From the NCBI GenBank assembly GCA_964489065.1, contig CAZAXH010000008.1, positions 64,130 to 128,129 of the forward strand: a stretch of 64,000 nucleotides of DNA, read 5' to 3'. Numbering within the stretch: the first letter of the stretch is position 1; the number at the start of each line of letters is the position of its first letter. Shown one piece after another: positions 1 through 64,000 of the stretch. The notes under the pieces are model-generated. The model was not told the origin of the DNA. It saw nothing but the letters and a program-made list of their open reading frames with translations, and did no database searches. The translations under genes were made by a program, and so were the position numbers. This DNA is from an uncultured Planctomycetales bacterium (GTDB lineage: Bacteria > Omnitrophota > Gorgyraeia > Zapsychrales > JANLHA01).

Positions 1-308
1 ATTTGTGTTATCAATTTCTTGACACCATTGTAGGGGAATTAGATATGGAAAAACAGGCCCCGCCTAGCATATTTCGAAGTGACACCAAACGGTTCCCGGA
101 AAAAGCCGGGTTATCCGGGTGGGTTCCTTTGATAGAAAGCTCGGTTGTCATTCATACGTTAAGCTTGAAAAATTTTATTACAATCGATATTTATTCCTGC
201 CGGGATTTTGATGAAGTCAAAGCTTTGGAATCATCCAAAAAGTATTTCTTACCCGCTCAAGTTGAATCGCAGTTTCTTTATCGTGGGCTTGCTTATTATG
301 ATGCCTAA
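1..308 (+). CDS. S-adenosylmethionine decarboxylase-like proenzyme (small bacterial pyruvoyl-dependent class), 5'-truncated by the window edge
   Basis: The ORF is open to the window start. Its translation contains LIESSVVIHTLSLKNFITIDIYSCRDFD. This matches the E-S self-cleavage site followed by the IHT...D.(F/Y)(T/S)C core of the AdoMetDC family. Confidence 0.6.
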   Translation, partial: LCYQFLDTIVGELDMEKQAPPSIFRSDTKRFPEKAGLSGWVPLIESSVVIHTLSLKNFITIDIYSCRDFDEVKALESSKKYFLPAQVESQFLYRGLAYYDA

Positions 309-341
309 AACTGCTGTGTTTCAAAAAAGGTAATCGGGACT

Positions 342-944
342 TTGGATCAAGCATCGATAAATCACGAAAAATATCTAGAGAGAAAGGCCGTATACCGGAG
401 TTTTGGTTATGATGTTGATGAAGAACGGGGATTTGTCCTTAAAATGGCGCAGCCCATTCAGGGGAGGATTCTTGAAGCCGGAACCGGGAAAGGGTATTTC
501 GCTGCTCTTTTGGCACAAACCGGTCATTCATTCACCACATTCGATATATCGCAGGAAGAACAGGACTACGCAAAACTCAATCTGCGTTATTGGGGGCTTG
601 ATCACCTGGTTGATTTCCGCATTGAGGATGGCGAGGCATTGAGTTTCCCGGATCATAGTTATGATGTGATTTTCTGCGTTAATGCCCTTCATCATTTTCG
701 CAAACCCTATCAGGTGATTCATGAAATGCTTCGCGTGCTTGCGCCGGCTGGAAAGTTTGTCTTAAGTGATTTTACTGATAGAGGGTTCTCTATAATAAAG
801 AAAATTCACGCCCGGGATGGAGGCAATCACGAGACGGGAAAAGTCAGGATTGCGGATATTCAACAATATCTGCTTAATCAAAAGTTTAAAATAAAAACCG
901 CTCAAACCCGGTTCCAGGAAGTTCTTGTCGCGAGTAATGAATGA
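342..944 (+). CDS. Class I SAM-dependent methyltransferase
   Basis: It has a glycine-rich SAM loop (ILEAGTGKGYFAALLA), an acidic residue after beta-2 (TFDIS) and a post-II motif (YDVIFCVNALHHF). The start is TTG in the ORF track. Confidence 0.8.
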   Translation: MDQASINHEKYLERKAVYRSFGYDVDEERGFVLKMAQPIQGRILEAGTGKGYFAALLAQTGHSFTTFDISQEEQDYAKLNLRYWGLDHLVDFRIEDGEALSFPDHSYDVIFCVNALHHFRKPYQVIHEMLRVLAPAGKFVLSDFTDRGFSIIKKIHARDGGNHETGKVRIADIQQYLLNQKFKIKTAQTRFQEVLVASNE

Positions 945-1172
945 CGGATATTTTTCTCAGATAGCACGCCTTCTTAAAATATCAAATTTTATAAATTTGT
1001 TTTGGGTATTTTCCCACCGAGTGGGGGGAGCCGGGAGGGTTATTATAAAAGCGTAATCAAAGCCGTATTTTATAAGAACAGGCAAGTGACCCGTATCACC
1101 CCCTTTAAGAGGTGTGAACCGATAATGGCTTACGTGGAACGTCGTTGAAAGTCTGAGGAAGGGAGGAACCGG

Positions 1173-2843
1173 ATGTTAAAAGCAAGAAGATGTTTGTGCC
1201 CGTGGGTTTTAGGTTTTTTGATTATATTGTTTTTAAACGGAGTGCCGGCGCCACAAGCCCGGGCCCAAGAGAAAGCCGAGCAATCATTGTGCGCCGTTTA
1301 TATTACCGGGAACGGTTGCAGCAATTGCGCTCTAACCGACCCCGCTCTTTTTACGGAAGCAACCGTCCTTAACCCCAACCTGGTTATTTTGGAGTATGAA
1401 ATTTATAGAACCCAGCAAGACAATATGGAGGTTAAAGATCAATATTTTCAAAATTATATCCCGCGTCGAAGACCAGGCGTTCCTTTCTTGATATGGGGAG
1501 AAGGGAAAACAGCTGTAGGGCGGATTGAAGTCCTTAAAGCCGTAAAACAGCTGACCGACACCAAGGTCGTTTCCCCCTGTGCTTTGCCCGATGGTTCCAG
1601 TAAAGCCTTCGAGGAGTTGGACGTGGGGCAATTGCCTGGCCGGGTCAATATTTGGACCAAAAACCGTTTGCTTATTTCTGAAAACACCTCCCAAGAGGCA
1701 AACCCGTCTTTGCGGCGGATTGTAAAAATGCAGGACATTTCTCGGGCTTTAGAAGGGTCCCGATTTGAAACGGTGGCTCCGAAGCCTTTTGAAATTTCTC
1801 AAGGCAAAGTTGATTTTGAGTATGCGGTTAAGATCGCTGATTGGGTTTTGCAATGGAACGGCGAGCCGTTGTCAGTCAGGCGAAGCGAAAAGGATATTTC
1901 CAAAAACATCGCCGGCATATTTATGCTCTTGGTGTTATGCGGAATCCTTTTTACGTTTTTTGAAGTCGAGCGCGCCCCGGCCGGGTTCAAAATTAAGTTC
2001 CGGTTAGGGGCCAAGATGAAAGACTGTCTTACTGTCGGCGTTTCTGTCCTAGGCTTAGTGCTGTTTTTTATTTTCGCCGGGCGAATTCCCCCGGACCTCA
2101 TTGAAAAAAGCGGTTATTCCATGCCGCTGTCGGTTTTTACTTTCTTGATCGGGTTGGTCGACGGTTTTAACCCCTGTAACATGTTTGTCCTGACCTGTCT
2201 TTTGGGGCTGCTGGTTTCAACGTCAAGCACGCGTCAACGGCTTTACCTGGTGGGTTTCTGTTTCGTGTTCGTCGTTTTTCTGTTTTATTTTTTGTTCATG
2301 GCCGCCTGGTTAAATGTTTTTAAATACATGGGATTTATCACGCCCTTAAGGATTGCTTTAGCGCTGATCGCCCTGCTTGCGGGGACGATTAACTGCAAAG
2401 AGATCCTTTTCTTCAAGAAAGGCGTCAGCCTGACGATCCAGGATCAGCATAAAGGCCCTTTGTTTAAAAAAATGCGGGATTTGCGCGCGCGTATTGAGAA
2501 AGGATCTTTATTTGTTCTGCTCGGATCTGCTATCAGCCTTGCAGTATTTTCTTCATTGATTGAATTGCTGTGTACGGCAGGGTTCCCTATCATTTATACG
2601 GGAATTCTGACAGGGAAAGGGCTGAAGGATTCATTCCAGTATTACCTGTATTTAATTTATTATAACCTTGTTTATGTCCTCCCTTTGGCTGTCATTGTTT
2701 TTGTGATTATTCACACCTTCAAAGCAACCCATGTCACACAGCGCCAGGTAGAAATTATGAAGTATGTCGGAGGGATTATCATGATTCTTCTAGGGCTGGT
2801 GCTTTTGGTTAACCCGATGTTATTAGGTATAGCGGTCCAATAA
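1173..2843 (+). CDS. Thiol:disulfide membrane protein with a CcdA/DsbD-type transmembrane domain and an N-terminal exported CxxC domain
   Basis: There is an N-terminal signal/TM segment, then CAVYITGNGCSNCA (CxxC). The C-terminal polytopic region has the DGFNPC motif and a second Cys helix (LLCTAGFPIIY), both typical of DsbD_2/CcdA electron-transfer domains. Confidence 0.65.
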   Translation: MLKARRCLCPWVLGFLIILFLNGVPAPQARAQEKAEQSLCAVYITGNGCSNCALTDPALFTEATVLNPNLVILEYEIYRTQQDNMEVKDQYFQNYIPRRRPGVPFLIWGEGKTAVGRIEVLKAVKQLTDTKVVSPCALPDGSSKAFEELDVGQLPGRVNIWTKNRLLISENTSQEANPSLRRIVKMQDISRALEGSRFETVAPKPFEISQGKVDFEYAVKIADWVLQWNGEPLSVRRSEKDISKNIAGIFMLLVLCGILFTFFEVERAPAGFKIKFRLGAKMKDCLTVGVSVLGLVLFFIFAGRIPPDLIEKSGYSMPLSVFTFLIGLVDGFNPCNMFVLTCLLGLLVSTSSTRQRLYLVGFCFVFVVFLFYFLFMAAWLNVFKYMGFITPLRIALALIALLAGTINCKEILFFKKGVSLTIQDQHKGPLFKKMRDLRARIEKGSLFVLLGSAISLAVFSSLIELLCTAGFPIIYTGILTGKGLKDSFQYYLYLIYYNLVYVLPLAVIVFVIIHTFKATHVTQRQVEIMKYVGGIIMILLGLVLLVNPMLLGIAVQ

Positions 2844-2863
2844 AATAGTGAAAGAGAGCGAAC

Positions 2864-3691
2864 ATGAATCAACAAAATTCAGCAGAAGAACAAAACCGGC
2901 GCCTTGACGAAAAGATGTCGAGAATTAAGCATAAATTGATCGTTATGAGCGGAAAAGGAGGCGTGGGAAAAACATCTGTCGCGGTTAATTTGTCCTATGG
3001 ATTAGCGTTGTCCGGACAGAGGGTAGGGCTCCTGGACGTTGACCTGCACGGCCCGAATATCGCCAAAATGCTGGGCATTGAAGATGCCGTCCTTTATGCC
3101 ACGGATTCCGGCATTGAGCCCGCGGAAGTTACCAGCCATCTCAAGGCCGTGAGCTTGGCTTTAACTGGAATAGACCGTAATCAGCCGATTATTTGGCGGG
3201 GACCGATGAAAGCATCGGCGATCCGGCAATTTTTAAGTGACGTCAACTGGGGATGCCTGGATTATTTAGTGATTGATTCCCCTCCCGGGACCGGAGACGA
3301 ACCTTTGAGTGTCTGCCAACTGATCCCGGAGATCACCGGGGCCCTTGTTGTTACGACCCCTCAGGATGTGGCTGTTTTAGACGCAAGGAAAAGCGTGCTT
3401 TTCGCAAAAGAATTGAATATCCCGGTCATCGGCGTGATTGAAAACATGAGCGGTTTTATATGCCCGCATTGCCGCCAAGAAATAGATATTTTTAAAAGGG
3501 GGGGCGGGCAAAGGATCGCGGCAGAATTCAAAGTCCCTTTCCTGGGGAGCATCCCTTTGGATCCGGGACTAGTACATTTTGCGGATAGCGGCAAGCCGTT
3601 TGTTTCTTCCCGAGATCAATCCGGGGCGGCTCCGGTTTTCCTTGAAATCATCAAAAGGATTGAAACGGCGCTCGTCAAAGAGCCGGATTAG
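2864..3691 (+). CDS. apbC: Mrp/NBP35 (ApbC) family Fe-S cluster carrier ATPase
   Basis: It has the deviant Walker A SGKGGVGKTSVAVNL, DSPPGTGDE, and a CPHC motif (FICPHCRQEIDIF) characteristic of Mrp/NBP35. Confidence 0.9.
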   Translation: MNQQNSAEEQNRRLDEKMSRIKHKLIVMSGKGGVGKTSVAVNLSYGLALSGQRVGLLDVDLHGPNIAKMLGIEDAVLYATDSGIEPAEVTSHLKAVSLALTGIDRNQPIIWRGPMKASAIRQFLSDVNWGCLDYLVIDSPPGTGDEPLSVCQLIPEITGALVVTTPQDVAVLDARKSVLFAKELNIPVIGVIENMSGFICPHCRQEIDIFKRGGGQRIAAEFKVPFLGSIPLDPGLVHFADSGKPFVSSRDQSGAAPVFLEIIKRIETALVKEPD

Positions 3692-3742
3692 CCCGGAAAG
3701 TTTCCCCCCGTCAAAAACTAAAATTATACGAAGGATAAAACG

Positions 3743-4609
3743 ATGAGAACATTTGTAGAGTGTGTCCCGTATTTTCTAAAACAAGCGCTTGAGCATGGCC
3801 GCTTATTCACCGGGGACGAGATGATTCATAAAGAAATTCTGGATGAAGTGGCGCACTTGATCCCGAATTTTTCCTTGGGGTGTACTCCTCCGGAGATGGC
3901 ACGGGAAATGCATAAACTGTTTGGGAAAAAATTCGGAGGGGAAGACCTTTATAAAGAGGTCAAAGAGCAAAGTAACCGAAGAGCTATGGACTTATATCCG
4001 GAACTAAAGAAAAAAGTTTCGCGCTCTCCCGATCCCCTGTTAACCGCCGTCGAGTTGGCCATCGCGGGCAATGTTATTGATTACGCCGTAAAAAATACGC
4101 TCAATATTGAGGACGAAATTCAAAAAATGCTAGACGGGAACTTTGCCGCAGGACGGAAAGGCATTTTTGAATACGAAGAATTCCGGGAGGATTTAGCCGC
4201 GGCCGAAACGGTGCTTTATTTAGCGGATAATGCCGGTGAAATCGTTTTTGACAGGGTCCTGTTGGAGGAACTCCCCAGCCGCCAAGAAATTATTTTTGCC
4301 GTGAGGGATAAACCGGTCATTAATGATGCGCTCCTGGATGACGCCCTGTTTTGCGGGATAGATAAAATAGCCCGGGTTATTTCCAGCGGAGTCGACGTAC
4401 CTGGGACGGTTTTAAAATATTGTTCCCAAGAGTTCCTGAAAATTTTTAAGCGGGCCGACCTGATCATCAGTAAAGGACAGGGCAATTATGAAGCCCTGAG
4501 CGATCTTAATGGGAAAATCTATTTTCTTTTTAAAGTCAAGTGCCCAGTCATCGCCCGGCATTCCGGAGCAAGTCTGGGGGATATCGTTTTGAGGCGAGCT
4601 GAAACATGA
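3743..4609 (+). CDS. DUF89 / ARMT1-like damage-control phosphatase family protein
   Basis: It has the motifs LADNAGEIVFD and SKGQGNYEAL, typical of DUF89 metal-dependent phosphatases. Its stop overlaps the next start (ATGA at 4606). Confidence 0.75.
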   Translation: MRTFVECVPYFLKQALEHGRLFTGDEMIHKEILDEVAHLIPNFSLGCTPPEMAREMHKLFGKKFGGEDLYKEVKEQSNRRAMDLYPELKKKVSRSPDPLLTAVELAIAGNVIDYAVKNTLNIEDEIQKMLDGNFAAGRKGIFEYEEFREDLAAAETVLYLADNAGEIVFDRVLLEELPSRQEIIFAVRDKPVINDALLDDALFCGIDKIARVISSGVDVPGTVLKYCSQEFLKIFKRADLIISKGQGNYEALSDLNGKIYFLFKVKCPVIARHSGASLGDIVLRRAET

Positions 4610-5157
4610 TTACCAATCTTTCTTTATGTTTTAATCATGAAAGAATGGTTTCTCGCTGTAAACATTTTATTTTTAAAGATGGGTTCAATGCCGTTATCGG
4701 TCCCAACGGCTCCGGGAAAAGCACCTTATTACGGGCTGTTTATCAGTGTCGCGAATGCCGGCGCGATGAAAACGGGCCAACCCATTATCGGTATTTCAAC
4801 GGGGAAACCATGAATCCGCACAAAGCGTATAAATATTTTAAAGGACCGCCTGGGACCAGGATCCGTGCCCGGGCTTTGTTTTCGTCGCATGGAGAAACCA
4901 TGAGGGATGTATTGAGTTCTTATAATCCTCTGCCCGGGGATTGTTTTATTTTAGATGAACCGGAAACAGGGCATGACCTTCATTGGGTGCTTAAGATCCG
5001 TCAAGGACTGGATCTCTTGGTGCAAAACGGCTGTCAGGTGTTTGTATCTTCCCATCACCCGATTTTCTGGCGCCACGCTCATATTATCGAATTACAACGC
5101 AATTATCAACAGAAGGTTCTTAAAATTCTCCTCGATCAGATGAACCGGACTTCGTAA
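4606..5157 (+). CDS. Minimal ABC/SMC-like P-loop ATPase (183 aa)
   Basis: It has Walker A GPNGSGKSTLLRA, a signature-like FSSHGET, Walker B CFILDEPETGHD and an H-loop-like SSHHP. It is much shorter than a normal ABC nucleotide-binding domain. Confidence 0.6.
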   Translation: MITNLSLCFNHERMVSRCKHFIFKDGFNAVIGPNGSGKSTLLRAVYQCRECRRDENGPTHYRYFNGETMNPHKAYKYFKGPPGTRIRARALFSSHGETMRDVLSSYNPLPGDCFILDEPETGHDLHWVLKIRQGLDLLVQNGCQVFVSSHHPIFWRHAHIIELQRNYQQKVLKILLDQMNRTS

Positions 5158-5162
5158 TTTTT

Positions 5163-5179
5163 ATCCCCCAATGGGGGAT
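5163..5179. terminator. Putative bidirectional hairpin terminator between convergent genes
   Basis: ATCCCCC-AAT-GGGGGAT forms a perfect 7-bp stem with a 3-nt loop. It is flanked by AATTTTT upstream and ATTTCTTCT downstream. It sits in the 21-nt gap between the 4606..5157 (+) and 5179..5934 (-) genes. Confidence 0.45.
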
Positions 5180-5934
5180 TATTTCTTCTCGGCTTCCCAG
5201 CTCCCCGATTCAACAACAGTTTCCCCAACCTGGACTTTCCATTCTCCCTGTATCACCTTTCCGGAAATTACCCCTTCAATTTCGACAATTTCATTTTTAT
5301 CAGAGACGATGGAGTAGGCGAACAGCTCCTTATTGTTAACATATCCTTTGAATTCTTCTTCTTGCTCCCGTATTGTAATCTTTTGCCCTTCCTGGAAAAT
5401 GACAATAGTCCGTTCCTCGGCCAGGCCGGCTTCATTAAAGATTTTGAATGCCCAGTTGCCGTTAATATCAGGGATGCTGGATTCCATAGTGGCGCATTGA
5501 TCAAGCGCATCCCGACTTTTTTCGGCAATCCAACGCCCGGTATTCACAACTTCCGCATTTCTGACATCTTTCCATGTCCCGCTTAAAACGTCCCTTGATA
5601 TGACCCCATGAACTTCTGTGGTATCGCAACCTTGAGTTTTATCGCAGGGAGCCGAAAGGTGTATTTTGTTTTTGTCCATATAGCCTTCATAGGTACGTGT
5701 CCCTTCCAGTAAAGATATCAGCTGACTGGAGTCCTGGCTGATCGTCACAACAGCGCTTTTACCTACTGGCGCGCCGTTTGCATCATAAGATTTTAAAAAC
5801 CATTCTCCAGCAATGACCGGGGTCGTCTGGCGCACGCCAAGTGTGTAGCCGATTCCAAAACATAGACAACCAACGAGAAGGCCAACAGCCAGAGATGGCA
5901 AAAGGACGTTTTTTTGAAAATATTTTTTTTGCAT
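5179..5934 (-). CDS. Membrane-anchored hypothetical protein with two internal repeats
   Basis: The ORF track gives 5179..6024. I prefer the internal ATG at 5934, which gives MQKKYFQKN and is preceded by AAAGGA. One N-terminal TM helix (LLPSLAVGLLVGCLCFGIG) is followed by two copies of about 100 aa of the pattern G(E/N)W..K...(Y/F)(E/K)GY...E(V/I).GVIS...G.WK...VV..G.W.AEK. Confidence 0.6.
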   Translation of the reverse strand: MQKKYFQKNVLLPSLAVGLLVGCLCFGIGYTLGVRQTTPVIAGEWFLKSYDANGAPVGKSAVVTISQDSSQLISLLEGTRTYEGYMDKNKIHLSAPCDKTQGCDTTEVHGVISRDVLSGTWKDVRNAEVVNTGRWIAEKSRDALDQCATMESSIPDINGNWAFKIFNEAGLAEERTIVIFQEGQKITIREQEEEFKGYVNNKELFAYSIVSDKNEIVEIEGVISGKVIQGEWKVQVGETVVESGSWEAEKK

Positions 5935-6150
5935 AACAGCAATCCTTTTTATGTTTTTGATACATTTTGGGTTCAAATTTTGGATTATTATAACATGGAA
6001 AAAGGAGGGGCGGTTCAAAAACATTATTATTTCTTTCCCTTAGGGATGCTTAAAGAATGTCTTAGTTCCATTATTGATATATTCATTTAAAATATTCATA
6101 ACTAGTTATTAGTGTTTGATTTAAAATAGTTCAAAATTAGAACTATTTCC

Positions 6151-6178
6151 TTGACTTTTTGAGCCAAAATTTTAAGAT
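6151..6178 (+). promoter_or_regulatory. Candidate sigma70-type promoter for the large + strand cluster
   Basis: TTGACT (6151-6156), a 16-nt spacer, then TAAGAT (6173-6178), with GATAAT at 6176-6181 as an alternative. It lies in a sharply AT-rich 340-nt intergenic island just upstream of the first cluster gene. Confidence 0.3.
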
Positions 6179-6365
6179 AATATAAGTAGGCTGGGGCCCT
6201 TAGCCCGTTTATAGGATACCAATAAAGCAGTATCAAGGTTTGATGCTTTAATATATAATAAGTTAACATGATATATAACTATAAATTAATTCTATGTTAT
6301 ATTAATCAAATATTATGTGGACTATGTGCCCGGGATGATCCGGGAAAAAGACATAAAAACGGGGT

Positions 6366-7421
6366 ATGATAGAACATTCCAAACCGACATTGGGGCCGCG
6401 CGAGAGACAGGCGCTCCTGAAAACTCTGGCTTCCAATTATATTGCGGAAGGCCAGGAAGTGCATTGCTTTGAAAATGAGGTGGCCGCTTATATCGGTTCC
6501 CCGGGCGCTGTCGCAACGTCCACCGGAACTTTGGGGCTCCATCTCGCACTTCTTTGCCTTGATATGAAGCCAGGGGCCGAGATCATCATCCCAAGCTACA
6601 CTTGCCGCTCTGTTTTAAACGCGGTTTCCTACTGCCGGGCTAAACCGGTGGTATGTGACGTGGAGATAGAAAATTATAATTTGTCTTTTGCGGATGTAAA
6701 AAAAAAAATGACGGCTCGCACGCAAGCGATTATTGTGCCGCATATGTTCGGGTGTCCGGCGCCGATTGACCACTTTAAAACACTGGGGGTTCCTCTTATT
6801 GAAGACTGTGCGCACGCTTTGGGCACCGAATATAAAGGGCGGAAAGCGGGCTGTTGGGGCGATTTGGCCCTGCTTTCTTTTGAAGGTACAAAATATATTG
6901 TAACGGGGGAAGGGGGGATGGTCTTAGCCAACTCTGCCCGCATGCTCAAAAGGCTCCGCAAGTTGAAGGAGGGGGATTCTCCCGATCTTCCTGCGAAATA
7001 CACGTATCGTATGACGGATTTACAGGCCGCCGTGGGACGGGTTCAACTGAGCAGGCTGGAAGATTTTATTAAGAAACGCCGGAGCATCGCCCGGGTTTAT
7101 GATAAAGCCTTCGCATCTGTGACCGAAAGGCATCCGTTGGCGCACATTGACGGCCGCCATATTTACCAGCGTTACATGGTTCAGGTCCGGGGAAACATCC
7201 GTAAACTCATGGAAGATTGCCTTCGCCAGGGGATAAAAGTGAAGCAGCCGGTCAAACCTTATCCTCTGCACCGCTATCTGGGTCTTGCCGGAGGTTTATT
7301 CCCCAACACCGAGCGTATTATGCGTTCGGCGGTCTCTATCCCGATATATCCCTCGTTAACAAAAAAAGAGATTATGCATATAACACAAATACTGCCACCC
7401 TTATTCAAGCGCTATGCCTGA
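6366..7421 (+). CDS. DegT/DnrJ/EryC1/StrS-family PLP-dependent aminotransferase
   Basis: It has the typical N-terminus (KPTLGPRERQALLKTLASNYIAEGQEV..FE), a STGTLGLHLAL segment and the PLP-lysine context SFEGTKYIVTGEGG. Confidence 0.9.
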   Translation: MIEHSKPTLGPRERQALLKTLASNYIAEGQEVHCFENEVAAYIGSPGAVATSTGTLGLHLALLCLDMKPGAEIIIPSYTCRSVLNAVSYCRAKPVVCDVEIENYNLSFADVKKKMTARTQAIIVPHMFGCPAPIDHFKTLGVPLIEDCAHALGTEYKGRKAGCWGDLALLSFEGTKYIVTGEGGMVLANSARMLKRLRKLKEGDSPDLPAKYTYRMTDLQAAVGRVQLSRLEDFIKKRRSIARVYDKAFASVTERHPLAHIDGRHIYQRYMVQVRGNIRKLMEDCLRQGIKVKQPVKPYPLHRYLGLAGGLFPNTERIMRSAVSIPIYPSLTKKEIMHITQILPPLFKRYA

Positions 7422-8406
7422 TACTGAAAAAACAATTATCCCGGTTCCTGATTTGTCCCATGTTGACGCCGGCCCGTTCCCGCCCATGGTGGTTGTCGAA
7501 ATCACGAATGTCTGTAATCTGCAGTGCATCCACTGTCCGTTTTGCTATATATCAAAAGAGCCCGGGTATAAACCGTGCTATATGGCCTGGCCGCTTTATA
7601 AAAAGATCGTGGATGAGGTCGCCGGCCATCCCGGAACCATTTTTCGGCTTTTATGTGACGGAGAGCCCCTCTGCCATCCTCGGTTTATCGATATGGTCCG
7701 CTATGCTAAGACGCGGGGGGTAAGCCCGGTTAATTTTATCACCAACGGGCTTTTAATGGACGGGGCCCGGGCTGCGGCGGTGCTGGAAGCCGGAGTGGAG
7801 GCGGTTGAATTCAGCCTGGATGCGCTTAATAAGAACACATACGAGCGCATCCGGAAAGGTTCGAATTATGAAACGGTCATGCATCATGTCAAAGGCTTTA
7901 TCCGGCTGCGAGACACGTTAAAGGCTCCGACAAAAATTTTTGTCAGCATTATTGACCAGCCTGAAGCCGAAGCCGAGTTGGACGCTTTTGTCGCTTACTG
8001 GACCCCCCGTGTCGACCGGGTTATTACCCGGGCCTACACGTCCATACGGGGCCTTGTTGACCCGGCCAAGATCAAGACCGACCCGCAGATTAAACGCTGG
8101 CCCTGTCCTGACCTTTGGAGGCGTTCGTTTATCAATGTCGACGGTTTTGCCGAATTCTGCGTGGAAGATTGGCACGACCAATCCGTGGTCGGGGATATTA
8201 ACAAAACGACCCTTCAGGCCGTCTGGCAGGGTCCGGATTACGAACGGCTCCGGACCCTGCACAGGCAACGGAGGTTTCAGGAAATTCCTTATTGTGCGGG
8301 CTGTCTGGATTGGCGGGCCCGGGACTGGCATTATGATTATTTTTTGGCTTTGAGAGATACGTTAGGCTCAACGGCAGCCCCAGAGCGGCGGGAGGTGCGG
8401 CCATGA
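7414..8406 (+). CDS. Radical SAM enzyme with an abbreviated SPASM/twitch C-terminal domain
   Basis: The rSAM motif is ITNVCNLQCIHCPF (CxxxCxxC). The C-terminal part has CPDLWRRSFINVDGFAEFC (C-x12-G-x4-C) plus YCAGC. It overlaps both neighbours (7414/7421 and 8403/8406). Confidence 0.85.
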   Translation: MPDTEKTIIPVPDLSHVDAGPFPPMVVVEITNVCNLQCIHCPFCYISKEPGYKPCYMAWPLYKKIVDEVAGHPGTIFRLLCDGEPLCHPRFIDMVRYAKTRGVSPVNFITNGLLMDGARAAAVLEAGVEAVEFSLDALNKNTYERIRKGSNYETVMHHVKGFIRLRDTLKAPTKIFVSIIDQPEAEAELDAFVAYWTPRVDRVITRAYTSIRGLVDPAKIKTDPQIKRWPCPDLWRRSFINVDGFAEFCVEDWHDQSVVGDINKTTLQAVWQGPDYERLRTLHRQRRFQEIPYCAGCLDWRARDWHYDYFLALRDTLGSTAAPERREVRP

Positions 8407-9779
8407 CTTCACGGATTCTCCGAAAAACTCAAAGTGTCTGTCCCCGGTGTCTCGAGACCCTGGACACCTTTATCGTGGAAAAGAACGCAAAAATCGTTAT
8501 GAAAAAAACCTGCCCCCGGCATGGGCTGTTTGAAATCGTATTGTCTTCGACTCCGACTTACTACGCCGAACTCGAGGAGTATTATTTTTCCCTGGCGGAC
8601 ACTCGTTATGAAGTCCCGGAATATGAATTTTGGCCAACCTACCGGTGCAACGCTGACTGCACGATCTGCTGTTTCGGGCGGCAGAATTGGGAGATGGCGG
8701 GGCAGGACGCCTCGACGGGCGAAATTGAAAAACTGGCTAAAAACAGCAAGAAGCGTTTTTTTATTATTTCCGGGGGTGACCCGACCTGCCGGGATGACCT
8801 GGGTGATATTATAAGGACTTTTCGTAAACACGGGAAAGTCGTGACGATCAATACCAACGGCTTAAAATGCGCGGATTTAAACTACCTGAAGAAGTTGAAA
8901 AAGGCGGGCCTGGATCGACTGAATTTGCAATTTGACGGGTTTGACCCCAGATATTATCTGGCTCTGCGGCGTCAGGATTACCTGGACATCAAGCTGAAAG
9001 TTCTTGAAAACCTGCAGACTTTGGGGATTCAGACGACATTCAACGCGACCATCGCCCGGAATCTTAATGAAGGAGCGATCAAGGAATTAATGGATTTCGC
9101 CTCTTCGCACCCTTTTATCAACGGCGTTAATTTCTTTTCCATCTGTTTTCTGGGAGGGGCGAGGGACTGGGAACAAAGTTCATACATCATGCCGGATGAA
9201 ATCATTGACCTGCTCATCAGCCAAATAAGACCCGTTATTTCTAAAAAGAATGTTTTTGTTTTTCAAAAACTTCATCTGGCGGTCAAGTCGTTCCTGGCTC
9301 AGAAATGGTGCTTTTATAATCAGGTCTATCTTTTTGTCCGCAGAAACGGCTCTTTCGAGCCGATTGACCGCTTTCTCAACCTCGCTAAAGCCGAACCTTG
9401 GCTGGACCGTTACAGGGACAACTTCAAGACCAAGCCCTTCTGGGCGCGCGCCTGTCTGGGGATAGCCGTGGGGTGTCTCTTCCTGAAAAAAGAGTCCGTT
9501 ATTATTTTAAAGGAGATCCTTTTGAGGAGCGTGTCCTATTTTCTGAAGACGCGCCATTATCTTCGCGGCAGCCGGTTTTTCTCCGTGAGCTTTTCAACCG
9601 GCTGTGATCCTTATAAATTTGATTTTAACATTGTGAAACATTGCCAGAATGAAATCATCGCGGCCCGGGACCAGGACGGCGTGTTGACTCACTTAGGGAG
9701 CGACGGCCTGTATTGCATGGGGCTGGAGAAACGGTATTTGAGAAATAAACTCCAGAAAGAGGGGATGAGTTCTCGTTGA
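8403..9779 (+). CDS. Radical SAM protein with an N-terminal zinc-ribbon/rubredoxin-like knuckle (subtype A)
   Basis: The N-terminus is SVCPRCL-x19-CPRHG. The rSAM motif is YRCNADCTICCF, followed by SGGDPT. The conserved C-terminal Cys triad is WCFYNQ, CDPYKFD and HCQNEII, and there is a hydrophobic segment FWARACLGIAVGCLFL. Confidence 0.85.
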   Translation: MTSRILRKTQSVCPRCLETLDTFIVEKNAKIVMKKTCPRHGLFEIVLSSTPTYYAELEEYYFSLADTRYEVPEYEFWPTYRCNADCTICCFGRQNWEMAGQDASTGEIEKLAKNSKKRFFIISGGDPTCRDDLGDIIRTFRKHGKVVTINTNGLKCADLNYLKKLKKAGLDRLNLQFDGFDPRYYLALRRQDYLDIKLKVLENLQTLGIQTTFNATIARNLNEGAIKELMDFASSHPFINGVNFFSICFLGGARDWEQSSYIMPDEIIDLLISQIRPVISKKNVFVFQKLHLAVKSFLAQKWCFYNQVYLFVRRNGSFEPIDRFLNLAKAEPWLDRYRDNFKTKPFWARACLGIAVGCLFLKKESVIILKEILLRSVSYFLKTRHYLRGSRFFSVSFSTGCDPYKFDFNIVKHCQNEIIAARDQDGVLTHLGSDGLYCMGLEKRYLRNKLQKEGMSSR

Positions 9780-9780
9780 T

Positions 9781-11052
9781 ATGATGAAAGCCTACCCCCG
9801 ACATTCCGTTGACATTACCTGGCGCGATTACAAGCGCATGGTTTCGTTTTTCTTCACATCCCCGGCCCGGAGGAAAGAATTCCTTCCGGAATTCGAACAA
9901 CGCTTTGCGGAATATACCGGCACCCGCTTCGCCCTGTCCGTGCCGTCCGCCCGGGTGGGGCTTTATGCGATCCTGCAGTATTTTAATTTCCCTAAAGGGG
10001 CCGAAGTTATCATCACCCCGTTCACGCACCAGAGTATTTTTACGGTCCTGAAGACGTTCCGGCTTAAGCCGGTTTTCGTCGATATCGATGAAAAGACGCA
10101 CAATATCGACCCGCACCTGGTCAGGAAATCGGTTTCGGAGAAAACCCGTCTGCTGATTTTAACTCATATGTGGGGGCAGCCCTGCGACATGGCCGCGTTC
10201 ACCGCCTTGAAAAAAGAGTACGATCTGAAAATTATTGAAGATTGCGCCATGGCCGCCGGCGCGACTTACCAGGGGCGGAAAGTGGGGAGTTTCGTCGATG
10301 CCAGCATATTCAGCTTCGGGAAAGCTAAGGCCATTTGCGCTTTCGGCGGCGGGATGCTGTGCTGCCATGACGCCTCCATGAAGGATTTTATCTCCGGCCT
10401 GATCCGGGATTTTAAGCCCTCCCGGAGCCTGCCGCTGGCGGTTTCCGTCATTAATTCCGTGATCGCCAATATCCTGACCCGGCCCCGCTTTTTTTTCTTC
10501 TCCCTTTATCCGGTGATGCGGCTTTTCAACCTGCGGGATCCCTACAATCCGGTTGAACATAAAAAAGACTCCGAAGTCATCCTGGAGCAGATGCCGGAAG
10601 AATGGAAAGTCAAAATGTCGCCGTTTCAGGCCGCCCTGGGGCTGGAACAGCTCCGGAGCCTGGACGCCCGTAACCAGGCCCGGGCCCGTAACGCGCAGCT
10701 TTTGAACTTTTTGTTGGAGGGGACGCCGGGGATCAGTGTGCCCCGGCCGCAACCCGGAGGTAATCATATTTATCTTTACTACGCGGTTCATATACAGAAC
10801 GCCGCTTCTCTGGACGCCCTTAGGTTGAGCTTGCTGAAGCGTTCGGTCGACACGCAATTAAATGAGTTGACGACTCCCCGGCAGCTGCGTGTTTTCGGGG
10901 CGGACAGCCGGACGGTCCCTGTTTTTGAAACCATATCCGCGAATATCCTTGTCATCCCCAACGGGATTTATTTAAATGACCGGGATATCCGGCTTGTGGC
11001 GGAGGCGTTAAAACAGAGCCTGAGGTCCCTTCCGGGGAAGGGGGATGCATGA
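9781..11052 (+). CDS. DegT-like PLP aminotransferase-fold protein (long subtype with a hydrophobic insert)
   Basis: It has a DegT-like layout (ALSVPSARVGLYAIL, IEDCAMAAGATYQGRKVG, FSFGKAKAICAFGGG). A hydrophobic insertion (LPLAVSVINSVIANILTRPRFFFFSLYPVMRLF) follows the lysine motif. Confidence 0.75.
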   Translation: MMKAYPRHSVDITWRDYKRMVSFFFTSPARRKEFLPEFEQRFAEYTGTRFALSVPSARVGLYAILQYFNFPKGAEVIITPFTHQSIFTVLKTFRLKPVFVDIDEKTHNIDPHLVRKSVSEKTRLLILTHMWGQPCDMAAFTALKKEYDLKIIEDCAMAAGATYQGRKVGSFVDASIFSFGKAKAICAFGGGMLCCHDASMKDFISGLIRDFKPSRSLPLAVSVINSVIANILTRPRFFFFSLYPVMRLFNLRDPYNPVEHKKDSEVILEQMPEEWKVKMSPFQAALGLEQLRSLDARNQARARNAQLLNFLLEGTPGISVPRPQPGGNHIYLYYAVHIQNAASLDALRLSLLKRSVDTQLNELTTPRQLRVFGADSRTVPVFETISANILVIPNGIYLNDRDIRLVAEALKQSLRSLPGKGDA

Positions 11053-12431
11053 AAACGGCCCGGCCATCCCGCTCGATATTACGGACAACGGAAAGCGTCT
11101 GCCCGAAATGTTCCGCGCCCCTGCCCGCCAGTATTGTCGCGGATGAAAAAGGCGTGTTTATGGAGAAACGCTGCCCGCAGCATGGAGATTTTCGCGTGCG
11201 CCTGTCCGAAACCCCGGCCTTGTACGCCGAACTGGACGGGTTTTACTGTTCCCTGATGGGGCGGGCGCAACCTTGTTTTGATTATGAAATCTGGCCCACC
11301 CTGCGGTGCAATATGAATTGCGCGATATGTTTTTTCGGCTGTCCGCGGGAATCTTCCCGGGTTTTTGAGCCGACGCTCAACGCCATCGAACAGTTCGTCA
11401 GCCGGGACCCGCACCCGTTTTACTGCCTCTCCGGAGCGGAAGCGACTGTCCGGGATGATTTGCCGGATATCATCCGTATTTTAAAAAAGCACCGGAAAGT
11501 CGTGACGTTGAACACTAACGGAATGCGTTTCGAGGATGAATCTTATCTGTTAAAACTGAAGAACGCCGGGCTGGACCGGGTTATTTTGCAATGCGATGGT
11601 TTTGATCCCCGTGTTTCCCTGAAGATGAGGGGAGAGGATGCTGTCCCCCAACGGCAGCGTGTCTTGGCCCTCTTGGAAAAGCATCATATGCCGACCGCGC
11701 TCAGTTCCACGATCGCCCGGGGCCTCAACGAACATACGGTTTCGGAATTGCTGGATTACGCGCTGGCGCATCCTTTCATCAACGGGATCGCGTTTCTGTC
11801 CATCGCCTTTGACGGCGGGGCCCGGAACTGGAGCCAGGAGCGCTACATGATGCCGGATGAAGTGATCGACGTTGTCTGCCGTGTCCCCGGCTATAACGTA
11901 AAAAAAGAAAACGTGCACAGATTTCAAAAGCTGCATTTCGCCGTCAAGGCGTTCTTGAAGCAGCGCGCGTGTTTATATAATCAGCTTTATGTCCTGGTGC
12001 GCCGGCGGGGTTCCTTTGAGCCTATTGACGCTTTCATGAATCTCGCTAAAGCCGAGCCCTGGCTGGACCGTTACCGGCACGCTTACGCGGGGAAGAAACA
12101 CGGCCTGGCCGCTCTTTATCTGGGGCTGGCTTTGCTATGCCTGTGCTGCCATCGCCGGATTTTAGTCCTGTTCCGGGACCTTCTCGGCTCGGGGGTGTCT
12201 TATTTCTTCCGGACGTCACGATATCTAAGAACAGGCCGACTGCTTGCTTTAAGTTTTACGACCAGCTGCGACCCGTATAAGCTCGACAAGACAATCCTCC
12301 AGAATTGTCAGAATGAAATTATGGCCGCGGATCAAACACCGGACTCTTTACGCCCTATCGGAAGGGAAGGCGCCTATTTCGTGAACCTGGAAAAACATTA
12401 CGCTGAATCTCAACCCCGGGGGGAACCATGA
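11049..12431 (+). CDS. Radical SAM protein with an N-terminal zinc-ribbon knuckle (subtype A)
   Basis: It has SVCPKCS-x19-CPQHG, LRCNMNCAICFF, KAEPWLDRYR, CDPYKLD and NCQNEIM, plus the hydrophobic segment LAALYLGLALLCLCC. ATGA overlaps occur at both ends. Confidence 0.85.
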   Translation: MKTARPSRSILRTTESVCPKCSAPLPASIVADEKGVFMEKRCPQHGDFRVRLSETPALYAELDGFYCSLMGRAQPCFDYEIWPTLRCNMNCAICFFGCPRESSRVFEPTLNAIEQFVSRDPHPFYCLSGAEATVRDDLPDIIRILKKHRKVVTLNTNGMRFEDESYLLKLKNAGLDRVILQCDGFDPRVSLKMRGEDAVPQRQRVLALLEKHHMPTALSSTIARGLNEHTVSELLDYALAHPFINGIAFLSIAFDGGARNWSQERYMMPDEVIDVVCRVPGYNVKKENVHRFQKLHFAVKAFLKQRACLYNQLYVLVRRRGSFEPIDAFMNLAKAEPWLDRYRHAYAGKKHGLAALYLGLALLCLCCHRRILVLFRDLLGSGVSYFFRTSRYLRTGRLLALSFTTSCDPYKLDKTILQNCQNEIMAADQTPDSLRPIGREGAYFVNLEKHYAESQPRGEP

Positions 12432-15184
12432 AACCTGACACGATCATTCGCGCGACGCAAAGCGTTTGCCCTGTATGCCTGGAAGCCGTGCCCGCGACGG
12501 TGCTTGAGAAAGACGGCCGGGTTTACCTGACTAAGACCTGCCCCCGGCACGGGGCCTCCGAAGTCCTTCTGTCTGAGACCGCGGGTCTTTACAAAGAACT
12601 GGAAGGCTTTTTTTCCGCCGTTATGAACCCGTCTTACCGCATCCGCGAATATGAAATCTGGGTGACAATGCGCTGCAACACGTCTTGCACCATCTGTCAT
12701 CTCGGAGACAGCAACAGGATCGACATCCCGGACCCGAGCCTGGAAAAAATCGAGGAGTTTATCCTCCGGCATGACCAGCCGGCTTATATCCTTTCTGGGG
12801 GAGAGCCCACCTGCCGGGAAGACCTGCCGGATATTGTCCGCCTTTTTAAAAAGCACGGCAAGCATATCAGCCTGCACACGAACGGTCTGGCTTTAGGGAA
12901 CAAAGATTACATCCGTTCCCTGCAGGAAGCGGGGTTGGACCGGATCAATCTTCAATTTGACGGGTTCGCGCCGGACGCGTATAAAATTTTCCGGGGGAAA
13001 AATATCCTGGATAAGAAGCAACTGGCTTTAAAAAACCTGGAAGACCTGCGTCTGCCGACGGATTTGAATATCACGGTTGCCCGGGGTGTCAATGAGCCGG
13101 CCGTCATGGACAGCGTCCGGTTTGCCGTTAAACATCCTTTCATCTCTTCCGTTAACTTCTTCACGATCTGCTACCTGGGAGAAACGGCCCGATGGCCTTT
13201 AAAATATTTCCTTATGCCGGATACGATCGGAGACATCCTGGAAAAAGAAACAGGCGGCCGGATTTCCAAGCGCGGCATCATCCTTTTTCAGAAACTGCAC
13301 CTGGCCGTTAAATCCCTGCGTTCGGAGCGTTATTGCCTTTACAGCCAGATTTTTGTCCTGTTCCGAAAACGGGACGGGACGTATGACCCCATTGACCGCT
13401 ATCTTAACCTGGAACGGACGGACAGGCTTCTGAAACTTTATCAAAAAATGGCTCCCGGGCATCCTGTCCTCGCCAAAATAATTTTAATTTTAGGCCTGCC
13501 GTTTTTTATGATGCGCTGGTCCACGCTGGTGATCCTGAAAGAAATCTTGCGGACCGGATTTTCTTTTATGATCAACGAGGATTACGCTTTAAAAACCAGC
13601 CCGTTCCTTTATTTGAATTTTAATACGAGCTGTGATCCTTATAAAATCGATTACGGGTTCGTGCAGGATTGTCAGGATGAAATCATTTTTTATGACCGTC
13701 AGCAGGAACACTTGGTGAACCAGGGAGTGGACGGATTGCGCGCCATCGAGTTCGAGCGCCGCTACCGTAAGGCCGCCCCCAAGGAGACGATTCGCATTGA
13801 TCGGAAAATGGAAACATCCCAGAGGCATAAGCCTGCCGGCTTGGGCAACCGTGTCATTCGGGAGACAATGAGCGTGTGTCCTGTTTGCCTGGCCCCGCTC
13901 CCGGCCAGGATCCGGGCCGGAGCGGATGGCGTTTATCTGGAAAAGACATGCCCCCGGCACGGGGCCTTTCGCGTTTTTGTTTCGACTCATCCGGATGATT
14001 ATCAGGCCCTGTCCGACACTTATTTTTATTTTATCCCCGGGGCTCTGGAACAACGGGAATATTACGTCTGCGCGAGCACGCGGTGCAACATTTCGTGCCC
14101 GATTTGTTACCTGAATTATTGCCCTGAGCGGCCTCCTCTGACGCCCGAGGATATGAACAGCGCCGTGGGGGATAAACCGCAGGTGGAGCGCTTCACGTTT
14201 TCCCACGGCGAGCCCACGGTCTCTCCGCAACTGCCGGAGATGATCCGGGCTTTAAAGAAAGCCGGGAAATTTGTCAACATTCATACGAACGGCGTGAAAC
14301 TTGCCGATTATGCTTATACTCAATCCCTGAAACAGGCGGGGCTGGATCACGTGAGCCTCCAGTTTGACGGTTTTCGTGATGAAATTTATGAGACCCTGAG
14401 AGGCGGGAAGCTCTTGGAGGCCAAAACGCGCGCTTTGGATAATCTTAAGGCGCTGGAAATCCCCGTGACATTAAACGTGACGATCGCCGGGGGCGTTAAT
14501 GAAGACGAGTGGGGCAAAGTTTTTGATTACGTTGTCCGGAATGATTTTATTAAAGACGTGAGTTATATCACTTACTGCCATTACTCCCCTCAGGGGGATG
14601 CCGAGGGCCGGTCCATGATGCCGGACGACCTGGTGATACGCCTCGTGGAGCATTCTCAAGGGACGATTGAGAGGGAGGATGTGGTCTGTTTTCAGAAATT
14701 GTTTTACGCCTATTTAAGCGCCTTCCGCAAGAAAAAATGCTTTAACTATTATCATTATTGCGTTGTGCGGACATCCGGCGGATACCGTGGGATTGAGCGT
14801 TATCTGGATGTGCGGAAGATCGCCGGGAAGATTGACGCGTGCCGGGAGAGAGGACAAACGATGACGAAAACGTTGTTGCTGAAAATATTGTTAACCTCTC
14901 TGCGATGGGATAGTGTGGCGTTGATTCCTTACGGATTATTTTTGCTGTCGCGCGGGGGGTATCCCCCAAGCCCCGGGAAACTTTTAGTCGTGACGTTGGC
15001 CAGTATCTGCGACCCGTATAAATATGACGCAACGGTCGCCTTAAATTGCGGGCAGGGCATTATTACTCAAACCATGCAACATGAGAGTTACGGGACATAT
15101 ATTATCGAGGAGATGAAGCGTTCGCCGCGTCCCGACGCAGCTCGTGTCCTGCCTGACGCGTTTCCTCAAGGGGGTTCGGTATAA
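12428..15184 (+). CDS. Tandem fusion of two zinc-ribbon radical SAM modules (subtype A followed by subtype B), 918 aa
   Basis: Module 1 has SVCPVCL..CPRHG, MRCNTSCTICHL, CDPYKIDYGFVQDCQDEII. A linker (RYRKAAPKETIRIDRKMETSQRHKPAGLGNRVIRET) follows. Module 2 has SVCPVCL..CPRHG, TRCNISCPICYL, ICDPYKYDATVALNCGQGII. The reading frame is continuous in the supplied sequence. Confidence 0.85.
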   Translation: MKPDTIIRATQSVCPVCLEAVPATVLEKDGRVYLTKTCPRHGASEVLLSETAGLYKELEGFFSAVMNPSYRIREYEIWVTMRCNTSCTICHLGDSNRIDIPDPSLEKIEEFILRHDQPAYILSGGEPTCREDLPDIVRLFKKHGKHISLHTNGLALGNKDYIRSLQEAGLDRINLQFDGFAPDAYKIFRGKNILDKKQLALKNLEDLRLPTDLNITVARGVNEPAVMDSVRFAVKHPFISSVNFFTICYLGETARWPLKYFLMPDTIGDILEKETGGRISKRGIILFQKLHLAVKSLRSERYCLYSQIFVLFRKRDGTYDPIDRYLNLERTDRLLKLYQKMAPGHPVLAKIILILGLPFFMMRWSTLVILKEILRTGFSFMINEDYALKTSPFLYLNFNTSCDPYKIDYGFVQDCQDEIIFYDRQQEHLVNQGVDGLRAIEFERRYRKAAPKETIRIDRKMETSQRHKPAGLGNRVIRETMSVCPVCLAPLPARIRAGADGVYLEKTCPRHGAFRVFVSTHPDDYQALSDTYFYFIPGALEQREYYVCASTRCNISCPICYLNYCPERPPLTPEDMNSAVGDKPQVERFTFSHGEPTVSPQLPEMIRALKKAGKFVNIHTNGVKLADYAYTQSLKQAGLDHVSLQFDGFRDEIYETLRGGKLLEAKTRALDNLKALEIPVTLNVTIAGGVNEDEWGKVFDYVVRNDFIKDVSYITYCHYSPQGDAEGRSMMPDDLVIRLVEHSQGTIEREDVVCFQKLFYAYLSAFRKKKCFNYYHYCVVRTSGGYRGIERYLDVRKIAGKIDACRERGQTMTKTLLLKILLTSLRWDSVALIPYGLFLLSRGGYPPSPGKLLVVTLASICDPYKYDATVALNCGQGIITQTMQHESYGTYIIEEMKRSPRPDAARVLPDAFPQGGSV

Positions 15185-15188
15185 AATT

Positions 15189-16751
15189 ATGAAGATCGCC
15201 TTTATTAATGATTCCTGTGAACGGCTGGGTGTTGAATATATTTCAGCCGTGCTTAAACAGCATGGGCACACCGTCAAATTGTTCGCCGATCCGCAGCTCT
15301 TTGATGACGAAAATTTTACAATCGCGCCTCTGGCCAGGTTTTTTGACCGGCAGGAAGACCTGCTGGCCCAAATTCAGGCGTTCCAGCCGGATCTGATCGG
15401 GTTCTCGGTCGTGACGGACTTTTATCAGTGGGCCTGCCGCCTCGCCAGGCGTATCAAAGCGGTGATGGATGTCCCGGTGCTTTTCGGAGGGATTCACGCG
15501 ACATCGGTTCCCGAAAAGGTCCTGCAGCAGGATTGCGTGGATATGGTCTGCCGGGGGGAAGGGGAGTTCGCCCTTTTGGACCTCGCCGACAGCATGGAGA
15601 AGGGCCTCCGGGATTACACGATCCCCAACATTTGGTTTAAAAAAGACGGTGCGATCATCAGGAATGATGCGCGTCCCCTGATCGAGGACCTGGATGCGCT
15701 GCCGTTCGCGGATAAAGACCTTTTTTATGAGGCCAGCCCCCATTTTTCCCGTTGCTATTTCCTGATGACCAACCGCGGCTGCGCTTACGCCTGCAGTTAT
15801 TGCTGTAATTCATTCCTGAAAAAATTTTATCATGCGAAAGGCCGGTACCTGCGTTTCCGCAGCGCCGGAAACGTGATCCGGGAGTTGACCCTGGCCAAAC
15901 AGAAATACGGCATTAAAATGGTCCGTATCCACGATGATGACTTCCTCACGCACGACGTGCCCTGGTTCGAGGAGTTCGCGGAAGAATACTCCCGGCATAT
16001 ACAGGCCCCGTTCGCATGCTTCACGCACCCCAACAGCGTGACGGAAACCAAAGCCCGCCTGCTGAAGAAAGCAGGGTGCCACGATATCGAAGTGGGGGTC
16101 CAGTCCATCTCCTCGGACACGCGTTACCGGATTCTTAACCGCCGCGTTTCGGATGAGCAATTGGTCCGCGCTCTGCAGATATTAAAAGACGCGGGCATCA
16201 AGGTGATCACGGATAATATCCTGGGGCTTCCTCACCAGGGGCGGGAGGAGCTTCTGGATCTCATTAAATTTTATAATAAAAACAGGATCATGAAGATTTA
16301 CTGTTTCGGCTTCCGGCATTATCCGGCCACGGATATCGTCGAATATTCCAGGGACGAGAAACTGCTGAGCGCACAGGATGTCGAGAACCTGGAGAACGGG
16401 ATCAATGTCAAGACCTTCATTCAGAGCGGGGATAATTTGAGCCGTGAGGACCGGCAACTGCAGACATTTTTTGCGTTTCTGCTCTACCTGCCGGAGACGG
16501 TCAATAATTACATCCTTGAGAAAAAGCTGTACCGTTATTTTATCCCGCTCCCGTATTATGTCCTGGTTATCTTTTCCAATTGGCTGCGCATCCCGTACCG
16601 GTACAACTGGGCGCTGCATATTACCGTGTGCCGGTACCGGGTTTATGCTTATAAAACGATAAAGAAAAAGTTTACCTCGGGTATCAGGGCGTTGCTTAAA
16701 AAGTTCCGCCCTTCGGCCTTTAACACGGCGCGGGGGACGCCTGTCCGGTGA
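15189..16751 (+). CDS. B12-binding (class B) radical SAM enzyme, array paralog 1
   Basis: The ATG at 15189 gives MKIAFINDSCERLGVEYISAVLKQHGH, matching the paralog N-termini. The track ORF starting at 15144 overlaps the upstream gene. It has GGIHATSVPE and CRGEGE (B12-binding domain) and NRGCAYACSYC (CxxxCxxC). Confidence 0.9.
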   Translation: MKIAFINDSCERLGVEYISAVLKQHGHTVKLFADPQLFDDENFTIAPLARFFDRQEDLLAQIQAFQPDLIGFSVVTDFYQWACRLARRIKAVMDVPVLFGGIHATSVPEKVLQQDCVDMVCRGEGEFALLDLADSMEKGLRDYTIPNIWFKKDGAIIRNDARPLIEDLDALPFADKDLFYEASPHFSRCYFLMTNRGCAYACSYCCNSFLKKFYHAKGRYLRFRSAGNVIRELTLAKQKYGIKMVRIHDDDFLTHDVPWFEEFAEEYSRHIQAPFACFTHPNSVTETKARLLKKAGCHDIEVGVQSISSDTRYRILNRRVSDEQLVRALQILKDAGIKVITDNILGLPHQGREELLDLIKFYNKNRIMKIYCFGFRHYPATDIVEYSRDEKLLSAQDVENLENGINVKTFIQSGDNLSREDRQLQTFFAFLLYLPETVNNYILEKKLYRYFIPLPYYVLVIFSNWLRIPYRYNWALHITVCRYRVYAYKTIKKKFTSGIRALLKKFRPSAFNTARGTPVR

Positions 16752-16761
16752 AACAAGATAA

Positions 16762-18114
16762 ATGTCTATGAAAACTTATTTCATAAGCGCGTCGACATTC
16801 TGCATGGAACGGATGCTGGACTGCCAGCAGGTTTCCGATTATCTCAAGTTGAACGGCTGGCGTCCGGTGACGCGGGTTCGGCAGGCCGGGCTGGTCATCA
16901 TAAGCACCTGCTCGTTCGGGCGCGAAGAGGACGCGAGCTCCCTGGATTATATCCGTTATTTTCTGCGGAAGAAATCGCCCCGGGCCCGTTTCCTGATTAT
17001 GGGGTGCCTTCCGGTGATCAACCCCGACTTATTATCTTCTTATCAGGATATTCCCGTGCTCACACCGACCACTTTATCCCGGATCGAAACCGTGGCCCCT
17101 CCGGAGAGGACCCGGTTCGCGGATGTCCCGGAACCCAATAAAATTTTGGCGACAGAAGTCACGCACAGTGTTTTTCTGAAAAAAGCGTTAAGTTTCCGTT
17201 CCGCGTTCAGGCAGGGCCTCCGGTGTTTTAAGCCTGATGTAGCGACGTTGCGGCGGGGGCTGTCCTTCCTGAAAGCCGCGGTGCGTTATGTCCCGGTTAT
17301 GAAGGCGCACATTAACCCGTTCTTATCCTGTAACCGGAACGGATTTTATTATTTGAGATTATCCAAGGGCTGCCTGGGGAACTGCAGTTACTGCGCTAAA
17401 AGACATTCGACAGGGACCTTGCAGAGCAAATCCACAACCTCTATCCTCGATGAATTCCGCGCCGGGCTCAGGGCCGGGGAAAAGCAGTTTTATTTATTGA
17501 CGGAAGACGTCGGCTGTTACGGGGCCGACCGGCACACAGATATCGTAGCCTTGTTGAAAAATCTTTTTGAAGCCGGGGAGAGGCATGATTTCCGGATTGT
17601 CCTGTCCAATTTCAATGCCCGGTGGTTCGTGCGGTATTATGAGGACCTGGAGCCGGTCTTGATCCGGAATCAGAACAAAATTTTGTATCTGCAAATACCG
17701 ATCCAGTCAGGCAGCACCCGCATCCTGGAATTCATGAACCGGCATTACACCATTGAAGACGTGGAATCCCGGCTCCTGACTTTAAGAAAGAACGCCCCGG
17801 CGGTCGCCTTCACGACCGATATCATCGCCGGATTCCCGGGGGAAACGGATGAGGATTTTGAACTCACCAAGAAGTTTTTGTCGAAAATACGTTTTCAGCA
17901 CGTTGATATTTTCGCTTACGAAAAACGCCCCGGCACTAAAGCGGGAACGCTTCCCGGGGACGTCCCCCCGGAGATCATCGAAGCCCGTGTCCTGCAGTTG
18001 GCCCGGCTTCAGAACAGCTATCACCGGGGCCCCATGCTTGCTAAAAAAGTGCTGGATGTTATCCGGGAAAACCTGCAGCGCTACCGGAATAAAGCCGTGA
18101 CCCGTACGCCATGA
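16762..18114 (+). CDS. MiaB/RimO-like methylthiotransferase-type radical SAM enzyme lacking a TRAM domain
   Basis: The N-terminal UPF0004-like domain has three spaced Cys (STFCMERMLDC.., IISTCSF, IMGCLP). The rSAM motif is SKGCLGNCSYCAKRH, and GFPGETDEDF is present. The C-terminus ends without a recognisable TRAM barrel. Confidence 0.75.
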   Translation: MSMKTYFISASTFCMERMLDCQQVSDYLKLNGWRPVTRVRQAGLVIISTCSFGREEDASSLDYIRYFLRKKSPRARFLIMGCLPVINPDLLSSYQDIPVLTPTTLSRIETVAPPERTRFADVPEPNKILATEVTHSVFLKKALSFRSAFRQGLRCFKPDVATLRRGLSFLKAAVRYVPVMKAHINPFLSCNRNGFYYLRLSKGCLGNCSYCAKRHSTGTLQSKSTTSILDEFRAGLRAGEKQFYLLTEDVGCYGADRHTDIVALLKNLFEAGERHDFRIVLSNFNARWFVRYYEDLEPVLIRNQNKILYLQIPIQSGSTRILEFMNRHYTIEDVESRLLTLRKNAPAVAFTTDIIAGFPGETDEDFELTKKFLSKIRFQHVDIFAYEKRPGTKAGTLPGDVPPEIIEARVLQLARLQNSYHRGPMLAKKVLDVIRENLQRYRNKAVTRTP

Positions 18115-19625
18115 CAAAACAAGGCCTGAGAATTGCTTTTGTGAATGATTCCTGCGAGCATTTGGGGGTTGAATATATCTCCGCCGTGCTGAAATCCGCA
18201 GGGCATGATACCCGTCTATTCGTTGACCCGCTTTTGTTTGATGATGAATTTATCACCGTTAAGGGGCTCAGCCGCCGCTTTGATTACACTAAGAAGATTA
18301 TCCGGGACCTCAGGGCTTATCAGCCGGATCTGGTCAGCCTGTCGGTGGTCTCAAGCTTCTATCCCTGGGCCGGCCGGATGGCCCGGGCTATAAAGGCGGA
18401 GATGGACGTCCCCGTTATCATGGGCGGTATTCATCCGACATCCGTTCCCGAAAGTGTCATCCAGAACGACGCCGTGGATATGGTCTGCCTGGGGGAAGGG
18501 GAATACCCCCTGCTGGAACTTGCCGACAGTATGGCCCGGGGAAGTATCGACGACACCGTAAAAAACATCTGGTTTAAAAAGAACGGGAAGATCCTGCGCA
18601 ACCCTTTGCGGCCGCTTATCGACGATTTAGATGCCCTCCCGTTTCCCGATAAAGACCTTTATTATTCCGTCAGCCCGCATTTTTCAAAAAGTTATTATAT
18701 CGCGACCAGCAGAGGCTGCCCCAACGCCTGCAGTTATTGCTGTAATTCTTACCTGCATTCTTTGTACAAGGGCCTGGGCGCGCCGCGGCGGTCGCGCAGC
18801 GTCCGGAATGTCATTGAAGAATTAATGTGGGCCCAAAACCGTTACCGGATCGATCCGGTTTTCTTCCTGGATGACTGTTTCGGGACCGATTTGGGATGGT
18901 TAAAAAAATTCGCGACGGAGTACCGAGAAAAAGTCGGCGTTAAGTTTTACTGCATGATGTTCCCCGCACCCCAGATGGAAGAGGCGGTTGAATATCTCGC
19001 GCAGGCCGGCTGCGGGGAAATCGAGATCGGCGTCCAGTCCTGGGATGAAGATGTCAGGCGCCGGATATTCAACCGGCGCGTTTCGAACGACACGATGATC
19101 CGGACGATGAAATTGATCAGGAAGGCGGGGATCAATCTCGTGACAGGCGATATCCTCGGTTATCCCGGGCAGAAAGAGGAGCATATTTTAAAAACCGCGG
19201 AGATTTACACAGACATAAAACCCAGCCGGACGTACGCTTTTATCCTGAAATATTTTCCCAAAACGGAGATCACGGAACAGGCGCTGCAGAACGGATGTCT
19301 GAGTCCGGCGGATCACGAAAAAATATTGGACGGCCATTACGGCAAATACTTATCGAAAGACGGCTCCATGACAGAGAGGGATGTCATGCAATATCTGCTT
19401 CTATTTTTGCTGGTGCGTATTTTACCGGTCTCTTGGGCCAAGACAGTAATCCGGAAAAAATTTTATAAGCGTTTCCCGGTTTTGTTCACGCCGGCCGTGA
19501 TTTCAATCCTGAATAATTTTTCGACATCCACCTTTGAATCGCAGGTCAACCGGAAAAGCGCCCTGGCACGGTACACTTTTTTCATTAAACGATTGTTTTC
19601 TAAATCCAAAGCAGGTGCGCGATGA
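18111..19625 (+). CDS. B12-binding (class B) radical SAM enzyme, array paralog 2
   Basis: It has LRIAFVNDSCEHLGVEYISAVLKSAGH, GGIHPTSVPE, CLGEGE and SRGCPNACSYC. The ATGA overlap with the upstream gene is at 18111/18114. Confidence 0.9.
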   Translation: MTKQGLRIAFVNDSCEHLGVEYISAVLKSAGHDTRLFVDPLLFDDEFITVKGLSRRFDYTKKIIRDLRAYQPDLVSLSVVSSFYPWAGRMARAIKAEMDVPVIMGGIHPTSVPESVIQNDAVDMVCLGEGEYPLLELADSMARGSIDDTVKNIWFKKNGKILRNPLRPLIDDLDALPFPDKDLYYSVSPHFSKSYYIATSRGCPNACSYCCNSYLHSLYKGLGAPRRSRSVRNVIEELMWAQNRYRIDPVFFLDDCFGTDLGWLKKFATEYREKVGVKFYCMMFPAPQMEEAVEYLAQAGCGEIEIGVQSWDEDVRRRIFNRRVSNDTMIRTMKLIRKAGINLVTGDILGYPGQKEEHILKTAEIYTDIKPSRTYAFILKYFPKTEITEQALQNGCLSPADHEKILDGHYGKYLSKDGSMTERDVMQYLLLFLLVRILPVSWAKTVIRKKFYKRFPVLFTPAVISILNNFSTSTFESQVNRKSALARYTFFIKRLFSKSKAGAR

Positions 19626-21136
19626 AAATCGCTTTTGTCAACGATTCATCCCAGCAGCTGGGTATACAATATATTTCGGCCGTCCTTAAACAGCACGGCC
19701 ATGACGTGAAGCTGTTCATGGACCCCCAGTTATTCGATGACGATGTGATCCGGGTCCCCCGATTGAGCCGGTGGCTTGATTCCAAGAAAGAGCTTGTCCG
19801 GCGTCTGAAAGCCTATCAGCCCGACTTGGTCGGGATCTCCGTGGTGACGGATTTTTACCAGTGGGCCCGCCGGATCGCCACGATGATCAAGGAAGAAATG
19901 GATGTCCCGATTATCGCCGGCGGAATCCACCCGACATCCGTTCCCGAGAGAGTGCTGAAAAACGATTGTTTTGACATGGTGTGTCTGGGAGAAGGGGAGT
20001 TTGCTTTGTCGGAACTGGCCGACAATATGCAGAAGGGAACGCCTGACTACACGATCCGTAATATCTGGTTCAAACGGGACGGCCAAATCATAAAAAATGA
20101 ACTCCGGCCGCTTATCGATGACCTGGACGACCTGCCCTTTCCGGATACGGACTTGTATTATTCCGCCAGTCCTCATTTTAAAAGGACCGGCCTGTACGTT
20201 ACCATGACTTCTCGCGGCTGTCCGAACGCCTGCACGTACTGCTGTTTTTCTTACCTGCAGGGGCTTTACAAAGGGAAAGGGAAAAGGATCCGGCAGCGCA
20301 GCGTCGGCAATGTCATGAGTGAATTGCGGACCAACAAGGAAAAATACAACATCAAGTTCGTCGCGTTTATGGACAATTGTTTCGGGTATGATTCGAAATG
20401 GTTGCGGGAATTTGCGCCCGTTTATCAGGCGGAGATCGGGATTAAATTCTGGTGCATCATGCATCCCAAGGATGTCACGGAAGAAACCCTGAAGCATTTG
20501 AAGCGGGCCGGGTGCCACACGATTGACATGGGGGTGCAGTCGTGGAACGAGCGCATCCGCAAGGAGGTCCTGCACCGGGATGTCGGGAATGACACGATGG
20601 CCCGCGCGATCCTCCTGGTCAAGAATGCGGGGATCGAAATCATGACCGACAGCATTTTCGACCTTCCCGGGCAAACGGAAGACGACATCCTGGAAAGTGC
20701 CCGCCGTTATGCGGAAATCCGGCCCAAGCGGATATATTTTTACATGCTCCGGCATTACCCCAACACCCTGATTACCCGGATGGCGAAGGAGGATAATCTT
20801 CTGACCTCATCCCGGTATGAAGAAGTGATGGACGGGGTGAACGTCACGTCTTTCACCATCGGAGGCGACAAGGTCAATAAAGACATGATCCGGTTTCAGA
20901 TCCTGTTTTATCTGATCGATTTGATCCCCAAACGGATGAGCTTGTTTATCATCCGCAGGAGACTGCACCGGTATTTCCCTCTCATGTTCGGCCCCGCCAT
21001 GATCGTGATCCTGCGTAATTTGCTGGCCTTTGACATGAACGCCCGGCTTCAGCGCGCCTGGGCCTTTAACCGTTACGCGCATTTTATCTGGGAGAAAATC
21101 CGTCCCGTCCGAAAATGCCGGGGACATCAGCCATGA
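19622..21136 (+). CDS. B12-binding (class B) radical SAM enzyme, array paralog 3
   Basis: It has MKIAFVNDSSQQLGIQYISAVLKQHGH, GGIHPTSVPE, CLGEGE and SRGCPNACTYC. The ATGA overlap is at 19622/19625. Confidence 0.9.
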   Translation: MKIAFVNDSSQQLGIQYISAVLKQHGHDVKLFMDPQLFDDDVIRVPRLSRWLDSKKELVRRLKAYQPDLVGISVVTDFYQWARRIATMIKEEMDVPIIAGGIHPTSVPERVLKNDCFDMVCLGEGEFALSELADNMQKGTPDYTIRNIWFKRDGQIIKNELRPLIDDLDDLPFPDTDLYYSASPHFKRTGLYVTMTSRGCPNACTYCCFSYLQGLYKGKGKRIRQRSVGNVMSELRTNKEKYNIKFVAFMDNCFGYDSKWLREFAPVYQAEIGIKFWCIMHPKDVTEETLKHLKRAGCHTIDMGVQSWNERIRKEVLHRDVGNDTMARAILLVKNAGIEIMTDSIFDLPGQTEDDILESARRYAEIRPKRIYFYMLRHYPNTLITRMAKEDNLLTSSRYEEVMDGVNVTSFTIGGDKVNKDMIRFQILFYLIDLIPKRMSLFIIRRRLHRYFPLMFGPAMIVILRNLLAFDMNARLQRAWAFNRYAHFIWEKIRPVRKCRGHQP

Positions 21137-22653
21137 AGATCGCGTTTGTCAATGATTGCGTCGAGAGGCTGGGGGTTGAATATATTTCGGCGCTCCTGAA
21201 GGGGCAGGGGCATCAGGTGAAACTTTTTGTCGATCCCCAGCTTTTTAATAACGTGTATGTGCAGATCAACCGCCTGAGCCGGTATTTTGATTACACGGAA
21301 AGAATTATTCGCGGTCTCATGGAATATCAGCCGGACCTGATCGGATTCTCCGTGGACACGGAATCCTATCAATGGGCTTCCCGTCTGGCGCGGCGCATTA
21401 AGGAGCGCATGGAAACTCCCATTATTTTCGGCGGGATCCATCCGACATCCGTGCCGGAGCGGGTTATTTTAAATGAAGCCGTGGATATCCTTTGCGTCGG
21501 GGAGGGGGAACACCCCATGCTGGAACTGGTCAACAGCATGGCCCGGGGCGGCGTGGACACGGCAATAAAGAATTTGTGGTTTAAAACGAACGGCAGGATT
21601 ATCACAAATCCCTTAAGGCCTCTTTTGGCCGACCTGGACAGACTCCCGGTCGCCGATCACGGCCTTTTTTATGACACTTACCCCTATTTCCGCAAAGGGT
21701 ACAGCACGATCGCTTCGCGCGGCTGCCCTTACGCCTGCAGCTACTGCGGGCACGCGTATCTGCGGCAATTGTATCAAAACAACGGGGCCTATTTCCGTCA
21801 CCGCAGTGTCGAAAATCTGCTGGATGAATTAGCGCTGCGCCTGACGCAGTATAAAATCGATATCATCACTTTCTTTGACGACAATTTCGGTTTTGAACCG
21901 GAGTGGCTGGAGAAATTTTCCGTCCGGTACGCCAGGGATATCAGAAGACCGTTTACCGTGACCGCCCGCCCGGAAATGATTTCCCGTGATTATGTCCGCC
22001 TCTTGAAACAGGCCGGATGCTGCTCCGTGACCCTGGGCGTTCAAACCTGGGATGATGCCGTTCGAAAAGAGTGGTTTAACCGGGATGTGAACCCGGAGGT
22101 GATGCTGAAGGCCATGCGGCTCGTCAAGGAAGCGGGCCTGGAATTGATCTGTGATAACATATTCGGGGTTCCCGTTGAAAACGATGAGGGGTATATGCGG
22201 GCGTTGCTGCCCTATGCCGATATTAAACCCGACCGGATCCTGTTTAATCAGCTGAAATATTTCCCGCGCGTGCCGATCACGGAAAAGGCCCGTGAAGGAA
22301 ATTTCATATCGGAGCAGCGGTATGACGCCATTATGGACGGCCGGGACCAGAAAGGAATTTTCCTGGGGCCGTCTGCCGCGAGCCGTGGGGACCGTAGACA
22401 GCTGATCCGGAAAAAACTTTTTTTATATTCATTGGATTGGTTGCCAAAAACATGGGCGCGGTTTATTATTAATAAGCGTCTTTACCGTTATTTCCCGACT
22501 TTCATTAACCCGGCGGTTCTTCCGGTTTTGCGGACGTTTTTTTCGTCCGACACGGACACGCGATATTTTAAACGCCGGACTTTATCACGCTACTGGTATC
22601 ATTTGACCCCACGCCTGCGGGGTCGGAGGAGACACGATGAGCCCACAAACTGA
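21133..22653 (+). CDS. B12-binding (class B) radical SAM enzyme, array paralog 4
   Basis: The ATG at 21133 (ATGA overlap with the stop at 21136) gives MKIAFVNDCVERLGVEYISALLKGQGH. It has GGIHPTSVPE, CVGEGE and SRGCPYACSYC. The track start at 21115 is probably too early. Confidence 0.9.
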   Translation: MKIAFVNDCVERLGVEYISALLKGQGHQVKLFVDPQLFNNVYVQINRLSRYFDYTERIIRGLMEYQPDLIGFSVDTESYQWASRLARRIKERMETPIIFGGIHPTSVPERVILNEAVDILCVGEGEHPMLELVNSMARGGVDTAIKNLWFKTNGRIITNPLRPLLADLDRLPVADHGLFYDTYPYFRKGYSTIASRGCPYACSYCGHAYLRQLYQNNGAYFRHRSVENLLDELALRLTQYKIDIITFFDDNFGFEPEWLEKFSVRYARDIRRPFTVTARPEMISRDYVRLLKQAGCCSVTLGVQTWDDAVRKEWFNRDVNPEVMLKAMRLVKEAGLELICDNIFGVPVENDEGYMRALLPYADIKPDRILFNQLKYFPRVPITEKAREGNFISEQRYDAIMDGRDQKGIFLGPSAASRGDRRQLIRKKLFLYSLDWLPKTWARFIINKRLYRYFPTFINPAVLPVLRTFFSSDTDTRYFKRRTLSRYWYHLTPRLRGRRRHDEPTN

Positions 22654-23980
22654 AACCCTTGTCCGCGAAACCACCAGCCTTTGCCCGGTGTGCCAAAAGC
22701 AGATTAAGGCGGCCGTTGTGGAGTCCGGGGACGGGATTTTTCTTTCCAAAAACTGCGATGTGCACGGGCCGTTTAAACTCAGGGTTTCGCGCCACGCTTG
22801 GTATTATAAAAACCTGACGGAGTATTATTTCCGCGTCATGCCGGCTGATATGCCCCAGAAACGTTTTTATATTTATTTAAGCAACCGCTGCAACCTTGAT
22901 TGCCCGATTTGCCTGCTGGAACCGAACCAGGATAAAGCGGCCGATGTCTCCCTGGACCAGTTTAAAAAGCTGATCCGCGATAACTCCGGTTTCCGTTATT
23001 ACCTTTACGGCGCGGAACCGACCCTGCGCGATGATCTCCCGGAATGGATCGCCCTTCTGAAAAAACACGGCAACCTGGTTAATATTCACACCAACGGCAT
23101 TAAACTTGATGATATCGCCTATCTCCGGTTCTTAAGAGACGCCGGGCTTGATTATGTGAGCCTGCAGTTTGACGGCTTCGACGATCAGGTCTATCTGGCG
23201 CTCCGGAACCGCACATTGCTGGATTCGAAGCTGAAAGCCCTGGAGAATCTTGAAAAGCTGGATATTCCGACGGGGCTCAATGTCACTATCGCCAAGGGCC
23301 TGAATGAGAAGGAAATAAACCCTATTATAGACTACGCTGTCGGTAAACCCTTTATCCGGGACGTGAGTTTCGCTTCGGTGTCTTTCCTGGGGAACGCGGA
23401 AAGGAATTTTTCTTCCGCGGACCTGCTGATGCCGGATGACGTGGTGGACCTGGTTGAAAACGCCACAAAAGGCAAAGTGAACCGCCGCAGTCTCTTCTTA
23501 TTTCAGAAATTGTATTATGCCGTGTTGTCTATTTTTAACATCCGCCGGTGCTATAATTTTCATCAGCTCGCTTTGGTCCGGGACGGACGGGGGGGATACC
23601 GATCCTTTGACGCGATCTATGACCTGGCGGGGTTTGAAAAAAAGATGGACCGGTTCAGCCATCTGGCGCCCCGGAATAAAACCCTGGCGGCGGGATATTT
23701 CTTCCTGCAGTTTATCATGAACATGCTGTCGGGCGACGTGAAGGAAAAGGTCCAGATCCTGCCGCTCAACATGCTCCTGCCGGGGCAGAAACGGAACGTG
23801 AAAATCCCGTCCAAGATCCTGCTCGTCAGCTTCGGGACGGTCTGCGATAAATATAAATACGATGCGGGGATTTCCCGGTACTGCGGGCAGGGGTTTGTTT
23901 TCAACCGGGATGGAAGCCTGGCGCTATCGGATTCCGTTTCGGACATGACGCTTTTAAAAAAGGGTGAGGCCTGCGGTTGA
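22637..23980 (+). CDS. Radical SAM protein with an N-terminal zinc-ribbon knuckle (subtype B)
   Basis: It has SLCPVCQ-x19-CDVHG, NRCNLDCPICLL, FQKLYYAVLSIFNIRRCYNF, VCDKYKYDAGISRYCGQGFV. Its closest relative in the window is the C-terminal module of 12428..15184. Confidence 0.85.
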   Translation: MSPQTETLVRETTSLCPVCQKQIKAAVVESGDGIFLSKNCDVHGPFKLRVSRHAWYYKNLTEYYFRVMPADMPQKRFYIYLSNRCNLDCPICLLEPNQDKAADVSLDQFKKLIRDNSGFRYYLYGAEPTLRDDLPEWIALLKKHGNLVNIHTNGIKLDDIAYLRFLRDAGLDYVSLQFDGFDDQVYLALRNRTLLDSKLKALENLEKLDIPTGLNVTIAKGLNEKEINPIIDYAVGKPFIRDVSFASVSFLGNAERNFSSADLLMPDDVVDLVENATKGKVNRRSLFLFQKLYYAVLSIFNIRRCYNFHQLALVRDGRGGYRSFDAIYDLAGFEKKMDRFSHLAPRNKTLAAGYFFLQFIMNMLSGDVKEKVQILPLNMLLPGQKRNVKIPSKILLVSFGTVCDKYKYDAGISRYCGQGFVFNRDGSLALSDSVSDMTLLKKGEACG

Positions 23981-24013
23981 ACCAGGGGGATGAAGGTCGG
24001 CAAGGATAAGGTT

Positions 24014-25540
24014 ATGAAAATCGCGTTTATCAATGAAGCGGATCAGCATATAGGCCTTCAGTACCTCACGGCGGTGCTGAAGGAGAACGGGCATGAGGTG
24101 AGGACATTTTCCGATCCGCGTTTATTCGATGACCTCTACATCACGATCCGGAGGCTCAACCGGATTTTTGATTTCCAGGACGACATCCTTAAGGACATCG
24201 CCGAATTTAATCCGGGATTGATCGGGTTTTCAGTATCCAGCCCGATCTATCGATGGGCCTGCGCTTTGGCCGCCAAGATAAAAGAACGCAGGGATATCCC
24301 CATTATTTTCGGCGGAGTTCACGCCACGGCCGTGCCGGAACGCGTGATTCGGAAAAGTTTCATAGATATGGTTTGTGTCGGGGAAGGGGAGTTCCCTATG
24401 CTGGAACTGGCCAACAGCATGGACCGCGGGCAGCCGGATTATTCCATTAAAAATATATGGTTTAAAACCCCACAGGGAGAAATTATCCGGAACGATATCC
24501 GTCCCCTACTTGATGACCTGGACGTTCTGCCTTTCCCGGATCAGGACCTGTTTTATTCCAGCAGTTCCTGTGACACCCGAAGCTACGTAACCATGATCTC
24601 CCGGGGCTGCCCGCACGGCTGCAGTTACTGCACCATGTCTTATCTGCACGATCTTTACCACGGGAAAGGGAAACGGATCCGGCTGCGCAGCGTCCGAAGC
24701 ATTATCGCCGAAATCACCGGGGTCCTGCAGAAGCACAAAGATATCAAAAGGGTCATGTTCCCGGACAACTGCTTCGGGACGGATATCGCCTGGCTGCGGG
24801 AATTCTCCCGTGAGTATTCGCAGAAAGTCGCCAGAGATTTTTTTTGCGTGATGCATCCCGCATCCGTCACTGAAGAATCCGTCGCGTGTCTCAAGGAGGC
24901 GGGATGCCGGTCCATCTCCCTGGGAATTCAGGCCTGGGACGCCCCGCTGCGTTACACCATGCTTAACCGCAAAGTTTCCAATGAGGTCATGGAAAACGCC
25001 CTGCGGCTTATCCTGGAGGCCAGGATTGAGCTCTTAATCGATAACCTGTTTGATTTTCCGGGGTACAGCATGGAGCATTATATTGAATCCCTGGAAGTTT
25101 ACACGCGGTATAAGCCGACGCGGAATTATTTTTATAAGCTGCATTTTTATCCGCACACCCAAATGAGCCAGATTGCCGTTCAGAATCGCTGGATCACGGC
25201 CGCGGAATACGAAGATTGCTTGGAAGGAGGGGACACCCTGGGGATTCTGCGTTATGATGCGTCACACGACGGCAATCGGACCCGGCAGCAGGACCGTGAA
25301 TCGAGACAGGGGCAAATTTTGTTTGTTTTGATGGACCTGATCCCCGCCCGCTGGACCCGGGCCATCATTCAAAAGAAATGGTACCGGTATTTTCCGTCTT
25401 TTCTGAACCCGGCTTTACTAACGATGCTCCGGACCCTGCTGGCCAACGATTTTGAATCACGTTACTTTAAGGACATAACATTCTGGCGGTATCGCCATTT
25501 TATGATGAAAAAATTGAAAGCATATTTTAAAAGAAAATGA
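24014..25540 (+). CDS. B12-binding (class B) radical SAM enzyme, array paralog 5
   Basis: The ATG at 24014 is preceded by AAGGA with a 7-nt spacer and gives MKIAFINEADQHIGLQYLTAVLKENGH. It has GGVHATAVPE, CVGEGE and SRGCPHGCSYC. The track start at 23990 is possible but less consistent with the paralogs. Confidence 0.88.
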   Translation: MKIAFINEADQHIGLQYLTAVLKENGHEVRTFSDPRLFDDLYITIRRLNRIFDFQDDILKDIAEFNPGLIGFSVSSPIYRWACALAAKIKERRDIPIIFGGVHATAVPERVIRKSFIDMVCVGEGEFPMLELANSMDRGQPDYSIKNIWFKTPQGEIIRNDIRPLLDDLDVLPFPDQDLFYSSSSCDTRSYVTMISRGCPHGCSYCTMSYLHDLYHGKGKRIRLRSVRSIIAEITGVLQKHKDIKRVMFPDNCFGTDIAWLREFSREYSQKVARDFFCVMHPASVTEESVACLKEAGCRSISLGIQAWDAPLRYTMLNRKVSNEVMENALRLILEARIELLIDNLFDFPGYSMEHYIESLEVYTRYKPTRNYFYKLHFYPHTQMSQIAVQNRWITAAEYEDCLEGGDTLGILRYDASHDGNRTRQQDRESRQGQILFVLMDLIPARWTRAIIQKKWYRYFPSFLNPALLTMLRTLLANDFESRYFKDITFWRYRHFMMKKLKAYFKRK

Positions 25541-27012
25541 AAATCGCTTTTGTAAATGATTCCTGTGAACGTCTGGGTGTCGGTTATATCGCGTCCTTGT
25601 TGCGGTCGCGCGGGCATGACGTGCGGCTTTTTGTCGACCCGCAGTATTTTAATGATGAAAATATCAGTATCCGCTGGCTTCACGCCCGGTTTGATTATAA
25701 AAAGACAATCGTTCCGGCGCTAAAGGCTTTTACGCCCGACCTGATCGGCTTTTCCGTGGTTTCGGATTTTTATCCATGGGCTTGCCAGATGGCCGAACTG
25801 ATCAAGAAAGAACTGCCGGTTCCGATTATTTTCGGCGGGATCCACCCCACGTCCGTTCCGGACCGGGTCATTAAGAATGATTGCGTTGATATGGTCTGCG
25901 TGGGGGAAGGGGAATACCCTATGCTGGAGCTTGTGCAGAGCATGAGTTCCGGGAGGCCGGATTATTCCATAAAGAACATCTGGTTTAAAAAGAACGGGGA
26001 GATCATCAGGAACGAACAGCGTGATTTAATCGCCGACCTCAATGTCCTGCCGTTCCCGGCCAAAGACCTGTTTTATTCCGTGAGCCCGCATTTGGCTCAA
26101 TGTTATTACATTATGGCCAGCCGGGGCTGCATGTATTCCTGCAGCTACTGCTGTCATTCTATTTTAAGACAGCGCTGTAAGGGCAAAGGGGCCTACTTCC
26201 GGCAACGGCGGGTCGGGCATGTCATGGATGAACTCAAAGCCGCCAAAGAGCGGTATAAAATACGGTATGTGCGCTTTTTTGATGATAGCCTGGGTTCCAA
26301 CATGACCTGGCTTAAAGAGTTTTCTGAAAAGTATCCCCGGGAAGTCGGTCTGCCTTTTATATGCTACATGTATCCCAGTCACGTGTCCGCGGAGACGGCC
26401 CGCCTGCTGAAAACCGCGGGCTGCTGCGAGGTGGAAATCGGCGTTCAGAGTCTCAATGAAGATTTGAGCCGCAGCGTTTTGAACCGGAACATGTCCGTGG
26501 AGACGATCGCCAACGCCATCGACCTGTTAAAAAAGGAAAAGATCCGGCTTGTCGCGGACAATATCGTGGGCCTTCCCGGACAGGAAGAAGCGGATATCGT
26601 CCGCATGGCCGAATTTTACAACCAGCGCCGGGTCAACCGGATATATTTTTTCTGGCTGCGTTATTACCCCGGGACACAGATCACGGAATACGCGAAAAAA
26701 CACGGATTTTTAAGCGCCGAAGAATACGAGCTTATCATGGAAGGCGCGCCGAGCCGGCCCTTTTCAAGGGGGGGGAACACCATGAACGCGGAATGGATGG
26801 GGCTGCAGTTTTTATGTTTGCTTATTCCGCTTTTGCCGCCCCGTGTTATAAACTGGATTATAAGAAAACGGATATACCATTATTTCAGCAAGATTAAATC
26901 ACCGGGCATTTTCGCCGCCTTAACCAGCTTATTTTCAACCGCCTATAATGATAAACTTCTTATCAGGCGGGAATTCGCCCGTTACAGCCGCCTTTTTAAA
27001 GGCGCGCATTAA
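25537..27012 (+). CDS. B12-binding (class B) radical SAM enzyme, array paralog 6
   Basis: It has MKIAFVNDSCERLGVGYIASLLRSRGH, GGIHPTSVPD, CVGEGE and SRGCMYSCSYC. The ATGA overlap is at 25537/25540. Confidence 0.9.
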   Translation: MKIAFVNDSCERLGVGYIASLLRSRGHDVRLFVDPQYFNDENISIRWLHARFDYKKTIVPALKAFTPDLIGFSVVSDFYPWACQMAELIKKELPVPIIFGGIHPTSVPDRVIKNDCVDMVCVGEGEYPMLELVQSMSSGRPDYSIKNIWFKKNGEIIRNEQRDLIADLNVLPFPAKDLFYSVSPHLAQCYYIMASRGCMYSCSYCCHSILRQRCKGKGAYFRQRRVGHVMDELKAAKERYKIRYVRFFDDSLGSNMTWLKEFSEKYPREVGLPFICYMYPSHVSAETARLLKTAGCCEVEIGVQSLNEDLSRSVLNRNMSVETIANAIDLLKKEKIRLVADNIVGLPGQEEADIVRMAEFYNQRRVNRIYFFWLRYYPGTQITEYAKKHGFLSAEEYELIMEGAPSRPFSRGGNTMNAEWMGLQFLCLLIPLLPPRVINWIIRKRIYHYFSKIKSPGIFAALTSLFSTAYNDKLLIRREFARYSRLFKGAH

Positions 27013-27029
27013 CCGCGGAAAGGATTAAC

Positions 27030-28640
27030 ATGCGAGTCGCGTTTATCAGCAATGCTTATGAGAGCATGGGATTCGAATATCTTTCTGCCGTTTTAAAAAA
27101 GGCCGGCCATGAAGTCAGATTATTCATGGACCCGGAACTTTTTAACGATTCCGACACGACGATTTCTCCATTGGGTAAATTTTTCGATTTCAAACCGCAG
27201 CTGCTCGCGGACCTGAAGCCCTTTAAACCTGATTTAGTCGCGTTTTCCGTCATCACGGATTCTTTCCTCTGGGCCGCCGACCTCGCCCGCCGGATTAAAA
27301 GCGAAATGAACGTGCCTATCATTTTCGGTGGCATTCACGCCACATCCAGCCCGGACAGCGTTATCGCCAACGATTGTATCGATATGGTTTGCCTGGGGGA
27401 GGGGGAATACGCCATGCTTGACCTGGTGGCAAGTATGGCCCTAGGGGAAACCGACTTGTCTATCAGGAACATCTGGTTTAAAGCGGATGGGAAAATCATC
27501 AAAAATGATATGCGCCCTTTAATTGAAGATTTGGACACGCTGCCTTTGGCTGATAAAAATCTTTATTATTCGGTCAGCCCTCATTTTCGCTTCTGCTATT
27601 ATACGCTGACCAACCGGGGCTGTCCGCACGCCTGCTCTTATTGTATCCATTCTTATTTAAGAAAATTGTACCGGGGGAAAGGGGCGTACTGCCGCCAGCG
27701 CAGCGTCGATAATGTCATTCAGGAGCTGGTGGACGCCAAGAAAACTTATAATATCTCCCTGGTTCGGTTCATGGATGACTGTTTCCCTTCTGAAATCGGC
27801 TGGCTGAACGAATTCAGGGAAAAATACGCCAGAGAAGTCGGCCTGCCTTTCCTGTGTTACCTTTATCCCTGTCAAGTCACCCCCGGGGTGCTGGAAGCCC
27901 TTGAGGCCAGCGGCTGTGTGGAGATTAATCTAGGGATTCAGTCCTGGGATGAAAATGTCCGAAAAAAAGTCTTGCACAGGATGGAAGACAATGAGACCCT
28001 GGAGAATTTGCTGGATATCTGTTGCCGGTTTAAATTCAGTTATGTCCTGGATATTATCAGCGGAATCCCAGGGGAAAATATTGATTCCCTGTTCGAATTC
28101 CTGCAAATGTGCCGGGCCAAAAAGTTTAAAAGCGTTAATTTTTACTGGTTAAAGTATTATCCGGCAGTCACCATCACACAGGAGGCGTATAAAAACGGCG
28201 TGATTACCCTCGAACAGGTTTCAAAAACAGCCGCGGGGAAGCTGGGCCGAAATTTCGCGGTGGGAGGGGATACCGAAAACGCCGATAGCCGGAAGCTCTA
28301 TCTTTTCTTCCTCCTCTGCCGGTGCCTCCCCGGAAGAACCGCCCGGTGGCTTTACCAAAAAAAGGCGTACCGTTTTATGCCGGGTTTTGTCCCTTTGCGG
28401 ATTTTATATTTTTTTTGGAATTTCCCGGCCAACAATTATGAACTCAAATACATTCATAAAATGCAAACGTTTTATTACCGGCATTTTATCCTGGCCAGGC
28501 TTAAACAGCATCTCGGGCAGGCCTGGCGTTCCCTGAAGAAATGCGCGCGGCGTTTATGGCCGAGCCAAGGACCTGTCCGGATTTCGCAAGGCGAAGTCCG
28601 GGTGGCCGGTGAGAAGTCAAAACCGACATTTAAGTCATGA
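27030..28640 (+). CDS. B12-binding (class B) radical SAM enzyme, array paralog 7 (with a C-terminal extension)
   Basis: It has MRVAFISNAYESMGFEYLSAVLKKAGH, GGIHATSSPD, CLGEGE and NRGCPHACSYC. An AAAGGA RBS lies upstream. The basic C-terminal tail is about 40 aa longer than in the other paralogs. Confidence 0.9.
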   Translation: MRVAFISNAYESMGFEYLSAVLKKAGHEVRLFMDPELFNDSDTTISPLGKFFDFKPQLLADLKPFKPDLVAFSVITDSFLWAADLARRIKSEMNVPIIFGGIHATSSPDSVIANDCIDMVCLGEGEYAMLDLVASMALGETDLSIRNIWFKADGKIIKNDMRPLIEDLDTLPLADKNLYYSVSPHFRFCYYTLTNRGCPHACSYCIHSYLRKLYRGKGAYCRQRSVDNVIQELVDAKKTYNISLVRFMDDCFPSEIGWLNEFREKYAREVGLPFLCYLYPCQVTPGVLEALEASGCVEINLGIQSWDENVRKKVLHRMEDNETLENLLDICCRFKFSYVLDIISGIPGENIDSLFEFLQMCRAKKFKSVNFYWLKYYPAVTITQEAYKNGVITLEQVSKTAAGKLGRNFAVGGDTENADSRKLYLFFLLCRCLPGRTARWLYQKKAYRFMPGFVPLRILYFFWNFPANNYELKYIHKMQTFYYRHFILARLKQHLGQAWRSLKKCARRLWPSQGPVRISQGEVRVAGEKSKPTFKS

Positions 28641-28680
28641 ACTCTGTTTTGTGCCTTTGTTAAGAGAGGAAAAAGGTTTT

Positions 28681-30291
28681 ATGCAGACCAATAAAGTGAT
28701 GGCCGCTTATTTAAAATACCGTTTTTTTCTCTTGCCGTTATTATTCATCGAGATTATACGCAATCCTTTTTATAAAAATTTTGTCGATTCCTCGGATTCC
28801 ATCCGCGAATTTTTTAAATACATTTTTTTGAAGTCAGCGCTCCTTAATAACATCACGGATAACGCTGTCGTCCTGATAAACGGCCAACTCCATCTGTTAT
28901 CCGGGTCCATCATCTCAATCCTGTTTTATGGGACGGTCGTTGTCGCGGTCAACGGCGTGGTTTGGTATCGCCAAAGCCGCGCGCCCGGAAGGCCTTCAGC
29001 GGCCATTTTCCCGCATTTAATTTGGACGGCCGTATTTTGTTTCGCCATTAAATCTTTCCCGCCGCTTACGGCTGTTACCTTAACATCCCTGCTGGGCTTT
29101 GTCTACATAGCGGATTTTGTGTTTTTTAACAACGATTCGTTTTTTTTAACCCGTATAAAAAGATCCTTCTTCTTTATATTCTCGCTGGCTGCCGTTTTTC
29201 TCGCAGAGTGGCTCTGCTTTCCTTTATACATAAAGTTTCTATATTTTCTTCAGGATAAAAAAATTACGCCTGCGAAAGCCCAGCTCATCCAATGGGGGCA
29301 TTATTCCCTCTTTGTTTTTTTTACCCTCCTCATGGTTTCTCCATTGAAGAATCCGTCTATCATTGACATGCAGCTTTTGCAGAAAGGCCGTTATTTCGAC
29401 CTGCAATATTATGAAAAAGGCGACGCCCTGATCGTCCTGAATGACTTTGAAGGGCAAGTGGAACGGATATCCGTGAAACATATGGCACCCCCGGCTGTGC
29501 TTTACAAATCCCGGATGTCAAGCGGGACAGAAGATTCGATGGGAGACTGGCTGGCCGTCAATAACGAAACACAGGAGCTGTATTTTACAGACCGCAGTTT
29601 TCATGAATTGATGATCCTGGATTTGACGACCCATGCCATCAAAAAGACCCTGTCATCGGAGATCTTTAACGCTGGGGACAATTTTATCACGTCCCTGAAT
29701 CACCACATTTATGGGATCACGGAAGAGGGGGCCTGTATTTATAAAATTGACCCGGAGAATGTTTCTCCCGTTGACAGCATGCTGAACTTTTGCATTCGGG
29801 AAGGAGAGGGGTCCATGCTCGTCCCGAATCCCCGGCTTAATGTTTTATACGCGACAAACTGGAATGAGCCCTCATCAAAATTTTTTATTTATAAAATTGA
29901 TGCCGACACTTTGGCCGTTCTGGGCCGGTTCCCCTTAAGCTCACCGGGGATCGTGATGGTTTCCGAAGATGGGGAACGGTTGCACTGCGGCGTCAGCACA
30001 GGGCCGGTGAATATTTTCACGATCGACGCCAGGAGCCTGCGACTGGTGGACCGCTTTCTGATTCCATACGGAACGGAAAACGGGGCCCTGGACAAAAAGC
30101 GGGAACTGTTGTTTGCCGCCAATCATTTCACCAACATTGTTGAAGTCATTGATCTGAAGACCAAAAAGACGGTTCAGTATTTTCGAGCCGGGGATGGGCG
30201 GTCTTACATCCGCAGGATCATTGTCGACGCCTCTAACAAACGGTTTTTTGTCACGGTTTTTAACGAAGGCATTTACGTGGGGGCCTATTAA
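28681..30291 (+). CDS. Polytopic membrane protein with a C-terminal beta-propeller (YVTN/YncE-like repeats)
   Basis: The ATG at 28681 is preceded by GAGAGGAAAAAGG; the track start at 28609 overlaps the upstream gene. The N-terminal half has several hydrophobic helices. The C-terminal half has repeated strand patterns (LYFTDRSFHELMILDLTTH, VLYATNW..FIYKIDADTL, VNIFTIDARSLRLV, NIVEVIDLKTKKTV, RFFVTVFNEGIYV). Confidence 0.6.
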   Translation: MQTNKVMAAYLKYRFFLLPLLFIEIIRNPFYKNFVDSSDSIREFFKYIFLKSALLNNITDNAVVLINGQLHLLSGSIISILFYGTVVVAVNGVVWYRQSRAPGRPSAAIFPHLIWTAVFCFAIKSFPPLTAVTLTSLLGFVYIADFVFFNNDSFFLTRIKRSFFFIFSLAAVFLAEWLCFPLYIKFLYFLQDKKITPAKAQLIQWGHYSLFVFFTLLMVSPLKNPSIIDMQLLQKGRYFDLQYYEKGDALIVLNDFEGQVERISVKHMAPPAVLYKSRMSSGTEDSMGDWLAVNNETQELYFTDRSFHELMILDLTTHAIKKTLSSEIFNAGDNFITSLNHHIYGITEEGACIYKIDPENVSPVDSMLNFCIREGEGSMLVPNPRLNVLYATNWNEPSSKFFIYKIDADTLAVLGRFPLSSPGIVMVSEDGERLHCGVSTGPVNIFTIDARSLRLVDRFLIPYGTENGALDKKRELLFAANHFTNIVEVIDLKTKKTVQYFRAGDGRSYIRRIIVDASNKRFFVTVFNEGIYVGAY

Positions 30292-30304
30292 CACAAAAAC
30301 TCAT

Positions 30305-31366
30305 ATGAGGACTCCCAAACATAATATTCTACGCACGATTCTGATGCTGCTCATCCCCGGGGCCGCCACCGCGGCTGTGTTATACCTCATTTTCAGGAAT
30401 CTTGATTTCAAGGTTCTGTTGATATCCCTCAAAAATTCCGACTATAGATTTCTCACGCTCGCTTTAGGGGTTTCCCTCACATGGAATATCGGTCTTTTCG
30501 GTCTACTCCGGAAAATAATCTGGCAATATATGGGATATGTTATTTCCCTGAAAGAATGCCTGTTTGTTCGGGCCGGGAGCCTGCCTTTTCAGGCGATCCC
30601 GTCTTTTAAGGACACAGGCTTAGCCATGGCGCTGTATTTAAAAAATTACCGCCATATGCCTTTAAGTGAAGGCATATTATCAAATATCATCGTTAATCTT
30701 TTTAGTCTGGTGGGCCTGTTTTTTTTAATTATACTGGGCTACTTGTTTTACAGACCCGGATTCCCAGAGGGAGGAGACCTCTTCCCTCATCTAACGGCCA
30801 GGATCGTGCCTGTCGTTCTGTTCCTTGGGTTCATTGCGTACGCCTTTTATTTTAACCAGGCCTTGGGGAAACGGATTCTTTTTTACGCTTGCTTCAAGAA
30901 AAAGACCCCTTTATTTAATATTTTTGAAAAAAATATTGATCTGTGGAAAATCCTTCCCAAACATAAAATTATCATTTTCTTTCTATTGACGACAATATAC
31001 AAACTGGCGGAAGTGCTTCTTTTTTGCGCGCTGGCGCAATCTTACCAACTTAGAGTCCCGCTGTCAGCCATTTTGCTGTATGTGCCTCTGGCCATGATGA
31101 TCAGTGAATCCCCGGCCAATATCAGCGGGATCGGGGTGAGGGAAGGAGCCCTGATTTTGTTTTTTTACAATTTCGCGCCCAAAGAAATTTTAGTCTCCGT
31201 GGCCGTTCTAATTTTTATTATAAACAGGATCGTGCCGATCATGGTCGGGTTCTTTTTCCTGGCCCCTTTCCTCTCCCGAACCCAGCTATCCTTTGCTAAA
31301 ATATGGGAACAGGTGCGGTTCATCTCAGGCGGAGGGCCGAAAAACTCTCCGGAGGCGTTATGCTGA
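30305..31366 (+). CDS. Flippase-like / LPG-synthase-TM (UPF0104) family integral membrane protein
   Basis: The N-terminus (LLIPGAATAAVLYLIFRNLDFKVLLISLKNSDYRFLTLALGVSL) and the late motif (PANISGIGVREGALILFF) are typical of this family. The start at 30305 was chosen to avoid overlap with the upstream gene. Confidence 0.7.
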   Translation: MRTPKHNILRTILMLLIPGAATAAVLYLIFRNLDFKVLLISLKNSDYRFLTLALGVSLTWNIGLFGLLRKIIWQYMGYVISLKECLFVRAGSLPFQAIPSFKDTGLAMALYLKNYRHMPLSEGILSNIIVNLFSLVGLFFLIILGYLFYRPGFPEGGDLFPHLTARIVPVVLFLGFIAYAFYFNQALGKRILFYACFKKKTPLFNIFEKNIDLWKILPKHKIIIFFLLTTIYKLAEVLLFCALAQSYQLRVPLSAILLYVPLAMMISESPANISGIGVREGALILFFYNFAPKEILVSVAVLIFIINRIVPIMVGFFFLAPFLSRTQLSFAKIWEQVRFISGGGPKNSPEALC

Positions 31367-32076
31367 ATACCAGTATTTCCTTGGTTGTCCCTGTTTATAA
31401 TGAAGCGGAAATCATCGCCGACACGTTGGCGGCCTTTACCCGGGAACTATCGGGTGTCTGCAGGGATTTTGAAATTATCGTTGTGGATGACGGGAGCACG
31501 GATGACACCGCGGCCATATTACGCCGGATTTCAGAAAATAACGCGCGTATCAAAGTTGTCTATAACCCGGTCAATGAAGGGAGCGGAGCCAGCGTCTGGA
31601 AAGGGTTCAAGAGCGCCGGCAAAGAACTGATCATCAGTAATTTCGCGGACCGCCCTTTTGCCCTTTCGGATTTAGAGGGGGTTATCCGGGCGGCCGACCT
31701 GAACAGCGCTGATTTTATCGTCGTGGTCAGACAGGACCGGAGCGCCAACACGGGCTATAGGAAAATAACGTCCCTGACGAATTACTGGCTTATCCGATTC
31801 CTGTTTAAGGTGAAGATATCTGATTTCCAGTTTGTCCAGGTCTATAAACGCCCGGTCATTCAGGGCATCCCTATCCGTTCCCGGGAGACGTTTGTCCCGC
31901 CAGAACTGATGATCAGGCTTCTGGACAAAGGCTTTCAGTATCGGGAAGTCATCCGGCCGTTTCATAAAAGACCGGGAGGGCAGTCGAAATGCGGCCGCCC
32001 GGGGAAAGTGTTGAGAAGTATGCTGGAAATCTTTAACTTTTGGATATATTGGGTCATCCTCAAAAAGCGAGATTGA
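31360..32076 (+). CDS. GT2-family polyprenyl-phosphate glycosyltransferase (DPM1/ArnC/CsbB-like)
   Basis: The ATG at 31360 follows a GGAGG RBS. It has SLVVPVYNEAEII, IIVVDDGSTDDT and a small soluble size, typical of polyprenol-P sugar synthases. It overlaps the upstream stop. Confidence 0.85.
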   Translation: MLNTSISLVVPVYNEAEIIADTLAAFTRELSGVCRDFEIIVVDDGSTDDTAAILRRISENNARIKVVYNPVNEGSGASVWKGFKSAGKELIISNFADRPFALSDLEGVIRAADLNSADFIVVVRQDRSANTGYRKITSLTNYWLIRFLFKVKISDFQFVQVYKRPVIQGIPIRSRETFVPPELMIRLLDKGFQYREVIRPFHKRPGGQSKCGRPGKVLRSMLEIFNFWIYWVILKKRD

Positions 32077-32077
32077 A

Positions 32078-32773
32078 ATGCGGATCAGTATCATGCAGCC
32101 CGGATATATTCCCTGGCTGGGATTTTTTGAACTTATGGCGCGGTGTGACGTGTTCGTCATCCTGGATGACGTGAGTTATACAAAACGTGATTGGCGCAGC
32201 CGCAACCGGATCCGCACAAAACAGGGATGGATATGGCTTACCGTCCCTGTCCTGTCCAAAAACCGGAGCGGACAGCTTATCCTGGAGACAAAAATCAACA
32301 ATGATAAAAACTGGCGTGCCGCGCATCTGAAGTGTCTTGAAATTCATTATTCCCAATCGGCTTATTTCAAGAAATATATTCATCCCTTTACAGACCTTTA
32401 CCGCCGGGAGTGGGAGCTTTTGATTGATCTGGATATGGCCATTATTTCCTTCCTCGCAGAAGCCCTGGACATCGGGACTCCGGTGATCCGTTCTTCCCAG
32501 TTGGGAATCCGTGGCCTGAACGGAAACCAGCGTATCCTTACCATTTGTGAGAAGCTGCAGTCCCGGGAACTCTATGACAGCCAAGGGGCGAAACCTTTTA
32601 TCGATCTGGCTCTTTTTCAGGAGAAAGGAATTCGTGTTGAATTTCAGGAATTCCGGCATCCCACATATCGTCAGGTTTATGCTCCTTTTTTACCTTTTAT
32701 GTCCGTGGTGGATTTGCTGTTTAATGAAGGTCCGCGTGGTAAAGAGATTATTTTAGGCAACCGACCTGCTTAA
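32078..32773 (+). CDS. WbqC-family protein
   Basis: The N-terminus (MRISIMQPGYIPWLGFFELMARCDVFVILDDVSYTKRDWRSRNRI) is the hallmark of the WbqC-like family found in O-antigen and glycan clusters. Confidence 0.8.
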   Translation: MRISIMQPGYIPWLGFFELMARCDVFVILDDVSYTKRDWRSRNRIRTKQGWIWLTVPVLSKNRSGQLILETKINNDKNWRAAHLKCLEIHYSQSAYFKKYIHPFTDLYRREWELLIDLDMAIISFLAEALDIGTPVIRSSQLGIRGLNGNQRILTICEKLQSRELYDSQGAKPFIDLALFQEKGIRVEFQEFRHPTYRQVYAPFLPFMSVVDLLFNEGPRGKEIILGNRPA

Positions 32774-32977
32774 AAACAGAGGAGGACAAAAGGGCCGCCC
32801 CCTGGCAAAAATTATGGAGCCCCATGCCCATAGGCATGTGGCTATTAACAATTCGTTTCGCGGAATGATCTGACCACCTTAATATATGTACGGACATCCC
32901 CGAAACAGAAAACCTTGTTAGTCCTCCGGCATTCATCCACGGGCACGCCTGCGGTCTTCTGCCAGGGGGATAAAAAT

Positions 32978-34765
32978 ATGAAAAAAAGACCCTGGCTAAC
33001 TTTAATAGTTTTTTCCGCCCTGACTTTTCTTTTCACATCCCCGGTATTTACCCATATTTCTTACTGGGGGCATCTGGACTGGGACCAATTCACGTTCTGG
33101 CACGCGGTGCCCCGAGAGATTATTTTGAGGCATGGGCAATTCCCTTTATGGAATCCCTATGCCAATGGGGGGAATGTTTTGCTGGCGCATCCGCAGTCGG
33201 CTTTTTTGTCCCCATTTTTTATTTTTGTGTTTCTGGGGGGGCCGATTTTAGGACTCAAGCTGGAAATCCTCGCGCATTTATGGCTGGGCCTGCTCGGCAT
33301 GCATAACCTTTCCCGTCATTTGGGCTTGAATTGGCGGGGCGCTTATTTAAGCGCATGCGTTTATATGCTGAATTCCGTATTTTTCTTGCACCTGGGAGAA
33401 GGGCAGATGGAATGGGTGGCGCTTGCTTTTGTCCCCTGGATTTTTATGTTTTATTTAAAAAGCATTCCGCCTGCCCGCACGCAGGGCCAGACTACCCCTG
33501 CCCTGAATCGTTTTTCTTTGGCCGGGGCTATCCTCACCCTGGGATTGATTCTCGTCACCGGGGTTTATGTGGTGAATTTGTTCCTTGTGTTTTTGTCCCT
33601 ATACGCCGGCTTTAAGTCTGTTCAGATGAAACGGGGACAGCCTGTCCTGATTTTGGGGGTTGCGTTTGCCGGCGCATGTCTTATCGGCGCTGTCAAATTT
33701 CTGCCTATGCTGGAATTTGTGCACCAGGTTCCCCGGTTAGTGGATCAACAAAGCGGAGTTAGCCCAGCGACCTTATGGACAATGCTGTTCAGCCGGAACC
33801 AGGCCTTCCTTGACTCACGGCTCTGGGAAACAACCTTTCTGCACGACGGAACCTATCGTTACGGCTGGCATGAATACGGAGCTTATATCGGATTTTTACC
33901 GTTTCTTTTATTCGTGGTGGGAGGGATGAGAGACTATAAAACCCGCTGGCCTTTACTGGGCTCGGCTGCCGTCTGCCTGCTTTTGGTGATGGGGCATTCT
34001 TCGCCTGTCAATCTTTGGGGAATTTTGCATCACCTCCCGGTTTATAGATCCTTGACTGTTCCGTCCCGGTTTATATTTTGCGTTATATTCCCGGTCGCTC
34101 TTTTATCCGGGTTCGGCCTCGCTCATGTCGAAAACAGCCTGCGCAAGTATGGCCGCGTGGTGTCGTGTCTAATCCTGATTTTCGTGACCTTAGATTTATG
34201 GCAGGTGAATGGGGTTTTGCTCAAAAACGTTTTCCGCATTCCGCCGCAACAAGTGGCCCGGGAAAGAATGTTCAGGCAACGCTACGCCGCCATTAATTTT
34301 TATAAGGAAAAATCCCTGAGCCGGAGTTCCCAGTACCCGATTTTTTTAAGCAACAGTGGTATTCTAGAGGCCTATGAATGCGCCGCGATCAAAAGGGGAG
34401 ACGTGAGAATCGCATCCGATCCGGGGTACCGGGGGGAAGCGTATCTGAAAAGCGGGAACGGCAGGATCCTGAATGTCCGTTTTTCACCCAACGCCATCGC
34501 AGTAAGCGTCGATATGGACAGGGATGACACCCTTATCGTGAATCAGAACTATTATACCGGCTGGCGCGTCAGAGCCAACGGAAACGATCTGCCGCCCGCT
34601 GTTTATAACGGCCTTACGGCCGCGCGCCTTAGCCCTGGCCGGCAGGATGTGGTCTTTTATTATTTACCGGGCAGTTTTATCCTGGGATTGTGCTTGAGCT
34701 TGAGTTTTTCCGTTACTCTGATTTTTTGGTTGCAGCGCGGGCTTAAAACGCCGGCAATTCCCTGA
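32978..34765 (+). CDS. YfhO-like GT-C fold membrane glycosyltransferase
   Basis: The ATG at 32978 follows AGGGGGA. The protein is polytopic, with GQFPLWNPYANGGNVLLAHPQSAFLSPFF resembling the YfhO family loop. A large C-terminal extracytoplasmic domain follows the last helices. Confidence 0.65.
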   Translation: MKKRPWLTLIVFSALTFLFTSPVFTHISYWGHLDWDQFTFWHAVPREIILRHGQFPLWNPYANGGNVLLAHPQSAFLSPFFIFVFLGGPILGLKLEILAHLWLGLLGMHNLSRHLGLNWRGAYLSACVYMLNSVFFLHLGEGQMEWVALAFVPWIFMFYLKSIPPARTQGQTTPALNRFSLAGAILTLGLILVTGVYVVNLFLVFLSLYAGFKSVQMKRGQPVLILGVAFAGACLIGAVKFLPMLEFVHQVPRLVDQQSGVSPATLWTMLFSRNQAFLDSRLWETTFLHDGTYRYGWHEYGAYIGFLPFLLFVVGGMRDYKTRWPLLGSAAVCLLLVMGHSSPVNLWGILHHLPVYRSLTVPSRFIFCVIFPVALLSGFGLAHVENSLRKYGRVVSCLILIFVTLDLWQVNGVLLKNVFRIPPQQVARERMFRQRYAAINFYKEKSLSRSSQYPIFLSNSGILEAYECAAIKRGDVRIASDPGYRGEAYLKSGNGRILNVRFSPNAIAVSVDMDRDDTLIVNQNYYTGWRVRANGNDLPPAVYNGLTAARLSPGRQDVVFYYLPGSFILGLCLSLSFSVTLIFWLQRGLKTPAIP

Positions 34766-36262
34766 TCACCAGAAATCACCCAACGGCGTTTGGGGATCGG
34801 ACACGCATCGAAACGGTTCAAAAGTGGAGGAACGGACCAAACGGTATTTCCCGGAAGAAGCCGTGCGGATATAATCAACGGCCTGAAAGCGGATATCGGT
34901 CCCGCTCCCTAAGACATGTTTCAATTTGTCCCGGAGCCCGTCTAAATCGGTTTCTTTTTGAAGGGCATCCTGCACGAATTTAAAATCAAACTGGTCCGGC
35001 GCGCGCTGGATCAATTGAAATAATTTAATGCCAGGATGGGACAAAGACAGCTCAAGAATTTCACGGGAAGGGATGGCATGCCCGTCAGCCGTCATGATTA
35101 AATCCTGAAGGCGTCCTTCCACCCGCATGAGGCGTGATGTCCGGCGGCAGGGGCAAGGGTCATCAGCAAAGGACCCGACGTCGCCGTGCTCGTAACGGAT
35201 AAAAGGCATGCCGTAAGAATTTAAGGCGGTCATAATAATATTAGCGAGTTCCCCGGGCCGGGCCGGCTCGCCGTTGGCGCGGATAAATTCCAGATAACAT
35301 TGGTCTTCCAGAACGTGCATCTGCCCGTTGCTCATCGCGCAGGAGCTGGCCACCCGTCCCAATTCACACCCGCCGTAACTTTGGAAAACCGGAGCGCGAA
35401 ACTGTTCGCCGATGAATTGCCGCATGCCCGGGAAAGACAACCCGGCGGTTAAGTCCAGTCCTTTAAGAGGCGGGATGGATATCTGTTTCTTCTGCATAAA
35501 ATTTGCCAGCAAATATAAATAGACAGGGTATCCGGAGATCATATCTGGCTTGAATTCCTGAACCACGCGGATATAATCCAGTATGTCTTCATCGGAGAAA
35601 TCAGAATTTAACGGCGGGGGGAAGCGGCGGTTGTTCAGCAATCCGTTGGTGATGTGCCGTTCCACAAAGATATAGTAAGCCTGCCTTGCGTGCTTGTGAC
35701 GGGACAAGACCATCTTAAGGTATTTGAGAAGAGGAATATCCGGGCTTTCTCCGGTCGGGAGGCAGGGCTGGCATTCATTCGGTGTGATCCGGACGACCGT
35801 GTCCCCCAGATCACACCCCATCAAGTGCCAGCTTCTAAGCTTGGAGGCGTACTTGTGATTAATATCGTCATGGTCGTGGACCAACATCAGGGACGCACCT
35901 GTGGTCCCGGATGTGTTAGAATAACGCATCCTCCCTAATGGATAATTATCTGCGACCGTGTGCCGGGGAAAATTTTCCCGGAGCTCTTTTTTCGTTACCA
36001 CCGGCAGTTTCCTGAAATCGGCTTCACATTTTATATATTCAGGTTTGATTCCGGCCTGATCGTACTTCTTCCTGTAAAAAGGCACGTGGTAATACGCATG
36101 GTTCACGAGGCTTAAGATGCGTCGCCATTGCCGGGCTCTGCGGGTTTCAACGGGCTCAAAGTCAGCCCGGATATAATCGTTATAATAGCACCACCCTTTA
36201 TTGGAGCTCATCCGCAGGGAGAGGGGCATGACGATTTTTTTTAGAAAATATTTCCGCATCAT
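34766..36262 (-). CDS. PaaK/CapK/F390-synthetase-like adenylate-forming ligase
   Basis: It has the AMP-binding P-loop SNTSGTTGASLMLVHD and QSYGGCELG, and its length and domain order match the phenylacetate-CoA ligase family. Its stop abuts the convergent YfhO-like stop with 0 nt between them. Confidence 0.75.
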   Translation of the reverse strand: MMRKYFLKKIVMPLSLRMSSNKGWCYYNDYIRADFEPVETRRARQWRRILSLVNHAYYHVPFYRKKYDQAGIKPEYIKCEADFRKLPVVTKKELRENFPRHTVADNYPLGRMRYSNTSGTTGASLMLVHDHDDINHKYASKLRSWHLMGCDLGDTVVRITPNECQPCLPTGESPDIPLLKYLKMVLSRHKHARQAYYIFVERHITNGLLNNRRFPPPLNSDFSDEDILDYIRVVQEFKPDMISGYPVYLYLLANFMQKKQISIPPLKGLDLTAGLSFPGMRQFIGEQFRAPVFQSYGGCELGRVASSCAMSNGQMHVLEDQCYLEFIRANGEPARPGELANIIMTALNSYGMPFIRYEHGDVGSFADDPCPCRRTSRLMRVEGRLQDLIMTADGHAIPSREILELSLSHPGIKLFQLIQRAPDQFDFKFVQDALQKETDLDGLRDKLKHVLGSGTDIRFQAVDYIRTASSGKYRLVRSSTFEPFRCVSDPQTPLGDFW

Positions 36263-37674
36263 ACCCCCAGGACTGTTTTCAGGATTGTTTTGGGATAATA
36301 TTTCAGATAAAAATAAAAACGTTTATCCTGATTTTTCATGGCAAGGACGAGCATCCCTGCCATGATCAGGACGTTAGGAACGAAGCGAAAAAATTTCCAC
36401 CGGTTCTTATGCCGCAGAAAAGAATTCACGGCCGGGGAAAACAACGGGAGTATCTTAAAATATTTTTGAAAACAGGCGTTAGGGATTTTCATGTCCGGGC
36501 TTCCGGCCACAGCGGAAAAAAAGTCCGACTGGTAACGGTCGTCGTTTTTAATGTCGGCTGGAGCCCATTCAAATATTTTCGCCTGACGGTAAAAAACCAG
36601 GTTATGGCATTTGATTCTGTTGAGGCCGCGCAAGTTAGCGTATATTCCCGCCGCCGTTATATGGTCGTCCAGGCTTTCTCCGGGAATGCCGAATAGATGG
36701 TCGGCATCATAGGCGAGATGGTGCCGGTCACATAGGGCAAAGGCTTTTGCAACCACCGCATTGTGTTCCTCCCGGGACAGGACGCGCCGTTTAAGGGATT
36801 CATTCAGTGTCTGCACCCCGAACTCCACGCAATAGCAACGGCTTTCTTTGAGCATCCCGGCCATTTCCTCGTCGAAACTTCCAGCTTTGGCAAAACATTT
36901 ATAGGGCAGGCCAATCTGCTTGCGGTATTGCGCCAGGAATTGCCGAAGCCAGTCCTTGTTTAAAGCAAAAATGGGATCTTTAAAAATGACTTCTCTCATG
37001 CGGTAACGTTTTTGCGCCTCTTGCAGTTCCGCGATCACGTGTTCAGGGAGCCGTCTCCGGCAATAATGCGCGCCCAGGGTGTCCTTTAACACCGTTTCAA
37101 GGCAGTAAGAGCAATGGGCGGGGCAGCCCTTGCTGGTAAACACCATGTAACTGTCCCGGAAGTTCACGTAACGTTCAAATAAGCTTTTATCCGGCAACGG
37201 CAGTTTATTGACATCAACCACTCCGGGAATCCGGAAAACCACCGGTGCCCCCGTGTCATATCGTTCACGCAGGAAAACGTCGAATGCGAGTTCCGGTTCA
37301 CCGATAAGGGTGAAATCAACCCCGCAGGGCGCCGGGAGATCGATAACGGATAAATAAACTGTTTTGACTCCGGGCAGAGATGTTTTGATGCCCTCCGCGA
37401 AACCCTCTATCCCAGGTTTATTCAAATGAATAGCATCATAAAAGACAACAAGGTCAGGGTTCAGGGTTATTATTTTTTTTATGGACTTTTGGGGCCGGGA
37501 AAAAATTTTATGAAGGCGGGGAGAAGAAATAATGTTATCGGAAAGGCCGAAACTATCCTGGTCATAAATCAGGGCTGTTTCATGCCCGTAACCCCTGGCA
37601 ATCGCCGAAAGGGTCTCCGTGACAAGGGCATCCTGCAAAAAGTAACGGCCTTTGTAAAAAAATGCGATTTTCAT
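36259..37674 (-). CDS. Class-B-like radical SAM enzyme with a degenerate N-terminal B12-type domain
   Basis: It has the MKIAFFYKG start, SKGCPAHCSYC (CxxxCxxC), VEFGVQTLNE and a hydrophobic C-terminal tail (FRFVPNVLIMAGMLVLA). The GG.H.T motif of the other paralogs is absent. Confidence 0.8.
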   Translation of the reverse strand: MKIAFFYKGRYFLQDALVTETLSAIARGYGHETALIYDQDSFGLSDNIISSPRLHKIFSRPQKSIKKIITLNPDLVVFYDAIHLNKPGIEGFAEGIKTSLPGVKTVYLSVIDLPAPCGVDFTLIGEPELAFDVFLRERYDTGAPVVFRIPGVVDVNKLPLPDKSLFERYVNFRDSYMVFTSKGCPAHCSYCLETVLKDTLGAHYCRRRLPEHVIAELQEAQKRYRMREVIFKDPIFALNKDWLRQFLAQYRKQIGLPYKCFAKAGSFDEEMAGMLKESRCYCVEFGVQTLNESLKRRVLSREEHNAVVAKAFALCDRHHLAYDADHLFGIPGESLDDHITAAGIYANLRGLNRIKCHNLVFYRQAKIFEWAPADIKNDDRYQSDFFSAVAGSPDMKIPNACFQKYFKILPLFSPAVNSFLRHKNRWKFFRFVPNVLIMAGMLVLAMKNQDKRFYFYLKYYPKTILKTVLGV

Positions 37675-37978
37675 TTTTGACTCAATCGTCCTTTTTAAGC
37701 CGGATGGTTCCTGGCAGACCAGCGGTGAGCATGAGCGCCCGGTGACAAGACAATGTTTATAATACTAGAAACCAGAAAGCTAAACCAGTAAAAACTTAAA
37801 ACGATTACCGGTGTTGTGCTGTCATCAAAGCCGGGAAGTTATCAGGTCGTGAATTTATAATTTTTTTCTATAAATATGATTATTAATATTCAAATAACAT
37901 TTAAAGTATCGTAAAGAATTCCTGCTATAATAAAAGGCCGTAGATAAAAATTGTTTTCAACATTTCTTTAAGCGGGCT

Positions 37979-39181
37979 GTGATGAATTACCATTTTTCAG
38001 AAAAAATAAGGTTTATTTTCGGCCTTCTGGTGTGCCTTCTTTTTATTTTTGCTGATCGAATCATGACGGTTAAGGACCGCCCTGAAATTCTCGCCCCCGG
38101 CGTGAAAGTACCATTTATAAATAGTTCTGATATAGATATCCCAGACACCGCCCTTTTGGAATATCAAAGTTATATCCAAAGAACCGGACACCACGATTTG
38201 AAACAGCTCAAGGCATTGCTTTATAACCGGCTTGGGCATAACGATATTCGTGTGCGGATGAATGCCGTGGAAGTCTTGGGGGAAGTGGATGACCCTGATG
38301 TCCTGGACCGGCTTTGGAAAATTTACCTTCATGATGACGAGGCGTTTATAAGAAATTCAGCCATAGCCGGGATGCTTAACCACGGAACCCCCGAGGTTTT
38401 AGAGTTTCTTACGCAATCCATATCAGACACCGATCCAGAAGTCCGAAGGCAATCTGTAGAAGGGTGTATGGTCTTTGCCGATGCGGCTCTCCAAGGCCTC
38501 ATAGAAACGCGGTTTGCGCAGGAAACTGACACCCTGAACCGGATCGCGCTGGCAGCGCTTTTGTATAAGATCGGCGATAAGGAAAAACTGGCCTATCTCA
38601 CGGACGTTCTGCTTCATGAGCCGTCCCTGGAGTTCCGTATCTACACGGCCCATATGTTGCAGGATTCCGGCGTCAAAATTAACCCGGAAGACATAAAAGA
38701 AATTTTCGTTCAGGAGACTCACCCGGAAGTCAAAATCTGGCTGGCCGCTCTTTTGGCCGGACAAGGAGACACCTCCGGATTAGATGACTTAAAACATATC
38801 GTGTCCGGGGACGCTGATCCCGTTTTAAAATCTTCAGCTGCTCAGGCTTTGAACGCTTTAGGCGAACAGGCCTATGTTTATCCTTATTTATTGGATCTTT
38901 TAAAAACCGGCGATGAGGCCATCCGGGAGCGGGCTCTTGAGGATTTAGTGGATTTTAAAGATTATCCGCTATTACCGGTTTTAAGCCGAGTCCTCAAGGA
39001 TGACCCTAGCATAACGGTCAGGGAAATCGCCGCCTGGGTGATGGGCGAAAGAAAAGACATCGAGGCGCTGCCCTGTCTGGAGCAAGGGCTCAATGATAAA
39101 AGCGCTTTTGTGCGGACCGGCGTTATTGCCGCGCTTTATAAAATTTTATCAGCTCAGGAGCTGAAACAAGGGAAAAAATAA
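37979..39181 (+). CDS. HEAT-repeat (PBS-lyase-like) protein with an N-terminal membrane anchor
   Basis: The N-terminal helix is IRFIFGLLVCLLFIFA. It is followed by repeated motifs of about 30 aa (VRMNAVEVLGEVDDP, IRNSAIAGML, VRRQSVEG, VREIAAWVMGE, VRTGVIAAL). The start is GTG at 37979 or ATG at 37982. Confidence 0.7.
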   Translation: MMNYHFSEKIRFIFGLLVCLLFIFADRIMTVKDRPEILAPGVKVPFINSSDIDIPDTALLEYQSYIQRTGHHDLKQLKALLYNRLGHNDIRVRMNAVEVLGEVDDPDVLDRLWKIYLHDDEAFIRNSAIAGMLNHGTPEVLEFLTQSISDTDPEVRRQSVEGCMVFADAALQGLIETRFAQETDTLNRIALAALLYKIGDKEKLAYLTDVLLHEPSLEFRIYTAHMLQDSGVKINPEDIKEIFVQETHPEVKIWLAALLAGQGDTSGLDDLKHIVSGDADPVLKSSAAQALNALGEQAYVYPYLLDLLKTGDEAIRERALEDLVDFKDYPLLPVLSRVLKDDPSITVREIAAWVMGERKDIEALPCLEQGLNDKSAFVRTGVIAALYKILSAQELKQGKK

Positions 39182-39369
39182 AACCGGCGTCCATAAATTT
39201 TTTTTAAAAGACTTTGCGCTCTACGTGATACGCGCCCGCTGCCCGGGATGGAGATTTTAAGGATTCAATGGGTTTATGATACAATGAACATGGGGATGTT
39301 TAAGAATTAGACCATAAAATACTGATGTGATATGACGGGGATATCCGATAATACCAGAAAGCAGGGGGC

Positions 39370-40875
39370 ATGAAGTTATCTCTGATTTTCAATCCCTTCT
39401 CCTATAAGGCGCACGAAGAAAATCTTAAAATCGTCCAGAAATATTTCGGCCTATTTCCCCCTTTAAGTCTGGCCTGGGTGGCCGCCATCGCGGAAAAGTC
39501 CGGGCATCAGGTCCAGCTAATCGACGCCCGGACTTTAAAACTCTCCATGGAAGAGACTTTTCAACAGGTCCGGGCTTTTAATCCGGACATTATGGGATTT
39601 ATGATGACGACCTATATGTTTCAGGACACGTTGTCCTGGATCAAATTCTTAAAAGCCCGTATCTCCGTCCCGGTCGTGGTGGGAGGATATAATCTCCGGG
39701 TGTACCCCAGAGAGTCTTTGTCTCATCCGGAAATAGATTTCGGCGTGGTCGAGCACGCTTACTACACCATCCCGCGTCTTCTGGAAGAACTGGAGAGCGG
39801 TCGTCATGATTTCACCACAGTGCCCGGCCTGGTTTATAAAAAAAACGGATTAGTTCTAGTCACTCCGCACCCGCAAAAAATCAACTTTAACGATTTCCCC
39901 AACCCGGCGAGGCACCTTTTGCCGAATCATCTTTACGCCGAATTCCCGACCGAACGGAGGAACTTCACGGTGATGGTGACGTCCCTGGGATGCCCTTACG
40001 GCTGTACCTTTTGTGAAGCGGGGCGTACGCCGTATAATCCCCGTTCTCCGGAAAAAGTCGTGGCGGAAATGGAGGAATGTTATTTGCATTACGGGATCAG
40101 GGAAATTGACATTTTTGATTATGAATTCACGGGAATCCGTGACCGGGTTATGAAAATCTGCCAGATGATTAAGGAAAAAAAATGGGACATGATCTGGGCC
40201 TGCCGGTCCCGCATTGACACCGTTGACGCGGAATTGCTCTCTGAAATGAAACAGGCCGGCTGCCGGAGGATATATTTCGGGCTGGAATCAGGGCGGCAGG
40301 ACATCCTGGACAGTGTCCACAAAGGATATTCCCTGAAACAAGTCCGGGACATTATTGCCGCCTGCTCCTCTCTGGGAATCCGGACCCTGGGGTTCTTTCT
40401 GGTCGGCGCGCCGGGTGACACGAGGGAAACGGTTAAAGAAACGGTCGCGTTCGCCAAAAAACTCAACTTGGATTATGTGCAGTTTTCCAAATGCCTAGCC
40501 AAACCTTTAACCCCACTCTGGAAAGACATGGTCGTCCAGGAGCAGAAAGACTACTGGGGCGACTGGGTTCTGGGAACGGAAACAGACCGGGAGTTGCCCC
40601 GCCCCTGGACCGAATTGACAAACCAGGAGGTTGATCAGCTGGCCCGATGGGCCTATATTTCGTATTACGCGCGGCCTTCCTTTTTATGGAAGCATTTGCT
40701 GAAAATCGGCTCATTCCTGGAACTGAAACGCAAGGTGCTTGCGCTTATCGATATGTTATGGAAACAGGAACCCTATTCGCGGCCGGAAAAGGATTTTAAG
40801 GCTTTTAACGAGAATCCGGCAGCCCGGGTCCGGAACTATCAGGCGGCCCCAAAACACACGGCCCCGCAAAGGTGA
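39370..40875 (+). CDS. B12-binding (class B) radical SAM enzyme, second subfamily
   Basis: It has FPPLSLAWVAAIAEKSGHQVQLID (B12 domain), VVGGYNLRVYP, SLGCPYGCTFC and GLESG. An AGGGGG RBS lies upstream. Confidence 0.9.
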   Translation: MKLSLIFNPFSYKAHEENLKIVQKYFGLFPPLSLAWVAAIAEKSGHQVQLIDARTLKLSMEETFQQVRAFNPDIMGFMMTTYMFQDTLSWIKFLKARISVPVVVGGYNLRVYPRESLSHPEIDFGVVEHAYYTIPRLLEELESGRHDFTTVPGLVYKKNGLVLVTPHPQKINFNDFPNPARHLLPNHLYAEFPTERRNFTVMVTSLGCPYGCTFCEAGRTPYNPRSPEKVVAEMEECYLHYGIREIDIFDYEFTGIRDRVMKICQMIKEKKWDMIWACRSRIDTVDAELLSEMKQAGCRRIYFGLESGRQDILDSVHKGYSLKQVRDIIAACSSLGIRTLGFFLVGAPGDTRETVKETVAFAKKLNLDYVQFSKCLAKPLTPLWKDMVVQEQKDYWGDWVLGTETDRELPRPWTELTNQEVDQLARWAYISYYARPSFLWKHLLKIGSFLELKRKVLALIDMLWKQEPYSRPEKDFKAFNENPAARVRNYQAAPKHTAPQR

Positions 40876-40879
40876 CGAT

Positions 40880-42124
40880 ATGATTTTTAAACCGATCCCC
40901 CGGCAAAAATCCTGCAACACTTTTCGCGACCTCTGGCGTGTTTTCTGCCTCCTTGCAACAAAACGTTTCTGGCAGGGGGAAGAAACACGAGAATTTGAAA
41001 CTCTCTTCGCCGAAAAATATGGCATGAAATACGCTCTGGCCACGGGGTCCTGCCGCTCTGCTTTCGCGCTTCTTCTTGATGCGCTGGAGATCAAAAGCGG
41101 GGATGAAGTCATTTTACCGGCTTATAACATGCCGGCTTTCCCGAAAATATTAAAATGCAAGGGGATCCAACCGGTTTTTATCGATATTAATGAAAATACC
41201 CTGAATATGGATGAACGCCTGATTGGACCCAAAATCAGCTCGAGAACCAAAGCCATCGTCGCGGTTCATCTTTTCGGGAACGCCTGCCCTATGGACGAAA
41301 TCCTGTCCCTAGCCCGCAAACATAACCTATATGTCATTGAGGATTGCGCCAACGCGTGGGGAGCGTGTTTCCGATCCCGGTATGTCGGCACTTTTGGGGA
41401 CGCGGCCTGTTTCAGCCTTGGGGCCACAAAAGACATCCCGACTTTCGGCGGCGGGATGATTTTGACAAACAACCAAACCCTCTTTGACAAACTGGCTTGT
41501 ATTTATGAACAACAAACGAGTTGTCCCTCTTGGGGGAATGTCCTGATAGACCTCGCCAGGAACATGATAATGTTACTGATGGGCTTCGGCCCTTTCTACA
41601 GCCTGCTGGTTTTTCCTGTCCAGTTCCTTTGTTCCCGGGCCGGGTTTGACCTGATGGATTATCTCATCGAGGAAAAAGACCGTCCTCTGACGGCTGTCCC
41701 GCAAAAAAAATATGTTAATTTTCAAGCTGTCGTGGGCCTGCATCAATTCAAGCCCGGAGAACAAAACCAGCAGCGGAGGATATGGAACGCCCGGATTCTC
41801 AACGCCCGGCTGCGCGATATCCCGGAGGTCCATATCCCGCAAACAGCGCCGGAGGGAGATCACACATACTGGAATTACCCGCTCCTCGTTCCCCGACGCG
41901 GGCTTTTAGTCACAAGGTTGCTCAAACACGGGATCAGCACAAAAATTCTGGATACTTATAACTGTAATCAATTAAAAACTTTTAGTGATTTCCGGCAAGA
42001 CTGCCCCCGGGCAGACCGGATCGCGAACACAGTCCTGATTTTGCCGGTATACCATCATTTGCACGAAACCGAAATGAATTTCATCGCGGAAACCATAAAA
42101 AAAGAATGCCAGTGTCTCGTTTAA
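40880..42124 (+). CDS. DegT-like PLP aminotransferase-fold protein (long subtype with a hydrophobic insert)
   Basis: The ATG at 40880 follows AAAGGTGA; the track start at 40739 overlaps the upstream gene. It has ATGSCRSAFALLL, IEDCANAWGACFRSRYVG and FSLGATKDIPTFGGG. The hydrophobic insert is ARNMIMLLMGFGPFYSLLVFPVQFLCSRAGF. Confidence 0.78.
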   Translation: MIFKPIPRQKSCNTFRDLWRVFCLLATKRFWQGEETREFETLFAEKYGMKYALATGSCRSAFALLLDALEIKSGDEVILPAYNMPAFPKILKCKGIQPVFIDINENTLNMDERLIGPKISSRTKAIVAVHLFGNACPMDEILSLARKHNLYVIEDCANAWGACFRSRYVGTFGDAACFSLGATKDIPTFGGGMILTNNQTLFDKLACIYEQQTSCPSWGNVLIDLARNMIMLLMGFGPFYSLLVFPVQFLCSRAGFDLMDYLIEEKDRPLTAVPQKKYVNFQAVVGLHQFKPGEQNQQRRIWNARILNARLRDIPEVHIPQTAPEGDHTYWNYPLLVPRRGLLVTRLLKHGISTKILDTYNCNQLKTFSDFRQDCPRADRIANTVLILPVYHHLHETEMNFIAETIKKECQCLV

Positions 42125-42133
42125 ATTAAAAAG

Positions 42134-43612
42134 ATGGACTTGTTCACGCCCCCACTTCAAACAAACTGTAAGTGCAGGATTATGTTATTACGCCTCGTTC
42201 CGGATGTATACCGCCGGTCCAATCATCCGATTGGCCACCGGCCGCCGTATACCCTGAAATATATTGAAGCCTGCTTAAAACGGGAGGACCAGTTTTCAGT
42301 CACGCTTCTTGATCAGCATATTTCTGATATAAGGATGACCTTGGCCGGAATTGGAGGCATCCAGCGCCGGATAAAACCGCATGTCCTCGTATTGGACGTG
42401 TCCTCCCTGAACGAATCCGTCACGAAAACTTTTTTGCGCGGCATGGACGCTTCACAAAACGCGCAGACCATGCTGATCGCCGTGGGCCACGCTCCCAGCG
42501 CCGGCACGGAAATTTTCCGTGAAAAACATCCGCAATTTCATATCACACTAGCCGGGGAAGCGGAACAGGAGGTGGTGGGCCTCATTCAAAAATTTGCCGC
42601 GGGAGTGTCCTTAAAGGATCTGCGACCCATTTATGAAAACCCGCCTTTGTCCCGGCAAACATGGCTTGTCCGGGATCTGGATGCCCTGCCGTTTCCAGAA
42701 TACGACCGGGCCGAACTGCGTGGATATCATTTTGTTTACCCTCTTCCGGTGGCCAAACGGATTGTTTGGGGGCATATTTTAAGCAGCCGCGGCTGTCCCC
42801 ATCGGTGTGTTTTTTGTTCTCAACTCATGCGGGAAAGCTACGGGACGGAAATACGACGACGTTCAGCCCCCAGCGTGGTGGATGAAATCGAGCATCTTTT
42901 AAAATTAGGCGCCAATGTTATCAGCTTTGACGATGACAATTTCACCTATTCCCCCGCGCATGTCCGCTCCATTTGCGGAGAAATTTTGCGCCGTCACCTA
43001 AAAATTCGTTGGATCGCGCATGCACGGGTCGATGAAGTTGACGGCTCGCTTTTAACTTTAATGCGGGACAGCGGTTGCCTTTTGATACGTTATGGGGTCG
43101 AAACAGTCAGCAAGCTCATTCTCGATCGCCTCGAAAAGACCCCGGATCCCGAGACCTGGCCGGAAAAAACCCGGGAAGCGGTGGCCATGGCTAAAGCGCG
43201 CGGCATAGGCGTGGTGTGCCTGTTCATGATCGGGTGTCCCGGAGAAACCCGACAGGAACTGGAAAACGACATCCTGTTCGCGCAAAACCTTCAGCCCGAC
43301 ATTATTCAAGTCGCTTATTTCACCCCGTTTCCTGGATCCCGTTATTACGCGACCTTCCGGGGGCAGTTACCCGTCCGCAATGATTCGAAATTATATCATT
43401 ACAGTATCCCTGCGATAAATCCCAGTCGCATGAGAGACCGGGAATTTCAAACAGCCCAGGTTTTGTTTTATAAAAAATTTTTGCTACGGCCGGCTTTTCT
43501 CTGGAAACATCTGTGCCGTTATTTCATCTGTTATATAATGAATCCTGAAATCTTCCGTGAACTGATTAAAATAAAGAAAGAGCTGTTAAAACCCGGCCGC
43601 GACCTGTCATGA
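42134..43612 (+). CDS. B12-binding (class B) radical SAM enzyme, second subfamily
   Basis: It has HRPPYTLKYIEACLK, SRGCPHRCVFC, YGVETVS and IGCPGETRQE. The start is ambiguous (42134 or the internal M at about 42182). Confidence 0.85.
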   Translation: MDLFTPPLQTNCKCRIMLLRLVPDVYRRSNHPIGHRPPYTLKYIEACLKREDQFSVTLLDQHISDIRMTLAGIGGIQRRIKPHVLVLDVSSLNESVTKTFLRGMDASQNAQTMLIAVGHAPSAGTEIFREKHPQFHITLAGEAEQEVVGLIQKFAAGVSLKDLRPIYENPPLSRQTWLVRDLDALPFPEYDRAELRGYHFVYPLPVAKRIVWGHILSSRGCPHRCVFCSQLMRESYGTEIRRRSAPSVVDEIEHLLKLGANVISFDDDNFTYSPAHVRSICGEILRRHLKIRWIAHARVDEVDGSLLTLMRDSGCLLIRYGVETVSKLILDRLEKTPDPETWPEKTREAVAMAKARGIGVVCLFMIGCPGETRQELENDILFAQNLQPDIIQVAYFTPFPGSRYYATFRGQLPVRNDSKLYHYSIPAINPSRMRDREFQTAQVLFYKKFLLRPAFLWKHLCRYFICYIMNPEIFRELIKIKKELLKPGRDLS

Positions 43613-44613
43613 AAAAAAGCACCATCCTTCTTATAGTGAAAAATTTATTGCGCGCCCGGCTCTACAAAGAAAACATCCCAGTTATCGTCAGCTGGGCTAT
43701 TACCTATAAATGCAACGCGCGGTGTCAATATTGCGAAAACTGGACTTGCCCCACTGACAAGGAACTGACTAGGGAAGAAATCATGGCGGTTATTGATGAC
43801 CTGGCGGCCATGGGCACAGCGGTCATATCGTTGACGGGAGGGGAGCCTTTGTTGCGCCCGGATCTGGCGGATATCATTGATCATGCCGTGCACCGGAAAA
43901 TCTATGTGTCGGTTAATACCAATGGGATTCTCGTATCCCAACATCTTCCGGTTCTTAAAAAAGCGGACCGCGTGACGGTTAGTTTTGACGGGCCGGAAGC
44001 CGTGCATGATTCCATCCGCGGCCCCGGCACGCACGGCCTTGTCCTGAAGGCGATAGAAATTTTGGTGGAGAACGGGTGTGCGCCGGCATTAAACACCGTG
44101 TTGACAAAAATGAACGCCCCCTACGTTGACGACATCCTTAAAACCGCCGGACAATATAACGTTAAAGTATCATTTCAACCCGTTTCTCTTTGTTTACTCG
44201 AGAGTAAAAAAGAAAATCCGCTCGCGCCCGCGTCGGAAGATTATCAGGCGGCCATCAATAAGATCATAACCGCAAAAAGAAAAGGCAACCCGCATATCTT
44301 AAATTCACTGGGAGGGTTAAATCACCTTGCTCACTGGCCCTGTCCGGCCGCCATCGCGTGTTCGGCCGGGAGCGTGCATTTCCGTATCGAACCGGACGGG
44401 TTGATGACAAACTGCAGCCGGCAGTTTCTTTTAAAATCCAAGCACAGCCAAAGCGCGGATATCCGGGAAGGGGGTGTCCTCAGGGCTGTCCGTCAGTTGA
44501 AAGTCGTCCCGTGCTGTGAATGCTGGTGCGCCTCTACCGTGGAAACAAATTTAGCGACGTCTTTTAACGTTTCATGTGCTTGGAATATGCTGAAACGCGC
44601 CCGGGGGCATTAA
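43609..44613 (+). CDS. Radical SAM enzyme with a SPASM/twitch-like C-terminal domain
   Basis: It has ITYKCNARCQYCENW (CxxxCxxC), LTGGEPLL, CSAGSVHFRIEPDGLMTNC (C-x12-G-x4-C) and PCCECWC. The ATGA overlap is at 43609/43612. Confidence 0.85.
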   Translation: MKKSTILLIVKNLLRARLYKENIPVIVSWAITYKCNARCQYCENWTCPTDKELTREEIMAVIDDLAAMGTAVISLTGGEPLLRPDLADIIDHAVHRKIYVSVNTNGILVSQHLPVLKKADRVTVSFDGPEAVHDSIRGPGTHGLVLKAIEILVENGCAPALNTVLTKMNAPYVDDILKTAGQYNVKVSFQPVSLCLLESKKENPLAPASEDYQAAINKIITAKRKGNPHILNSLGGLNHLAHWPCPAAIACSAGSVHFRIEPDGLMTNCSRQFLLKSKHSQSADIREGGVLRAVRQLKVVPCCECWCASTVETNLATSFNVSCAWNMLKRARGH

Positions 44614-44620
44614 AAACCTT

Positions 44621-45982
44621 ATGAGTCAAATGGGATATATCGATCGTATAAAAAAAATATTATCTAGGGACAACACCCAATATACCCCGGCAGGGACGAT
44701 CCTGACCCTGTGCCTTACGGCTGGATTCTTGCTGCGGATTTATGCCGCAACAACAGTCCCCCGGGTTTTGGATGAAGAAGAAATTTTAATGCACGTGCCC
44801 GCCTTCAGCGGAATAACGTCCATAGCCGCCGGCAGTGATTGGACTCATAATCCTCCGTTAGTCCCTTATTTGCTTCAATTAAGCTTGGCGGCCGGAGGGA
44901 ACAATACCTTGGCCATGCGCTTCCCGGGGGTGTTGGCAGGGACGTTAACATTATTAATTCTGTATCTGCTCGTAAAAAAGCATGTAAACACACAAACAGC
45001 TTTATGGGCTCTTTTTTTCGCGGCCTTCAGCCAGTTTTTTATAGGATTCTCCCGCTTACTGAAACCAGACGGGATATCGTTATTTTTTATTGCCTGTGTT
45101 TTATTTCTTGCCGAGCAGGCGCATATAACGCGAAAGAAGTATTACCTTTGGGGTGCCGGGCTTTTTATGGGGTTCGGGCTTCTGGTAAAATTGAACATCA
45201 TAACCCTCTGGCCCGTCATCCTGTGTTATCTTTTTATCGGCTCTCCCGACCGCCGGGGTTTCTCGGGAAAAGATTTTATTCTTGTGCATATTCTCATGCT
45301 TCTTTGCCTTGCTCCGTATATCCTCTGGAATATCCAGAACTCCTGGGTTGACTATTCCGTCAAAACCGGCCGAACCGAGTTCCTTTCCATTAGCCTTGTG
45401 CCAACAGCTCTTTTTCTGGGGGAAATTTTTATTTCCAATATGCCTGAATTCACCAGTGAATACATATTTAAAATTTGTTCGGTGGAATATCCTTTCTTTA
45501 ACTGGATGCTGGGTCTGATCTGTATCACGGGAGCCGTATATTTTCTGTTTCGTGACACAAAGAATAGTTTTTTAACCTTATTAAAATGGGTCTTTTATTC
45601 CAATTACCTTTTTTTCTCACTCATGCGGCCCAGGACAGGGGGCGGGTATCATTTCCACCTGGATAATTTCTGGTGGGCCATTGTTCTGGTCATCCCCGGA
45701 CTTATCCTGGGATCCGCCATGATCGCTGAATTCTGGGACCGTTTCCGTTGGACCCGTTACCTTTCGCCGTTTTTGATTATCTATCTGATCCTGAACGCTT
45801 TTTCTTTCGCGTCTTTTCCCGCAAATTGCTGGGTGCCGGATGAGGGGTTAAAAGTACGGGAACTGTGCCTGACGGAAAATCACTATCGGGAAACGGGCGA
45901 TATCAGACGGGCAAAAAAAATTCGGGCTTATCTTCTCAAACATTTCCCGGAAAAAAGTCATTGCCGTTATTATAATTTTTGA
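44621..45982 (+). CDS. GT-C fold glycosyltransferase, ArnT/PMT (GT39/GT83)-like
   Basis: The protein is polytopic. Its first loop has the acidic motif VLDEEEIL, followed by AMRFPGVLAGTLTLLILYLLVKK, typical of PMT_2/ArnT-type enzymes. Confidence 0.7.
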   Translation: MSQMGYIDRIKKILSRDNTQYTPAGTILTLCLTAGFLLRIYAATTVPRVLDEEEILMHVPAFSGITSIAAGSDWTHNPPLVPYLLQLSLAAGGNNTLAMRFPGVLAGTLTLLILYLLVKKHVNTQTALWALFFAAFSQFFIGFSRLLKPDGISLFFIACVLFLAEQAHITRKKYYLWGAGLFMGFGLLVKLNIITLWPVILCYLFIGSPDRRGFSGKDFILVHILMLLCLAPYILWNIQNSWVDYSVKTGRTEFLSISLVPTALFLGEIFISNMPEFTSEYIFKICSVEYPFFNWMLGLICITGAVYFLFRDTKNSFLTLLKWVFYSNYLFFSLMRPRTGGGYHFHLDNFWWAIVLVIPGLILGSAMIAEFWDRFRWTRYLSPFLIIYLILNAFSFASFPANCWVPDEGLKVRELCLTENHYRETGDIRRAKKIRAYLLKHFPEKSHCRYYNF

Positions 45983-46006
45983 GAAAGACGCCCGTATTGT
46001 AACGTC

Positions 46007-47602
46007 ATGAAATTAACCATGCCCATAAAGATTCCCGAACTCCGGTTTCAACTCCAAGACATCAAATATGTCACTGGAGCGGCCGGCTGGGCCATCGGGA
46101 CCTATCTTTTCGGCTCATATCTGCTCAGCCTGCTTTATCATTGCAGCTTTCGAGAGGTCCGCATTTTCAGCCCGGACAACCTTAGTACGGCAGCGGTCCT
46201 CATGAGCTTCCTGATTTTCGGGGCCGGATTTATAATGACCTTCTTTATCCCGGGGTGGATTCTGTGCCTGCATTTCCGGCGCTTGCAAAATGATCTTCCG
46301 GGATTCCTGACAGCCGCATTTTTTTCCAGTATCGGAATTTGTATCCTGGGGAGCTCAATTTATAAAATCATGGGGGGGAGGATTTTGTGCAGGAATAATT
46401 TTCTGGGTATTATCATTTTGTTGATAATATTAGAACTCATCTCGCTATTATGGAAAAGACACCGCCGTCAAGAACAATGTCCCCCAAGAGATATTATGTT
46501 TTCACTGCCATCTCTTATGCCATATTGTGTTTTGATTCTTCTAGCCATTTTGTTCCTCCTGACTTCAGGCCGGGACCTTATTAACGGGGCTCCTGTGGCT
46601 TATCAATACGACCCCCAAACGGTTCTGGCCATTCCCCTGGGAGAGCAGTCGGATTCTCTTGAAGCTTTCGGCCTGGCGCACAGCCTCCGGACCCATCTTT
46701 TGCCGTACTGGGACCTGGAATACGCTGATAAATTCGGCTATGTTTTTACAGATACCCCGCTGTATCCTTATGTGGCTCTGTTTGCTATTTTACTTTTCGG
46801 GGAAAGCTTCGCGGCCGTATCTCTGTTGTCTGTCAGTTTTATTATTATGATATTCAGCTCTGTGCTGGCCCGGGGGTATCCGCTGCGCTCCCAGATACGC
46901 TTTGTAACCTGCGCCGGGCTCATGCTCGCCTATCTTTTTTTTCTTCTCAAAGAACCGGCTGTTTTTGTTTACATGGAACATTTTTTCCTCCTGCAGATTA
47001 TTCTGGTTTATATCTTCCTCCTTAAAAAAGACAAGGTTGTTTTTTGGCTGTTGGCCATCAGCGCGACCCTGACGAAATTTTATGGAATTTTTTTTATTCT
47101 TCTGGGGATCGGCGCTTTATTCCTGTTTTTTAAAAAAAGACAAAGGGAAGCCCGGGGCCTGCTGGCTGGATATGGACTGATCGTTGCCAGTGTGTTGGTC
47201 GGCATTCTGTTCATGGGTGTTATAACCGGGAATACCGGCACGTATATAAAATGCCTGTTCATCGAGCATCTTAACCGTCTGGATTATTTTTCCTTACTCC
47301 CCAGGATATACCCTCAGGACGTCGTGTATCGCCCGACGCCGGATTTTAACCAAAGCACCCGGTTTCTCACCTGGACGTTATTGGCGACCGCGTTCACGTT
47401 CCCGGCTTTATTTGTTTTTGGAGACGACCGGGAAGAACGGTTTTACTCGTTGATCGGTCTGATTTATTTCACCCTTGTTTTTGTCAGCACCTACAGCTTG
47501 CCCCGGTATGTGCTTCCGCTCATCCCGTTTGCGGCCATGGTCGTGAGCAGCCAGGGGGAAAGATATCTGGCCCGGAGGATAAAAAGGGAGACTTATTCAT
47601 GA
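46007..47602 (+). CDS. Polytopic integral membrane protein of unknown function (possible GT-C-like)
   Basis: It is 531 aa with at least 10 predicted hydrophobic helices. I recognise no soluble-domain motif. It is translationally coupled to the downstream rSAM gene (ATGA at 47599/47602). Confidence 0.5.
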   Translation: MKLTMPIKIPELRFQLQDIKYVTGAAGWAIGTYLFGSYLLSLLYHCSFREVRIFSPDNLSTAAVLMSFLIFGAGFIMTFFIPGWILCLHFRRLQNDLPGFLTAAFFSSIGICILGSSIYKIMGGRILCRNNFLGIIILLIILELISLLWKRHRRQEQCPPRDIMFSLPSLMPYCVLILLAILFLLTSGRDLINGAPVAYQYDPQTVLAIPLGEQSDSLEAFGLAHSLRTHLLPYWDLEYADKFGYVFTDTPLYPYVALFAILLFGESFAAVSLLSVSFIIMIFSSVLARGYPLRSQIRFVTCAGLMLAYLFFLLKEPAVFVYMEHFFLLQIILVYIFLLKKDKVVFWLLAISATLTKFYGIFFILLGIGALFLFFKKRQREARGLLAGYGLIVASVLVGILFMGVITGNTGTYIKCLFIEHLNRLDYFSLLPRIYPQDVVYRPTPDFNQSTRFLTWTLLATAFTFPALFVFGDDREERFYSLIGLIYFTLVFVSTYSLPRYVLPLIPFAAMVVSSQGERYLARRIKRETYS

Positions 47603-49071
47603 CCCCCTGTCATAATATTTTGTTAGTGCGGGTTGGGTATGCAGAGAGGAAAAAAATCGACCATCCTCTGCATCACCCGCCGCCTTTGGCCCTGAAATAC
47701 ACCCAGGCCCTGCTGGAACAAGACAGACGTTTCAAGACCCGGATTCTGGATGGCCTGATTGAGCCTATGCCGGATCAAGTGGTCGTGGCTATGATCGGGC
47801 AATGGCCGGCACACACGCTGTGCGTTGAAATCGCCTCACCGTCCAGTGAAAAGGGGCTGGCGCTATGCAAAAGCGTCCGGGAAAAGTATCCCGCCCTTTT
47901 CATTGTCGCCGTCGGCTCTGACGTCAGCGAGCGTCATCTGTTTTATGCAAACACAAACGGCCTTTTCGATGTGATCCTGAGGGGGGAGTTTGAACTGGAA
48001 TTCAGCCGCTTGATGGCCCGTGTTCAGGACAAGGGGAAAGCCGACGTTATTCAGGCGTATGGAAGCTCCGCTTTAGATCAGGAGGTGTGCCTGGTGCCCG
48101 ACCCAGGCGCCCTGCCTATCCTGGATTGGACCAGGCGTGATCTCAAGAAATATCCTTACCGCTACCCTTTGCGGCTTCCTAAAAAAATACGGCCGGGTTA
48201 TATCGCCAGTTCGCGAGGATGCCGACATGGCTGTTCCTTTTGCTCGCCGTCTGTCAGGAAAAGTTACGGGAAGAAACTCCGGCTGCGGCCGGCCAGCCAC
48301 ATCCTTCAGGAAATTGAAAGCCTGCAAAGGTTAGGGGTCAATATCATTGCATTTGAAGATGACGATTTTACGGGAGACCCCGAACACGTGCGCTCGCTCT
48401 GCGCTGAAATACGGCGCAAAAAATTAAACATCCACTGGACCTGTCACGCCCGGATTGACGAGGTGACCCCTGAATTGTTGCGCGATATGAAACAGGCCGG
48501 ATGCGTTCTCATACTATTCGGCGTTGAATCCGGTTCCGCGAAAATTATCCGTTTGCTGCACAAAAGTTCCCGGGAGCGTGACTGGAACTCCCTGGCCAGG
48601 GAAACCTTCCGGCAGGCGAGGGCCATTGGCATCGCGACCTGCGCTTTGTTTATGGTGGGGAACCCGAAGGAAACCCGGGCGGATGTGGACGAGAGCATCA
48701 AACTTGCTTTTGAATTACAGCCGGATTTTATCAAAGTACATAACTTCACCCTTTATCCCGGGTCGCAGGATTACAAACGCTATGGCGCAACTCCTGACCT
48801 GTCTGCCGCGCCGCACCATTACCTTCGGCCCATTGTGAATGTAAGCCGGTTAACAGACCAGGAATTAAAAATCCTTCAGAAGGAATTTTACAGGAACTTT
48901 TTTTTCAGGCCAGGGTACCTCTGGCCTCATATTAAGAATTATTCTCTTTTTTATCTGTTCAACTGGACTTGGAGTTTCAGGATGATCGGTGAGCTCCTTT
49001 GTTTTTTGCTCTCCCGGGAACAGCAGGGGGCAGCCGGCGCTCCGTCAACAACACCCAGCTTGTTAAAATAA
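47599..49071 (+). CDS. B12-binding (class B) radical SAM enzyme, second subfamily
   Basis: It has HHPPPLALKYTQALLE, SRGCRHGCSFC, FGVESGS and VGNPKETRAD. It is the closest paralog of 42134..43612. Confidence 0.88.
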   Translation: MTPCHNILLVRVGYAERKKIDHPLHHPPPLALKYTQALLEQDRRFKTRILDGLIEPMPDQVVVAMIGQWPAHTLCVEIASPSSEKGLALCKSVREKYPALFIVAVGSDVSERHLFYANTNGLFDVILRGEFELEFSRLMARVQDKGKADVIQAYGSSALDQEVCLVPDPGALPILDWTRRDLKKYPYRYPLRLPKKIRPGYIASSRGCRHGCSFCSPSVRKSYGKKLRLRPASHILQEIESLQRLGVNIIAFEDDDFTGDPEHVRSLCAEIRRKKLNIHWTCHARIDEVTPELLRDMKQAGCVLILFGVESGSAKIIRLLHKSSRERDWNSLARETFRQARAIGIATCALFMVGNPKETRADVDESIKLAFELQPDFIKVHNFTLYPGSQDYKRYGATPDLSAAPHHYLRPIVNVSRLTDQELKILQKEFYRNFFFRPGYLWPHIKNYSLFYLFNWTWSFRMIGELLCFLLSREQQGAAGAPSTTPSLLK

Positions 49072-49081
49072 GGATTTGAAT

Positions 49082-50962
49082 ATGCCGCCTTTTTATGGAA
49101 CCATTTCCTGGGATAAGCCGCTCACGTCAGACATCAGGCATCGCCTGAAGGCGCTCGCGCCGCACGTTCAAAATAATTCCCGGAAGGGGGCTGATGAAAA
49201 CCAGCATGTCCTGCTTGCTTCTCAAGCCCCTCACGGGGAGAGGGGGAATTACTGCGAAATTCCGGGGTGTTGTGTGCTATTTAACGGCATCCTTTATAAC
49301 GCGCAGGAACTGCTGCCGCTTTTACCGGAACACGACCGGGCTTGCGCCCAGAGATGCCAGGCCCGTTTAGTCGCCTCGCTTTTTCAAAAATTCCATCATG
49401 CCTGTTTCACCCGGTTTAATGGGGATTTTTCCCTCGCCCTTCATGACGTTTCCCAGCGAACATTTTATTTGCTCAACGGGAAACTCCAGCCCAGGAAAAT
49501 ATATTATGCCTGGCAACAGGGATATTTGTTCTTTGCCGAAAACATGGAAACCATCGTAAAGATGTCCGGCTCACTTCCGCCGTTTAACAGCCGGTTCTTG
49601 CCGAAATATTTTGCCTACGGCTTTGTCCCCAGCCCCCACACCTTGCTGGAAGGGATCCATCGCCTGCCTTCCGGGAAATTCCTGCAATTCAAACCAACCA
49701 ACCTGGCTTTAGAGACTTATTGGGACATCCAATTCAGCGAGGAGAAGATGGAGGCGGCCCCAACAGGGAAGACCAGTTATAGCCAAGAAGCCTTCCGTGT
49801 ACTGTGTGAAAGCACGCAACGACGTTTCAATGCCGGCGCCCGGATTGGCTTATTTTTAAGCGGCGGGCTTGATTCCGGTTCTTTGGCAGCCGTGCTAAAG
49901 CATATCAGCCCACAGACCCCTCTGCAGACCTTTACCGCCGTATTCAACGAACAATCCTTCAATGAAGCCTCCCGCGCCCGGACTGTCGCGTCTTTTTTTC
50001 AAACGCAGCACCATGAAATTTTGTTCACCCAGGAGAAGGCCCTGACGTTTGTGACGAACTGGATAGAACGGCTGGATGATCCGTTCTCGGATGATGACGT
50101 TATTTGCGGAGGCATCCTTTCCCCCGTGGCCGAAAAATCCGCGGAGGATATCTTTCTGGGGGACGGTCCGGACGAACTGTTCATGGGCTACCCGTCCTTC
50201 CTGGCTCATCGTATCACGGAGATCTACGAACGCGTCCCGGCCTTGGTCAGGAAATATTTTGAACGGGCCGTCAGAGTCCTGCCGGTGTCCTATCGATACT
50301 GCGCCTTTGACGCGCGGTTCAGCCAGTTTTTAAGCGGTGTCGGCTATCCTCCCGCTCTCCGTGACGCGGCCTGGTGGGGCCCGTTTCCCCCGGCTTCTCA
50401 AAAGCCGTTATACCTGGATGCGGGGTTCTCTTTGGACGCCACGGATGTTTTTCAAGACGTCTTGACCGCACAGGACCGGGCTCGGGCCCAAACATTTGTG
50501 AATCAGGTTTTAACGGCTTATATTAAAATTTTAAGTGAACGCTGGCTCATGAAACTCAACGCCGTAAGCCTTGACACGCCCCTGCGGTTTAAAATGCCGT
50601 ACCTGGACGACGACTTTATGGCCTTTGTCAACAGGATCCCCTGGCAATACAAATTAAAGCCGAAATACATTTTAAGACAAGCAATAAGCCCTTATCTTCC
50701 TCAACGTATCGTCCAGGGGACCAAACGGCCGTTCTTTGTCCCCCTGGCACTCTGGATTAAAAATGGTTTTAAAGGACTGATCAGCGGCATTTTAACCCCG
50801 GAGAACCTTCAGCAGACAGGGTTGAATCATCCTACGGTTTTAAAGATGTGTGACGAACATTTTTCCGGGCACAGGAACTACGCCAGGCAAATATGGAATA
50901 TATTTATATTGACCGCCTGGCACCGGAGGATCCGAAGGATAGGGCAGGGCTTAAATCTTTAG
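49082..50962 (+). CDS. Asparagine synthetase B-like ATP-dependent amidoligase lacking the N-terminal Cys nucleophile
   Basis: It has the PP-loop LFLSGGLDSGSLAAV. The N-terminus reads MPPFYGTISW instead of MCG(I/V). The ATG at 49082 follows TAAGGA with a 7-nt spacer; the track TTG start at 49076 is less likely. Confidence 0.8.
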   Translation: MPPFYGTISWDKPLTSDIRHRLKALAPHVQNNSRKGADENQHVLLASQAPHGERGNYCEIPGCCVLFNGILYNAQELLPLLPEHDRACAQRCQARLVASLFQKFHHACFTRFNGDFSLALHDVSQRTFYLLNGKLQPRKIYYAWQQGYLFFAENMETIVKMSGSLPPFNSRFLPKYFAYGFVPSPHTLLEGIHRLPSGKFLQFKPTNLALETYWDIQFSEEKMEAAPTGKTSYSQEAFRVLCESTQRRFNAGARIGLFLSGGLDSGSLAAVLKHISPQTPLQTFTAVFNEQSFNEASRARTVASFFQTQHHEILFTQEKALTFVTNWIERLDDPFSDDDVICGGILSPVAEKSAEDIFLGDGPDELFMGYPSFLAHRITEIYERVPALVRKYFERAVRVLPVSYRYCAFDARFSQFLSGVGYPPALRDAAWWGPFPPASQKPLYLDAGFSLDATDVFQDVLTAQDRARAQTFVNQVLTAYIKILSERWLMKLNAVSLDTPLRFKMPYLDDDFMAFVNRIPWQYKLKPKYILRQAISPYLPQRIVQGTKRPFFVPLALWIKNGFKGLISGILTPENLQQTGLNHPTVLKMCDEHFSGHRNYARQIWNIFILTAWHRRIRRIGQGLNL

Positions 50963-51804
50963 TCGTATTGATAAATAATCTGCATTAAATCATACAAATT
51001 AAGCGCGATGCCTTTCTGATACCACGAGTCGGGGATATGTAATGCACTTCCTTTGGCCACAAAATCAATAAAATACTGGCCAATATAACCGATAGACCTA
51101 AAACGCGTGAAATGTGCGAAGCCCAGTTCCTTTAATCCATGCTCCCCCGCAACCTTCCTGAGCGTGCCGCGGGAAAAAAATGAAAAATGATATTTGTTAA
51201 TGTAATGCCAATTTCCCCCGCACAGACGCGCGAAGAAACTGTCCGCATTAGGCGTGCAGACATAGACCACAGCCCCTCGATCCAGCACCAAGCCGAGATC
51301 GTGGAAGAAAATCCGGGGGGCCCTGACATGTTCCAGCACGTCCGAAATAATGACCGCGTCATATCTGGCCTGCGGAGCGGAAGCCCCGGGCAACCCTTTA
51401 ATGTCTGTTAAGAAGAAAAATGGCTCCCGGGAAAGATACCGGTTATATAAAGCCGCGGAAGGTTCAATCCCGTAAGCGTCAACCGAGTTCCGGCGAAGAT
51501 AGCGCACGAGTTTCCCCGTGCCCGTGCCGATATCCAAGACGCGCAATCCCTTTAAAGGTTTAAACCGTTCGATCCATGCCAGCATCCTTGCGAAATTCAC
51601 TGCGTCTTCAGGGGAATCTTCTAAATAATGGATATACGCAGGCTCATATTCTTCCAGGGTATTATGATCCAGATTAGGGTTCTGCGTCTGCCCGGAAAAC
51701 AGGAAACCGCACGACAGACAGCGGAAATAGGGGACGGCATTTTTCTTAAAAACTTCTTTTATATGTTCTGTGGAGCATAAGGGACATTGGCTTATCATAT
51801 CCAT
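50959..51804 (-). CDS. Class I SAM methyltransferase with an N-terminal zinc ribbon
   Basis: It has CPLCS-x17-CLSCGF followed by VLDIGTGTGKLVRYL and DAVIISDVLEHV. The preferred start is MDMISQ (ATG at 51804); the track TTG start at 51837 is possible. It overlaps the convergent AsnB-like stop by 4 nt. Confidence 0.8.
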   Translation of the reverse strand: MDMISQCPLCSTEHIKEVFKKNAVPYFRCLSCGFLFSGQTQNPNLDHNTLEEYEPAYIHYLEDSPEDAVNFARMLAWIERFKPLKGLRVLDIGTGTGKLVRYLRRNSVDAYGIEPSAALYNRYLSREPFFFLTDIKGLPGASAPQARYDAVIISDVLEHVRAPRIFFHDLGLVLDRGAVVYVCTPNADSFFARLCGGNWHYINKYHFSFFSRGTLRKVAGEHGLKELGFAHFTRFRSIGYIGQYFIDFVAKGSALHIPDSWYQKGIALNLYDLMQIIYQYD

Positions 51805-51935
51805 CCGCCTCTCGAGAATAATGGTCTTGCGTATCAAGTATACTATACAATAATTAAGTTTAAATGAAAGGAGAATAATCCTTATCTCCTTTTTCAGAAA
51901 CCGGCAAGAAATTCAAGGAATCAAAGTCATAAACC

Positions 51936-51977
51936 CCAGAGCAAGCTCTGGACTCAATTAACCGCAGCAAGCTGCGG
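51936..51977. repeat. Pair of related 16-nt hairpin/palindromic elements
   Basis: The two elements are CCAGAGCAAGCTCTGG (51936-51951) and CCGCAGCAAGCTGCGG (51962-51977). They share the frame CC-NN-AGCAAGCT-NN-GG, and the NN changes are compensatory. Their centres are 26 nt apart, in a divergent intergenic region. Confidence 0.5.
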
Positions 51978-52045
51978 GGTATGAAACCAAGATCTTTCGA
52001 CTCCTTCGCTCTAGCTCACTCGCCTCAAGGATCAATTCGTATTTC

Positions 52046-52076
52046 TAGTTTACACTCCCTGGGGTCGTGTAAACTA
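52046..52076. promoter_or_regulatory. Perfect 10-bp inverted repeat (candidate operator) upstream of the ABC-2 exporter
   Basis: TAGTTTACAC-(11 nt)-GTGTAAACTA. The left arm contains a -35-like TTTACA. The repeat lies about 50 nt upstream of the ABC ATPase start. Confidence 0.4.
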
Positions 52077-52123
52077 AATACTCATTGAATAAATTTTTGG
52101 GAAAGAGAGGAAATGATGTTAGA

Positions 52124-52969
52124 ATGGATTCCATCATGCCTGACGTGTGTTTCCAAGACCCATATTTTATGAACACAAAAGCCATCAGCGTTTCAAAGTT
52201 ATCAAAATGTTTCAACGGCGTCCGCGCGGTTGACGGGATTTCTTTTGAAGTCGAGGAAGCCGAACTGTTTGGCTTCCTGGGGCCTAACGGCGCAGGGAAA
52301 ACAACGACGATTAACATTCTTTGCGGCCTGCTGAACCCCACGGGTGGGGAGGCCCGGGTGAACGGGTTTGATGTCATGAGTTCCCCCACGGAAGTCAGGA
52401 AATCCATAGGGATTATTTTTCAGGACCCCAGCCTGGATGAACGGCTCACAGCGCACGAAAATTTGAATTTTCACGGGATGATTTACCATCTTCCCCAAAA
52501 AATCAGAAAGGCGCGCATTGATGAAGTCCTTAATATGGTGGGGTTATACAGCAAAAAACACAATGTCGTGCGCACGTTTTCCGGGGGCATGAAGCGGAGG
52601 TTGGAAATAGCCCGGGGTCTAATGCATAGACCTAAAGTCCTGTTCCTGGATGAGCCGACCATAGGGCTGGACCCGCAGACAAGACAATATATCTGGGATT
52701 ATATCTTAACCCTTTCCGAGATAGAAAAAATCACCGTATTTCTCACGACACACTATATGGACGAAGCGGAAATATGCCGGCGGGTCGCAATTATGGATCA
52801 TGGTAAAATCGTGGATATGGACACACCGGACACTTTAAAAAATAAATACCGTGTTTCTTCCCTGAATGAAGTATTTCTGCATGTAACGGGCCGGGAGATA
52901 AGGGAAGGGGAGTCCCATGGAAAAGAACACCTGGGGAGTTTCCTTCGCGCCAGGCATAAGGTGAGATAA
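52124..52969 (+). CDS. ABC transporter ATP-binding protein (ABC-2 / DrrA-like exporter subfamily)
   Basis: It has Walker A GPNGAGKTTT, the signature FSGGMKRRLEIA and Walker B LFLDEPTIGLD. The start is uncertain: the track gives TTG at 52085, I prefer ATG at 52124 (GAGAGG upstream), and ATG at 52169 also fits the family N-terminus. Confidence 0.88.
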   Translation: MDSIMPDVCFQDPYFMNTKAISVSKLSKCFNGVRAVDGISFEVEEAELFGFLGPNGAGKTTTINILCGLLNPTGGEARVNGFDVMSSPTEVRKSIGIIFQDPSLDERLTAHENLNFHGMIYHLPQKIRKARIDEVLNMVGLYSKKHNVVRTFSGGMKRRLEIARGLMHRPKVLFLDEPTIGLDPQTRQYIWDYILTLSEIEKITVFLTTHYMDEAEICRRVAIMDHGKIVDMDTPDTLKNKYRVSSLNEVFLHVTGREIREGESHGKEHLGSFLRARHKVR

Positions 52970-52972
52970 AGT

Positions 52973-53716
52973 ATGGATTTCGACGCTATATATATGATTT
53001 GGATACGGGATATTACCCGCCATTTCCGGGATCAAGTGCGGCTTTTAGGCTCTATTTCCCGCCCTGTGATGTGGCTGCTGATTATGGGCACGGGACTAAG
53101 GGCCACGTTCTATATACCGGGGGTGTCTTACTCCCATTTCATTTTTCCTGGAATTATCGCGATGAACCTTATTTTCGCAGCCATGATATCCACCATCAGT
53201 ATTATATGGGACAGGGAATTCGGTTTTCTCCGTGAAATCCTGGTGGCGCCCATACCGCGCAGTTCGATTGTTATCGGGAAAGCCTTAAGCGGCTCAACCG
53301 TCGCTTTTATTGAAGGACTGTTTGTCCTGGCCTTCGCGCCTTTTATAAAAATAAACCTTTCCGTGGCTCAGCTTCTCTTGCTTTTCCCCCTCATGTTCCT
53401 GATTGCGTTTGTATGCACCAGCCTGGGAATCGTTATCGCGGCAAGGATGACGTCTTTCGAAGGGTTCGGTGTCATATCCAATTTCATCATTATGCCGATG
53501 TTCTTCCTGAGCGGGGCCGTCTTTCCCATAGATAACCTGCCTCATTGGGTGAATTACGTGGTCCGGATGAATCCTTTAACCTATGGGGTTGACCTTCTGC
53601 GGTGGGCCAGTCTGGGGATAAAAACATTTCCACTATACATCAATTTTCTGTTTCTTCTAAGCTTTGCCACGGTCATGCTCATGATCGGGATTTTCGAATT
53701 TACTAAACGTGATTAA
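52973..53716 (+). CDS. ABC-2 type transporter permease
   Basis: It is 247 aa with 6 hydrophobic helices and the family-typical N-terminus (IWIRDITRHFRDQVRLLGSISRPVMWLLI). It lies immediately downstream of the ATPase. Confidence 0.85.
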   Translation: MDFDAIYMIWIRDITRHFRDQVRLLGSISRPVMWLLIMGTGLRATFYIPGVSYSHFIFPGIIAMNLIFAAMISTISIIWDREFGFLREILVAPIPRSSIVIGKALSGSTVAFIEGLFVLAFAPFIKINLSVAQLLLLFPLMFLIAFVCTSLGIVIAARMTSFEGFGVISNFIIMPMFFLSGAVFPIDNLPHWVNYVVRMNPLTYGVDLLRWASLGIKTFPLYINFLFLLSFATVMLMIGIFEFTKRD

Positions 53717-53962
53717 ACAAAAAATATACAAGCTTGGATCCAGATACACCGGGTGTTAAAATCAAACATTATCTACCGCTATGGCCCTGCGCTGAAGGCG
53801 ATGACTTTTACGTGATGCGGGGGTTGAGACCGTTTCTGGAGAACCACCACCGATTTGAATAAACCATGGATGGCGGCCAGCAATAAAAGAAATAAAAAAC
53901 AAGCTCTTCCTTTTTGAAAGAAGGGGGGCTTAACCTGTCCTTCATTTGTTAGTCAATGTCTT

Positions 53963-56900
53963 ATGCTTGAAAAATTTATTCAATACTTCGTTAAACGCCA
54001 CCTTTTAACAAACCTGATTTTCATGACCGTTATTATAGGCGGAGTCCTGAGCTGGCGGTCTATTAAGAAAGAGGAGATGCCCGATGTCACTTTTGACAGG
54101 GTACGTATTTCCGCGACCTACCCCGGCGCAACAGCCGAGGAAGTCGAACATTTTGTTACCAAACCCATCGAAGACGAAATCCAAGGTCTTGATGGCATTT
54201 ACCGCGTCACCAGCAGCGCCAGTGAGGGGCAAACTGATATAACCGTCGAGATCGAAAAAAATTATCCCGACAAGGAGGAGGTGATCACTGAAATCCGCAA
54301 CGCGGTCCTTGATGTCGACCTGCCGGATGACGTGCGGGATGCCCCGACCGTGCGCGTTTTTAAGACCGCTAAAATGGCTATTATGGATGTGGCTTTATAT
54401 CATACCGGCCAACATCTTTTAAACGCCGATGACCGCCGGATCCTCCAGGAATACGCCCACGCCCTGGAAAACCAGCTCTTAAATCTTCCGCAGATCAACA
54501 GTTTTAATAAATCCGGGTACATGCAGGAAGAAATTCAGATTAAAGTGAACCCGGCTAAGCTGGTCGAGTATGAAATTCCTCTCAGCCAAGTCATGCGGGA
54601 GGTGCGGGACAATCATGTCCGGCAACCGGCCGGAAACATTGAAGTTAAAAATGAGCCCAAGGTCACTTTAAATTCCCAGCTTGATACGATCGAGAAACTC
54701 GGCCATTTGATTATCCAAGCCGGCTTTGAAGGCAGGGCGGTCCCTTTAAGAGATATCGCCCAAATTCAATCCGGGTTCAATCTTGAGAAGGAAATCACCA
54801 AAGTTAACGGCCACGAAGCCGTCATCCTTAATGTCGTAAAAAACACCTCGTATGGAATTCTGAACTCCATCACCGCCGTCCAGAAGGAAATAGAACGGTT
54901 TAGAATGAACTGCCTCCAGAACGCCCCGGTTGCGATCAGCATCATGGACGACGAGTCCACGGATTTACGCAACCGGCTGTCCATCATTACCGTTAACGGC
55001 ACGATCGGATTCTTTTTGATCCTTTTTTCCCTCTTTTTATTCCTAGATAAAAAATCCGGATTCTGGGTGGCCATGGGGATCCCTTTCACGATCTGCTTTA
55101 CATTGCTAGCCGCTGTCCTCTTGGGTTACTCAATCAATAATATCACCCTAGCCGCGGTCATTATCGTCATGGGGATGGTGGTTGATGACGCGATCGTCGT
55201 TACCGAGAATATCGCCCGTCTCCGCTCCCAGGGGATGGGTTCACAGGAGGCGGCCGTTAAGGGGACGGCCCGTGTTTTTTTCCCGGTCATGGCCAGCATC
55301 GTGACAACCTGCATCACCTTTATTCCGCTCTTTTTCTTCACCGGCCGGTTCGGACAGATCAACAGGTTTATCCCGCCCATTATTTTTCTTATGCTCGGCT
55401 CAAGCCTGCTGGAAGCCCTCATTATTTTACCCGGGCACATGCATTTTGAAATTCCTCATCTCCAAAATTACTTCCGTAAAAAAAAGCATACGATTGCCGA
55501 AACCCGGGCGCACTGGTTTGAAAAGGTTGAAAACGCTTATGGCGGTTTTCTTATCAAAATTTTGCCGTATAAAATTCTGATTATAGCGATGTTCGTTCTG
55601 CTGCTGGTTGTTTCCTGGTTTATTCTGACCCGGTACATGAAATTTGTCATGTTTCCCGATGAAGAGACGAGGGCGGTGACGGTTATCGGTGAGGCCCCTG
55701 ATACCTATGACCGATATGACACCGCCGCCCTCACGCGCAGGATCGAAGATGTCGTCAGGCCGTTTATCGGCAGGGAAGTGATCGGCGTGAGAACCGATAT
55801 CGCCCGCAACCGCAGAGGCGGAGGGGTGGAAGAGAACCGTTTCCGGACTATCATTGAAATTGTCCCCAAGGAAAAACGGAAAGAATCGGCGGACCAGATG
55901 ATCACCCGATGGAGAGAGGATTTCGACAAAATAGAAGACCTGAAGAAACTAACGATTCAGAAAAACCGTTGGGGGCAATCGAGCGGCAGCGCGATTGAAA
56001 TCCTCATCCAGGAAAACGACGACCATCTGCGGGACCAGGCCGCCCATAAGCTCGTGGAATTCATGAAAAAGAACCCGGACCTGATCAATGTCGACATCGA
56101 GCGTCCAATGCAAATCCCGGAATACAAGATTGGCCTGAAAATGGAAAAAATCAAACGCCTGTCCATCAGCCCGGTGGATATCGCCGACGCTTTCCGCGCC
56201 GCTCTGGAAGGCACGGTCCTTTATGAATTGCCTAAAGGTGACGAAGAGGTCGATGTGCGTCTGACCATTATCGATGAAGCCAAACGGGATATGAACGATA
56301 TCCTCCAAGTGCCGGTTGAGAATCAAAATAATTACCTGGTACCTCTGGGAGACCTGGTTGATGTTCAAAAAACCACGACTCCCATTTCGATTTCCCGGCG
56401 AGACCGGAAACGCACCACCACCGTTTATGCGGATATCAAACCTAAAACAGGCTTGACCCCGATTGAGATCGCCCGCAACCTGGAGATCAACGCCTTCCCC
56501 CATATTACAGCCGATCATCCTTCGACAACCCTGTCCTTTACCGGCGAAATCCAGGACACGCGGGAATCACAGGGGGATCTGCGCCAAGGGATCATCCTCG
56601 TTCTGTTCCTGATTTTTTCGGTTTTGGCGATTCTCTTCAATTCATTGACCAGGCCGCTGATTATCATGCTGGCAATTCCCTTCGGTCTGGTGGGGATTAT
56701 TTTAGCGTTCTGGCTGCACGGAAAAATCCTTTTTGGCTTCTTCGCCGCTATCGGGGCCCTGGGGCTGGCAGGGGTTGTCATCAATGATTCCATTATCATG
56801 CTCTCAAAGCTGGATGAGGAATTCCTGGAGGTCAAATTCAAAAATGCCGTTGACATAAACGCCTATATAAGCCGGGTGGCCCAGACGCGTTTGCGCGCCG

Positions 56901-57112
56901 TGATTCTGACAACACTCACCACTGTCGCCGGGCTTTTTCCCACCGCTTACGGCGTGGCCGGCTATGACGCCATGCTGGCGGACATGATGCTTGCGATGGC
57001 CTGGGGGTTGTGTTTCGGGACGTTCATCACCCTTATCCTGATTCCCTGTATTTATAGTGTTATGCAGGAAAGCAAGCTAAAATTTCAATCAGCCTTGGGA
57101 TTAATAAAATGA
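53963..57112 (+). CDS. RND-family efflux transporter permease (AcrB/CzcA superfamily)
   Basis: It is 1049 aa with a 12-TM/two-large-loop architecture. The N-terminus (FVKRHLLTNLIFMTVIIGGVLSW..MPDVTFDRVRISATYPGATAEEVE) and the VDDAIVVTENI motif are typical of this superfamily. Confidence 0.9.
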   Translation: MLEKFIQYFVKRHLLTNLIFMTVIIGGVLSWRSIKKEEMPDVTFDRVRISATYPGATAEEVEHFVTKPIEDEIQGLDGIYRVTSSASEGQTDITVEIEKNYPDKEEVITEIRNAVLDVDLPDDVRDAPTVRVFKTAKMAIMDVALYHTGQHLLNADDRRILQEYAHALENQLLNLPQINSFNKSGYMQEEIQIKVNPAKLVEYEIPLSQVMREVRDNHVRQPAGNIEVKNEPKVTLNSQLDTIEKLGHLIIQAGFEGRAVPLRDIAQIQSGFNLEKEITKVNGHEAVILNVVKNTSYGILNSITAVQKEIERFRMNCLQNAPVAISIMDDESTDLRNRLSIITVNGTIGFFLILFSLFLFLDKKSGFWVAMGIPFTICFTLLAAVLLGYSINNITLAAVIIVMGMVVDDAIVVTENIARLRSQGMGSQEAAVKGTARVFFPVMASIVTTCITFIPLFFFTGRFGQINRFIPPIIFLMLGSSLLEALIILPGHMHFEIPHLQNYFRKKKHTIAETRAHWFEKVENAYGGFLIKILPYKILIIAMFVLLLVVSWFILTRYMKFVMFPDEETRAVTVIGEAPDTYDRYDTAALTRRIEDVVRPFIGREVIGVRTDIARNRRGGGVEENRFRTIIEIVPKEKRKESADQMITRWREDFDKIEDLKKLTIQKNRWGQSSGSAIEILIQENDDHLRDQAAHKLVEFMKKNPDLINVDIERPMQIPEYKIGLKMEKIKRLSISPVDIADAFRAALEGTVLYELPKGDEEVDVRLTIIDEAKRDMNDILQVPVENQNNYLVPLGDLVDVQKTTTPISISRRDRKRTTTVYADIKPKTGLTPIEIARNLEINAFPHITADHPSTTLSFTGEIQDTRESQGDLRQGIILVLFLIFSVLAILFNSLTRPLIIMLAIPFGLVGIILAFWLHGKILFGFFAAIGALGLAGVVINDSIIMLSKLDEEFLEVKFKNAVDINAYISRVAQTRLRAVILTTLTTVAGLFPTAYGVAGYDAMLADMMLAMAWGLCFGTFITLILIPCIYSVMQESKLKFQSALGLIK

Positions 57113-58551
57113 AAAAAACGAGCCGGAAATCATCCGTGAACACCGCTATGTTCGGCCTCCTGCTGGCTGGAGTCCTGCTGGTCGCCTGCCGGGGCAGCGC
57201 AGCCGGCAGCCCCGCGATAGCGCTGGAGAATTTTAGCAAACAGGACGCCACCGTGTTAACCATCGAAGAGTTTGTCCGGCGCACCAGTCAAAATGACACG
57301 GTCTTCGAGCAAATCCTGATGGATGAATTAAAGCTCCAGTACCGTAAGGACCTATCCCTCCCAGCCGGAGATATTATTTTGTCCGTAAAAGGACACTATG
57401 ACTTTATCCTGAATCAAAACAGAGAAGAGCCGGACATGGCCCTTGGGTTGGACAAACTCTTCCCCGATACGGGTACGAACATATCCCTGTCTTACGAAAA
57501 CACCCCTTCGATCAGTTCAACAACGGAAAAGTCCCAACTGGATTTCCTGGTATCCCAGCCGATCGCCGAGAATGCGTTCGGCCATGCCACCCGTATGCAG
57601 GATAAGATTTCCGGCATTGAAATCGACGTCATTCGGTATCAAATTACCGAGGCATACGAAGACTATTTGGCCAGCCTCATCAATATTTATTATGACTGGT
57701 ATTCGGCGTGGGAAAATCTCAAAATAGGACAATCCTCCTATGCGCAGAATAAACAGTTATTGGACAACATGAACCGCAGGGCCCAAAACAAAATCGCCCT
57801 GCCGGTGGATGTCAATAAGGTCCAGCTTTTGGTCATCGCCAAAGAAGAAAACATGATTTCCCTGAAGGAAATATATGAAAATTATACAAATCTGGTCAAA
57901 AAGGCCATCCGGAGCGACAAAAATGCTGCATGGGTCCCGCAGGACCCCTCCGGATTCCATGATTTTGAAGTCAATTTCGAGGAACGATACAAGCAGTTTA
58001 CCGATTCTAGCCGGACTTATGCGATCCTGAAGCTGCTAGAAGAAAAAAGTTCCCTGGATGTCAGTAAAAACACGGATGCTCTTTTGCCATCGACAAACCT
58101 GATGTTTGGCTATACGATGGAGGGAACCCGATGGGGGATTCAGGAGGAGGATCATATGGTTTACACGGGGATTTCCATGAAATGGCCCTTCCCGGGACAA
58201 AAGGAGCGCGCCGGACATAAAACCGCAGAAATTGATTTTCAAAAAACCCGGCTGACCCATCAGAACAAATATCTTGAACTCTATACCGATTTAAAAAACC
58301 TGCAACTTCAGGTCATGAGAGAGAAAGAGCTCATACGGCTGGCGGATGAAAAGATTAATTTGTCTGAAGCCGTCCTAACGGATGAGACCCGGAACTATTC
58401 ATTTGGGAAAATTACCTTGAACGATTATATCGACGCGGTCAACACGGTCGACCTCAATAAATTCAAGAAGATTCTGCATACCGTTGAGCTCAAAAAACTT
58501 CTCCTGGAATGGCTTCGCCTGACCGACCGGTTAGTCGATAAAACACATTGA
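57109..58551 (+). CDS. TolC-like outer membrane efflux protein (OMF)
   Basis: It has a signal/lipobox-like N-terminus (LLLAGVLLVACRG) and two OEP-type coiled-coil repeats. It is translationally coupled to the RND gene (ATGA at 57109/57112). Confidence 0.8.
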   Translation: MKKTSRKSSVNTAMFGLLLAGVLLVACRGSAAGSPAIALENFSKQDATVLTIEEFVRRTSQNDTVFEQILMDELKLQYRKDLSLPAGDIILSVKGHYDFILNQNREEPDMALGLDKLFPDTGTNISLSYENTPSISSTTEKSQLDFLVSQPIAENAFGHATRMQDKISGIEIDVIRYQITEAYEDYLASLINIYYDWYSAWENLKIGQSSYAQNKQLLDNMNRRAQNKIALPVDVNKVQLLVIAKEENMISLKEIYENYTNLVKKAIRSDKNAAWVPQDPSGFHDFEVNFEERYKQFTDSSRTYAILKLLEEKSSLDVSKNTDALLPSTNLMFGYTMEGTRWGIQEEDHMVYTGISMKWPFPGQKERAGHKTAEIDFQKTRLTHQNKYLELYTDLKNLQLQVMREKELIRLADEKINLSEAVLTDETRNYSFGKITLNDYIDAVNTVDLNKFKKILHTVELKKLLLEWLRLTDRLVDKTH

Positions 58552-58649
58552 AATAATAAGGACGCCCCCCAGATGGCCACGGGGCCGCAATCCCTTTAAG
58601 ACGTAAGACGGGGCCGGGCCCCTATCAGAAAAGAGTTAAGGAAGCGCAT

Positions 58650-59444
58650 ATGAAAAACAGAAAACCGCCTTTACTGGAATTTAATGACCTAACTGTTCTA
58701 AAAGGAGGACGGGTTGTCCTGGACGCCCTGTCTTTGAAAATTTATGAAGGCGAGGATGTGGCCATATTGGGGCCTAACGGAGCCGGGAAATCCTCGCTCA
58801 TCAAAGTCATCACCCGGGACTATTATCCCATACAGCCCAACCAGGGATGCCCGTTCAGAATATGGGGGCAGGATCAGTGGAATATCTTCGAACTAAGGAA
58901 ATTATTGGGGATCGTGTCCAATGACCTTCAATACACCTGCACCAGAGACACAACAGGGGGGGACGTCGTCCTGTCCGGTTTCTTCAGCAGCATCGGCCTG
59001 TATAGAGAGCGCCTGACTCCCGTTATGAAACGCAAAGCCCAGGAGGTCATTGAATTCCTGGAAATAGGGCATCTACAGCATAGGAACATGAATGAGATGT
59101 CCTCCGGGGAAGCGCGCCGCTTCCTGATCGCACGGGCCCTGGTTCATGACCCTAAGGCGCTGATCCTTGATGAGCCAACCAACAGCCTTGATCTGCATGC
59201 CACCTATAAATTCACGGACATGATCCGGAAAATCACCCGGGCCGGGACAAGCCTGATTCTGGTGACGCAAAACCCTTCTGATATTATTCCCGAAATCAGA
59301 CGGGTGATCCTGATGAAGGACGGAAAATTTTATCAATATGGGACTAAAGAGTCTGTCCTGACGGGAGAGAGAATCAGCCGTCTGTTCGGCTCTTCCATCC
59401 ATATTATGAAAAAAAATGGATATTATTACGCCCTGCGGGCGTAG
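58650..59444 (+). CDS. Orphan ABC-type ATPase (ModF-like)
   Basis: It has Walker A GPNGAGKSSLIKV, the signature MSSGEARRFLIARAL and Walker B LILDEPTNSLD. There is no adjacent permease. Confidence 0.8.
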   Translation: MKNRKPPLLEFNDLTVLKGGRVVLDALSLKIYEGEDVAILGPNGAGKSSLIKVITRDYYPIQPNQGCPFRIWGQDQWNIFELRKLLGIVSNDLQYTCTRDTTGGDVVLSGFFSSIGLYRERLTPVMKRKAQEVIEFLEIGHLQHRNMNEMSSGEARRFLIARALVHDPKALILDEPTNSLDLHATYKFTDMIRKITRAGTSLILVTQNPSDIIPEIRRVILMKDGKFYQYGTKESVLTGERISRLFGSSIHIMKKNGYYYALRA

Positions 59445-59504
59445 CCTGATACTTTTATTATTAAAAATAAAACACGGGAAAGTCGATTAAAAAAGGAGCC
59501 CATC

Positions 59505-60068
59505 ATGAACCCGGTTATTGAAAACATTTTTGCCAGAAGGTCCGTGAGGATTTATGCTGCCACACCGATTCCCCGGGACACGCTCTTGACGATCATCGAA
59601 GCCAGCAACATGGCGCCGAGCGGATGCAATGCCCAGGGATGGCGGTATATTATCGTGGAAGACTGTGGGTTCCGGGAAAAACTCGCGGACCTCGCCTTAC
59701 CGAAGTATAAAAAATGGATGGAGAATATTTCCGGCCCGCTCAAAGACCTGCGGGAGGACATTGACAAAAAGACACCCGACCCTGTATATTATTCGGCGCC
59801 GGCCGTAGTTTTCGTTGTCGGTTCAGGGATGACCGCTGATTTTGACTGCTCCATGGTATGTCAAAACATGATGCTCGCGGCCCGTTCGTTCGGCATAGGC
59901 AGTTGCTGGGTTTATTTCGGCCAGCTGGTTCTGGATGACGCCGAAATCAAAAAAATATTTGCCCTAAGCCCCGAGGAGAAAGTTTACGGACCGGTTTTGC
60001 TTGGGTACCCGCGGGAAGGATTCCCAGAGGCGCCCGCGAAGAAATCACCGGAAATTCAATGGATATAA
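59505..60068 (+). CDS. Nitroreductase-family flavoprotein
   Basis: It has IFARRSVRIY, SNMAPSGCNAQGWRYIIV and the size (187 aa) typical of the NADH/FMN nitroreductase fold. Confidence 0.85.
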   Translation: MNPVIENIFARRSVRIYAATPIPRDTLLTIIEASNMAPSGCNAQGWRYIIVEDCGFREKLADLALPKYKKWMENISGPLKDLREDIDKKTPDPVYYSAPAVVFVVGSGMTADFDCSMVCQNMMLAARSFGIGSCWVYFGQLVLDDAEIKKIFALSPEEKVYGPVLLGYPREGFPEAPAKKSPEIQWI

Positions 60069-60889
60069 TGCGGCCCAAAAATACCGCGTGGGAGAACAAC
60101 GTGAAAACAATCCTATTTTCTTTGTGCTTTCTGCTTCTGCAATCCTTTGTGTCGTACGCCCAAGACATCGACAAGGCCCTTTTTAAGGAATACGAGACTG
60201 CTCTGGTCATTCACAACAGGGCCAGCGGAGAAGTCATCAATCCCAATCCGATATTCACTTCCAGGCGGCTATCGCCCTGTTCAACTTTCAAAATTTATAA
60301 TACCCTGATAGGGTTAGAACTTGGCTTGATCCAAGGGCCGGACGAACCGTGGTATCAATGGGACGGGGTCCACCGCGCCCTCAAGGAATGGGACCGGGAT
60401 TTGACTCTCCGCGAGGCCTTCCAGGTCTCCTGTGTACCGGCCTATCAGACTTTAGCGCGCCAGATCGGGGAAGAGAGCATGCAAAGGTACATTGACCTGC
60501 TTGATTACGGGACGAAAGATATGGCATCCGGAATCGATACCTTTTGGCTCCCCCGTCCAGAAACCGCGTCAATCATGATCAGTGCTGAAGAGCAGGTTTC
60601 CCTTCTGGATAAACTTTTAGATGGGGATTTGCCGTTCTCCAACGATAACATTGCCATATTGCGAAGTGTTATGGAAGCGGGCAAGACAGAACGCGGGACG
60701 CTTTACGGCAAAACCGGTTCCGGGCTTGATGAAGAGGGGAAAGCCAATCTGGGATGGTTTGTCGGGTTTCTGGAAACCCCTCAAACGACCTACACTTTTG
60801 CGTGCAACATTATGGGAGGGGACAATCCTACCGGCAGGACCGCAAAAGCCATTGTGGAAAATATTTTTAAATCGCTGGGGCTTTTTTAA
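60059..60889 (+). CDS. Class D (OXA-type) beta-lactamase homolog
   Basis: It has a signal peptide. The active-site motifs are S-T-F-K (PCSTFKIYN), S-x-V (QVSCVPAYQ), YG(T) in place of YGN, K-T-G (YGKTGSG) and GWFVGF. The long stretch WDGVHRALKEWDRDLTLREAFQVS closely resembles my recollection of OXA-10. Confidence 0.9.
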   Translation: MDIMRPKNTAWENNVKTILFSLCFLLLQSFVSYAQDIDKALFKEYETALVIHNRASGEVINPNPIFTSRRLSPCSTFKIYNTLIGLELGLIQGPDEPWYQWDGVHRALKEWDRDLTLREAFQVSCVPAYQTLARQIGEESMQRYIDLLDYGTKDMASGIDTFWLPRPETASIMISAEEQVSLLDKLLDGDLPFSNDNIAILRSVMEAGKTERGTLYGKTGSGLDEEGKANLGWFVGFLETPQTTYTFACNIMGGDNPTGRTAKAIVENIFKSLGLF

Positions 60890-60917
60890 CCTAAAAGAAA
60901 CTGTGAGGTTTTGATTC

Positions 60918-61093
60918 ATGCGTATTCTTGTCGTGGGAGATGAGAAGAAACTCGCCAGCTTCATAAAAAGAGGCAAGAGCAAGACTACGCTGTGGATGTT
61001 GCTTTTGAGGGCAACAAAAGCCTTTTTCTGGCCGATGGGGACCCGAATGATCAAATCGTATTGAATATCATGGCCTTCTTACCCGCCCTCTAA
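60918..61093 (+). pseudogene. Decayed OmpR-type response-regulator receiver fragment (frameshifted and truncated)
   Basis: Frame 1 reads MRILVVGDEKKLASFIKRG. After a -1 shift near 60974 the reading continues QEQDYAVDVAFEGNKSLFLADGDPNDQIVLNIMAFLPAL and then stops. Only about 58 aa of a receiver domain of about 120 aa remain. The phospho-acceptor position reads LNIM rather than LDIM, and there is no DNA-binding domain. Confidence 0.6.
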
Positions 61094-61109
61094 CTCGCGC
61101 AGAATTCCA

Positions 61110-61138
61110 TTGACAAGATAATTTGGGGGAAGTAGCAT
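61110..61138 (+). promoter_or_regulatory. Candidate sigma70 promoter of the atp operon
   Basis: It has a perfect -35 TTGACA (61110-61115), a 17-nt spacer and a -10 TAGCAT (61133-61138). It lies about 90 nt upstream of atpB. Confidence 0.4.
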
Positions 61139-61230
61139 GATTGTCAATGTGACAGTGTGGCCACATGGAATATCTAACAAGGAAGTCCTTTTGAGAAAGA
61201 TATTTTCTGAAAGGACTTATTTTTTTCTTT

Positions 61231-62091
61231 ATGAGTCTAGGGATCTCAAATATTTTCAGCCGCAAAAATATGGGGAGCGCAGCGCTGATCTCATTTCTCA
61301 TGTTAACGCCGGCCGCCGCCTTGGGAGATGAGGGGGGCATTACTGCGACATTACTGAAGGAAATATCCAACAGTCATACGGAGGAGATATTTCCCCTGCT
61401 TAACCCCATCCCCCTGCCTGCGGGATTATCCGTTCATCTCCTCATGCTTTTTCTTTCCGCAGGCATGATGCTTTCCCTGTTTTTTTACGCGAAAAGGAAT
61501 GCCTGTTTACGCCCCCGGGGGCTGCTCGTTGCCGTTGAAAGTGCCGTCCTTTTTATCCAGGACGATGTCGTTTGCCCGGTCATGGGAGAAGAGAGGGGCA
61601 AACAGTGGTTGCCGTTTTTCTGTACATTATTTGTCTTTCTCTTAATCGTCAATCTCCTGGGCCTTATTCCCGCTTTTAAAACCGCGACCGGGAATATCAA
61701 CGTGACAACAGCCTTGTCTATTATGATTTTAGGGCTCATTTTTCTGGAGGGCATCAAGAATTTTGGGCTAAAAAATTTTTTCATTAATTTTTATCCGAAA
61801 AATACGCCCTGGCCGGTAGGTTTTTTTGTGGTTTTTTTAGAATTCAGCGGTTTATTTATTAAAACGGCGGTCTTAAGTCTTCGCCTTTTTGCCAATATGT
61901 TTGCCGGACATTTAGCGATCAGCTCGTTTTTAGTCCTGATTTTCGTTATCAGCCCCTGGATAAGCGCCGTGTCCGTTTCCTTTTCGGTTTTTACGTGTCT
62001 TTTGGAAGTTCTGGTGGGATTTATCCAGGCCGTAGTTTTTACGCTGCTGAGCTGTATTTTTATCACATTGTCCAGCAGTAGTCACGAATAA
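61231..62091 (+). CDS. atpB: F-type ATP synthase subunit a
   Basis: It has LSLRLFANMFAGH with the essential Arg, a polytopic architecture and the expected position before atpE. The start is uncertain (61231 or 61270). Confidence 0.9.
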   Translation: MSLGISNIFSRKNMGSAALISFLMLTPAAALGDEGGITATLLKEISNSHTEEIFPLLNPIPLPAGLSVHLLMLFLSAGMMLSLFFYAKRNACLRPRGLLVAVESAVLFIQDDVVCPVMGEERGKQWLPFFCTLFVFLLIVNLLGLIPAFKTATGNINVTTALSIMILGLIFLEGIKNFGLKNFFINFYPKNTPWPVGFFVVFLEFSGLFIKTAVLSLRLFANMFAGHLAISSFLVLIFVISPWISAVSVSFSVFTCLLEVLVGFIQAVVFTLLSCIFITLSSSSHE

Positions 62092-62115
62092 GTCAACACT
62101 TGAAGGAGGAAGTCA

Positions 62116-62346
62116 ATGGAATTAACTACGATGTCACACGCAATCGCTGTTATTGGCGCGAGTATCGGTGTTGTCGGAGGCAGTCTAGGGATCGCGATCA
62201 TCGGCGCCAAGGCCATGGACGCCATCGCGCGGCAGCCGGAAGAAAAAAAGGATATCCGCACGAATATGATCCTTATGGCAGCCTTGATAGAAGGGTTAGC
62301 TTTCTTTGGCGCGATCGTCGCCTTGCTGGCCATCTTCACAAAATAA
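62116..62346 (+). CDS. atpE: F-type ATP synthase subunit c
   Basis: It is a 76-aa two-helix hairpin with the ARQPE loop and a carboxylate in helix 2 (ALIEGLAFFG). A strong GGAGG RBS lies upstream. Confidence 0.95.
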   Translation: MELTTMSHAIAVIGASIGVVGGSLGIAIIGAKAMDAIARQPEEKKDIRTNMILMAALIEGLAFFGAIVALLAIFTK

Positions 62347-62452
62347 TTTTACCCTTCTTGGGCCAAACTTTATTGGGATGGTTCAAAAAGAAGACTACCG
62401 TTTTATTATGTGAACGAGACAGGATGTTTCTCGTATTGCAGGAGGCCTACTT

Positions 62453-62935
62453 ATGGAGTTGTTTCAACTAGATCCCGGGCTGGCGCTGTGGACCTGGGTT
62501 GTTTTTGGCGTAACGTTTTTTATTCTTCAGAAATTCGCGTTCCCTCAGATTCTGGAAAATATCAGGGACCGTGAAATGATGATTTCCAAGGCCGTTCATA
62601 AAGCCGAGCAAATAGAAAAACGCCTTTCCGAAATCGAAAAAGAAAGAGACGATATCCTCAGGGAGGCCCAAAGGCAAGCCAACGAAATATTACAGCAGTC
62701 CCGGCTGCACGCCGAATCTTTGAAAAAAGATATTCTGAAAAAAGCGGAGGAAGAAGCGAAAGCTGTCCTGAACGAAGCCAAGGTCAAAATTGACGCTGAG
62801 CGGGCGGTTATGTTCGGGTCTCTGAAATCCGAGATTGCCGATCTTGTCTGCGACACTTCGGAGAAACTCATCGGTCAATCATTTGTGGAAGAAAAAGACC
62901 GCCAATGGGTTAAAGAATTGATTAAAACAATATGA
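62453..62935 (+). CDS. atpF: F-type ATP synthase subunit b
   Basis: It has a single N-terminal TM helix and then a long charged coiled coil (EKRLSEIEKERDDILREAQRQANEIL). An AGGAGG RBS lies upstream. Confidence 0.9.
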   Translation: MELFQLDPGLALWTWVVFGVTFFILQKFAFPQILENIRDREMMISKAVHKAEQIEKRLSEIEKERDDILREAQRQANEILQQSRLHAESLKKDILKKAEEEAKAVLNEAKVKIDAERAVMFGSLKSEIADLVCDTSEKLIGQSFVEEKDRQWVKELIKTI

Positions 62936-63471
62936 ACGGGACAACAGTCACCATCAGGTACGCCAGGGCGCTTTATGAGGTAGCCGTTGAGAAGGGGGTT
63001 CTTGATATGGTTTCGGAAGACCTTTCTCAATTAGACAGGATCATCAAACAGGCCCCTTCCATAAGGGCGTATTGCCTGAAGCGCCATAAGGACCATATCC
63101 TGGAGATGGACTTTGTCGACATCGCTTTTATCCCTTATGTCAGTGACTTAACCGCGGCCGTCTTAAAGACCGCAGTCCGAAACGGGAGGTTGTCCGCCCT
63201 GGTGTACCTGCCCTCGGCCTTTCATCAGATAAGGGCTGAAAAAACCGAGATCTCGGACGTCACCCTGGAAACCACGTGGCCGGCGGACCAAACTCTTCAA
63301 GAGGCGGTCAGGGCAAAAATGAGTTCGCGACTGGGAGGGGAAATAAAACTTACAACCCGTGTCGTTCCCGGACTGCTGGGCGGGGTCAGGATTTTATGGG
63401 ATAACCGCATGATCGATCTATCAGCCTCCGGGCGTTTAAAAAAAATACGGTCAAGAATCAAGACCGTCTGA
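62932..63471 (+). CDS. atpH: F-type ATP synthase subunit delta (OSCP)
   Basis: It has the IRYARALYEVA start and a GGV(R)I..DNRMIDLS C-terminal motif. The ATGA overlap with atpF is at 62932/62935. Confidence 0.88.
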   Translation: MNGTTVTIRYARALYEVAVEKGVLDMVSEDLSQLDRIIKQAPSIRAYCLKRHKDHILEMDFVDIAFIPYVSDLTAAVLKTAVRNGRLSALVYLPSAFHQIRAEKTEISDVTLETTWPADQTLQEAVRAKMSSRLGGEIKLTTRVVPGLLGGVRILWDNRMIDLSASGRLKKIRSRIKTV

Positions 63472-63486
63472 CAACAGGAAATTTTT

Positions 63487-64000
63487 ATGCGTAACGAAAT
63501 AAAACCACAGGAAATTCTGGATGTCTTAAAAAAGAAAATCGCGGATTTTGACGTCCCTTCCGCAGAAACAGAAACCGGCCGTATCATCCAAGCCGGCGAC
63601 GGGATCGCCCGGGTCTGGGGGTTAAACAGGATTATGGCCGGCGAGCTTGTTGAAATCGAGGCGGATCAGGACAAAACAGTTTCCGGCATGGTCATGAACC
63701 TTGAAGAAGAGACCGTCGGAATTATTCTGTTCGCTGATTATGAACATGTCAAAGAAGGATGCCTGGTGCGCCGGACCAGCCGGGTGGCGGAAGTCCCGGT
63801 CGGCGAAGGACTCTTAGGCCGAATCGTCGACCCGTTAGGGAATCCTATCGACGGGAAGGGCCCGGTCAAGGCGTCCGCACGCCAGATGGTGGAGGTTAAA
63901 GGTCCTGGCATCACGGACCGCAAAAACATTGACGAACCGCTGCACACCGGAATTAAGGCTATTGACGCCATGATCCCGATCGGACGCGGACAGCGAGAGT
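63487..64000 (+). CDS. atpA: F-type ATP synthase subunit alpha, 3'-truncated by the window edge
   Basis: This ORF is not in the ORF track because it is open-ended. From the ATG at 63487 the translation reads MRNEIKPQEILDVLKKKIADF..GRIIQAGDGIARVWGL..GELVEI..VGEGLLGRIVDPLGNPIDGKGP..EPLHTGIKAIDAMIPIGRGQRE, a canonical AtpA N-terminus. Confidence 0.92.
   Translation, partial: MRNEIKPQEILDVLKKKIADFDVPSAETETGRIIQAGDGIARVWGLNRIMAGELVEIEADQDKTVSGMVMNLEEETVGIILFADYEHVKEGCLVRRTSRVAEVPVGEGLLGRIVDPLGNPIDGKGPVKASARQMVEVKGPGITDRKNIDEPLHTGIKAIDAMIPIGRGQRE

What the first reader, a model, noticed from the sequence alone, without database searches (positions are those of the whole stretch)
6366..51837. A cluster of about 45 kb with 18 radical-SAM genes and no convincing precursor-peptide, PKS/NRPS or sugar-nucleotide genes
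Between two AT-rich boundaries I count 19 CxxxCxxC radical-SAM domains in 18 ORFs: 11 class-B/B12-type, 5 zinc-ribbon-capped, 2 SPASM/twitch and 1 MiaB-like. Together they make up roughly 60% of the DNA. Most genes run in one direction, and many are linked by ATGA start/stop overlaps, so they are very likely co-translated. The non-rSAM genes are 3 DegT aminotransferases, 1 SAM methyltransferase, an AsnB-like amidoligase, a PaaK/CapK-like ligase, a GT2, a flippase-like protein, 2-3 GT-C membrane transferases and WbqC. I find no convincing precursor peptide (one weak 33-aa sORF at 6268 is reported separately). I also find no leader peptidase, carrier protein, ketosynthase, NDP-sugar dehydratase/epimerase or nucleotidyltransferase. 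I know of no characterised pathway with this composition. The simplest reading is a multi-step radical C-H functionalisation line acting on a pre-existing membrane lipid or lipid-linked glycan.
Basis: partly seen in the sequence, partly recalled or inferred. Interest (0 to 1): 0.92.

Follow-up and report, generated by a model that had tools for sequence, protein, structure and literature searches.

The report
Radical-SAM-rich envelope glycan cluster of Omnitrophota
This 45-kb stretch is a real, tightly packed gene cluster with 18 radical-SAM enzymes, conserved gene-for-gene in the uncultured bacterial phylum Omnitrophota; it most likely decorates a membrane-anchored sugar of the cell envelope by chemistry nobody has yet described.

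Summary
There are 19 CxxxCxxC/PF04055 domains in 18 ORFs, which make up 59% of 45.5 kb. Ten gene junctions are ATGA overlaps. No carrier protein, PKS/NRPS, NDP-sugar gene or conserved small ORF is present.

New findings:
- The contig is a chromosomal Omnitrophota (PVC) fragment, and the cluster is collinear in other Omnitrophota genomes. Each paralogue has its own orthologue (55-82% identity, against 34-49% between paralogues).
- The segment g1-g26 (6366-43612) is a conserved core. The segment g27-g32 is replaced in a ~90%-identical relative.
- None of the 18 radical-SAM proteins reaches the curated cut-off of any NCBIfam family.
- The zinc-ribbon enzymes are a Tes/GDGT-MAS-like subfamily that lacks the N-domain cluster of Tes.
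- The SPASM enzyme g2 travels with a DegT aminotransferase in 61 of 80 genome loci from at least ten phyla, and less often with a GT2 (26) or WbqC (17). In three loci outside Omnitrophota whose genes I annotated, it sits among ordinary polysaccharide genes.
- WbqC is predicted to fold like BshC and class-I aminoacyl-tRNA synthetases, which are ATP-dependent ligases.

Best reading (~50%): an Arn/Gtr-type lipid-linked sugar pathway (GT2, flippase-like protein, GT-C enzymes) into which Omnitrophota inserted a large radical-SAM tailoring line. Remodelling of membrane-lipid tails is the main rival. The product is unknown, and I found no paper describing the cluster.

The parts
6025..6365 (.). AT-rich upstream intergenic region; probable promoter region of the first operon
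   Evidence: GC is 0.28 here against 0.50 in the cluster. The small ORFs here (33 aa at 6268, + strand; 55 aa at 6102-6269, - strand) are not conserved beyond a 94%-identical relative.
6366..7421 (+). g1: DegT-family PLP aminotransferase, overlapping g2 by 8 nt
   Evidence: PF01041 scores 270 bits. The best NCBIfam hits, PseC/LegC/ArnB, are below cut-off. Orthologues are 63-65% identical in L005 and L006. A DegT homologue lies in 61 of 80 loci that carry a g2 relative.
7414..8406 (+). g2: radical SAM with a SPASM/twitch-type C-terminal cluster domain; marker of the ancestral sugar module
8403..9779 (+). g3: zinc-ribbon (rubredoxin-like) radical SAM, Tes/GDGT-MAS-like
   Evidence: PF23545 and PF04055. 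The best PDB match is 7TOL, E 3e-39. NCBIfam Tes scores 144 bits against a cut-off of 450.
9781..11052 (+). g4: second DegT aminotransferase, lying between two zinc-ribbon radical-SAM genes
   Evidence: PF01041 scores 223 bits. Orthologues are 62-68% identical.
11049..12431 (+). g5: zinc-ribbon radical SAM; lineage-specific extra copy, closest to g3
   Evidence: PF23545 and PF04055. It is 46% identical to g3. It is absent from L005 and L006 and present in L010 and L011.
12428..15184 (+). g6: fusion of two zinc-ribbon radical-SAM units
   Evidence: Two PF23545 and two PF04055 domains. The C-terminal unit groups with the single-domain orthologues in L005 and L006.
15144..16751 (+). g7: B12-binding radical SAM, family A (likely start 15189)
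   Evidence: PF02310 and PF04055. It is 82% identical to its L005 orthologue and 41-49% to its paralogues.
16762..18114 (+). g8: methylthiotransferase-like radical SAM without a TRAM domain (likely start 16804)
   Evidence: UPF0004 and PF04055. The MiaB/RimO subfamily model scores 212 bits against a cut-off of 251. Cys 14/50/82 and 204/208/211 are present, with no TRAM domain.
18111..19625 (+). g9: B12-binding radical SAM, family A
   Evidence: Orthologues are 68-73% identical.
19622..21136 (+). g10: B12-binding radical SAM, family A
   Evidence: Orthologues are 67-80% identical. The best PDB matches are AprD4, CysS and TokK.
21115..22653 (+). g11: B12-binding radical SAM, family A (likely start 21133)
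   Evidence: Orthologues are 51-61% identical in L090 and L091.
22637..23980 (+). g12: zinc-ribbon radical SAM
   Evidence: An exhaustive phmmer search finds 316 representative proteins at E<=1e-30. Orthologues are 55-68% identical.
23990..25540 (+). g13: B12-binding radical SAM, family A; no orthologue in L090 or L091
   Evidence: It is present in the ~90%-identical relative L172.
25537..27012 (+). g14: B12-binding radical SAM, family A
   Evidence: Orthologues are 59-73% identical.
27030..28640 (+). g15: B12-binding radical SAM, family A; no orthologue in L090 or L091
28609..30291 (+). g16: membrane protein (about 5 TM segments) with a beta-propeller-like C-terminal half; function unassigned (likely start about 28681)
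   Evidence: No Pfam family passes. There are weak Lactonase/YncE propeller hits. Orthologues are 35-45% identical in L090 and L091.
30194..31366 (+). g17: flippase-like polytopic membrane protein (likely start 30305)
   Evidence: PF03706 LPG_synthase_TM scores 78 bits. About 9 TM segments.
31303..32076 (+). g18: small GT2 glycosyltransferase of the polyprenyl-phosphate-sugar synthase type (likely start 31360)
   Evidence: PF00535 scores 82 bits. The best NCBIfam hits are ArnC (63 bits) and PpgS (47 bits), far below cut-off. It is 45-48% identical to the GT2 of the small clusters L002 and L009.
32078..32773 (+). g19: WbqC-family protein, predicted ATP-dependent ligase fold
32915..34765 (+). 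g20: YfhO-like polytopic membrane protein, probable GT-C transferase
   Evidence: YfhO C-terminal region scores 32.7 bits against a cut-off of 28.5. The L090 orthologue carries PF09586. It is 23% identical to the 611-aa protein of L002.
34766..36262 (-). g21: PaaK/CapK-type adenylate-forming ligase
   Evidence: NCBIfam DVU_1553-family ligase scores 127 bits (cut-off 300) and PaaK 122 bits. Orthologues carry PF27533 CapK_C.
36259..37674 (-). g22: radical SAM, distant member of the B12 group, ATGA-coupled to g21
   Evidence: PF04055 scores 36 bits. It is 24-30% identical to family A. Orthologues are 54-57% identical.
37979..39181 (+). g23: HEAT-repeat protein with an N-terminal hydrophobic segment; role unknown
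   Evidence: HEAT_2 scores 135 bits. It is conserved in L090 (49%) and L092 (90%).
39370..40875 (+). g24: B12-binding radical SAM, family C, HpnJ-like; the most conserved enzyme of the cluster
   Evidence: PF02310 and PF04055. HpnJ scores 160 bits against a cut-off of 578. Eighty metagenome loci are 55-97% identical. It is fused to a GT2 in L009.
40739..42124 (+). g25: third DegT aminotransferase (likely start 40880)
   Evidence: PF01041 scores 249 bits. The start is inferred from the relative's gene call and an ATG at 40880.
42134..43612 (+). g26: radical SAM, family C (BchE/HpnJ-like); last gene of the conserved core
   Evidence: BchE scores 134 bits against a cut-off of 481. It is 89% identical in L092, after which synteny ends.
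43609..44613 (+). g27: small radical SAM with a Cys-rich C-terminus (twitch/SPASM-like); first gene of the variable tail
   Evidence: PF04055 and Fer4_12. The best PDB matches are SkfB and BlsE. Only 35-41% identical homologues occur elsewhere.
44621..45982 (+). g28: GT-C glycosyltransferase of the PMT_2/ArnT type
   Evidence: PF13231 scores 88 bits. About 10 TM segments. No homologue in any fetched locus.
46007..47602 (+). g29: polytopic membrane protein (about 11 TM segments), family unassigned
   Evidence: No Pfam, NCBIfam or PDB match. No homologue in the fetched loci.
47599..49071 (+). g30: radical SAM, family C
   Evidence: PF04055 scores 78 bits. HpnJ scores 132 bits. It is 36% identical to g26.
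49076..50962 (+). g31: AsnB-type glutamine amidotransferase/amidoligase
   Evidence: PF00733 scores 193 bits, with a GATase domain. The XrtA-system amidotransferase model scores 237 bits against a cut-off of 817.
50959..51837 (-). g32: class-I SAM methyltransferase, convergent with g31
   Evidence: Methyltransf_23 scores 86 bits.
52085..53716 (+). ABC-2 type transporter (ATPase and permease) just outside the reported end; possibly linked to the cluster
   Evidence: PF00005 and PF01061. A 43%-identical ATPase flanks the cluster in L006 and L017, and 31-36% identical ones lie in the glycan loci L075 and L052. The link is not established.

Best explanation
This is a chromosomal, operon-like pathway of Omnitrophota that builds a heavily tailored sugar, or sugar-amino-acid conjugate, on a membrane lipid carrier and then attaches it to the cell envelope. 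All steps below are inferred unless marked otherwise.

1. The small GT2 (g18, ArnC/PpgS/DPM1-like) loads a common sugar onto a polyprenyl phosphate, or another membrane lipid, at the cytoplasmic face.
2. The SPASM/twitch radical-SAM enzyme g2 oxidises a sugar hydroxyl to a ketone. The translationally coupled DegT g1 then transaminates it. This is the BtrN/BtrS logic, and it would explain why no NDP-sugar dehydratase is needed.
3. WbqC (g19), predicted to have a BshC/MshC-like class-I-synthetase fold, ligates a carboxylate or amino acid to the new amine using ATP.
4. Two further DegT enzymes (g4, g25), each placed between radical-SAM genes, repeat the oxidise-and-aminate step at other positions.
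5. Omnitrophota added a radical tailoring line to this widespread module:
   - seven old B12-type paralogues, plus g22, g24, g26 and g30, for methylation, ring contraction or other C-C chemistry at unactivated carbons;
   - five Tes-like zinc-ribbon domains with a C-terminal auxiliary cluster, for radical C-C coupling;
   - one TRAM-less methylthiotransferase-like enzyme.
6. The CapK/PaaK-type ligase, the AsnB-type amidoligase and the methyltransferase finish the group.
7. The flippase-like g17 moves the lipid-linked product across the membrane. The GT-C enzymes (g20, g28, perhaps g29) transfer it to an unknown acceptor such as LPS, another glycan or a surface protein.

What is shown rather than inferred: the gene content, conservation across genomes, orthology of each paralogue, family relationships and predicted folds. 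The substrate, the order of steps and the chemistry are all inferred.
For: **Gene content.** A GT2, a flippase-like protein and GT-C proteins lie in one co-directional block with three DegT genes and WbqC.

**Wide association of the g2 module.**
- A genome-wide scan with a g2 alignment found 229 relatives.
- Among the best 80 loci, 61 hold a DegT homologue, 26 a g18-like GT2 and 17 a WbqC.
- In the three non-Omnitrophota loci I annotated, g2 sits in ordinary polysaccharide loci: UDP-GlcNAc 2-epimerase, SDR epimerases/dehydratases, GT1/GT4, GDP-mannose dehydratase and UDP-glucose dehydrogenase.

**Minimal related clusters.**
- L002 and L009 keep a GT2 and large membrane proteins next to SPASM, zinc-ribbon and B12 radical-SAM genes.
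- L009 also holds a PMT_2 and WbqC.
- In L009 a g24-type B12 radical-SAM enzyme is fused to a GT2 in one 753-aa protein.

**Fold and family hints.**
- g24, g26 and g30 are nearest to HpnJ, which rearranges a lipid-linked glucosamine (role of HpnJ from PMC13459092).
- The zinc-ribbon enzymes carry a conserved hydrophobic segment, at about residues 350-370 in g3/g5/g6, that fits membrane association.

**Each paralogue is kept.** Orthologues are 55-82% identical between genomes, while paralogues are 34-49% identical to each other. This implies distinct, non-redundant steps.

**Variable tail.** The tail is replaced in a ~90%-identical relative by another set drawn from the same enzyme families, as happens in surface-glycan loci.
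Against: - No product, intermediate or acceptor is known.
- The GT2 match to polyprenyl-phosphate transferases is weak (63 bits against a cut-off of 529).
- The only characterised relative of the zinc-ribbon enzymes, Tes, acts on lipid tails, not sugars.
- The WbqC ligase role rests on fold alone.
- The cluster holds no source of the sugar donor, no Wzx/Wzy and no O-antigen ligase.
- Roughly 16 radical steps on one sugar-sized substrate is hard to picture. This hints at a larger or repeating substrate.
Confidence: 0.5

Rival explanations
1. Membrane-lipid remodelling. The Tes-like enzymes couple or cyclise hydrocarbon tails, and the B12 enzymes methylate or ring-close them, as GrsA/B, Gmm and HpnP/R do. 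The result would be branched, cyclised or membrane-spanning lipids. The GT2, DegT and WbqC genes would only build an amino-sugar head group.
For: - The zinc-ribbon enzymes match GDGT-MAS (7TOL) at E 3e-39. They share its 3Cys+His rubredoxin-like site, its radical-SAM cluster and three conserved C-terminal Cys.
- The best NCBIfam hits of the B12 paralogues are the lipid enzymes HpnJ and rSAM_ladder_B12.
- Hydrophobic segments occur in several of the enzymes.
- Most characterised radical-SAM lipid enzymes belong to these classes (PMC13459092).
Against: - All those hits are far below the curated cut-offs: 100-180 bits against 360-578.
- The N-domain [4Fe-4S] motif of Tes is absent.
- No lipid-synthesis gene is in the cluster: no fatty-acid, isoprenoid, ether-bond or plasmalogen gene.
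- The conserved partners are glycan genes. The g24-GT2 fusion links a radical-SAM enzyme to a sugar transfer step.
Confidence: 0.22
2. A diffusible small molecule. The cluster would make an aminocyclitol-, aminoglycoside- or nucleoside-like natural product with many C-methylations, which the neighbouring ABC or RND transporters would export.
For: - DegT combined with a twitch-type radical-SAM enzyme recalls BtrS/BtrN.
- B12 radical-SAM enzymes methylate aminoglycosides, and AprD4 is the best PDB hit of g10.
- ABC-2 and AcrB/OEP genes lie directly downstream.
Against: - No cyclitol synthase, NDP-sugar synthesis gene or resistance gene is present.
- Several polytopic membrane proteins, a flippase-like protein and at least two GT-C-type transferases point to membrane-linked intermediates and an extracytoplasmic transfer step.
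- The cluster is a conserved, collinear chromosomal trait across deep Omnitrophota lineages, unlike typical accessory natural-product clusters.
Confidence: 0.1
3. Post-translational modification of a peptide or protein. This could be a RiPP, or glycosylation plus radical modification of a surface protein such as the giant proteins of Omnitrophota.
For: - B12 radical-SAM, SPASM and AsnB-like enzymes all occur in RiPP pathways. ApyD and RiPP C-methyltransferase models are among the weak hits.
- PMT_2 enzymes glycosylate proteins.
- Omnitrophota encode very long surface proteins (bioRxiv 10.64898/2026.06.07.730766).
Against: - No small ORF in or next to the cluster is conserved beyond ~90%-identical relatives.
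- No peptidase, RRE/PqqD-like or leader-processing domain was found by Pfam.
- The flanks differ between genomes.
Confidence: 0.08
4. Merely co-located housekeeping radical-SAM genes (cofactor or tRNA modification), or an assembly artefact.
For: g8 resembles MiaB/RimO. g2, g3 and g27 give weak MoaA, NirJ and PqqE hits.
Against: - None of the 18 reaches an NCBIfam cut-off.
- g8 lacks a TRAM domain. L005 and L006 carry a separate UPF0004 radical-SAM gene upstream of the cluster.
- The same gene order recurs in independent assemblies, including a 3.36-Mb chromosome.
Confidence: 0.02

Closest known systems
Three-component lipid-linked glycosylation systems: ArnB/ArnC/ArnEF/ArnT (L-Ara4N on lipid A), mycobacterial PpgS/Rv3779, GtrABC, CsbB/YfhO
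   Same: A DegT aminotransferase, a small GT2 of the polyprenyl-phosphate-sugar synthase type, a membrane translocator and GT-C transferases (PMT_2/ArnT-like and YfhO-like) lie in one block. What these known systems do is from my own knowledge.
   Different: - No ArnA-type dehydrogenase/decarboxylase, formyltransferase or deformylase is present.
- The translocator is an LPG_synthase_TM protein, not ArnE/F or GtrA.
- Eighteen radical-SAM genes are inserted, which none of the known systems has.
- Matches to ArnC and PpgS are far below cut-off.
Tes / GDGT-MAS, the archaeal tetraether lipid synthase (PDB 7TOL)
   Same: N-terminal rubredoxin-like 3Cys+His site, radical-SAM core and conserved C-terminal Cys consistent with an auxiliary cluster. 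E is 3e-39 (features of Tes from PMC13459092).
   Different: - The CxxxCxxC motif of the N-domain [4Fe-4S] cluster is absent.
- Scores of 144-153 bits per single-domain protein against a cut-off of 450.
- Bacterial, with four ORFs (five domains) in one cluster.
- Embedded among glycan genes, with no archaeal-lipid context.
Radical-SAM enzymes acting on lipid-linked sugars: hopanoid HpnI/HpnK/HpnJ and archaeal calditol synthase Cds
   Same: A glycosyltransferase puts a sugar on a lipid and a radical-SAM enzyme then rearranges that sugar. HpnJ is the best NCBIfam hit for g24 and g30, and second to BchE for g26 (117-160 bits). A g24-type enzyme is fused to a GT2 in L009 (PMC13459092).
   Different: Below the HpnJ cut-off of 578 bits. 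There are no hopanoid genes (shc, hpnH, hpnG). Far more radical-SAM steps are present.
Aminoglycoside tailoring enzymes BtrN/BtrS, GenK, AprD4, DesII, BlsE
   Different: No 2-deoxy-scyllo-inosose synthase and no NDP-sugar genes. Membrane-linked logic. A conserved chromosomal trait rather than an antibiotic cluster.
BshC and MshC, the cysteine:glucosaminyl ligases of bacillithiol and mycothiol synthesis
   Different: WbqC is only 231 aa, a catalytic core, and shares about 12% identity. No activity has been shown, and I found no paper characterising it.
Radical-SAM-rich clusters next to NifHDK paralogues in groundwater Elusimicrobia (bioRxiv 10.1101/765248)
   Same: Up to 13 radical-SAM genes, several B12-type, lie in one neighbourhood in a sister PVC phylum.
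   Different: Those clusters centre on nitrogenase-like proteins and are proposed to make a tetrapyrrole-type cofactor. The window has no Nif-like gene.

Membership tests
Radical SAM superfamily | CxxxCxxC cluster motif within a PF04055 domain | tested here: met
   19 motifs in 18 ORFs. PF04055 scores above its gathering cut-off in all 18.
Class B (cobalamin-binding) radical SAM | N-terminal B12-binding domain (PF02310) ahead of the radical-SAM core | tested here: met
   Met for g7, g9, g10, g11, g13, g14, g15 and g24, at 57-74 bits against a cut-off of 32. Pfam does not detect it in g22, g26 or g30; these are related only by BLAST and by HpnJ/BchE alignments, so they remain inconclusive.
Class B (cobalamin-binding) radical SAM | Actual cobalamin binding and methyl transfer | not testable with these tools
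   AprD4, the best PDB hit of g10, has the fold but does not use cobalamin for methylation. Activity cannot be read from sequence.
Tes / GDGT-MAS tetraether synthase | Rubredoxin-like N-terminal metal site with 3 Cys + 1 His | tested here: met
   C13, C16, C37 and H40 are invariant in 11 family members. PF23545 hits appear.
Tes / GDGT-MAS tetraether synthase | N-terminal-domain [4Fe-4S] cluster between the ribbon and the radical-SAM motif | tested here: not met
   7TOL has CPYDCGLC ahead of its radical-SAM motif (alignment). No invariant Cys lies between C37 and the radical-SAM motif C82 in the 11-member alignment.
Tes / GDGT-MAS tetraether synthase | C-terminal auxiliary [4Fe-4S] cluster (3 Cys + Met) | tested here: inconclusive
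   C303 and C401 are invariant; C414 and M263 are nearly invariant. C303 aligns with a Cys of 7TOL. I could not verify the ligand assignment.
Tes / GDGT-MAS tetraether synthase | Score above the curated NCBIfam cut-off (NF045702, 450 bits) | tested here: not met
   143-153 bits for the single-domain proteins, and 266 bits for the two-domain g6.
MiaB/RimO/MtaB methylthiotransferases | UPF0004 domain with three Cys, a radical-SAM core and a C-terminal TRAM domain | tested here: not met
   g8 has UPF0004 with Cys 14/50/82 and the radical-SAM motif, but no TRAM domain. It scores 212 bits against the subfamily cut-off of 251.
SPASM/twitch radical SAM | C-terminal Cys-rich auxiliary-cluster domain (PF13186) | tested here: met
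   g2 scores 42.6 bits on PF13186 against a cut-off of 21.5. Only four C-terminal Cys are invariant (C231, C249, C294, C297), so one auxiliary cluster (twitch-like) is more likely than two.
RiPP biosynthetic cluster | Conserved precursor-peptide gene next to the modifying enzymes, with leader recognition or a protease | tested here: not met
   18 intergenic small ORFs were listed. By tblastn, none is conserved in loci below about 90% identity. No peptidase or RRE domain was found.
Arn/Gtr-type three-component lipid-linked glycosylation | GT2 that makes a polyprenyl-phosphate sugar | tested here: inconclusive
   g18 has PF00535. Its best NCBIfam hits are ArnC (63 bits, cut-off 529) and PpgS (47 bits, cut-off 370). 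The lipid acceptor cannot be tested here.
Arn/Gtr-type three-component lipid-linked glycosylation | GT-C transferase acting outside the cytoplasm | tested here: met
   g28 scores 88 bits on PMT_2 against a cut-off of 26. g20 scores 32.7 bits on YfhO against 28.5, and its orthologue carries PF09586.
PKS / NRPS / fatty-acid-type assembly line | Carrier protein, ketosynthase, condensation or adenylation-thiolation modules | tested here: not met
   None was found by Pfam in the 32 ORFs. The only adenylate-forming enzyme is the stand-alone PaaK/CapK-like g21.

The most novel reading that the evidence does not exclude
Omnitrophota share a phylum-specific envelope component made by an unprecedented radical assembly line. 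In it, a lipid-anchored amino-sugar (or sugar-amino-acid) unit is methylated, cross-linked, ring-contracted and thiomethylated at a dozen or more unactivated carbons. This would include the first non-archaeal, non-lipid-tail function for Tes-type C-C coupling enzymes and the first assigned function for WbqC. The product would be a new class of glycoconjugate and a chemical marker for this uncultured phylum.
Probability: 0.35. Interest if true: 0.92.

Novelty: new variant of a known kind. Interest (0 to 1): 0.78.

Why it matters
- **Phylum biology.** Omnitrophota are widespread, ultra-small and almost entirely uncultured bacteria whose cell-surface chemistry is unknown. A gene-for-gene conserved cluster spending about 40 kb on up to 18 radical-SAM enzymes implies an important and chemically extreme envelope component.
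- **Enzymology.** It offers about a dozen uncharacterised B12-dependent and Tes-like enzymes, each with a presumably distinct regiospecificity, all acting on one substrate family.
- **Wider glycobiology.** The analysis exposes a smaller set of genes that travel together in many phyla: a SPASM radical-SAM enzyme with DegT, and often a GT2 and WbqC. This suggests an anaerobic route to N-acylated amino sugars that needs no NDP-sugar dehydratase.
- **Biomarkers.** If instead the lipid reading is right, it would bear on the unknown bacterial sources of methylated and cyclised tetraether lipids used as palaeoclimate proxies.

Tried and rejected
- **Known radical-SAM families.** I scanned all 18 against NCBIfam. 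Every best hit is far below its cut-off, so they are not misplaced cofactor or tRNA genes.
- **RiPP logic.** I listed every intergenic small ORF and searched 170 related loci by tblastn. Only near-identical relatives match, so I rejected it.
- **Riboswitches and tRNAs.** An Rfam gathering scan and ARAGORN found nothing. There is no cobalamin or SAM riboswitch and no tRNA island boundary.
- **Promoters and terminators.** The scan of 34-40 kb gave no more sites than shuffled sequence and was uninformative.
- **g6 homologue search.** The word-indexed search returned only 2 hits. An exhaustive search with g12 was needed.
- **g16 and g29.** No Pfam, NCBIfam or PDB sequence match even at E<=1.
- **WbqC.** Sequence search against the PDB found nothing. 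Only the fold comparison was informative.
- **Domain fusions of distant zinc-ribbon relatives.** Partners were hemerythrin and a P-type ATPase, which says nothing about this cluster.
- **Literature.** Searches on Omnitrophota plus radical SAM, WbqC, TrsS, and Tes in bacteria found no description of this cluster. The Elusimicrobia Nif-paralogue clusters are a different system.
- **Organism of the small cluster L002.** It could not be identified.

Full report
**1. The observation**

I took the 32 long ORFs between 6366 and 51837.
- They hold 19 CxxxCxxC motifs in 18 ORFs, and the 918-aa ORF 12428-15184 carries two. Pfam places a Radical_SAM domain in all 18.
- Eight ORFs also have a B12-binding domain: g7, g9, g10, g11, g13, g14, g15 and g24. 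Three more (g22, g26, g30) are BLAST relatives of that group and have the cluster motif at the same position.
- Four ORFs hold five Zn_ribbon_HMPTM + radical-SAM units (g3, g5, g6 twice, g12).
- g2 has a SPASM domain, g27 a Cys-rich tail, and g8 a UPF0004 (MiaB-type) N-domain.
- Radical-SAM ORFs make up 26,901 of 45,472 bases, or 59%.
- Twenty-four of 32 junctions overlap or lie within 10 nt, and ten are ATGA overlaps.
- The upstream boundary has GC 0.28, against 0.50 inside the cluster.
- No carrier protein, PKS/NRPS domain, NDP-sugar enzyme or peptidase is present.

**2. Where it comes from**

- The window is part of a 68.9-kb contig assembled from run SRR15237810.
- Named homologues of the SPASM enzyme g2 are nearly all labelled Candidatus Omnitrophota or PVC group.
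- The flanks are ordinary chromosomal genes: an ATP synthase operon, a penicillin-binding protein, and RND and ABC transporters.
- There is no tRNA and no Rfam element.

**3. It is conserved, not a one-off**

- The same order, DegT-SPASM-ZnR-DegT-ZnR-B12-MiaB-like-B12-B12-B12, occurs on a 3.36-Mb Omnitrophota chromosome (OY759724.1) and in Omnitrophica WOR_2 genomes.
- The middle part, B12...ZnR-B12-membrane protein-flippase-like-GT2-WbqC-YfhO-(ligase, rSAM on the other strand)-HEAT-B12-DegT-rSAM, is collinear in OY759724.1. In WOR_2 it is partly rearranged.
- Each paralogue has its own orthologue at 55-82% identity in the first part of the cluster, while paralogues within the window share only 34-49%. 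The duplications are therefore old, and each copy has been kept, which argues for distinct steps.
- Copy number varies. g5, the N-terminal unit of g6, g13 and g15 are missing from the more distant genomes. They are present in close relatives.
- The window, with 18 radical-SAM ORFs, has the largest array I saw.

**4. Core and variable tail**

- A ~90%-identical relative (L092/L172, activated sludge) is collinear from g12 to g26. It then continues with different genes of the same kinds: a B12-like radical-SAM enzyme, a flippase-like protein, a g27-like radical-SAM enzyme and a DegT.
- g28 and g29 have no homologue in any of the 170 loci fetched. g27 and g30-g32 have only distant ones.
- So 6366-43612 is the conserved core and 43609-51837 is a strain-variable tail.
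- Upstream, a 94%-identical relative lacks window 2864-6024.

**5. What the radical-SAM enzymes are**

- None reaches the curated cut-off of any NCBIfam family. The refutation test 'they classify into known cofactor or tRNA families' therefore fails.
- The zinc-ribbon enzymes are closest to the tetraether synthase GDGT-MAS/Tes (7TOL, E 3e-39) and to the uncharacterised TrsS family.
- An alignment of 11 members shows an invariant CxxC...CxxH site, the radical-SAM motif, and three conserved C-terminal Cys. These fit the rubredoxin-like site and the C-terminal auxiliary cluster described for Tes (PMC13459092).
- The motif of the N-domain cluster of Tes is absent. They are a Tes-like subfamily, not Tes.
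- An exhaustive search finds 316 representative proteins at E<=1e-30.
- The B12 paralogues hit HpnJ, the 'ladderane-type' lipid B12 family, BchE and several methyltransferases equally weakly. g24, g26 and g30 are nearest to HpnJ or BchE.
- g8 has the three N-terminal Cys of methylthiotransferases but no TRAM domain. Related genomes carry a separate UPF0004 radical-SAM gene upstream of the cluster.

**6. The clue from distribution**

- A scan of one genome per GTDB species with a g2 alignment found 229 relatives. I compared the best 80 loci with the window proteins by tblastn.
- Arrays of zinc-ribbon and B12 enzymes occur in 14 loci. All have g2 identity of at least 45%, and all are labelled Omnitrophota, PVC, Planctomycetia/Planctomycetales or unclassified.
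- In the other 66 loci g2 is 32-58% identical. These come from Nitrospirota, Myxococcota, Desulfobacterota, Ignavibacteria, Planctomycetota, Gemmatimonadota, Pseudomonadota and others. There g2 lies with a DegT in 47 loci, a g18-like GT2 in 20 and a WbqC in 16.
- Pfam annotation of three such loci shows ordinary polysaccharide genes:
  - UDP-GlcNAc 2-epimerase, three SDR epimerases/dehydratases, DegT, a FemAB-like protein, a hexapeptide acyltransferase and a GT1 in Melioribacter;
  - GT2, GT4, GDP-mannose dehydratase, two DegT, WbqC, DUF2079 and B12 radical-SAM enzymes in a Pseudomonadota MAG;
  - UDP-glucose dehydrogenase, GT10 and an epimerase in L008.
- The g2/DegT pair, often with GT2 and WbqC, is therefore a widespread sugar-tailoring set, and the Omnitrophota cluster is an expansion built around it.
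- Two small related clusters keep a GT2 and large membrane proteins next to SPASM, zinc-ribbon and B12 genes: L002, of unknown organism, and L009 from a PVC bacterium. L009 also has WbqC and a PMT_2.
- In L009 a g24-type enzyme is fused to a GT2, and in L002 a B12 enzyme is fused to a zinc-ribbon enzyme. These fusions tie the radical steps to each other and to the sugar-transfer step.

**7. Folds**

- WbqC has no characterised function and no PDB sequence match.
- BshC and MshC ligate cysteine to a glucosamine amine. WbqC is therefore plausibly an ATP-dependent ligase that acylates the amine made by DegT. This is a fold-based inference.
- The g2 model (pLDDT 90.5) matches SuiB, BlsE, BtrN, ChlB, DesII and anSME about equally. 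That is compatible with a BtrN-like alcohol oxidation but does not show it.

**8. Mechanism proposed**

A GT2 loads a sugar on a lipid carrier. Then g2 and g1 convert a hydroxyl to an amine, WbqC N-acylates it, and two further DegT enzymes between radical-SAM genes repeat the amination elsewhere. The B12, Tes-like and MiaB-like enzymes carry out methylation, C-C coupling or ring chemistry, and methylthiolation at unactivated carbons. The ligase, amidoligase and methyltransferase finish the group. The flippase-like protein translocates it, and the GT-C enzymes transfer it to an envelope acceptor. An ABC-2 transporter next to the cluster here and in WOR_2 genomes may belong to the system. Only gene content, conservation and family or fold relationships are shown; all chemistry is inferred. 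I give this reading about 0.5.

**9. Rivals**

- Lipid-tail remodelling with a sugar head group: 0.22. It is supported by the Tes and lipid-enzyme similarities, and weakened by the lack of any lipid-synthesis gene and by the glycan partners.
- A secreted aminoglycoside-like metabolite: 0.10.
- Peptide or protein modification: 0.08.
- Coincidental housekeeping genes: 0.02.

**10. Novelty**

I found no paper that describes this cluster. The enzyme families and the three-component glycosylation frame are known. The combination and scale are not: five Tes-like domains, eleven B12-type enzymes and a methylthiotransferase-like enzyme in a conserved glycan-type operon. I file it as a new variant of a known kind. 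There is a real chance (about 0.35) that the product defines a new class of glycoconjugate.

Noticed in passing
window 32078-32773 (g19): WbqC (PF08889) has no characterised function that I could find. Here it is predicted with high confidence to adopt a BshC / class-I aminoacyl-tRNA-synthetase catalytic fold, which suggests an ATP-dependent amide ligase acting on amino sugars.
   Followed up: partly
window 2864-6024: Four genes sit between the 556-aa ORF at 1173-2843 and the cluster: an Mrp/NUBPL-type Fe-S ATPase, an ARMT1-like phosphatase, a truncated AAA/ABC-like ATPase and a 281-aa unknown on the minus strand. They are absent at this position in the 94%-identical relative L011, so this is an insertion or deletion difference. 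An Fe-S delivery ATPase beside 18 Fe-S enzymes may or may not be a coincidence.
   Followed up: partly
L092 (after about 14 kb) versus window 43609-51837: A ~90%-identical relative replaces g27-g32 with a different set drawn from the same enzyme families (B12-like radical SAM, flippase-like, small radical SAM, DegT). This resembles serotype-style variation of a surface-glycan locus.
   Followed up: partly
L093-L171 (metagenome loci): The g24-type B12 radical-SAM enzyme is unusually conserved: 55-75% identity in about 80 metagenome contigs. In many of the longer contigs it lies near a g22-like radical-SAM gene, and less often near g27-like and flippase-like genes, outside the full cluster. It may belong to a smaller, more widespread unit.
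   Followed up: no
L009 19999-20936 and onward (GCA_024231215.1, PVC group bacterium); L002 10001-12853: Two natural fusions occur: B12 radical SAM + GT2 (753 aa), and B12 radical SAM + zinc-ribbon radical SAM (950 aa, P0001).
   Followed up: partly
P0136, P0143, P0188, P0199 (hits of the exhaustive search with g12): More distant zinc-ribbon radical-SAM relatives carry N-terminal hemerythrin domains. One is also fused to a P-type ATPase. This is a different and also undescribed architecture.
   Followed up: no
L005 4737-6038 and L006 3223-4521: In other Omnitrophota the cluster is preceded by a tRNA-dihydrouridine synthase gene and a second UPF0004 radical-SAM gene (28-29% identical to g8), possibly the housekeeping methylthiotransferase. 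The window has a different upstream flank.
   Followed up: no
window 52085-53716; L006 1-1247; L075 709-1476: An ABC-2 type transporter (Wzm/Wzt- or TagGH-like class) lies beside the cluster or beside g2-containing glycan loci in several genomes.
   Followed up: partly
The 55-aa ORF is only 81% identical in a relative whose neighbouring proteins are 91-97% identical, and neither ORF is found in more distant loci. Both are probably non-coding.
   Followed up: yes
L008 16639-20975: Next to a g2-type gene in a 2.37-Mb genome lies an AHH-nuclease toxin gene followed by a row of 184-aa ORFs, some of them Imm11-like. This is a polymorphic-toxin locus unrelated to the finding.
   Followed up: no
window 3-944 and 61231-63471: The window starts with an AdoMet-decarboxylase-like fragment and a class-I methyltransferase. 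It ends with the start of an F-type ATP synthase operon (a, b and delta subunits).
   Followed up: no

Follow-up and report, generated by a model that had tools for sequence, protein, structure and literature searches.

A DegT aminotransferase and a BtrN-like radical SAM enzyme that probably aminate a cell-surface sugar in Omnitrophota

We analysed a 64-kb stretch of DNA (the window) from an uncultured Omnitrophota bacterium. All features described here lie on its + strand. A gene for a DegT/DnrJ/EryC1-family PLP aminotransferase (DegT1, 6366-7421, 351 aa) is followed by a gene for a twitch-domain radical SAM (rSAM) enzyme (7414-8406, 330 aa), each with an ATG start. The first-pass annotation had reported that the two genes overlap. 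We confirmed this, as well as the enzyme families given there: the 8-bp overlap, read directly from the sequence, is ATGCCTGA (7414-7421) and joins the DegT1 stop to the rSAM start, an arrangement labelled here as translational coupling. Both genes are real: some orthologues are 94-100% identical, and hundreds of others are more distant.

The pair is followed by a long series of rSAM genes. A Tes/HMPTM-type rSAM gene (8403-9779; Pfam Zn_ribbon_HMPTM and Radical_SAM) overlaps the twitch gene by 4 bp; its product combines a Zn-ribbon with the rSAM domain and scores far under the NCBIfam cut-offs (TrsS 153 bits, Tes 144 bits). Next is a second DegT gene (DegT2, 9781-11052), which is conserved 3' of the pair in many Omnitrophota loci. 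DegT2 has a hydrophobic insertion, matches the Pfam profile in two stretches (6.6e-66) and carries the motifs SFGKAK and IEDCAM. Eleven more rSAM genes of the same operon, assigned with Pfam, fill 11049-28640, and their NCBIfam matches are all far under the cut-offs. They encode Tes-like proteins (starting at 11049, 12428 and 22637, the second a double module), class B proteins (15144, 18111, 19622, 21115, 23990, 25537 and 27030) and a MiaB-like protein (16762). The Omnitrophota cluster has about 25 rSAM genes over roughly 45 kb.

A third DegT gene, a class-B rSAM gene and a second SPASM rSAM gene had also been described as lying in a row. The trio is present. DegT3 (40880-42124; Pfam 8.3e-74) has a hydrophobic insertion and the lysine motif SLGATK, and the preceding gene has its stop at 40875, ahead of the DegT3 ATG at 40880. 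The class-B-like rSAM gene (42134-43612; Pfam Radical_SAM) gives NCBIfam scores of 134 bits for BchE and 117 bits for HpnJ, both under cut-off. The SPASM assignment of the last, small Cys-rich rSAM ('SPASM2', 43609-44613) did not survive. It matches Radical_SAM and Fer4_12 only, with no Pfam SPASM match and no BtrN match in the PDB search. It has eight C-terminal Cys residues, its best PDB matches are SkfB (1.3e-10) and BlsE (8.8e-10), and three homologues occur among the loci retrieved. Judged by these matches, it is from a different family than the rSAM at 7414.

Between and beyond these genes lies a set of glycan genes. An MprF-type (LPG_synthase_TM) membrane protein (30194-31366; Pfam 1e-21; eight TM-like segments) is a putative flippase of a lipid-linked sugar. 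A small GT2 of the polyprenyl-phosphate sugar synthase type (31303-32076; Pfam Glycos_transf_2 5.4e-23) is ArnC/PpgS-like at the family level, with ArnC-type (63 bits) and PpgS (47 bits) scores both under cut-off. A WbqC-family protein (32078-32773) with a predicted BshC/class-I-aaRS-like (HUP) fold is a candidate amino-sugar N-acyl ligase. Two membrane proteins are of the GT-C type: a YfhO-like polytopic protein (32915-34765; Pfam YfhO 3.5e-8; nine TM-like segments) and a PMT_2 (ArnT-like) glycosyltransferase (44621-45982; Pfam 7.5e-25; eight TM-like segments). An AsnB-like glutamine amidotransferase (49076-50962; Pfam Asn_synthase 1.3e-56) and an ABC-2 type exporter of the glycan/lipid export type (52085-53716; ATPase and permease by Pfam) follow.

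No dehydratase, epimerase or nucleotidyltransferase was detected by Pfam scans of all 58 ORFs of at least 150 aa and the shorter ORF at 3-308, and phmmer searches with seeds, which covered every ORF of the window from 90 aa upwards, revealed no SDR, GFO/IDH/MocA, hexapeptide or Acetyltransf_6 protein. These searches uphold the earlier statement that the window is devoid of dehydratases, epimerases and nucleotidyltransferases. The broader claim that it holds no sugar-nucleotide genes is also right, yet needs a correction: genes for glycans are present, namely the GT2, the flippase domain, WbqC, the GT-C enzymes, the AsnB-like amidotransferase and the ABC-2 exporter. The window also has no inositol-phosphate synthase, 2-DOI synthase or DHQS-like gene, and no riboswitch or other RNA at the Rfam gathering thresholds.

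DegT1 is a clear member of the DegT/DnrJ/EryC1/StrS family. Its match to DegT_DnrJ_EryC1 (4.1e-80) spans nearly the entire profile with 270 bits against a cut-off of 19.8. It keeps the PLP lysine (Lys176, in SFEGTK), not the His of the dehydratases, and Asp147 (in IEDCAH). The best solved relatives in a PDB search are 7b0d (4e-49), which was deposited under the name 'glutamine--scyllo-inositol transaminase', perosamine synthetase (1.3e-47) and ArnB (6.4e-42); the butirosin 2-DOI aminotransferase is far weaker (4e-23). DegT1 is under every NCBIfam equivalog cut-off (PseC, LegC, ArnB, WecE and DesI). PseC gives the best score, 208 bits against a cut-off of 423.5, and ArnB gives 178 against 631.

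The rSAM at 7414 belongs to the Radical_SAM superfamily (Pfam 1.5e-15; 58.2 bits against a cut-off of 29.5) and has a C-terminal SPASM match (7.4e-11, residues 231-297). In an alignment of 21 family sequences, seven Cys residues are invariant. Three form the rSAM-cluster motif C34-X3-C38-X2-C41, and exactly four are C-terminal (C231, C249, C294 and C297). With a single four-Cys auxiliary cluster, the protein is a twitch enzyme, by its sequence, and not a full SPASM enzyme. Many Arg and Lys residues are invariant in the same alignment, among them R147, R166, K174, R206, R228, R237 and R280, which suggests an anionic substrate. A twitch domain of the BtrN type is a truncated SPASM domain with a single auxiliary [4Fe-4S] site and four Cys ligands; such a fully ligated cluster is linked to two-electron oxidation, whereas the auxiliary cluster of MoaA, with three Cys ligands and an open Fe, serves a redox-neutral reaction (PMC9012708).

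In a comparison with BtrN, anSME, DesII and PqqE proposed in the first-pass annotation, BtrN came out best both by profile and by fold. A family profile searched against solved proteins matched BtrN at 9.6e-18; the alignment runs through the core as well as the twitch domain and pairs each of the four auxiliary Cys with its BtrN counterpart. MoaA (1.5e-10), anSME (5e-8) and DesII (1e-6) were next, so that BtrN leads the other solved proteins by seven orders of magnitude. Among the twitch enzymes of aminoglycoside pathways there are epimerases and dehydrogenases without a solved structure. Each of the peptide maturases SkfB, CteB, anSME and PqqE matches less well, and there is no RRE or PqqD gene in the vicinity; the family does not cluster with the maturases. 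An AF2 model (pLDDT 87) has a six-strand core. Foldseek ranked BtrN first (4m7t, with SAM and substrate; 2.3e-12, TM 0.75 on target) and DesII close behind (7.3e-12), although the fold score alone cannot separate BtrN from DesII, SuiB and anSME, whose E-values are all between 1e-12 and 1e-10. Searched against the PDB as a single sequence, the protein gave no clear answer (PqqE 1.3e-6, BtrN about 3e-5), and the profile search superseded this result.

The family is large. At E<=1e-30 it has at least 4000 clusters at 50% identity, and it is found in Omnitrophota, Nitrospirota, Myxococcota, Planctomycetota, Ignavibacteriota and other phyla. For Omnitrophota, 176 complete genomes are reported (bioRxiv 10.64898/2026.06.07.730766). 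We found no description in the literature of this family or of the Omnitrophota cluster. Among 16 Omnitrophota/PVC loci taken from a genome scan, a DegT1 orthologue directly adjoins the twitch rSAM gene in 13, where the two overlap or lie no more than 3 bp apart, and it is within 4 kb of that gene in two further ones. Outside these loci the two are fused in one polypeptide (P0302). Co-conservation of the pair is what the original reading of this DNA had asked to be checked. Omnitrophota/PVC loci carry up to three DegT genes. In 17 Omnitrophota/PVC loci, the 10 kb that flank the twitch rSAM gene on each side contain no SDR, GFO/IDH/MocA, hexapeptide or Acetyltransf_6 gene, and neither does any part of the window. 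Dehydratases just outside the window had been considered; no NAD-dependent sugar oxidoreductase lies within 10 kb of the gene in the 16 clade relatives.

Outside Omnitrophota, the family loci are NDP-amino-sugar clusters with SDR, GFO/IDH/MocA, NTP_transferase, hexapeptide acetyltransferase, DegT and GT2 genes. A GT2 adjoins the twitch rSAM gene in many of the other loci, and GT1/GT2 and Maf-like glycosyltransferases are among the family-wide neighbours. The most constant neighbour there is not DegT but an N-acylating enzyme, either FemAB-like Acetyltransf_6 or WbqC; Acetyltransf_6 neighbours were counted with phmmer seeds, since the Pfam model is weak and its tally undercounts. In Nitrospira-type loci the gene order is GFO, DegT, Acetyltransf_6, rSAM. 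Five loci (L058, L063, L067, L074 and L084) also have an AsnB-like gene next to WbqC or to the twitch rSAM gene. WbqC is also found fused to the same twitch rSAM family, and in P0323 the fusion partner is a formyltransferase, whose N-terminal domain matches the formyltransferase domain of ArnA at 6e-28 and Met-tRNA formyltransferase about equally well. Fused forms of ~530 aa have an N-terminal domain of ~215 aa with no Pfam match; in one of them, P0344, it is weakly CTP_transf_3-like (E 0.002, under threshold).

Taken together, the data suggest that the pair probably aminates a sugar of the cell surface by a route that dispenses with the usual NAD-dependent enzymes. We propose a two-step module in which a secondary hydroxyl of a sugar would be converted to an amino group by NAD-free oxidation and subsequent transamination, and put the probability of this proposal at about one half. 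It is the best-supported mechanism, but unproven. In the first step, the twitch rSAM would cleave SAM, and the 5'-deoxyadenosyl radical would abstract the carbinol hydrogen. The substrate radical would then collapse to a ketone as the fully Cys-ligated auxiliary [4Fe-4S] cluster accepts the electron, as proposed for BtrN. In the second step, the ketone would be transaminated by DegT1, as its family and intact PLP motifs suggest. The gene context points to later steps. WbqC (BshC-like fold) and AsnB are candidates for an N-acylation of the amine, and the small GT2 may place the sugar on polyprenyl phosphate. The MprF-type protein would flip the lipid-linked sugar, and the GT-C enzymes (PMT_2 and YfhO-like) would move it to an envelope acceptor. 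The remaining rSAM enzymes of the cluster, about 20, would tailor the product.

The substrate is most likely a sugar rather than a lipid or a peptide, given the NDP-amino-sugar clusters outside Omnitrophota and the GT2, flippase domain, WbqC and GT-C genes in the window; a common nucleotide-activated or polyprenyl-phosphate-linked hexose appears most likely. Three unrelated kinds of N-acylating partner accompany the twitch rSAM (formyltransferase, Acetyltransf_6 and WbqC/BshC-like), suggesting that its target is the sugar, at the amination step or one adjoining it, and not the acyl group. The first-pass annotation had suggested that the amino group could go on a hydroxylated lipid or glycan. 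The nucleotide-sugar contexts favour the sugar of a glycan and make a lipid unlikely. It had also invoked the logic of butirosin biosynthesis, in which BtrN oxidises and BtrS (BtrR) transaminates. The BtrN-like rSAM and the conserved pairing sustain that parallel; DegT1 does so less well, as perosamine synthetase and ArnB match it far better than the 2-DOI aminotransferase does.

Several observations count against the oxidation reading. The clusters outside Omnitrophota already encode SDR and GFO/IDH/MocA enzymes that could supply their DegTs with substrate, and L003/L070 and L083 have the twitch rSAM and Acetyltransf_6 with no DegT within 10 kb. For these two reasons, we regard the role of the enzyme as a ketone supplier as plausible only. 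The identity to BtrN is ~16% and the modelled core is six-stranded. Twitch rSAMs that epimerise or rearrange their substrates are known, and another part of the genome could encode the source of the keto sugar. The order DegT then rSAM, in the genes and in the fusion, fits a step after amination equally well. Somewhat less likely than the oxidation reading is that the twitch rSAM acts after amination, with DegT1 aminating a keto sugar made elsewhere and the rSAM carrying out epimerisation, dehydration, deamination (the logic of DesI/DesII), ring contraction or C-C bond formation. The Nitrospira-type gene order, the ketone-forming enzymes of the relatives, the loci with Acetyltransf_6 but no DegT and the second rank of DesII among fold matches all agree with such a role. 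However, the profile matches only the core of DesII, at 1e-6 against 1e-17 for BtrN, with the twitch region unaligned, and wherever the amine carries an acyl group deamination is implausible. Cys-dependent rSAM epimerases require a Cys as hydrogen donor, and no invariant Cys is left over in the twitch rSAM, so that Cys-dependent epimerisation is disfavoured. An action after amination would also leave the three DegTs in the 45-kb cluster without a ketone source.

A free polyol, cyclitol or hydroxylated lipid could instead be the substrate, in an aminocyclitol-like or aminolipid pathway. BtrN itself uses a free aminocyclitol, the closest solved relative of DegT1 carries the name of a scyllo-inositol transaminase, and the window is free of nucleotide-sugar genes; Tes-like rSAMs are related to lipid-modifying enzymes, and DegT2 and DegT3 have hydrophobic insertions. 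We nevertheless consider such a substrate improbable. The family-wide context is one of nucleotide sugars and glycans (NTP_transferase, SDR, GFO, GT1/GT2 and Maf-like glycosyltransferases), and the window has GT2, flippase and GT-C genes but neither an inositol-phosphate nor a 2-DOI synthase. DegT1 is far nearer perosamine synthetase and ArnB than the 2-DOI aminotransferase, and the fusion to an ArnA-like formyltransferase domain, which Met-tRNA formyltransferase matches about as well, points the same way. That the rSAM is a SPASM maturase of a RiPP or another protein, with DegT next to it by chance, is very improbable. Pfam labels its C-terminus SPASM, maturase families give it its highest NCBIfam scores, each of them far under cut-off, and PqqE led the single-sequence PDB search. 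Against these stand the four C-terminal Cys in place of seven or eight, the profile lead of BtrN over SkfB, CteB and anSME, the absence of a PqqD/RRE Pfam match in the protein and its neighbours and of a precursor-like gene alongside, the conserved DegT adjacency and the fusions to DegT, formyltransferase and WbqC.

The twitch rSAM resembles BtrN in having a twitch domain with a single four-Cys auxiliary [4Fe-4S] cluster in the same register and a C-[VF]-E-D-[WF] motif, and in being partnered with a DegT-family aminotransferase. BtrN has about 250 aa and an abridged core, and serves a 2-deoxystreptamine cluster; here the enzyme has 330 aa and the neighbours are genes for an envelope glycan and lipid-linked sugars. 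We therefore rejected an orthologue of BtrN, a 2-deoxy-scyllo-inosamine dehydrogenase, on the length, the six core strands and the lack of a 2-DOI synthase in the window. On the side of BtrS, DegT1 is nearer to NDP-sugar aminotransferases. In desosamine biosynthesis (DesI/DesII), a DegT gene also precedes an rSAM gene and the two enzymes work on one nucleotide sugar, but nothing in DesII aligned to the four-Cys auxiliary-cluster region, and a DesII-type deaminase was rejected on this core-only match (1.1e-6). SPASM maturases (anSME, PqqE, SkfB, CteB and SuiB) share with the twitch rSAM the core and a C-terminal Fe-S domain of the same origin, but differ by a second auxiliary cluster, by acting on peptides and by an RRE/precursor context, none of which was seen here.

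The Arn pathway attaches 4-amino-arabinose to lipid A with ArnA (a formyltransferase and an SDR oxidase), the DegT enzyme ArnB, the GT2 ArnC and the GT-C enzyme ArnT; the formyltransferase and SDR oxidase domains of ArnA flank the ArnB step. At the Pfam level, our locus likewise brings together DegT, a polyprenyl-phosphate-type GT2, a flippase candidate and a PMT_2/ArnT-like GT-C, and P0323 mirrors the two-domain layout of ArnA with an rSAM replacing the SDR oxidase. In contrast to the Arn pathway, the window has no SDR or formyltransferase and about 25 additional rSAM genes, and its ArnB and ArnC NCBIfam scores are far under the equivalog cut-offs. The WbpB/WbpE/WbpD and GnnA/GnnB modules follow the same logic, from a nucleotide-sugar hydroxyl to an N-acylamino group. 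GFO/IDH/MocA, DegT and hexapeptide genes lie beside the rSAM in many non-Omnitrophota loci; these modules use an NAD-dependent GFO/IDH/MocA oxidase, which the Omnitrophota clusters lack. A bolder and rather doubtful extension is that the twitch rSAM family is a general NAD-independent 'radical ArnA', which prepares ordinary nucleotide- or lipid-linked sugars for a DegT enzyme by oxidising one of their unactivated hydroxyls and, in Omnitrophota, opens a ~45-kb pathway with ~25 rSAMs to an undescribed, heavily C-modified amino-glycan or glycolipid. If true, 4,6-dehydratases and GFO oxidases would be bypassed.

The pair is an uncharacterised and widespread variant of a known logic of oxidation and transamination. 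To our knowledge, an NAD-free radical route to a cell-surface amino sugar has not been demonstrated experimentally. The natural DegT-rSAM and formyltransferase-rSAM fusions make the pair an experimentally tractable entry point into a very large, undescribed rSAM cluster of Omnitrophota. Should the rSAM catalyse some other radical step on an amino sugar, a new sugar-tailoring reaction would be at hand. If the proposed mechanism is true, radical dehydrogenation of the BtrN type would not be confined to one antibiotic pathway but would serve anaerobes widely in building the amino sugars of their envelopes. Thousands of 'radical SAM/SPASM' genes that lie unannotated in polysaccharide loci would then receive a function, and the WbqC family, with its BshC-like fold, would gain a first functional lead.

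DegT1 (6366-7421, plus strand) encodes a full-length, 351-residue DegT/DnrJ/EryC1/StrS aminotransferase (Pfam, 4.1e-80). It retains the PLP lysine (K176, within SFEGTK) and the PLP-binding aspartate (within IEDCAH). The gene overlaps by 8 bp (ATGCCTGA, read from the sequence) the plus-strand gene of a 330-residue radical SAM (rSAM) protein (7414-8406), in which a Radical_SAM core precedes a C-terminal domain named SPASM by Pfam. The nearest database proteins to those of the window are 94-100% identical and labelled Candidatus Omnitrophota. Across the 64 kb, Pfam searches of all 58 ORFs of at least 150 residues and one shorter ORF revealed no SDR epimerase/dehydratase, GFO/IDH/MocA protein, hexapeptide acetyltransferase or nucleotidyltransferase, and a phmmer screen of the window with seeds from related loci agreed. 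The first-pass annotation, which described a DegT gene overlapping an rSAM gene with no dehydratase, epimerase or nucleotidyltransferase in the window, was thus correct on these points. Its picture was incomplete, however, since glycan-type genes share the cluster (~6.3-51 kb). Pfam identified an MprF-type flippase domain (30194), a small GT2 (31303), WbqC (32078), a YfhO-like GT-C protein (32915), a PMT_2 GT-C protein (44621), an AsnB-like amidotransferase (49076-50962) and an ABC-2 exporter.

An alignment of 21 members of the rSAM family, with identities down to 37%, has only C34, C38, C41 and the C-terminal C231, C249, C294 and C297 as invariant cysteines. The four C-terminal cysteines are predicted to ligate one auxiliary cluster fully. 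The 7414-8406 protein is therefore assigned from its sequence as a twitch rSAM and not a two-cluster SPASM protein. BtrN, the butirosin rSAM dehydrogenase, was the best match (9.6e-18) when a profile built from this alignment was searched against all PDB sequences, followed by MoaA (1.5e-10), GDGT-MAS (6.6e-10), SkfB (1.7e-8), CteB (4e-8), anSME (5e-8) and DesII (1.1e-6). The BtrN alignment covers the core (BtrN residues 6-122) and the twitch domain (167-250), with all four auxiliary cysteines in register. For an AlphaFold model of the protein (pLDDT 87), the top Foldseek match was the structure of BtrN bound to SAM and substrate (2.3e-12, TM 0.75 normalised on BtrN), with DesII, SuiB, anSME, BlsE and MoaA close behind. 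The auxiliary cluster of BtrN is ligated by four cysteines, its potential is very low, and it is proposed to accept electrons during a two-electron oxidation; that of MoaA has three cysteines and an open iron, and the reaction is redox-neutral (PMC9012708). The twitch rSAM is not a BtrN orthologue, since it is only ~16% identical to BtrN, 80 residues longer and has a six-strand core in the model.

The family is large, with 4014 representatives at E<=1e-30 in an exhaustive profile search. Several members are fusions: P0302 combines DegT and rSAM in a single 737-residue protein, flanked by Maf-like (MptE-like) glycosyltransferases with WbqC adjoining, and P0262 is a WbqC-rSAM fusion. P0323 is a formyltransferase-rSAM fusion; its N-terminal domain matches the ArnA formyltransferase domain (6e-28) and Met-tRNA formyltransferase (1e-29), and its neighbours are NTP_transferase, SDR, DegT, GNAT, AsnB, WbqC and GT1 genes. 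Many members of ~525-535 residues carry a ~215-residue N-terminal domain that matches no Pfam family and in which the motif TQWEHCR(L/I)P is conserved (the set of P0252, P0267, P0270, P0344 and P0333); that of P0344 differs and is weakly cytidylyltransferase-like (E 0.002). One 1927-residue protein holds several rSAM modules of the twitch-family type.

A scan of a single genome from each species yielded 78 loci. Annotated by means of phmmer seeds and arranged along a neighbour-joining tree of the rSAM, they form three groups. The Omnitrophota/PVC group has 17 loci including the window. In 13 of the 16 loci having upstream sequence, the rSAM gene overlaps or directly adjoins a DegT1 orthologue (at least 325 bits), which bears out co-conservation of the pair; two more loci have the orthologue less than 4 kb away, and one (L008) lacks it. 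Tes-like and class-B rSAM genes surround the twitch rSAM in all 17 loci, and none has SDR, GFO, hexapeptide or Acetyltransf_6 genes within 10 kb on each side of the rSAM (the whole 64 kb for the window). The second group (39 loci; Nitrospirota, Myxococcota, Ignavibacteriota, Gemmatimonadota, Thermodesulfovibrionales, some Pseudomonadota and others) has the rSAM in ordinary nucleotide-sugar clusters, with Acetyltransf_6 in 32 loci, DegT in 29 and GFO/IDH/MocA in 27, as well as SDR, hexapeptide and small GT2 genes. In the third group (Planctomycetota, Desulfobacterota and others), WbqC is found in 13 of 15 loci, mostly as the adjacent gene. The first-pass annotation had considered that dehydratase genes might lie just outside the window and be conserved with the cluster. 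This is not so in the Omnitrophota, where the flanks of the window and of L001, a related locus, hold housekeeping genes, but in other phyla such genes are conserved alongside the rSAM.

The closest relatives of DegT1 outside the Omnitrophota lie in a conserved four-gene module of WbqC, PIG-L deacetylase, DegT and a WecA-like (WecA/MraY-type) transferase (L085, 4267-10146; L086, 6676-10226), a context that agrees with a sugar amine. The module has no obvious ketone-forming enzyme, and its layout recalls MshB/MshC logic on lipid-linked GlcNAc. An AsnB-like amidotransferase is again the neighbour of WbqC, the twitch rSAM or both in six loci (L058, L063, L067, L074, L084 and L085) and may be a partner forming an amide or amidine on a sugar amine.

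The cluster has three DegT genes and about 25 rSAM genes (6366-51000), the latter including five Tes/HMPTM-type modules, ~13 class-B proteins, one MiaB-like and two small Fe-S-rich proteins. It is conserved across Omnitrophota (also in L001, L004, L006, L008, L011, L012, L017, L019 and L020). One gene (12428-15184) encodes a 918-residue protein in which two complete Tes/HMPTM-type modules are fused in tandem, with two Zn-ribbons and two Radical_SAM cores, and a 400-residue HEAT-repeat protein (37979-39181) is encoded by the first gene of the second plus-strand block. DegT2 (9781-11052) and DegT3 (40880-42124) have a 60-80 residue hydrophobic insertion past the PLP lysine that is missing from DegT1; the insertion may be an adaptation to a membrane or lipid-linked substrate. 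DegT3, a class-B-like rSAM (42134) and a small rSAM (43609-44613) are arranged as the first-pass annotation described, but the small rSAM belongs to another family than the twitch rSAM. It has eight C-terminal cysteines and does not match Pfam SPASM; its best PDB matches are SkfB and the sugar-nucleoside decarboxylase BlsE, with no match to BtrN in that search. Its homologues recur in glycan loci bearing the twitch rSAM (L002, L017 and L065).

Adjacency or fusion links the twitch rSAM to DegT, the maker of a sugar amine, and likewise to three unrelated kinds of enzyme, each a candidate acylator of that amine. The acyl group varies between these partners and a formyl group has nothing modifiable; therefore, the most likely target of the rSAM is the sugar, at the amination step or one adjacent to it. 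The ketone used by ArnB, a DegT enzyme, is made by an oxidase that in ArnA shares a polypeptide with a formyltransferase, an arrangement mirrored by P0323. In the Omnitrophota clusters, as many as three DegTs occur without an NAD-dependent oxidase. Combined with the BtrN-type auxiliary cluster and the ties to DegT and acylators, these features favour a pathway in which the twitch rSAM would oxidise a hydroxyl to a ketone and DegT1 would then aminate that ketone. We regard this as the best single explanation, with a probability of about 0.5.

The main alternative, possible but rather doubtful, is that, once DegT has acted, the rSAM carries out a different radical reaction on the resulting amino sugar. 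The gene order is consistent with such a role, as are the SDR and GFO oxidases of the relatives and two loci (L003 and L083) that have the rSAM and Acetyltransf_6 with no DegT within 10 kb. It is much less likely that the substrate of the rSAM and DegT is not a sugar. A peptide substrate is highly improbable: grouping with peptide maturases, named in the first-pass annotation as an outcome against its proposal, was not seen, SkfB, CteB and anSME all being weaker matches than BtrN.

Our literature search found no description of this twitch rSAM family, its link to WbqC or the Omnitrophota rSAM cluster. Oxidation followed by transamination has precedents in butirosin biosynthesis and, using NAD-dependent enzymes, in the Arn and Wbp pathways. 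If our reading is true, the use of BtrN logic by a large uncharacterised family in envelope glycan pathways would represent a new variant.

What the first reader, a model, noticed from the sequence alone, without database searches (positions are those of the whole stretch)
8403..15184. Five modules of a zinc-ribbon-capped radical-SAM family that may be tetraether-synthase (Tes/GDGT-MAS, class D)-like
Four ORFs (8403, 11049, 12428 with two modules, and 22637 further downstream) begin with S(V/L)CP.C-x19-C(P/D).HG. This is a Cys3His knuckle placed before a C(N).(S/D/N)C.IC rSAM motif. They end with a conserved Cys triad (C(F/L/Y)(Y/N), CD(P/K)YK.D, C(Q/G)(N/D/Q)(E/G)(I/F)). There are two subtypes. 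Subtype A (8403, 11049, 12428-N) has KAEPWLDRYR and FQKLH(L/F)AVK. Subtype B (12428-C, 22637) has FQKL(F/Y)YA and NCGQG. From memory, an N-terminal rubredoxin-like metal site plus extra clusters is the architecture reported for the archaeal MJ0619/GDGT-MAS (Tes) group. That group joins lipid tails through sp3 C-C bonds, and its bacterial homologs are candidates for membrane-spanning and branched GDGT lipids. If that link holds, five such modules next to eleven class-B rSAMs would be a bacterial membrane-spanning-lipid tailoring toolkit. Class B is also the class I recall for the GDGT ring synthases GrsA/B and the hopanoid methylases HpnP/HpnR.
Basis: partly seen in the sequence, partly recalled or inferred. 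Interest (0 to 1): 0.82.

Follow-up and report, generated by a model that had tools for sequence, protein, structure and literature searches.

The report
Tes-like radical SAM paralogs in Omnitrophota
Five copies of an enzyme related to the archaeal tetraether-lipid synthase sit in a large, conserved operon of an uncultured Omnitrophota bacterium; they form an uncharacterised subfamily that lacks the synthase's signature features, and they are wired to cell-envelope sugar-transfer genes, so their product is unknown and is probably not a classical membrane-spanning lipid.

Summary
Five paralogous modules carry the same ten metal ligands: a Cys3His knuckle, the CX3CX2C radical SAM motif and a C-terminal Cys triad. 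The two-module ORF exists only because an A-run is one base shorter than in a 99.945 % identical contig, so the ancestral state is five separate genes.

Homology to Tes/GDGT-MAS is confirmed. Every module has the Pfam HMPTM zinc ribbon plus a radical SAM domain. GDGT-MAS (7TOL/7TOM) is the only full-length structural match (TM 0.77; profile E 1.6e-76).

The modules are not Tes. They score 143-153 bits against a cutoff of 450 and are 24-28 % identical. They lack the N-terminal [4Fe-4S] motif, Met439, Tyr459 and Cys470, which are invariant in the sampled archaeal Tes. They are not TrsS either.

They form an almost entirely Omnitrophota subfamily with two old subtypes. It lies in a conserved operon: DegT aminotransferases, a SPASM radical SAM enzyme, a TRAM-less MiaB-like enzyme and many B12 radical SAM paralogs. 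A small GT2 follows, then a flippase-like protein and GT-C transferases.

My best reading is Tes-style chemistry on a membrane-anchored glycolipid or lipid-linked glycan of the envelope. The membrane-spanning-lipid reading is not excluded but has no specific support.

The parts
6366..7421 (+). DegT-1, a DegT/DnrJ/EryC1-family PLP aminotransferase and the first gene of the operon
   Evidence: Pfam PF01041, E 4e-80. The best NCBIfam hits, PseC/LegC/ArnB, are below their cutoffs. It is conserved at 48-96 % identity in L001, L002, L004-L007, L009 and L010, and more weakly (27-32 %) in L008 and L012. A 342-bp AT-rich gap lies upstream.
7414..8406 (+). Radical SAM/SPASM enzyme
   Evidence: Pfam Radical_SAM plus SPASM. 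PDB hits to PqqE and BtrN are weak. It is conserved at 49-100 % identity in the loci that cover this position, including the most distant cluster, L003.
8403..9779 (+). TesL-A1, a Tes-like radical SAM enzyme of subtype A: rubredoxin-like Cys3His knuckle, CX3CX2C motif and C-terminal Cys triad
   Evidence: PF23545 55.6 bits and PF04055 93.4 bits. TrsS 153 bits and Tes 144 bits, both below cutoff. AlphaFold2 pLDDT 95.3. Foldseek to 7TOM gives TM 0.77.
9781..11052 (+). DegT-2 aminotransferase, placed between Tes-like genes
   Evidence: PF01041, E 7e-66. The top PDB hit is glutamine-scyllo-inositol transaminase 7B0D, followed by sugar and 2-deoxy-scyllo-inosose aminotransferases.
11049..12431 (+). 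TesL-A2, a lineage-specific subtype-A duplicate
   Evidence: PF23545 60.1 bits and PF04055. It is 49 % identical to A1. Orthologs at 79 % identity or more occur only in the closest genomes, L005, L006/L015 and L017.
12428..13834 (+). TesL-A3, subtype A, the N-terminal module of the 918-aa ORF
   Evidence: First PF23545 + PF04055 pair of the 918-aa ORF. It differs from the stand-alone 467-aa protein P0060 (L017) at only one residue up to residue 460, after which the frames diverge.
13805..13808 (+). A4 homopolymer whose length fuses TesL-A3 to TesL-B1
   Evidence: The window has AAAA and L017 has AAAAA. This is the only indel in 12,668 bp at 99.945 % identity. L005 and L006/L015 keep a stop codon here.
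13808..15184 (+). TesL-B1, subtype B, the C-terminal module; ATG at 13808 is the likely ancestral start
   Evidence: Second PF23545 + PF04055 pair. Its ortholog is 65 % identical in the complete chromosome OY759724 (L001/L007), where it is the second core Tes-like gene.
15189..16751 (+). B12-binding radical SAM enzyme 1 (the listed ORF starts at GTG 15144; ATG 15189 gives the N-terminus MKIAF shared with the paralogs)
   Evidence: PF02310 + PF04055. HpnJ 111 bits against a cutoff of 578, and ladderane-B12 100 bits against 360. Start codon check.
16762..18114 (+). MiaB/RimO-family methylthiotransferase-like radical SAM enzyme without a TRAM domain
   Evidence: UPF0004 + Radical_SAM only. TIGR00089 212 bits against a cutoff of 251. 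It is conserved within the array in eight or more loci.
18111..22653 (+). Three tandem B12-binding radical SAM paralogs (18111-19625, 19622-21136, 21115-22653)
   Evidence: PF02310 + PF04055 in each. The closest solved relative is the MCR glutamine C-methyltransferase 9CCB, at only E 1.6e-12.
22637..23980 (+). TesL-B2, a Tes-like radical SAM enzyme of subtype B
   Evidence: PF23545 53.1 bits and PF04055. TrsS 182 bits and Tes 153 bits, both below cutoff. 7TOL E 6.4e-43. Orthologs are 51-92 % identical in L002, L004, L013, L014 and L015.
23990..28640 (+). Three more B12-binding radical SAM paralogs (23990-25540, 25537-27012, 27030-28640)
   Evidence: PF02310 + PF04055 in each.
28609..30291 (+). 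Membrane protein with about five N-terminal hydrophobic helices and a possible beta-propeller C-terminal part; function unknown
   Evidence: Hydropathy peaks. The only Pfam hint is a faint Lactonase propeller match.
30194..31366 (+). Flippase-like membrane protein with an LPG_synthase_TM domain
   Evidence: PF03706, E 1e-21. Eight hydrophobic segments.
31303..32076 (+). Small GT2 glycosyltransferase resembling polyprenyl-phosphate sugar synthases
   Evidence: PF00535. The best NCBIfam hit is ArnC; PgaC and PgfS follow, and PpgS and dolichyl-P-hexose transferase are also listed. All are weak. Orthologs 49 % identical directly follow the radical SAM array in L003 and L018.
32078..32773 (+). WbqC-family protein, a family found in O-antigen clusters
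   Evidence: PF08889, E 1e-73.
32915..34765 (+). YfhO-like GT-C membrane glycosyltransferase
   Evidence: PF09586 over the C-terminal end. Nine hydrophobic segments. A homolog lies inside the L003 cluster (E 2e-18).
36259..49071 (.). Second block with further radical SAM enzymes: 36259-37674 (-), 39370-40875 (B12), 42134-43612 (BchE-like), 43609-44613 and 47599-49071 (HpnJ-like). It also holds DegT-3 (40739-42124) and a PMT_2 GT-C (44621-45982).
   Evidence: Pfam and NCBIfam results.

Best explanation
The five modules are functional-looking paralogs of a distinct, almost entirely Omnitrophota subfamily of the Tes/GDGT-MAS superfamily (MJ0619-type zinc ribbon plus radical SAM domain).

Shown:
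- They keep three of the four metal sites of GDGT-MAS. These are the rubredoxin-like Cys3His site, the SAM-cleaving [4Fe-4S] site, and a C-terminal auxiliary site with three Cys.
- They have lost the N-terminal auxiliary cluster.
- The C-terminal ligand set is rearranged. A Cys sits three residues after the position of Tes Met439. Cys470 and Tyr459 are absent.
- The region that forms the second lipid pocket in GDGT-MAS is still helical and is strongly hydrophobic.
- The genes lie in a tightly packed, translationally coupled operon conserved across Omnitrophota. Its order is DegT, SPASM radical SAM, TesL-A, DegT, TesL-B, B12 radical SAM, a TRAM-less MiaB-like enzyme, then more B12 radical SAM and TesL-B2 copies, then a small GT2. 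GT-C transferases and, in this window, a flippase-like protein follow.

Inferred mechanism:
- Each enzyme abstracts hydrogen from an unactivated sp3 carbon of a hydrophobic, membrane-anchored substrate.
- It parks the substrate radical on the site-differentiated C-terminal cluster, as Tes does, to form a C-C or C-S bond.
- The B12 enzymes add methyl groups or rings. The MiaB-like enzyme adds sulfur or a methylthio group. The SPASM/DegT pairs convert hydroxyl groups to amines on a sugar head group.
- The GT2, flippase-like protein and GT-C then deliver the product to the envelope.

The product would be a heavily tailored envelope glycolipid or lipid-linked glycan, not canonical GDGT or brGDGT core lipid.
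For: Homology and fold.

Loss of [Fe4S4]N: there is one CX3CX2C motif in all 5 modules and in nearly all of the 259 relatives, against two in 119 of 120 archaeal Tes.

Ligand mapping: C303 = Tes C338 and C414 = Tes C455. C401 falls at the Tes M442 column. M439, Y459 and C470 are invariant in 30/30 Tes but absent in the window's subfamily.

Separate clade with two subtypes.

Taxonomic restriction.

Hydrophobic helices at about residues 344-375. The GDGT-MAS lipid pocket is built from amphipathic helices in the equivalent region (PMC9433317).

Conserved synteny.

GT2 49 % identical directly after the array in two distant cluster versions, and a YfhO-like GT-C conserved in L003.

L018 continues with an SGNH protein, a GT2 and a Wzy_C protein.

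A natural B12-rSAM + TesL fusion (P0123) ties the two enzyme types to one pathway.

Gene overlaps of 4-32 nt through most of the radical SAM array, longer near its 3' end.

Precedent for radical SAM enzymes working on both the tails and the sugar head groups of lipids (Tes, Grs, Gms/Gmm, Cds, HpnJ): PMC13459092.
Against: - No substrate is identified, and nothing here tests activity.
- Sequence cannot settle whether the C-terminal triad binds a cluster with an open iron site.
- I could not inspect the model coordinates, so pocket hydrophobicity and Cys-Cys distances are unverified.
- DegT, WbqC, GT2 and GT-C genes are equally compatible with a purely carbohydrate substrate.
- Nearly all DegT-family enzymes act on sugars, nucleotide sugars or cyclitols, not on lipids.
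- DegT genes are missing from the most divergent cluster (L003).
- The GT2 next to the archaeal TesL in L019 is not orthologous to the window's GT2.
Confidence: 0.45

Rival explanations
1. The Tes-like enzymes couple lipid tails tail-to-tail to make bacterial membrane-spanning lipids, and the B12 enzymes methylate or cyclise the chains. This would be a bacterial counterpart of Tes plus Grs, Gms and Gmm.
For: - GDGT-MAS is the only full-length structural and sequence relative with a known function.
- The region equivalent to its lipid pocket is hydrophobic.
- In archaea, Tes, Grs, Gms and Gmm genes do cluster and act sequentially (PMC13459092; bioRxiv 10.1101/2023.10.20.563219).
- Bacterial Tes homologues are a standing hypothesis for brGDGT synthesis (PMC11868695).
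Against: - The modules are 24-28 % identical to Tes and score 143-153 bits against a cutoff of 450.
- They would fail the field's homologue criteria of E <= 1e-50 and identity >= 30 % (PMC13159169).
- They lack [Fe4S4]N, Met439, Tyr459 and Cys470.
- No glycerolipid, ether-lipid (Ger, PlsA, ElbD) or isoprenoid gene lies in the 64-kb window or in the related loci read.
- The conserved partners are amino-sugar and glycan genes.
- Surveys credit Omnitrophota with Mss rather than Tes (PMC11868695).
- No bacterial Tes homologue has been shown to be functional (PMC11868695).
- The B12 enzymes are not Grs, HpnP/R or Gmm equivalogs.
Confidence: 0.2
2. The whole radical SAM set tailors a soluble or nucleotide-activated amino sugar or aminocyclitol, or a higher-carbon sugar. 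The chemistry would resemble aminoglycoside or tunicamine biosynthesis. The Tes-like enzymes make sugar C-C bonds, as MoaA-type enzymes do. The finished sugar is then loaded on polyprenyl phosphate by the GT2 and transferred by the GT-C enzymes.
For: - Three DegT aminotransferases are present. The best solved relative of DegT-2 is a glutamine-scyllo-inositol transaminase.
- The SPASM enzyme weakly resembles BtrN.
- MoaA is the second-closest relative of the Tes-like core.
- The B12 enzymes' best, weak hits include HpnJ, AprD4 and OxsB, which are sugar-ring chemistry.
- Other context genes are WbqC, an AsnB-type EPS amidotransferase, a CapK/PaaK-like ligase and an ABC-2 exporter. A carbamoyltransferase lies next to the archaeal TesL.
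Against: - The window has no nucleotidyltransferase, 4,6-dehydratase or cyclitol synthase.
- The full-length fold matches the lipid enzyme, including its helical pocket region, which is more hydrophobic here than in GDGT-MAS.
- Some B12 paralogs carry a hydrophobic C-terminal segment, which hints at membrane association.
- DegT genes are absent from the most divergent version of the cluster.
Confidence: 0.22
3. The cluster matures a ribosomal peptide or modifies a protein. It would be proteusin- or polytheonamide-like, with B12 C-methyltransferases, SPASM enzymes and an AsnB-like cyclase.
For: - There are many B12 radical SAM enzymes, whose hits include RiPP C-methyltransferase models (ApyD, TIGR03975) at low scores.
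- A SPASM enzyme is present.
- The AsnB homolog weakly hits the lasso cyclase model.
Against: - No precursor-like small ORF was found in the only sizeable gap at the 5' end of the operon.
- Genes are packed with overlaps through most of the array.
- No protease or RiPP recognition element was found.
- All RiPP model hits are far below their cutoffs.
- The AsnB protein scores best to the EPS amidotransferase model.
- The DegT, GT2, GT-C and WbqC genes are unexplained by this reading.
Confidence: 0.05
4. The enzymes are pterin or cofactor C-methyltransferases, following the legacy MJ0619 annotation (7,8-dihydro-6-hydroxymethylpterin dimethyltransferase, the former 'class D').
For: The name of Pfam PF23545 and some database labels carry this annotation.
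Against: The annotation was overturned. MJ0619 is GDGT-MAS and the former class D has been abolished (PMC9433317, PMC9692996). No pterin or folate gene lies nearby.
Confidence: 0.02

Closest known systems
Tetraether lipid synthase Tes / GDGT-MAS (MJ0619; PDB 7TOL, 7TOM; NCBIfam NF045702)
   Same: - It has the same N-terminal rubredoxin-like CX2C-X20-CX2H site and the same radical SAM core.
- It has the same overall full-length fold (TM 0.77).
- Two of the three Cys of the C-terminal auxiliary cluster are conserved (Tes C338 and C455).
- A helical region precedes the last beta-sheet, as in Tes.
- The profile-to-sequence E-value is 1.6e-76.
   Different: - Identity is 24-28 %, and scores are 143-153 bits against a cutoff of 450.
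- The roughly 20-residue insert carrying [Fe4S4]N (C73, C77, C80, H83) is absent.
- Met439, Tyr459 and Cys470, invariant in the sampled archaeal Tes, are absent.
- A new Cys sits at the Met442 position.
- The proteins are about 40-50 residues shorter.
- They are bacterial, occur as 2-5 paralogs per cluster, and lie among amino-sugar and glycan genes rather than archaeal lipid genes.
Radical SAM (seleno)protein TrsS (NCBIfam NF045646)
   Same: It is the best-scoring NCBIfam model for all five modules (150-182 bits). It belongs to the same superfamily.
   Different: - Scores are far below the 490-bit cutoff.
- A genuine Tes (P0120) scores 356 bits on the same model, so the hit reflects superfamily similarity only.
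- There is no in-frame UGA or selenocysteine.
- TrsS has no established function (PMC13188914 lists it only as a selenoprotein family).
MoaA (GTP 3',8-cyclase)
   Same: It is the second-closest solved structure and NCBIfam family for the radical SAM core. It also uses a C-terminal auxiliary [4Fe-4S] cluster with an open site.
   Different: Only the core aligns (TM 0.38 normalised to the query). MoaA has no zinc ribbon, and its C-terminal domain and substrate are different.
Three-component extracytoplasmic glycosylation systems (ArnB/ArnC/ArnT; CsbB/GtcA/YfhO; GtrA/GtrB/Gtr)
   Same: The operon ends with a small GT2 resembling polyprenyl-phosphate sugar synthases, a flippase-like membrane protein and YfhO-like or PMT_2-type GT-C transferases. 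DegT aminotransferases lie upstream, as ArnB does.
   Different: No known system of this kind is preceded by up to 19 radical SAM domains. All matches to the named equivalogs are below cutoff. How these systems are organised is stated from general knowledge, not tested here.
Archaeal GDGT-tailoring sets and hopanoid side-chain enzymes (GrsA/B, Gms, Gmm, Cds; HpnH, HpnJ, HpnP, HpnR)
   Same: The logic is the same: several radical SAM enzymes, many with B12 domains, act in sequence on one membrane lipid, on both its tails and its sugar head group (PMC13459092).
   Different: The window's B12 enzymes score 48-132 bits on the HpnJ, HpnR and ladderane-B12 models, against cutoffs of 360-650. No lipid backbone genes are nearby.

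Membership tests
Tes / GDGT-MAS (NF045702 equivalog) | Rubredoxin-like mononuclear site, C9X2C12X20C33X2H36 | tested here: met
   All five modules have CPxC-x20-C(P/D)xHG. The columns align with Tes C9, C12, C33 and H36.
Tes / GDGT-MAS (NF045702 equivalog) | N-terminal auxiliary [4Fe-4S] cluster (C73, C77, C80 and a conserved His) | tested here: not met
   These columns are gaps in all 5 modules and in 104-106 of the 108 close relatives aligned. They are invariant in 30/30 Tes. Two CX3CX2C motifs occur in 119/120 Tes, against one here. The insert is visible as a gap in the profile alignment to 7TOL.
Tes / GDGT-MAS (NF045702 equivalog) | Radical SAM CX3CX2C cluster and a GGE-type SAM motif | tested here: met
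   CN..C.IC is present in all five modules. The GGE-type motifs read SGGDPT, SGAEAT, SGGEPT, SHGEPT and YGAEPT.
Tes / GDGT-MAS (NF045702 equivalog) | C-terminal auxiliary cluster set: C338, C455 and C470 (ligand role inferred here from their 30/30 invariance), the labile ligand Met439, and conserved Tyr459 | tested here: not met
   The C338 and C455 equivalents are conserved (C303 and C414). The M439 column holds S, T, N, A or G, and the Y459 and C470 columns are gaps. The third conserved Cys (C401) lies at the Tes M442 column instead.
Tes / GDGT-MAS (NF045702 equivalog) | Score at or above the curated whole-protein cutoff (450 bits) | tested here: not met
   The single-module proteins score 143-153 bits, and the two-module ORF scores 266 bits. 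A genuine Tes (P0120) scores 574 bits.
Tes / GDGT-MAS (NF045702 equivalog) | Full-length fold of GDGT-MAS | tested here: met
   The AlphaFold2 model (pLDDT 95.3) matches 7TOM with E 9e-32, TM 0.77/0.72 and 504 aligned columns. The next fold scores TM 0.38.
Tes / GDGT-MAS (NF045702 equivalog) | Csp3-Csp3 coupling of saturated lipid tails | not testable with these tools
   This needs anaerobic biochemistry or lipidomics.
TrsS (NF045646 equivalog) | Score at or above the 490-bit cutoff; selenocysteine in many members | tested here: not met
   The single-module proteins score 150-182 bits. The ORFs are uninterrupted, with no in-frame UGA.
PF23545 zinc ribbon + PF04055 radical SAM superfamily (MJ0619-like) | Both Pfam domains above their gathering scores, in that order | tested here: met
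   PF23545 scores 53-60 bits per module (gathering score 27), and PF04055 scores 66-93 bits (gathering score 29.5).
Mss (bacterial membrane-spanning lipid synthase) | Homology to Thermotoga or Thermoanaerobacter Mss | not tested
The literature calls Mss only remotely related to Tes (PMC13159169).
Class B (B12-binding) radical SAM enzymes (the neighbouring genes) | N-terminal B12-binding domain plus a radical SAM domain | tested here: met
   Eight proteins have PF02310 + PF04055. Three more are B12-type by NCBIfam only.
GrsA/B, HpnP/HpnR, HpnJ and ladderane B12 radical SAM equivalogs (the neighbouring genes) | Score above the curated cutoff of the specific model | tested here: not met
   HpnJ scores 59-132 bits against 578. 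HpnR scores 48-66 against 650. TIGR04072 scores 59-100 against 360. No Grs or HpnP model appeared among the listed hits, so those two were not specifically tested.

The most novel reading that the evidence does not exclude
The operon builds a new class of bacterial envelope lipid in Omnitrophota. The lipid would have chains cross-linked or joined by Tes-type, cluster-assisted Csp3-Csp3 coupling. It would then be poly-C-methylated or cyclised by the B12 paralogs and methylthiolated by a non-RNA MiaB relative. It would carry an aminated sugar head group. If so, these would be the first functional bacterial Tes-type couplers and a possible source of orphan sedimentary lipid biomarkers.
Probability: 0.15. 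Interest if true: 0.9.

Novelty: new variant of a known kind. Interest (0 to 1): 0.62.

Why it matters
Tes is the only characterised member of its superfamily, and it performs very unusual chemistry: it joins two unactivated sp3 carbons through an Fe-S cluster-bound intermediate. Whether bacterial relatives do anything similar is an open question, and it bears on the origin of the brGDGT biomarkers used in palaeoclimate work.

This window defines a coherent bacterial subfamily with a simplified cofactor set, lacking the N-terminal cluster and carrying a re-wired C-terminal cluster. It shows that the subfamily always travels with B12 radical SAM enzymes and usually also with a SPASM radical SAM enzyme, a TRAM-less methylthiotransferase relative and glycan-transfer genes.

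That yields a concrete, clonable operon and a testable hypothesis. It also warns against counting such sequences as 'Tes homologues' in metagenomic lipid surveys.

With 19 radical SAM domains in about 42 kb, the locus also stands out as an unusually dense radical-chemistry island in a phylum with no pure-culture biochemistry (stated from general knowledge, not checked here).

Tried and rejected
- The search for related loci with the 56-sequence alignment failed because no stretch was conserved enough. The five-module alignment worked.
- Foldseek against afdb50 was unavailable.
- Model coordinates are not exposed. I could not measure Cys-Cys distances or pocket polarity.
- The paper that defines TrsS (Haft & Tolstoy 2025) is not held. 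TrsS context is therefore unknown to me.
- I looked for TrsS or Tes members among the more distant single-motif relatives. Nine of the ten scanned were neither; the tenth was a genuine Tes.
- I considered a RiPP reading and searched the 5' gap for a precursor ORF. None was convincing.
- Promoter and terminator scans added nothing beyond a terminator-like site at 5163-5179 and a weak promoter-like site at 6151-6178.
- I checked whether the GT2 next to the Woesearchaeota TesL is orthologous to the window's GT2. It is not: 29 % identity over 78 aa.
- A hemerythrin-TesL fusion (L020) sits in a sensor and stress-gene context with no radical SAM array, so it says nothing about this operon.
- Literature searches for Omnitrophota or Omnitrophica together with radical SAM, Tes or GDGT found no description of this cluster.

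Full report
**Observation**

The four ORFs exist as described, all on the + strand. When the 918-aa ORF is split, the five modules align over their whole length at 31-49 % pairwise identity. Ten metal-ligand positions are invariant (8403 numbering): C13, C16, C37 and H40; C82, C86 and C89; C303, C401 and C414. Each module independently passes Pfam PF23545 ('HMPTM N-terminal zinc ribbon', 53-60 bits, gathering score 27) and PF04055, so chance is not an issue.

There are two small corrections. The knuckle spacer is 20 residues, not 19. KAEPWLDRYR is present only in 8403 and 11049.

One correction is substantive. The two-module ORF exists because the window has AAAA at 13805-13808. A 12,668-bp contig from another sample (L017) is 99.945 % identical and has AAAAA there. 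That is its only indel, and it encodes two overlapping genes of 467 and 462 aa. More distant relatives (L005, L006/L015) also have a stop codon at this point. The ancestral state is therefore five separate genes. The fusion is strain-specific or an assembly error.

**Source organism**

The closest proteins (72-91 % identity) and all but three of the 12 genome loci recovered come from Candidatus Omnitrophota MAGs. One of them is a 3.36-Mb chromosome, OY759724.

**What the modules are**

NCBIfam ranks TrsS (150-182 bits for the single-module proteins) and Tes (143-153 bits) first. Both are far below their equivalog cutoffs of 490 and 450.

Among solved structures, GDGT-MAS (7TOL/7TOM) is the top hit by three measures:
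- single sequence, E 3e-39 and 6e-43;
- a 56-sequence family profile, E 1.6e-76, aligned over profile positions 9-423 and chain residues 23-484;
- fold: the AlphaFold2 model of 8403 (pLDDT 95.3) matches 7TOM with TM 0.77 over 504 columns.

The next fold, MoaA, covers only the radical SAM core (TM 0.38).

**Why they are not Tes**

I recovered the full MJ0619 sequence and 119 archaeal Tes. I aligned 30 of them with 222 relatives of the window's proteins.
- Archaeal Tes are at least 52 % identical to MJ0619 among the 120 best hits, which span several archaeal orders. The window's modules are 24-28 % identical to it.
- In Tes, the [Fe4S4]N ligands C73, C77, C80 and H83, together with C338, M439, C455, Y459 and C470, are invariant (30/30).
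- The window's subfamily has a gap where the [Fe4S4]N insert lies. It has one CX3CX2C motif, against two in 119/120 Tes.
- The subfamily keeps the C338 and C455 equivalents. It has small residues at the M439 position and gaps at Y459 and C470.
- It has a conserved Cys (C401, in the motif CDPYK) at the column of Tes M442.
- Lloyd et al. report Met439 and Tyr459 as completely conserved in 1,000 archaeal homologues, although neither is essential in vitro (PMC9433317).

In a neighbour-joining tree the five modules sit in a 97-leaf clade that excludes Tes. Subtype A has 61 leaves and subtype B has 26.

A profile search of 1.84 billion representatives gave 1,138 hits at E <= 1e-30. Of 217 close and intermediate relatives, 180 share the window's C-terminal pattern. 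Ten divergent ones were scanned with NCBIfam. None was TrsS, and only one was a true Tes (574 bits), which itself scores 356 bits on the TrsS model.

The modules therefore belong to an uncurated subfamily of the MJ0619-type superfamily. The label 'class D' is obsolete for this protein (PMC9692996).

**Context**

From 6366 to 34765, about 20 genes run on one strand. They overlap by 4-32 nt through most of the radical SAM array and by more near its 3' end. Their order is:
- DegT-1, SPASM radical SAM, TesL-A1, DegT-2, TesL-A2, TesL-A3, TesL-B1;
- B12-1, then a MiaB/RimO-like enzyme with no TRAM domain;
- B12-2, B12-3, B12-4, TesL-B2, B12-5, B12-6, B12-7;
- a membrane/propeller protein, an LPG_synthase_TM flippase-like protein, a small GT2, WbqC and a YfhO-like GT-C.

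A second block (36-51 kb) adds five more radical SAM enzymes, DegT-3, a PMT_2 GT-C, an EPS-type AsnB amidotransferase and a CapK/PaaK-like ligase. A SAM methyltransferase and an ABC-2 exporter follow.

That makes 19 radical SAM domains, eleven of them B12-type. No glycerolipid, ether-lipid or isoprenoid gene is present.

**Conservation of the context**

The core order DegT, SPASM, TesL-A, DegT, TesL-B, B12, MiaB-like, B12 (several), TesL-B2, B12 (several) recurs in Omnitrophota contigs at 45-80 % protein identity (L001, L002, L004, L006, L009, L012, L017). A2 and A3 are duplications specific to the window's lineage.
- In L018 the array is followed by a radical SAM enzyme, a GT2 49 % identical to the window's GT2, an SGNH protein, a second GT2 and a Wzy_C protein.
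- In the most divergent version (L003, 35-39 % identity) the set is reduced to a SPASM enzyme, a B12+TesL fusion protein (950 aa), a YfhO-like GT-C, a TesL, a B12 enzyme, the orthologous GT2 (49 %) and another large membrane protein.
- A Woesearchaeota contig has a TesL, a B12 radical SAM enzyme, a carbamoyltransferase and a small, non-orthologous GT2.

The persistent partners of TesL are therefore B12 radical SAM enzymes, a small GT2 and, within Omnitrophota, a SPASM enzyme. GT-C transferases accompany them in the window and in L003.

**Interpretation**

Shown:
- Superfamily membership is established.
- Three of the four Tes metal sites are retained, and the C-terminal site is re-wired.
- The region equivalent to the GDGT-MAS second lipid pocket is hydrophobic and helical (PMC9433317).
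- The operon is coupled to machinery resembling polyprenyl-phosphate-dependent envelope glycosylation.

Inferred:
- The enzymes perform Tes-like, auxiliary-cluster-assisted functionalisation of unactivated carbons on a membrane-anchored substrate.
- That substrate is either the lipid part of a glycolipid or a lipid-linked glycan.
- The B12 enzymes would methylate or cyclise, and the MiaB-like enzyme would insert sulfur or a methylthio group.
- SPASM/DegT pairs would convert hydroxyls to amines, by analogy with BtrN/BtrS. That analogy rests on weak hits and on general knowledge.

I give this reading 0.45.

However, it has no supporting lipid genes and the family fails every Tes-specific signature. 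The literature stresses that no bacterial Tes homologue has been validated and that known diabolic-acid producers use Mss instead (PMC11868695, PMC13159169). A purely carbohydrate or aminocyclitol substrate (0.22) fits the DegT, WbqC and GT genes. It fits less well with the full-length match to the lipid enzyme. RiPP (0.05) and pterin methylation (0.02) are unlikely.

**Novelty and interest**

I found no paper that describes this cluster. The enzyme family is a new variant of a known kind. The operon as a whole may encode an undescribed pathway.

It matters for three reasons. It offers a tractable bacterial entry point into Tes-type chemistry with a reduced cofactor set. It shows that such sequences should not be scored as Tes in lipid-gene surveys. 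It also flags an exceptionally dense radical SAM island in an uncultured phylum. Because the product is unknown and nothing could be tested functionally, I score interest at 0.62.

Noticed in passing
window 13805-13808: A single-base difference in the length of an A-run (A4 here, A5 in the 99.945 % identical contig L017) decides whether TesL-A3 and TesL-B1 are one 918-aa protein or two overlapping genes.
   Followed up: yes
window 16762-18114: A MiaB/RimO-family methylthiotransferase homolog has UPF0004 and radical SAM domains but no TRAM (RNA-binding) domain. It is conserved inside the radical SAM array in many Omnitrophota loci, which suggests a non-RNA substrate.
   Followed up: partly
window 2864-4609: An Mrp/NUBPL-type Fe-S cluster carrier ATPase and an ARMT1/DUF89 protein lie just upstream of the radical SAM island. 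The carrier might supply clusters to the 19 radical SAM domains.
   Followed up: no
window 8000-28000 against the flanks: GC content is 0.50-0.55 inside the radical SAM array and 0.445-0.47 in the flanking 0-8 kb and 28-32 kb.
   Followed up: no
L003 4510-7362 (protein P0123): A natural fusion of a B12-binding radical SAM enzyme with a Tes-like zinc-ribbon radical SAM enzyme (950 aa) occurs in a reduced version of the cluster.
   Followed up: partly
L020 6457-8712 (P0111); also P0103: Hemerythrin-domain fusions to the Tes-like enzyme (640-751 aa) sit among Usp, CBS and protoglobin-sensor genes, with no radical SAM array nearby. This may be a different, oxygen- or iron-sensing use of the fold.
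   Followed up: partly
L019 221-5594 (Woesearchaeota MAG): A DPANN archaeal contig carries a Tes-like enzyme of this single-motif type next to a B12 radical SAM enzyme, a carbamoyltransferase and a small GT2.
   Followed up: partly
window 36259-51837: A second block holds five further radical SAM enzymes (BchE-like, HpnJ-like and MoaA/SPASM-like among them), a third DegT, a PMT_2 GT-C, an 11-helix membrane protein, an EPS-type AsnB amidotransferase, a CapK/PaaK-like ligase and HEAT-repeat proteins.
   Followed up: partly
window 15144-15189: The listed ORF for the first B12 enzyme starts at GTG 15144. ATG 15189 gives the N-terminus MKIAF shared by all paralogs and removes the 41-nt overlap with the upstream gene.
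   Followed up: yes
window 53963-58551: An RND efflux pump (AcrB-type) and an outer-membrane factor lie downstream of the ABC-2 exporter. Any relation to the cluster is unknown.
   Followed up: no
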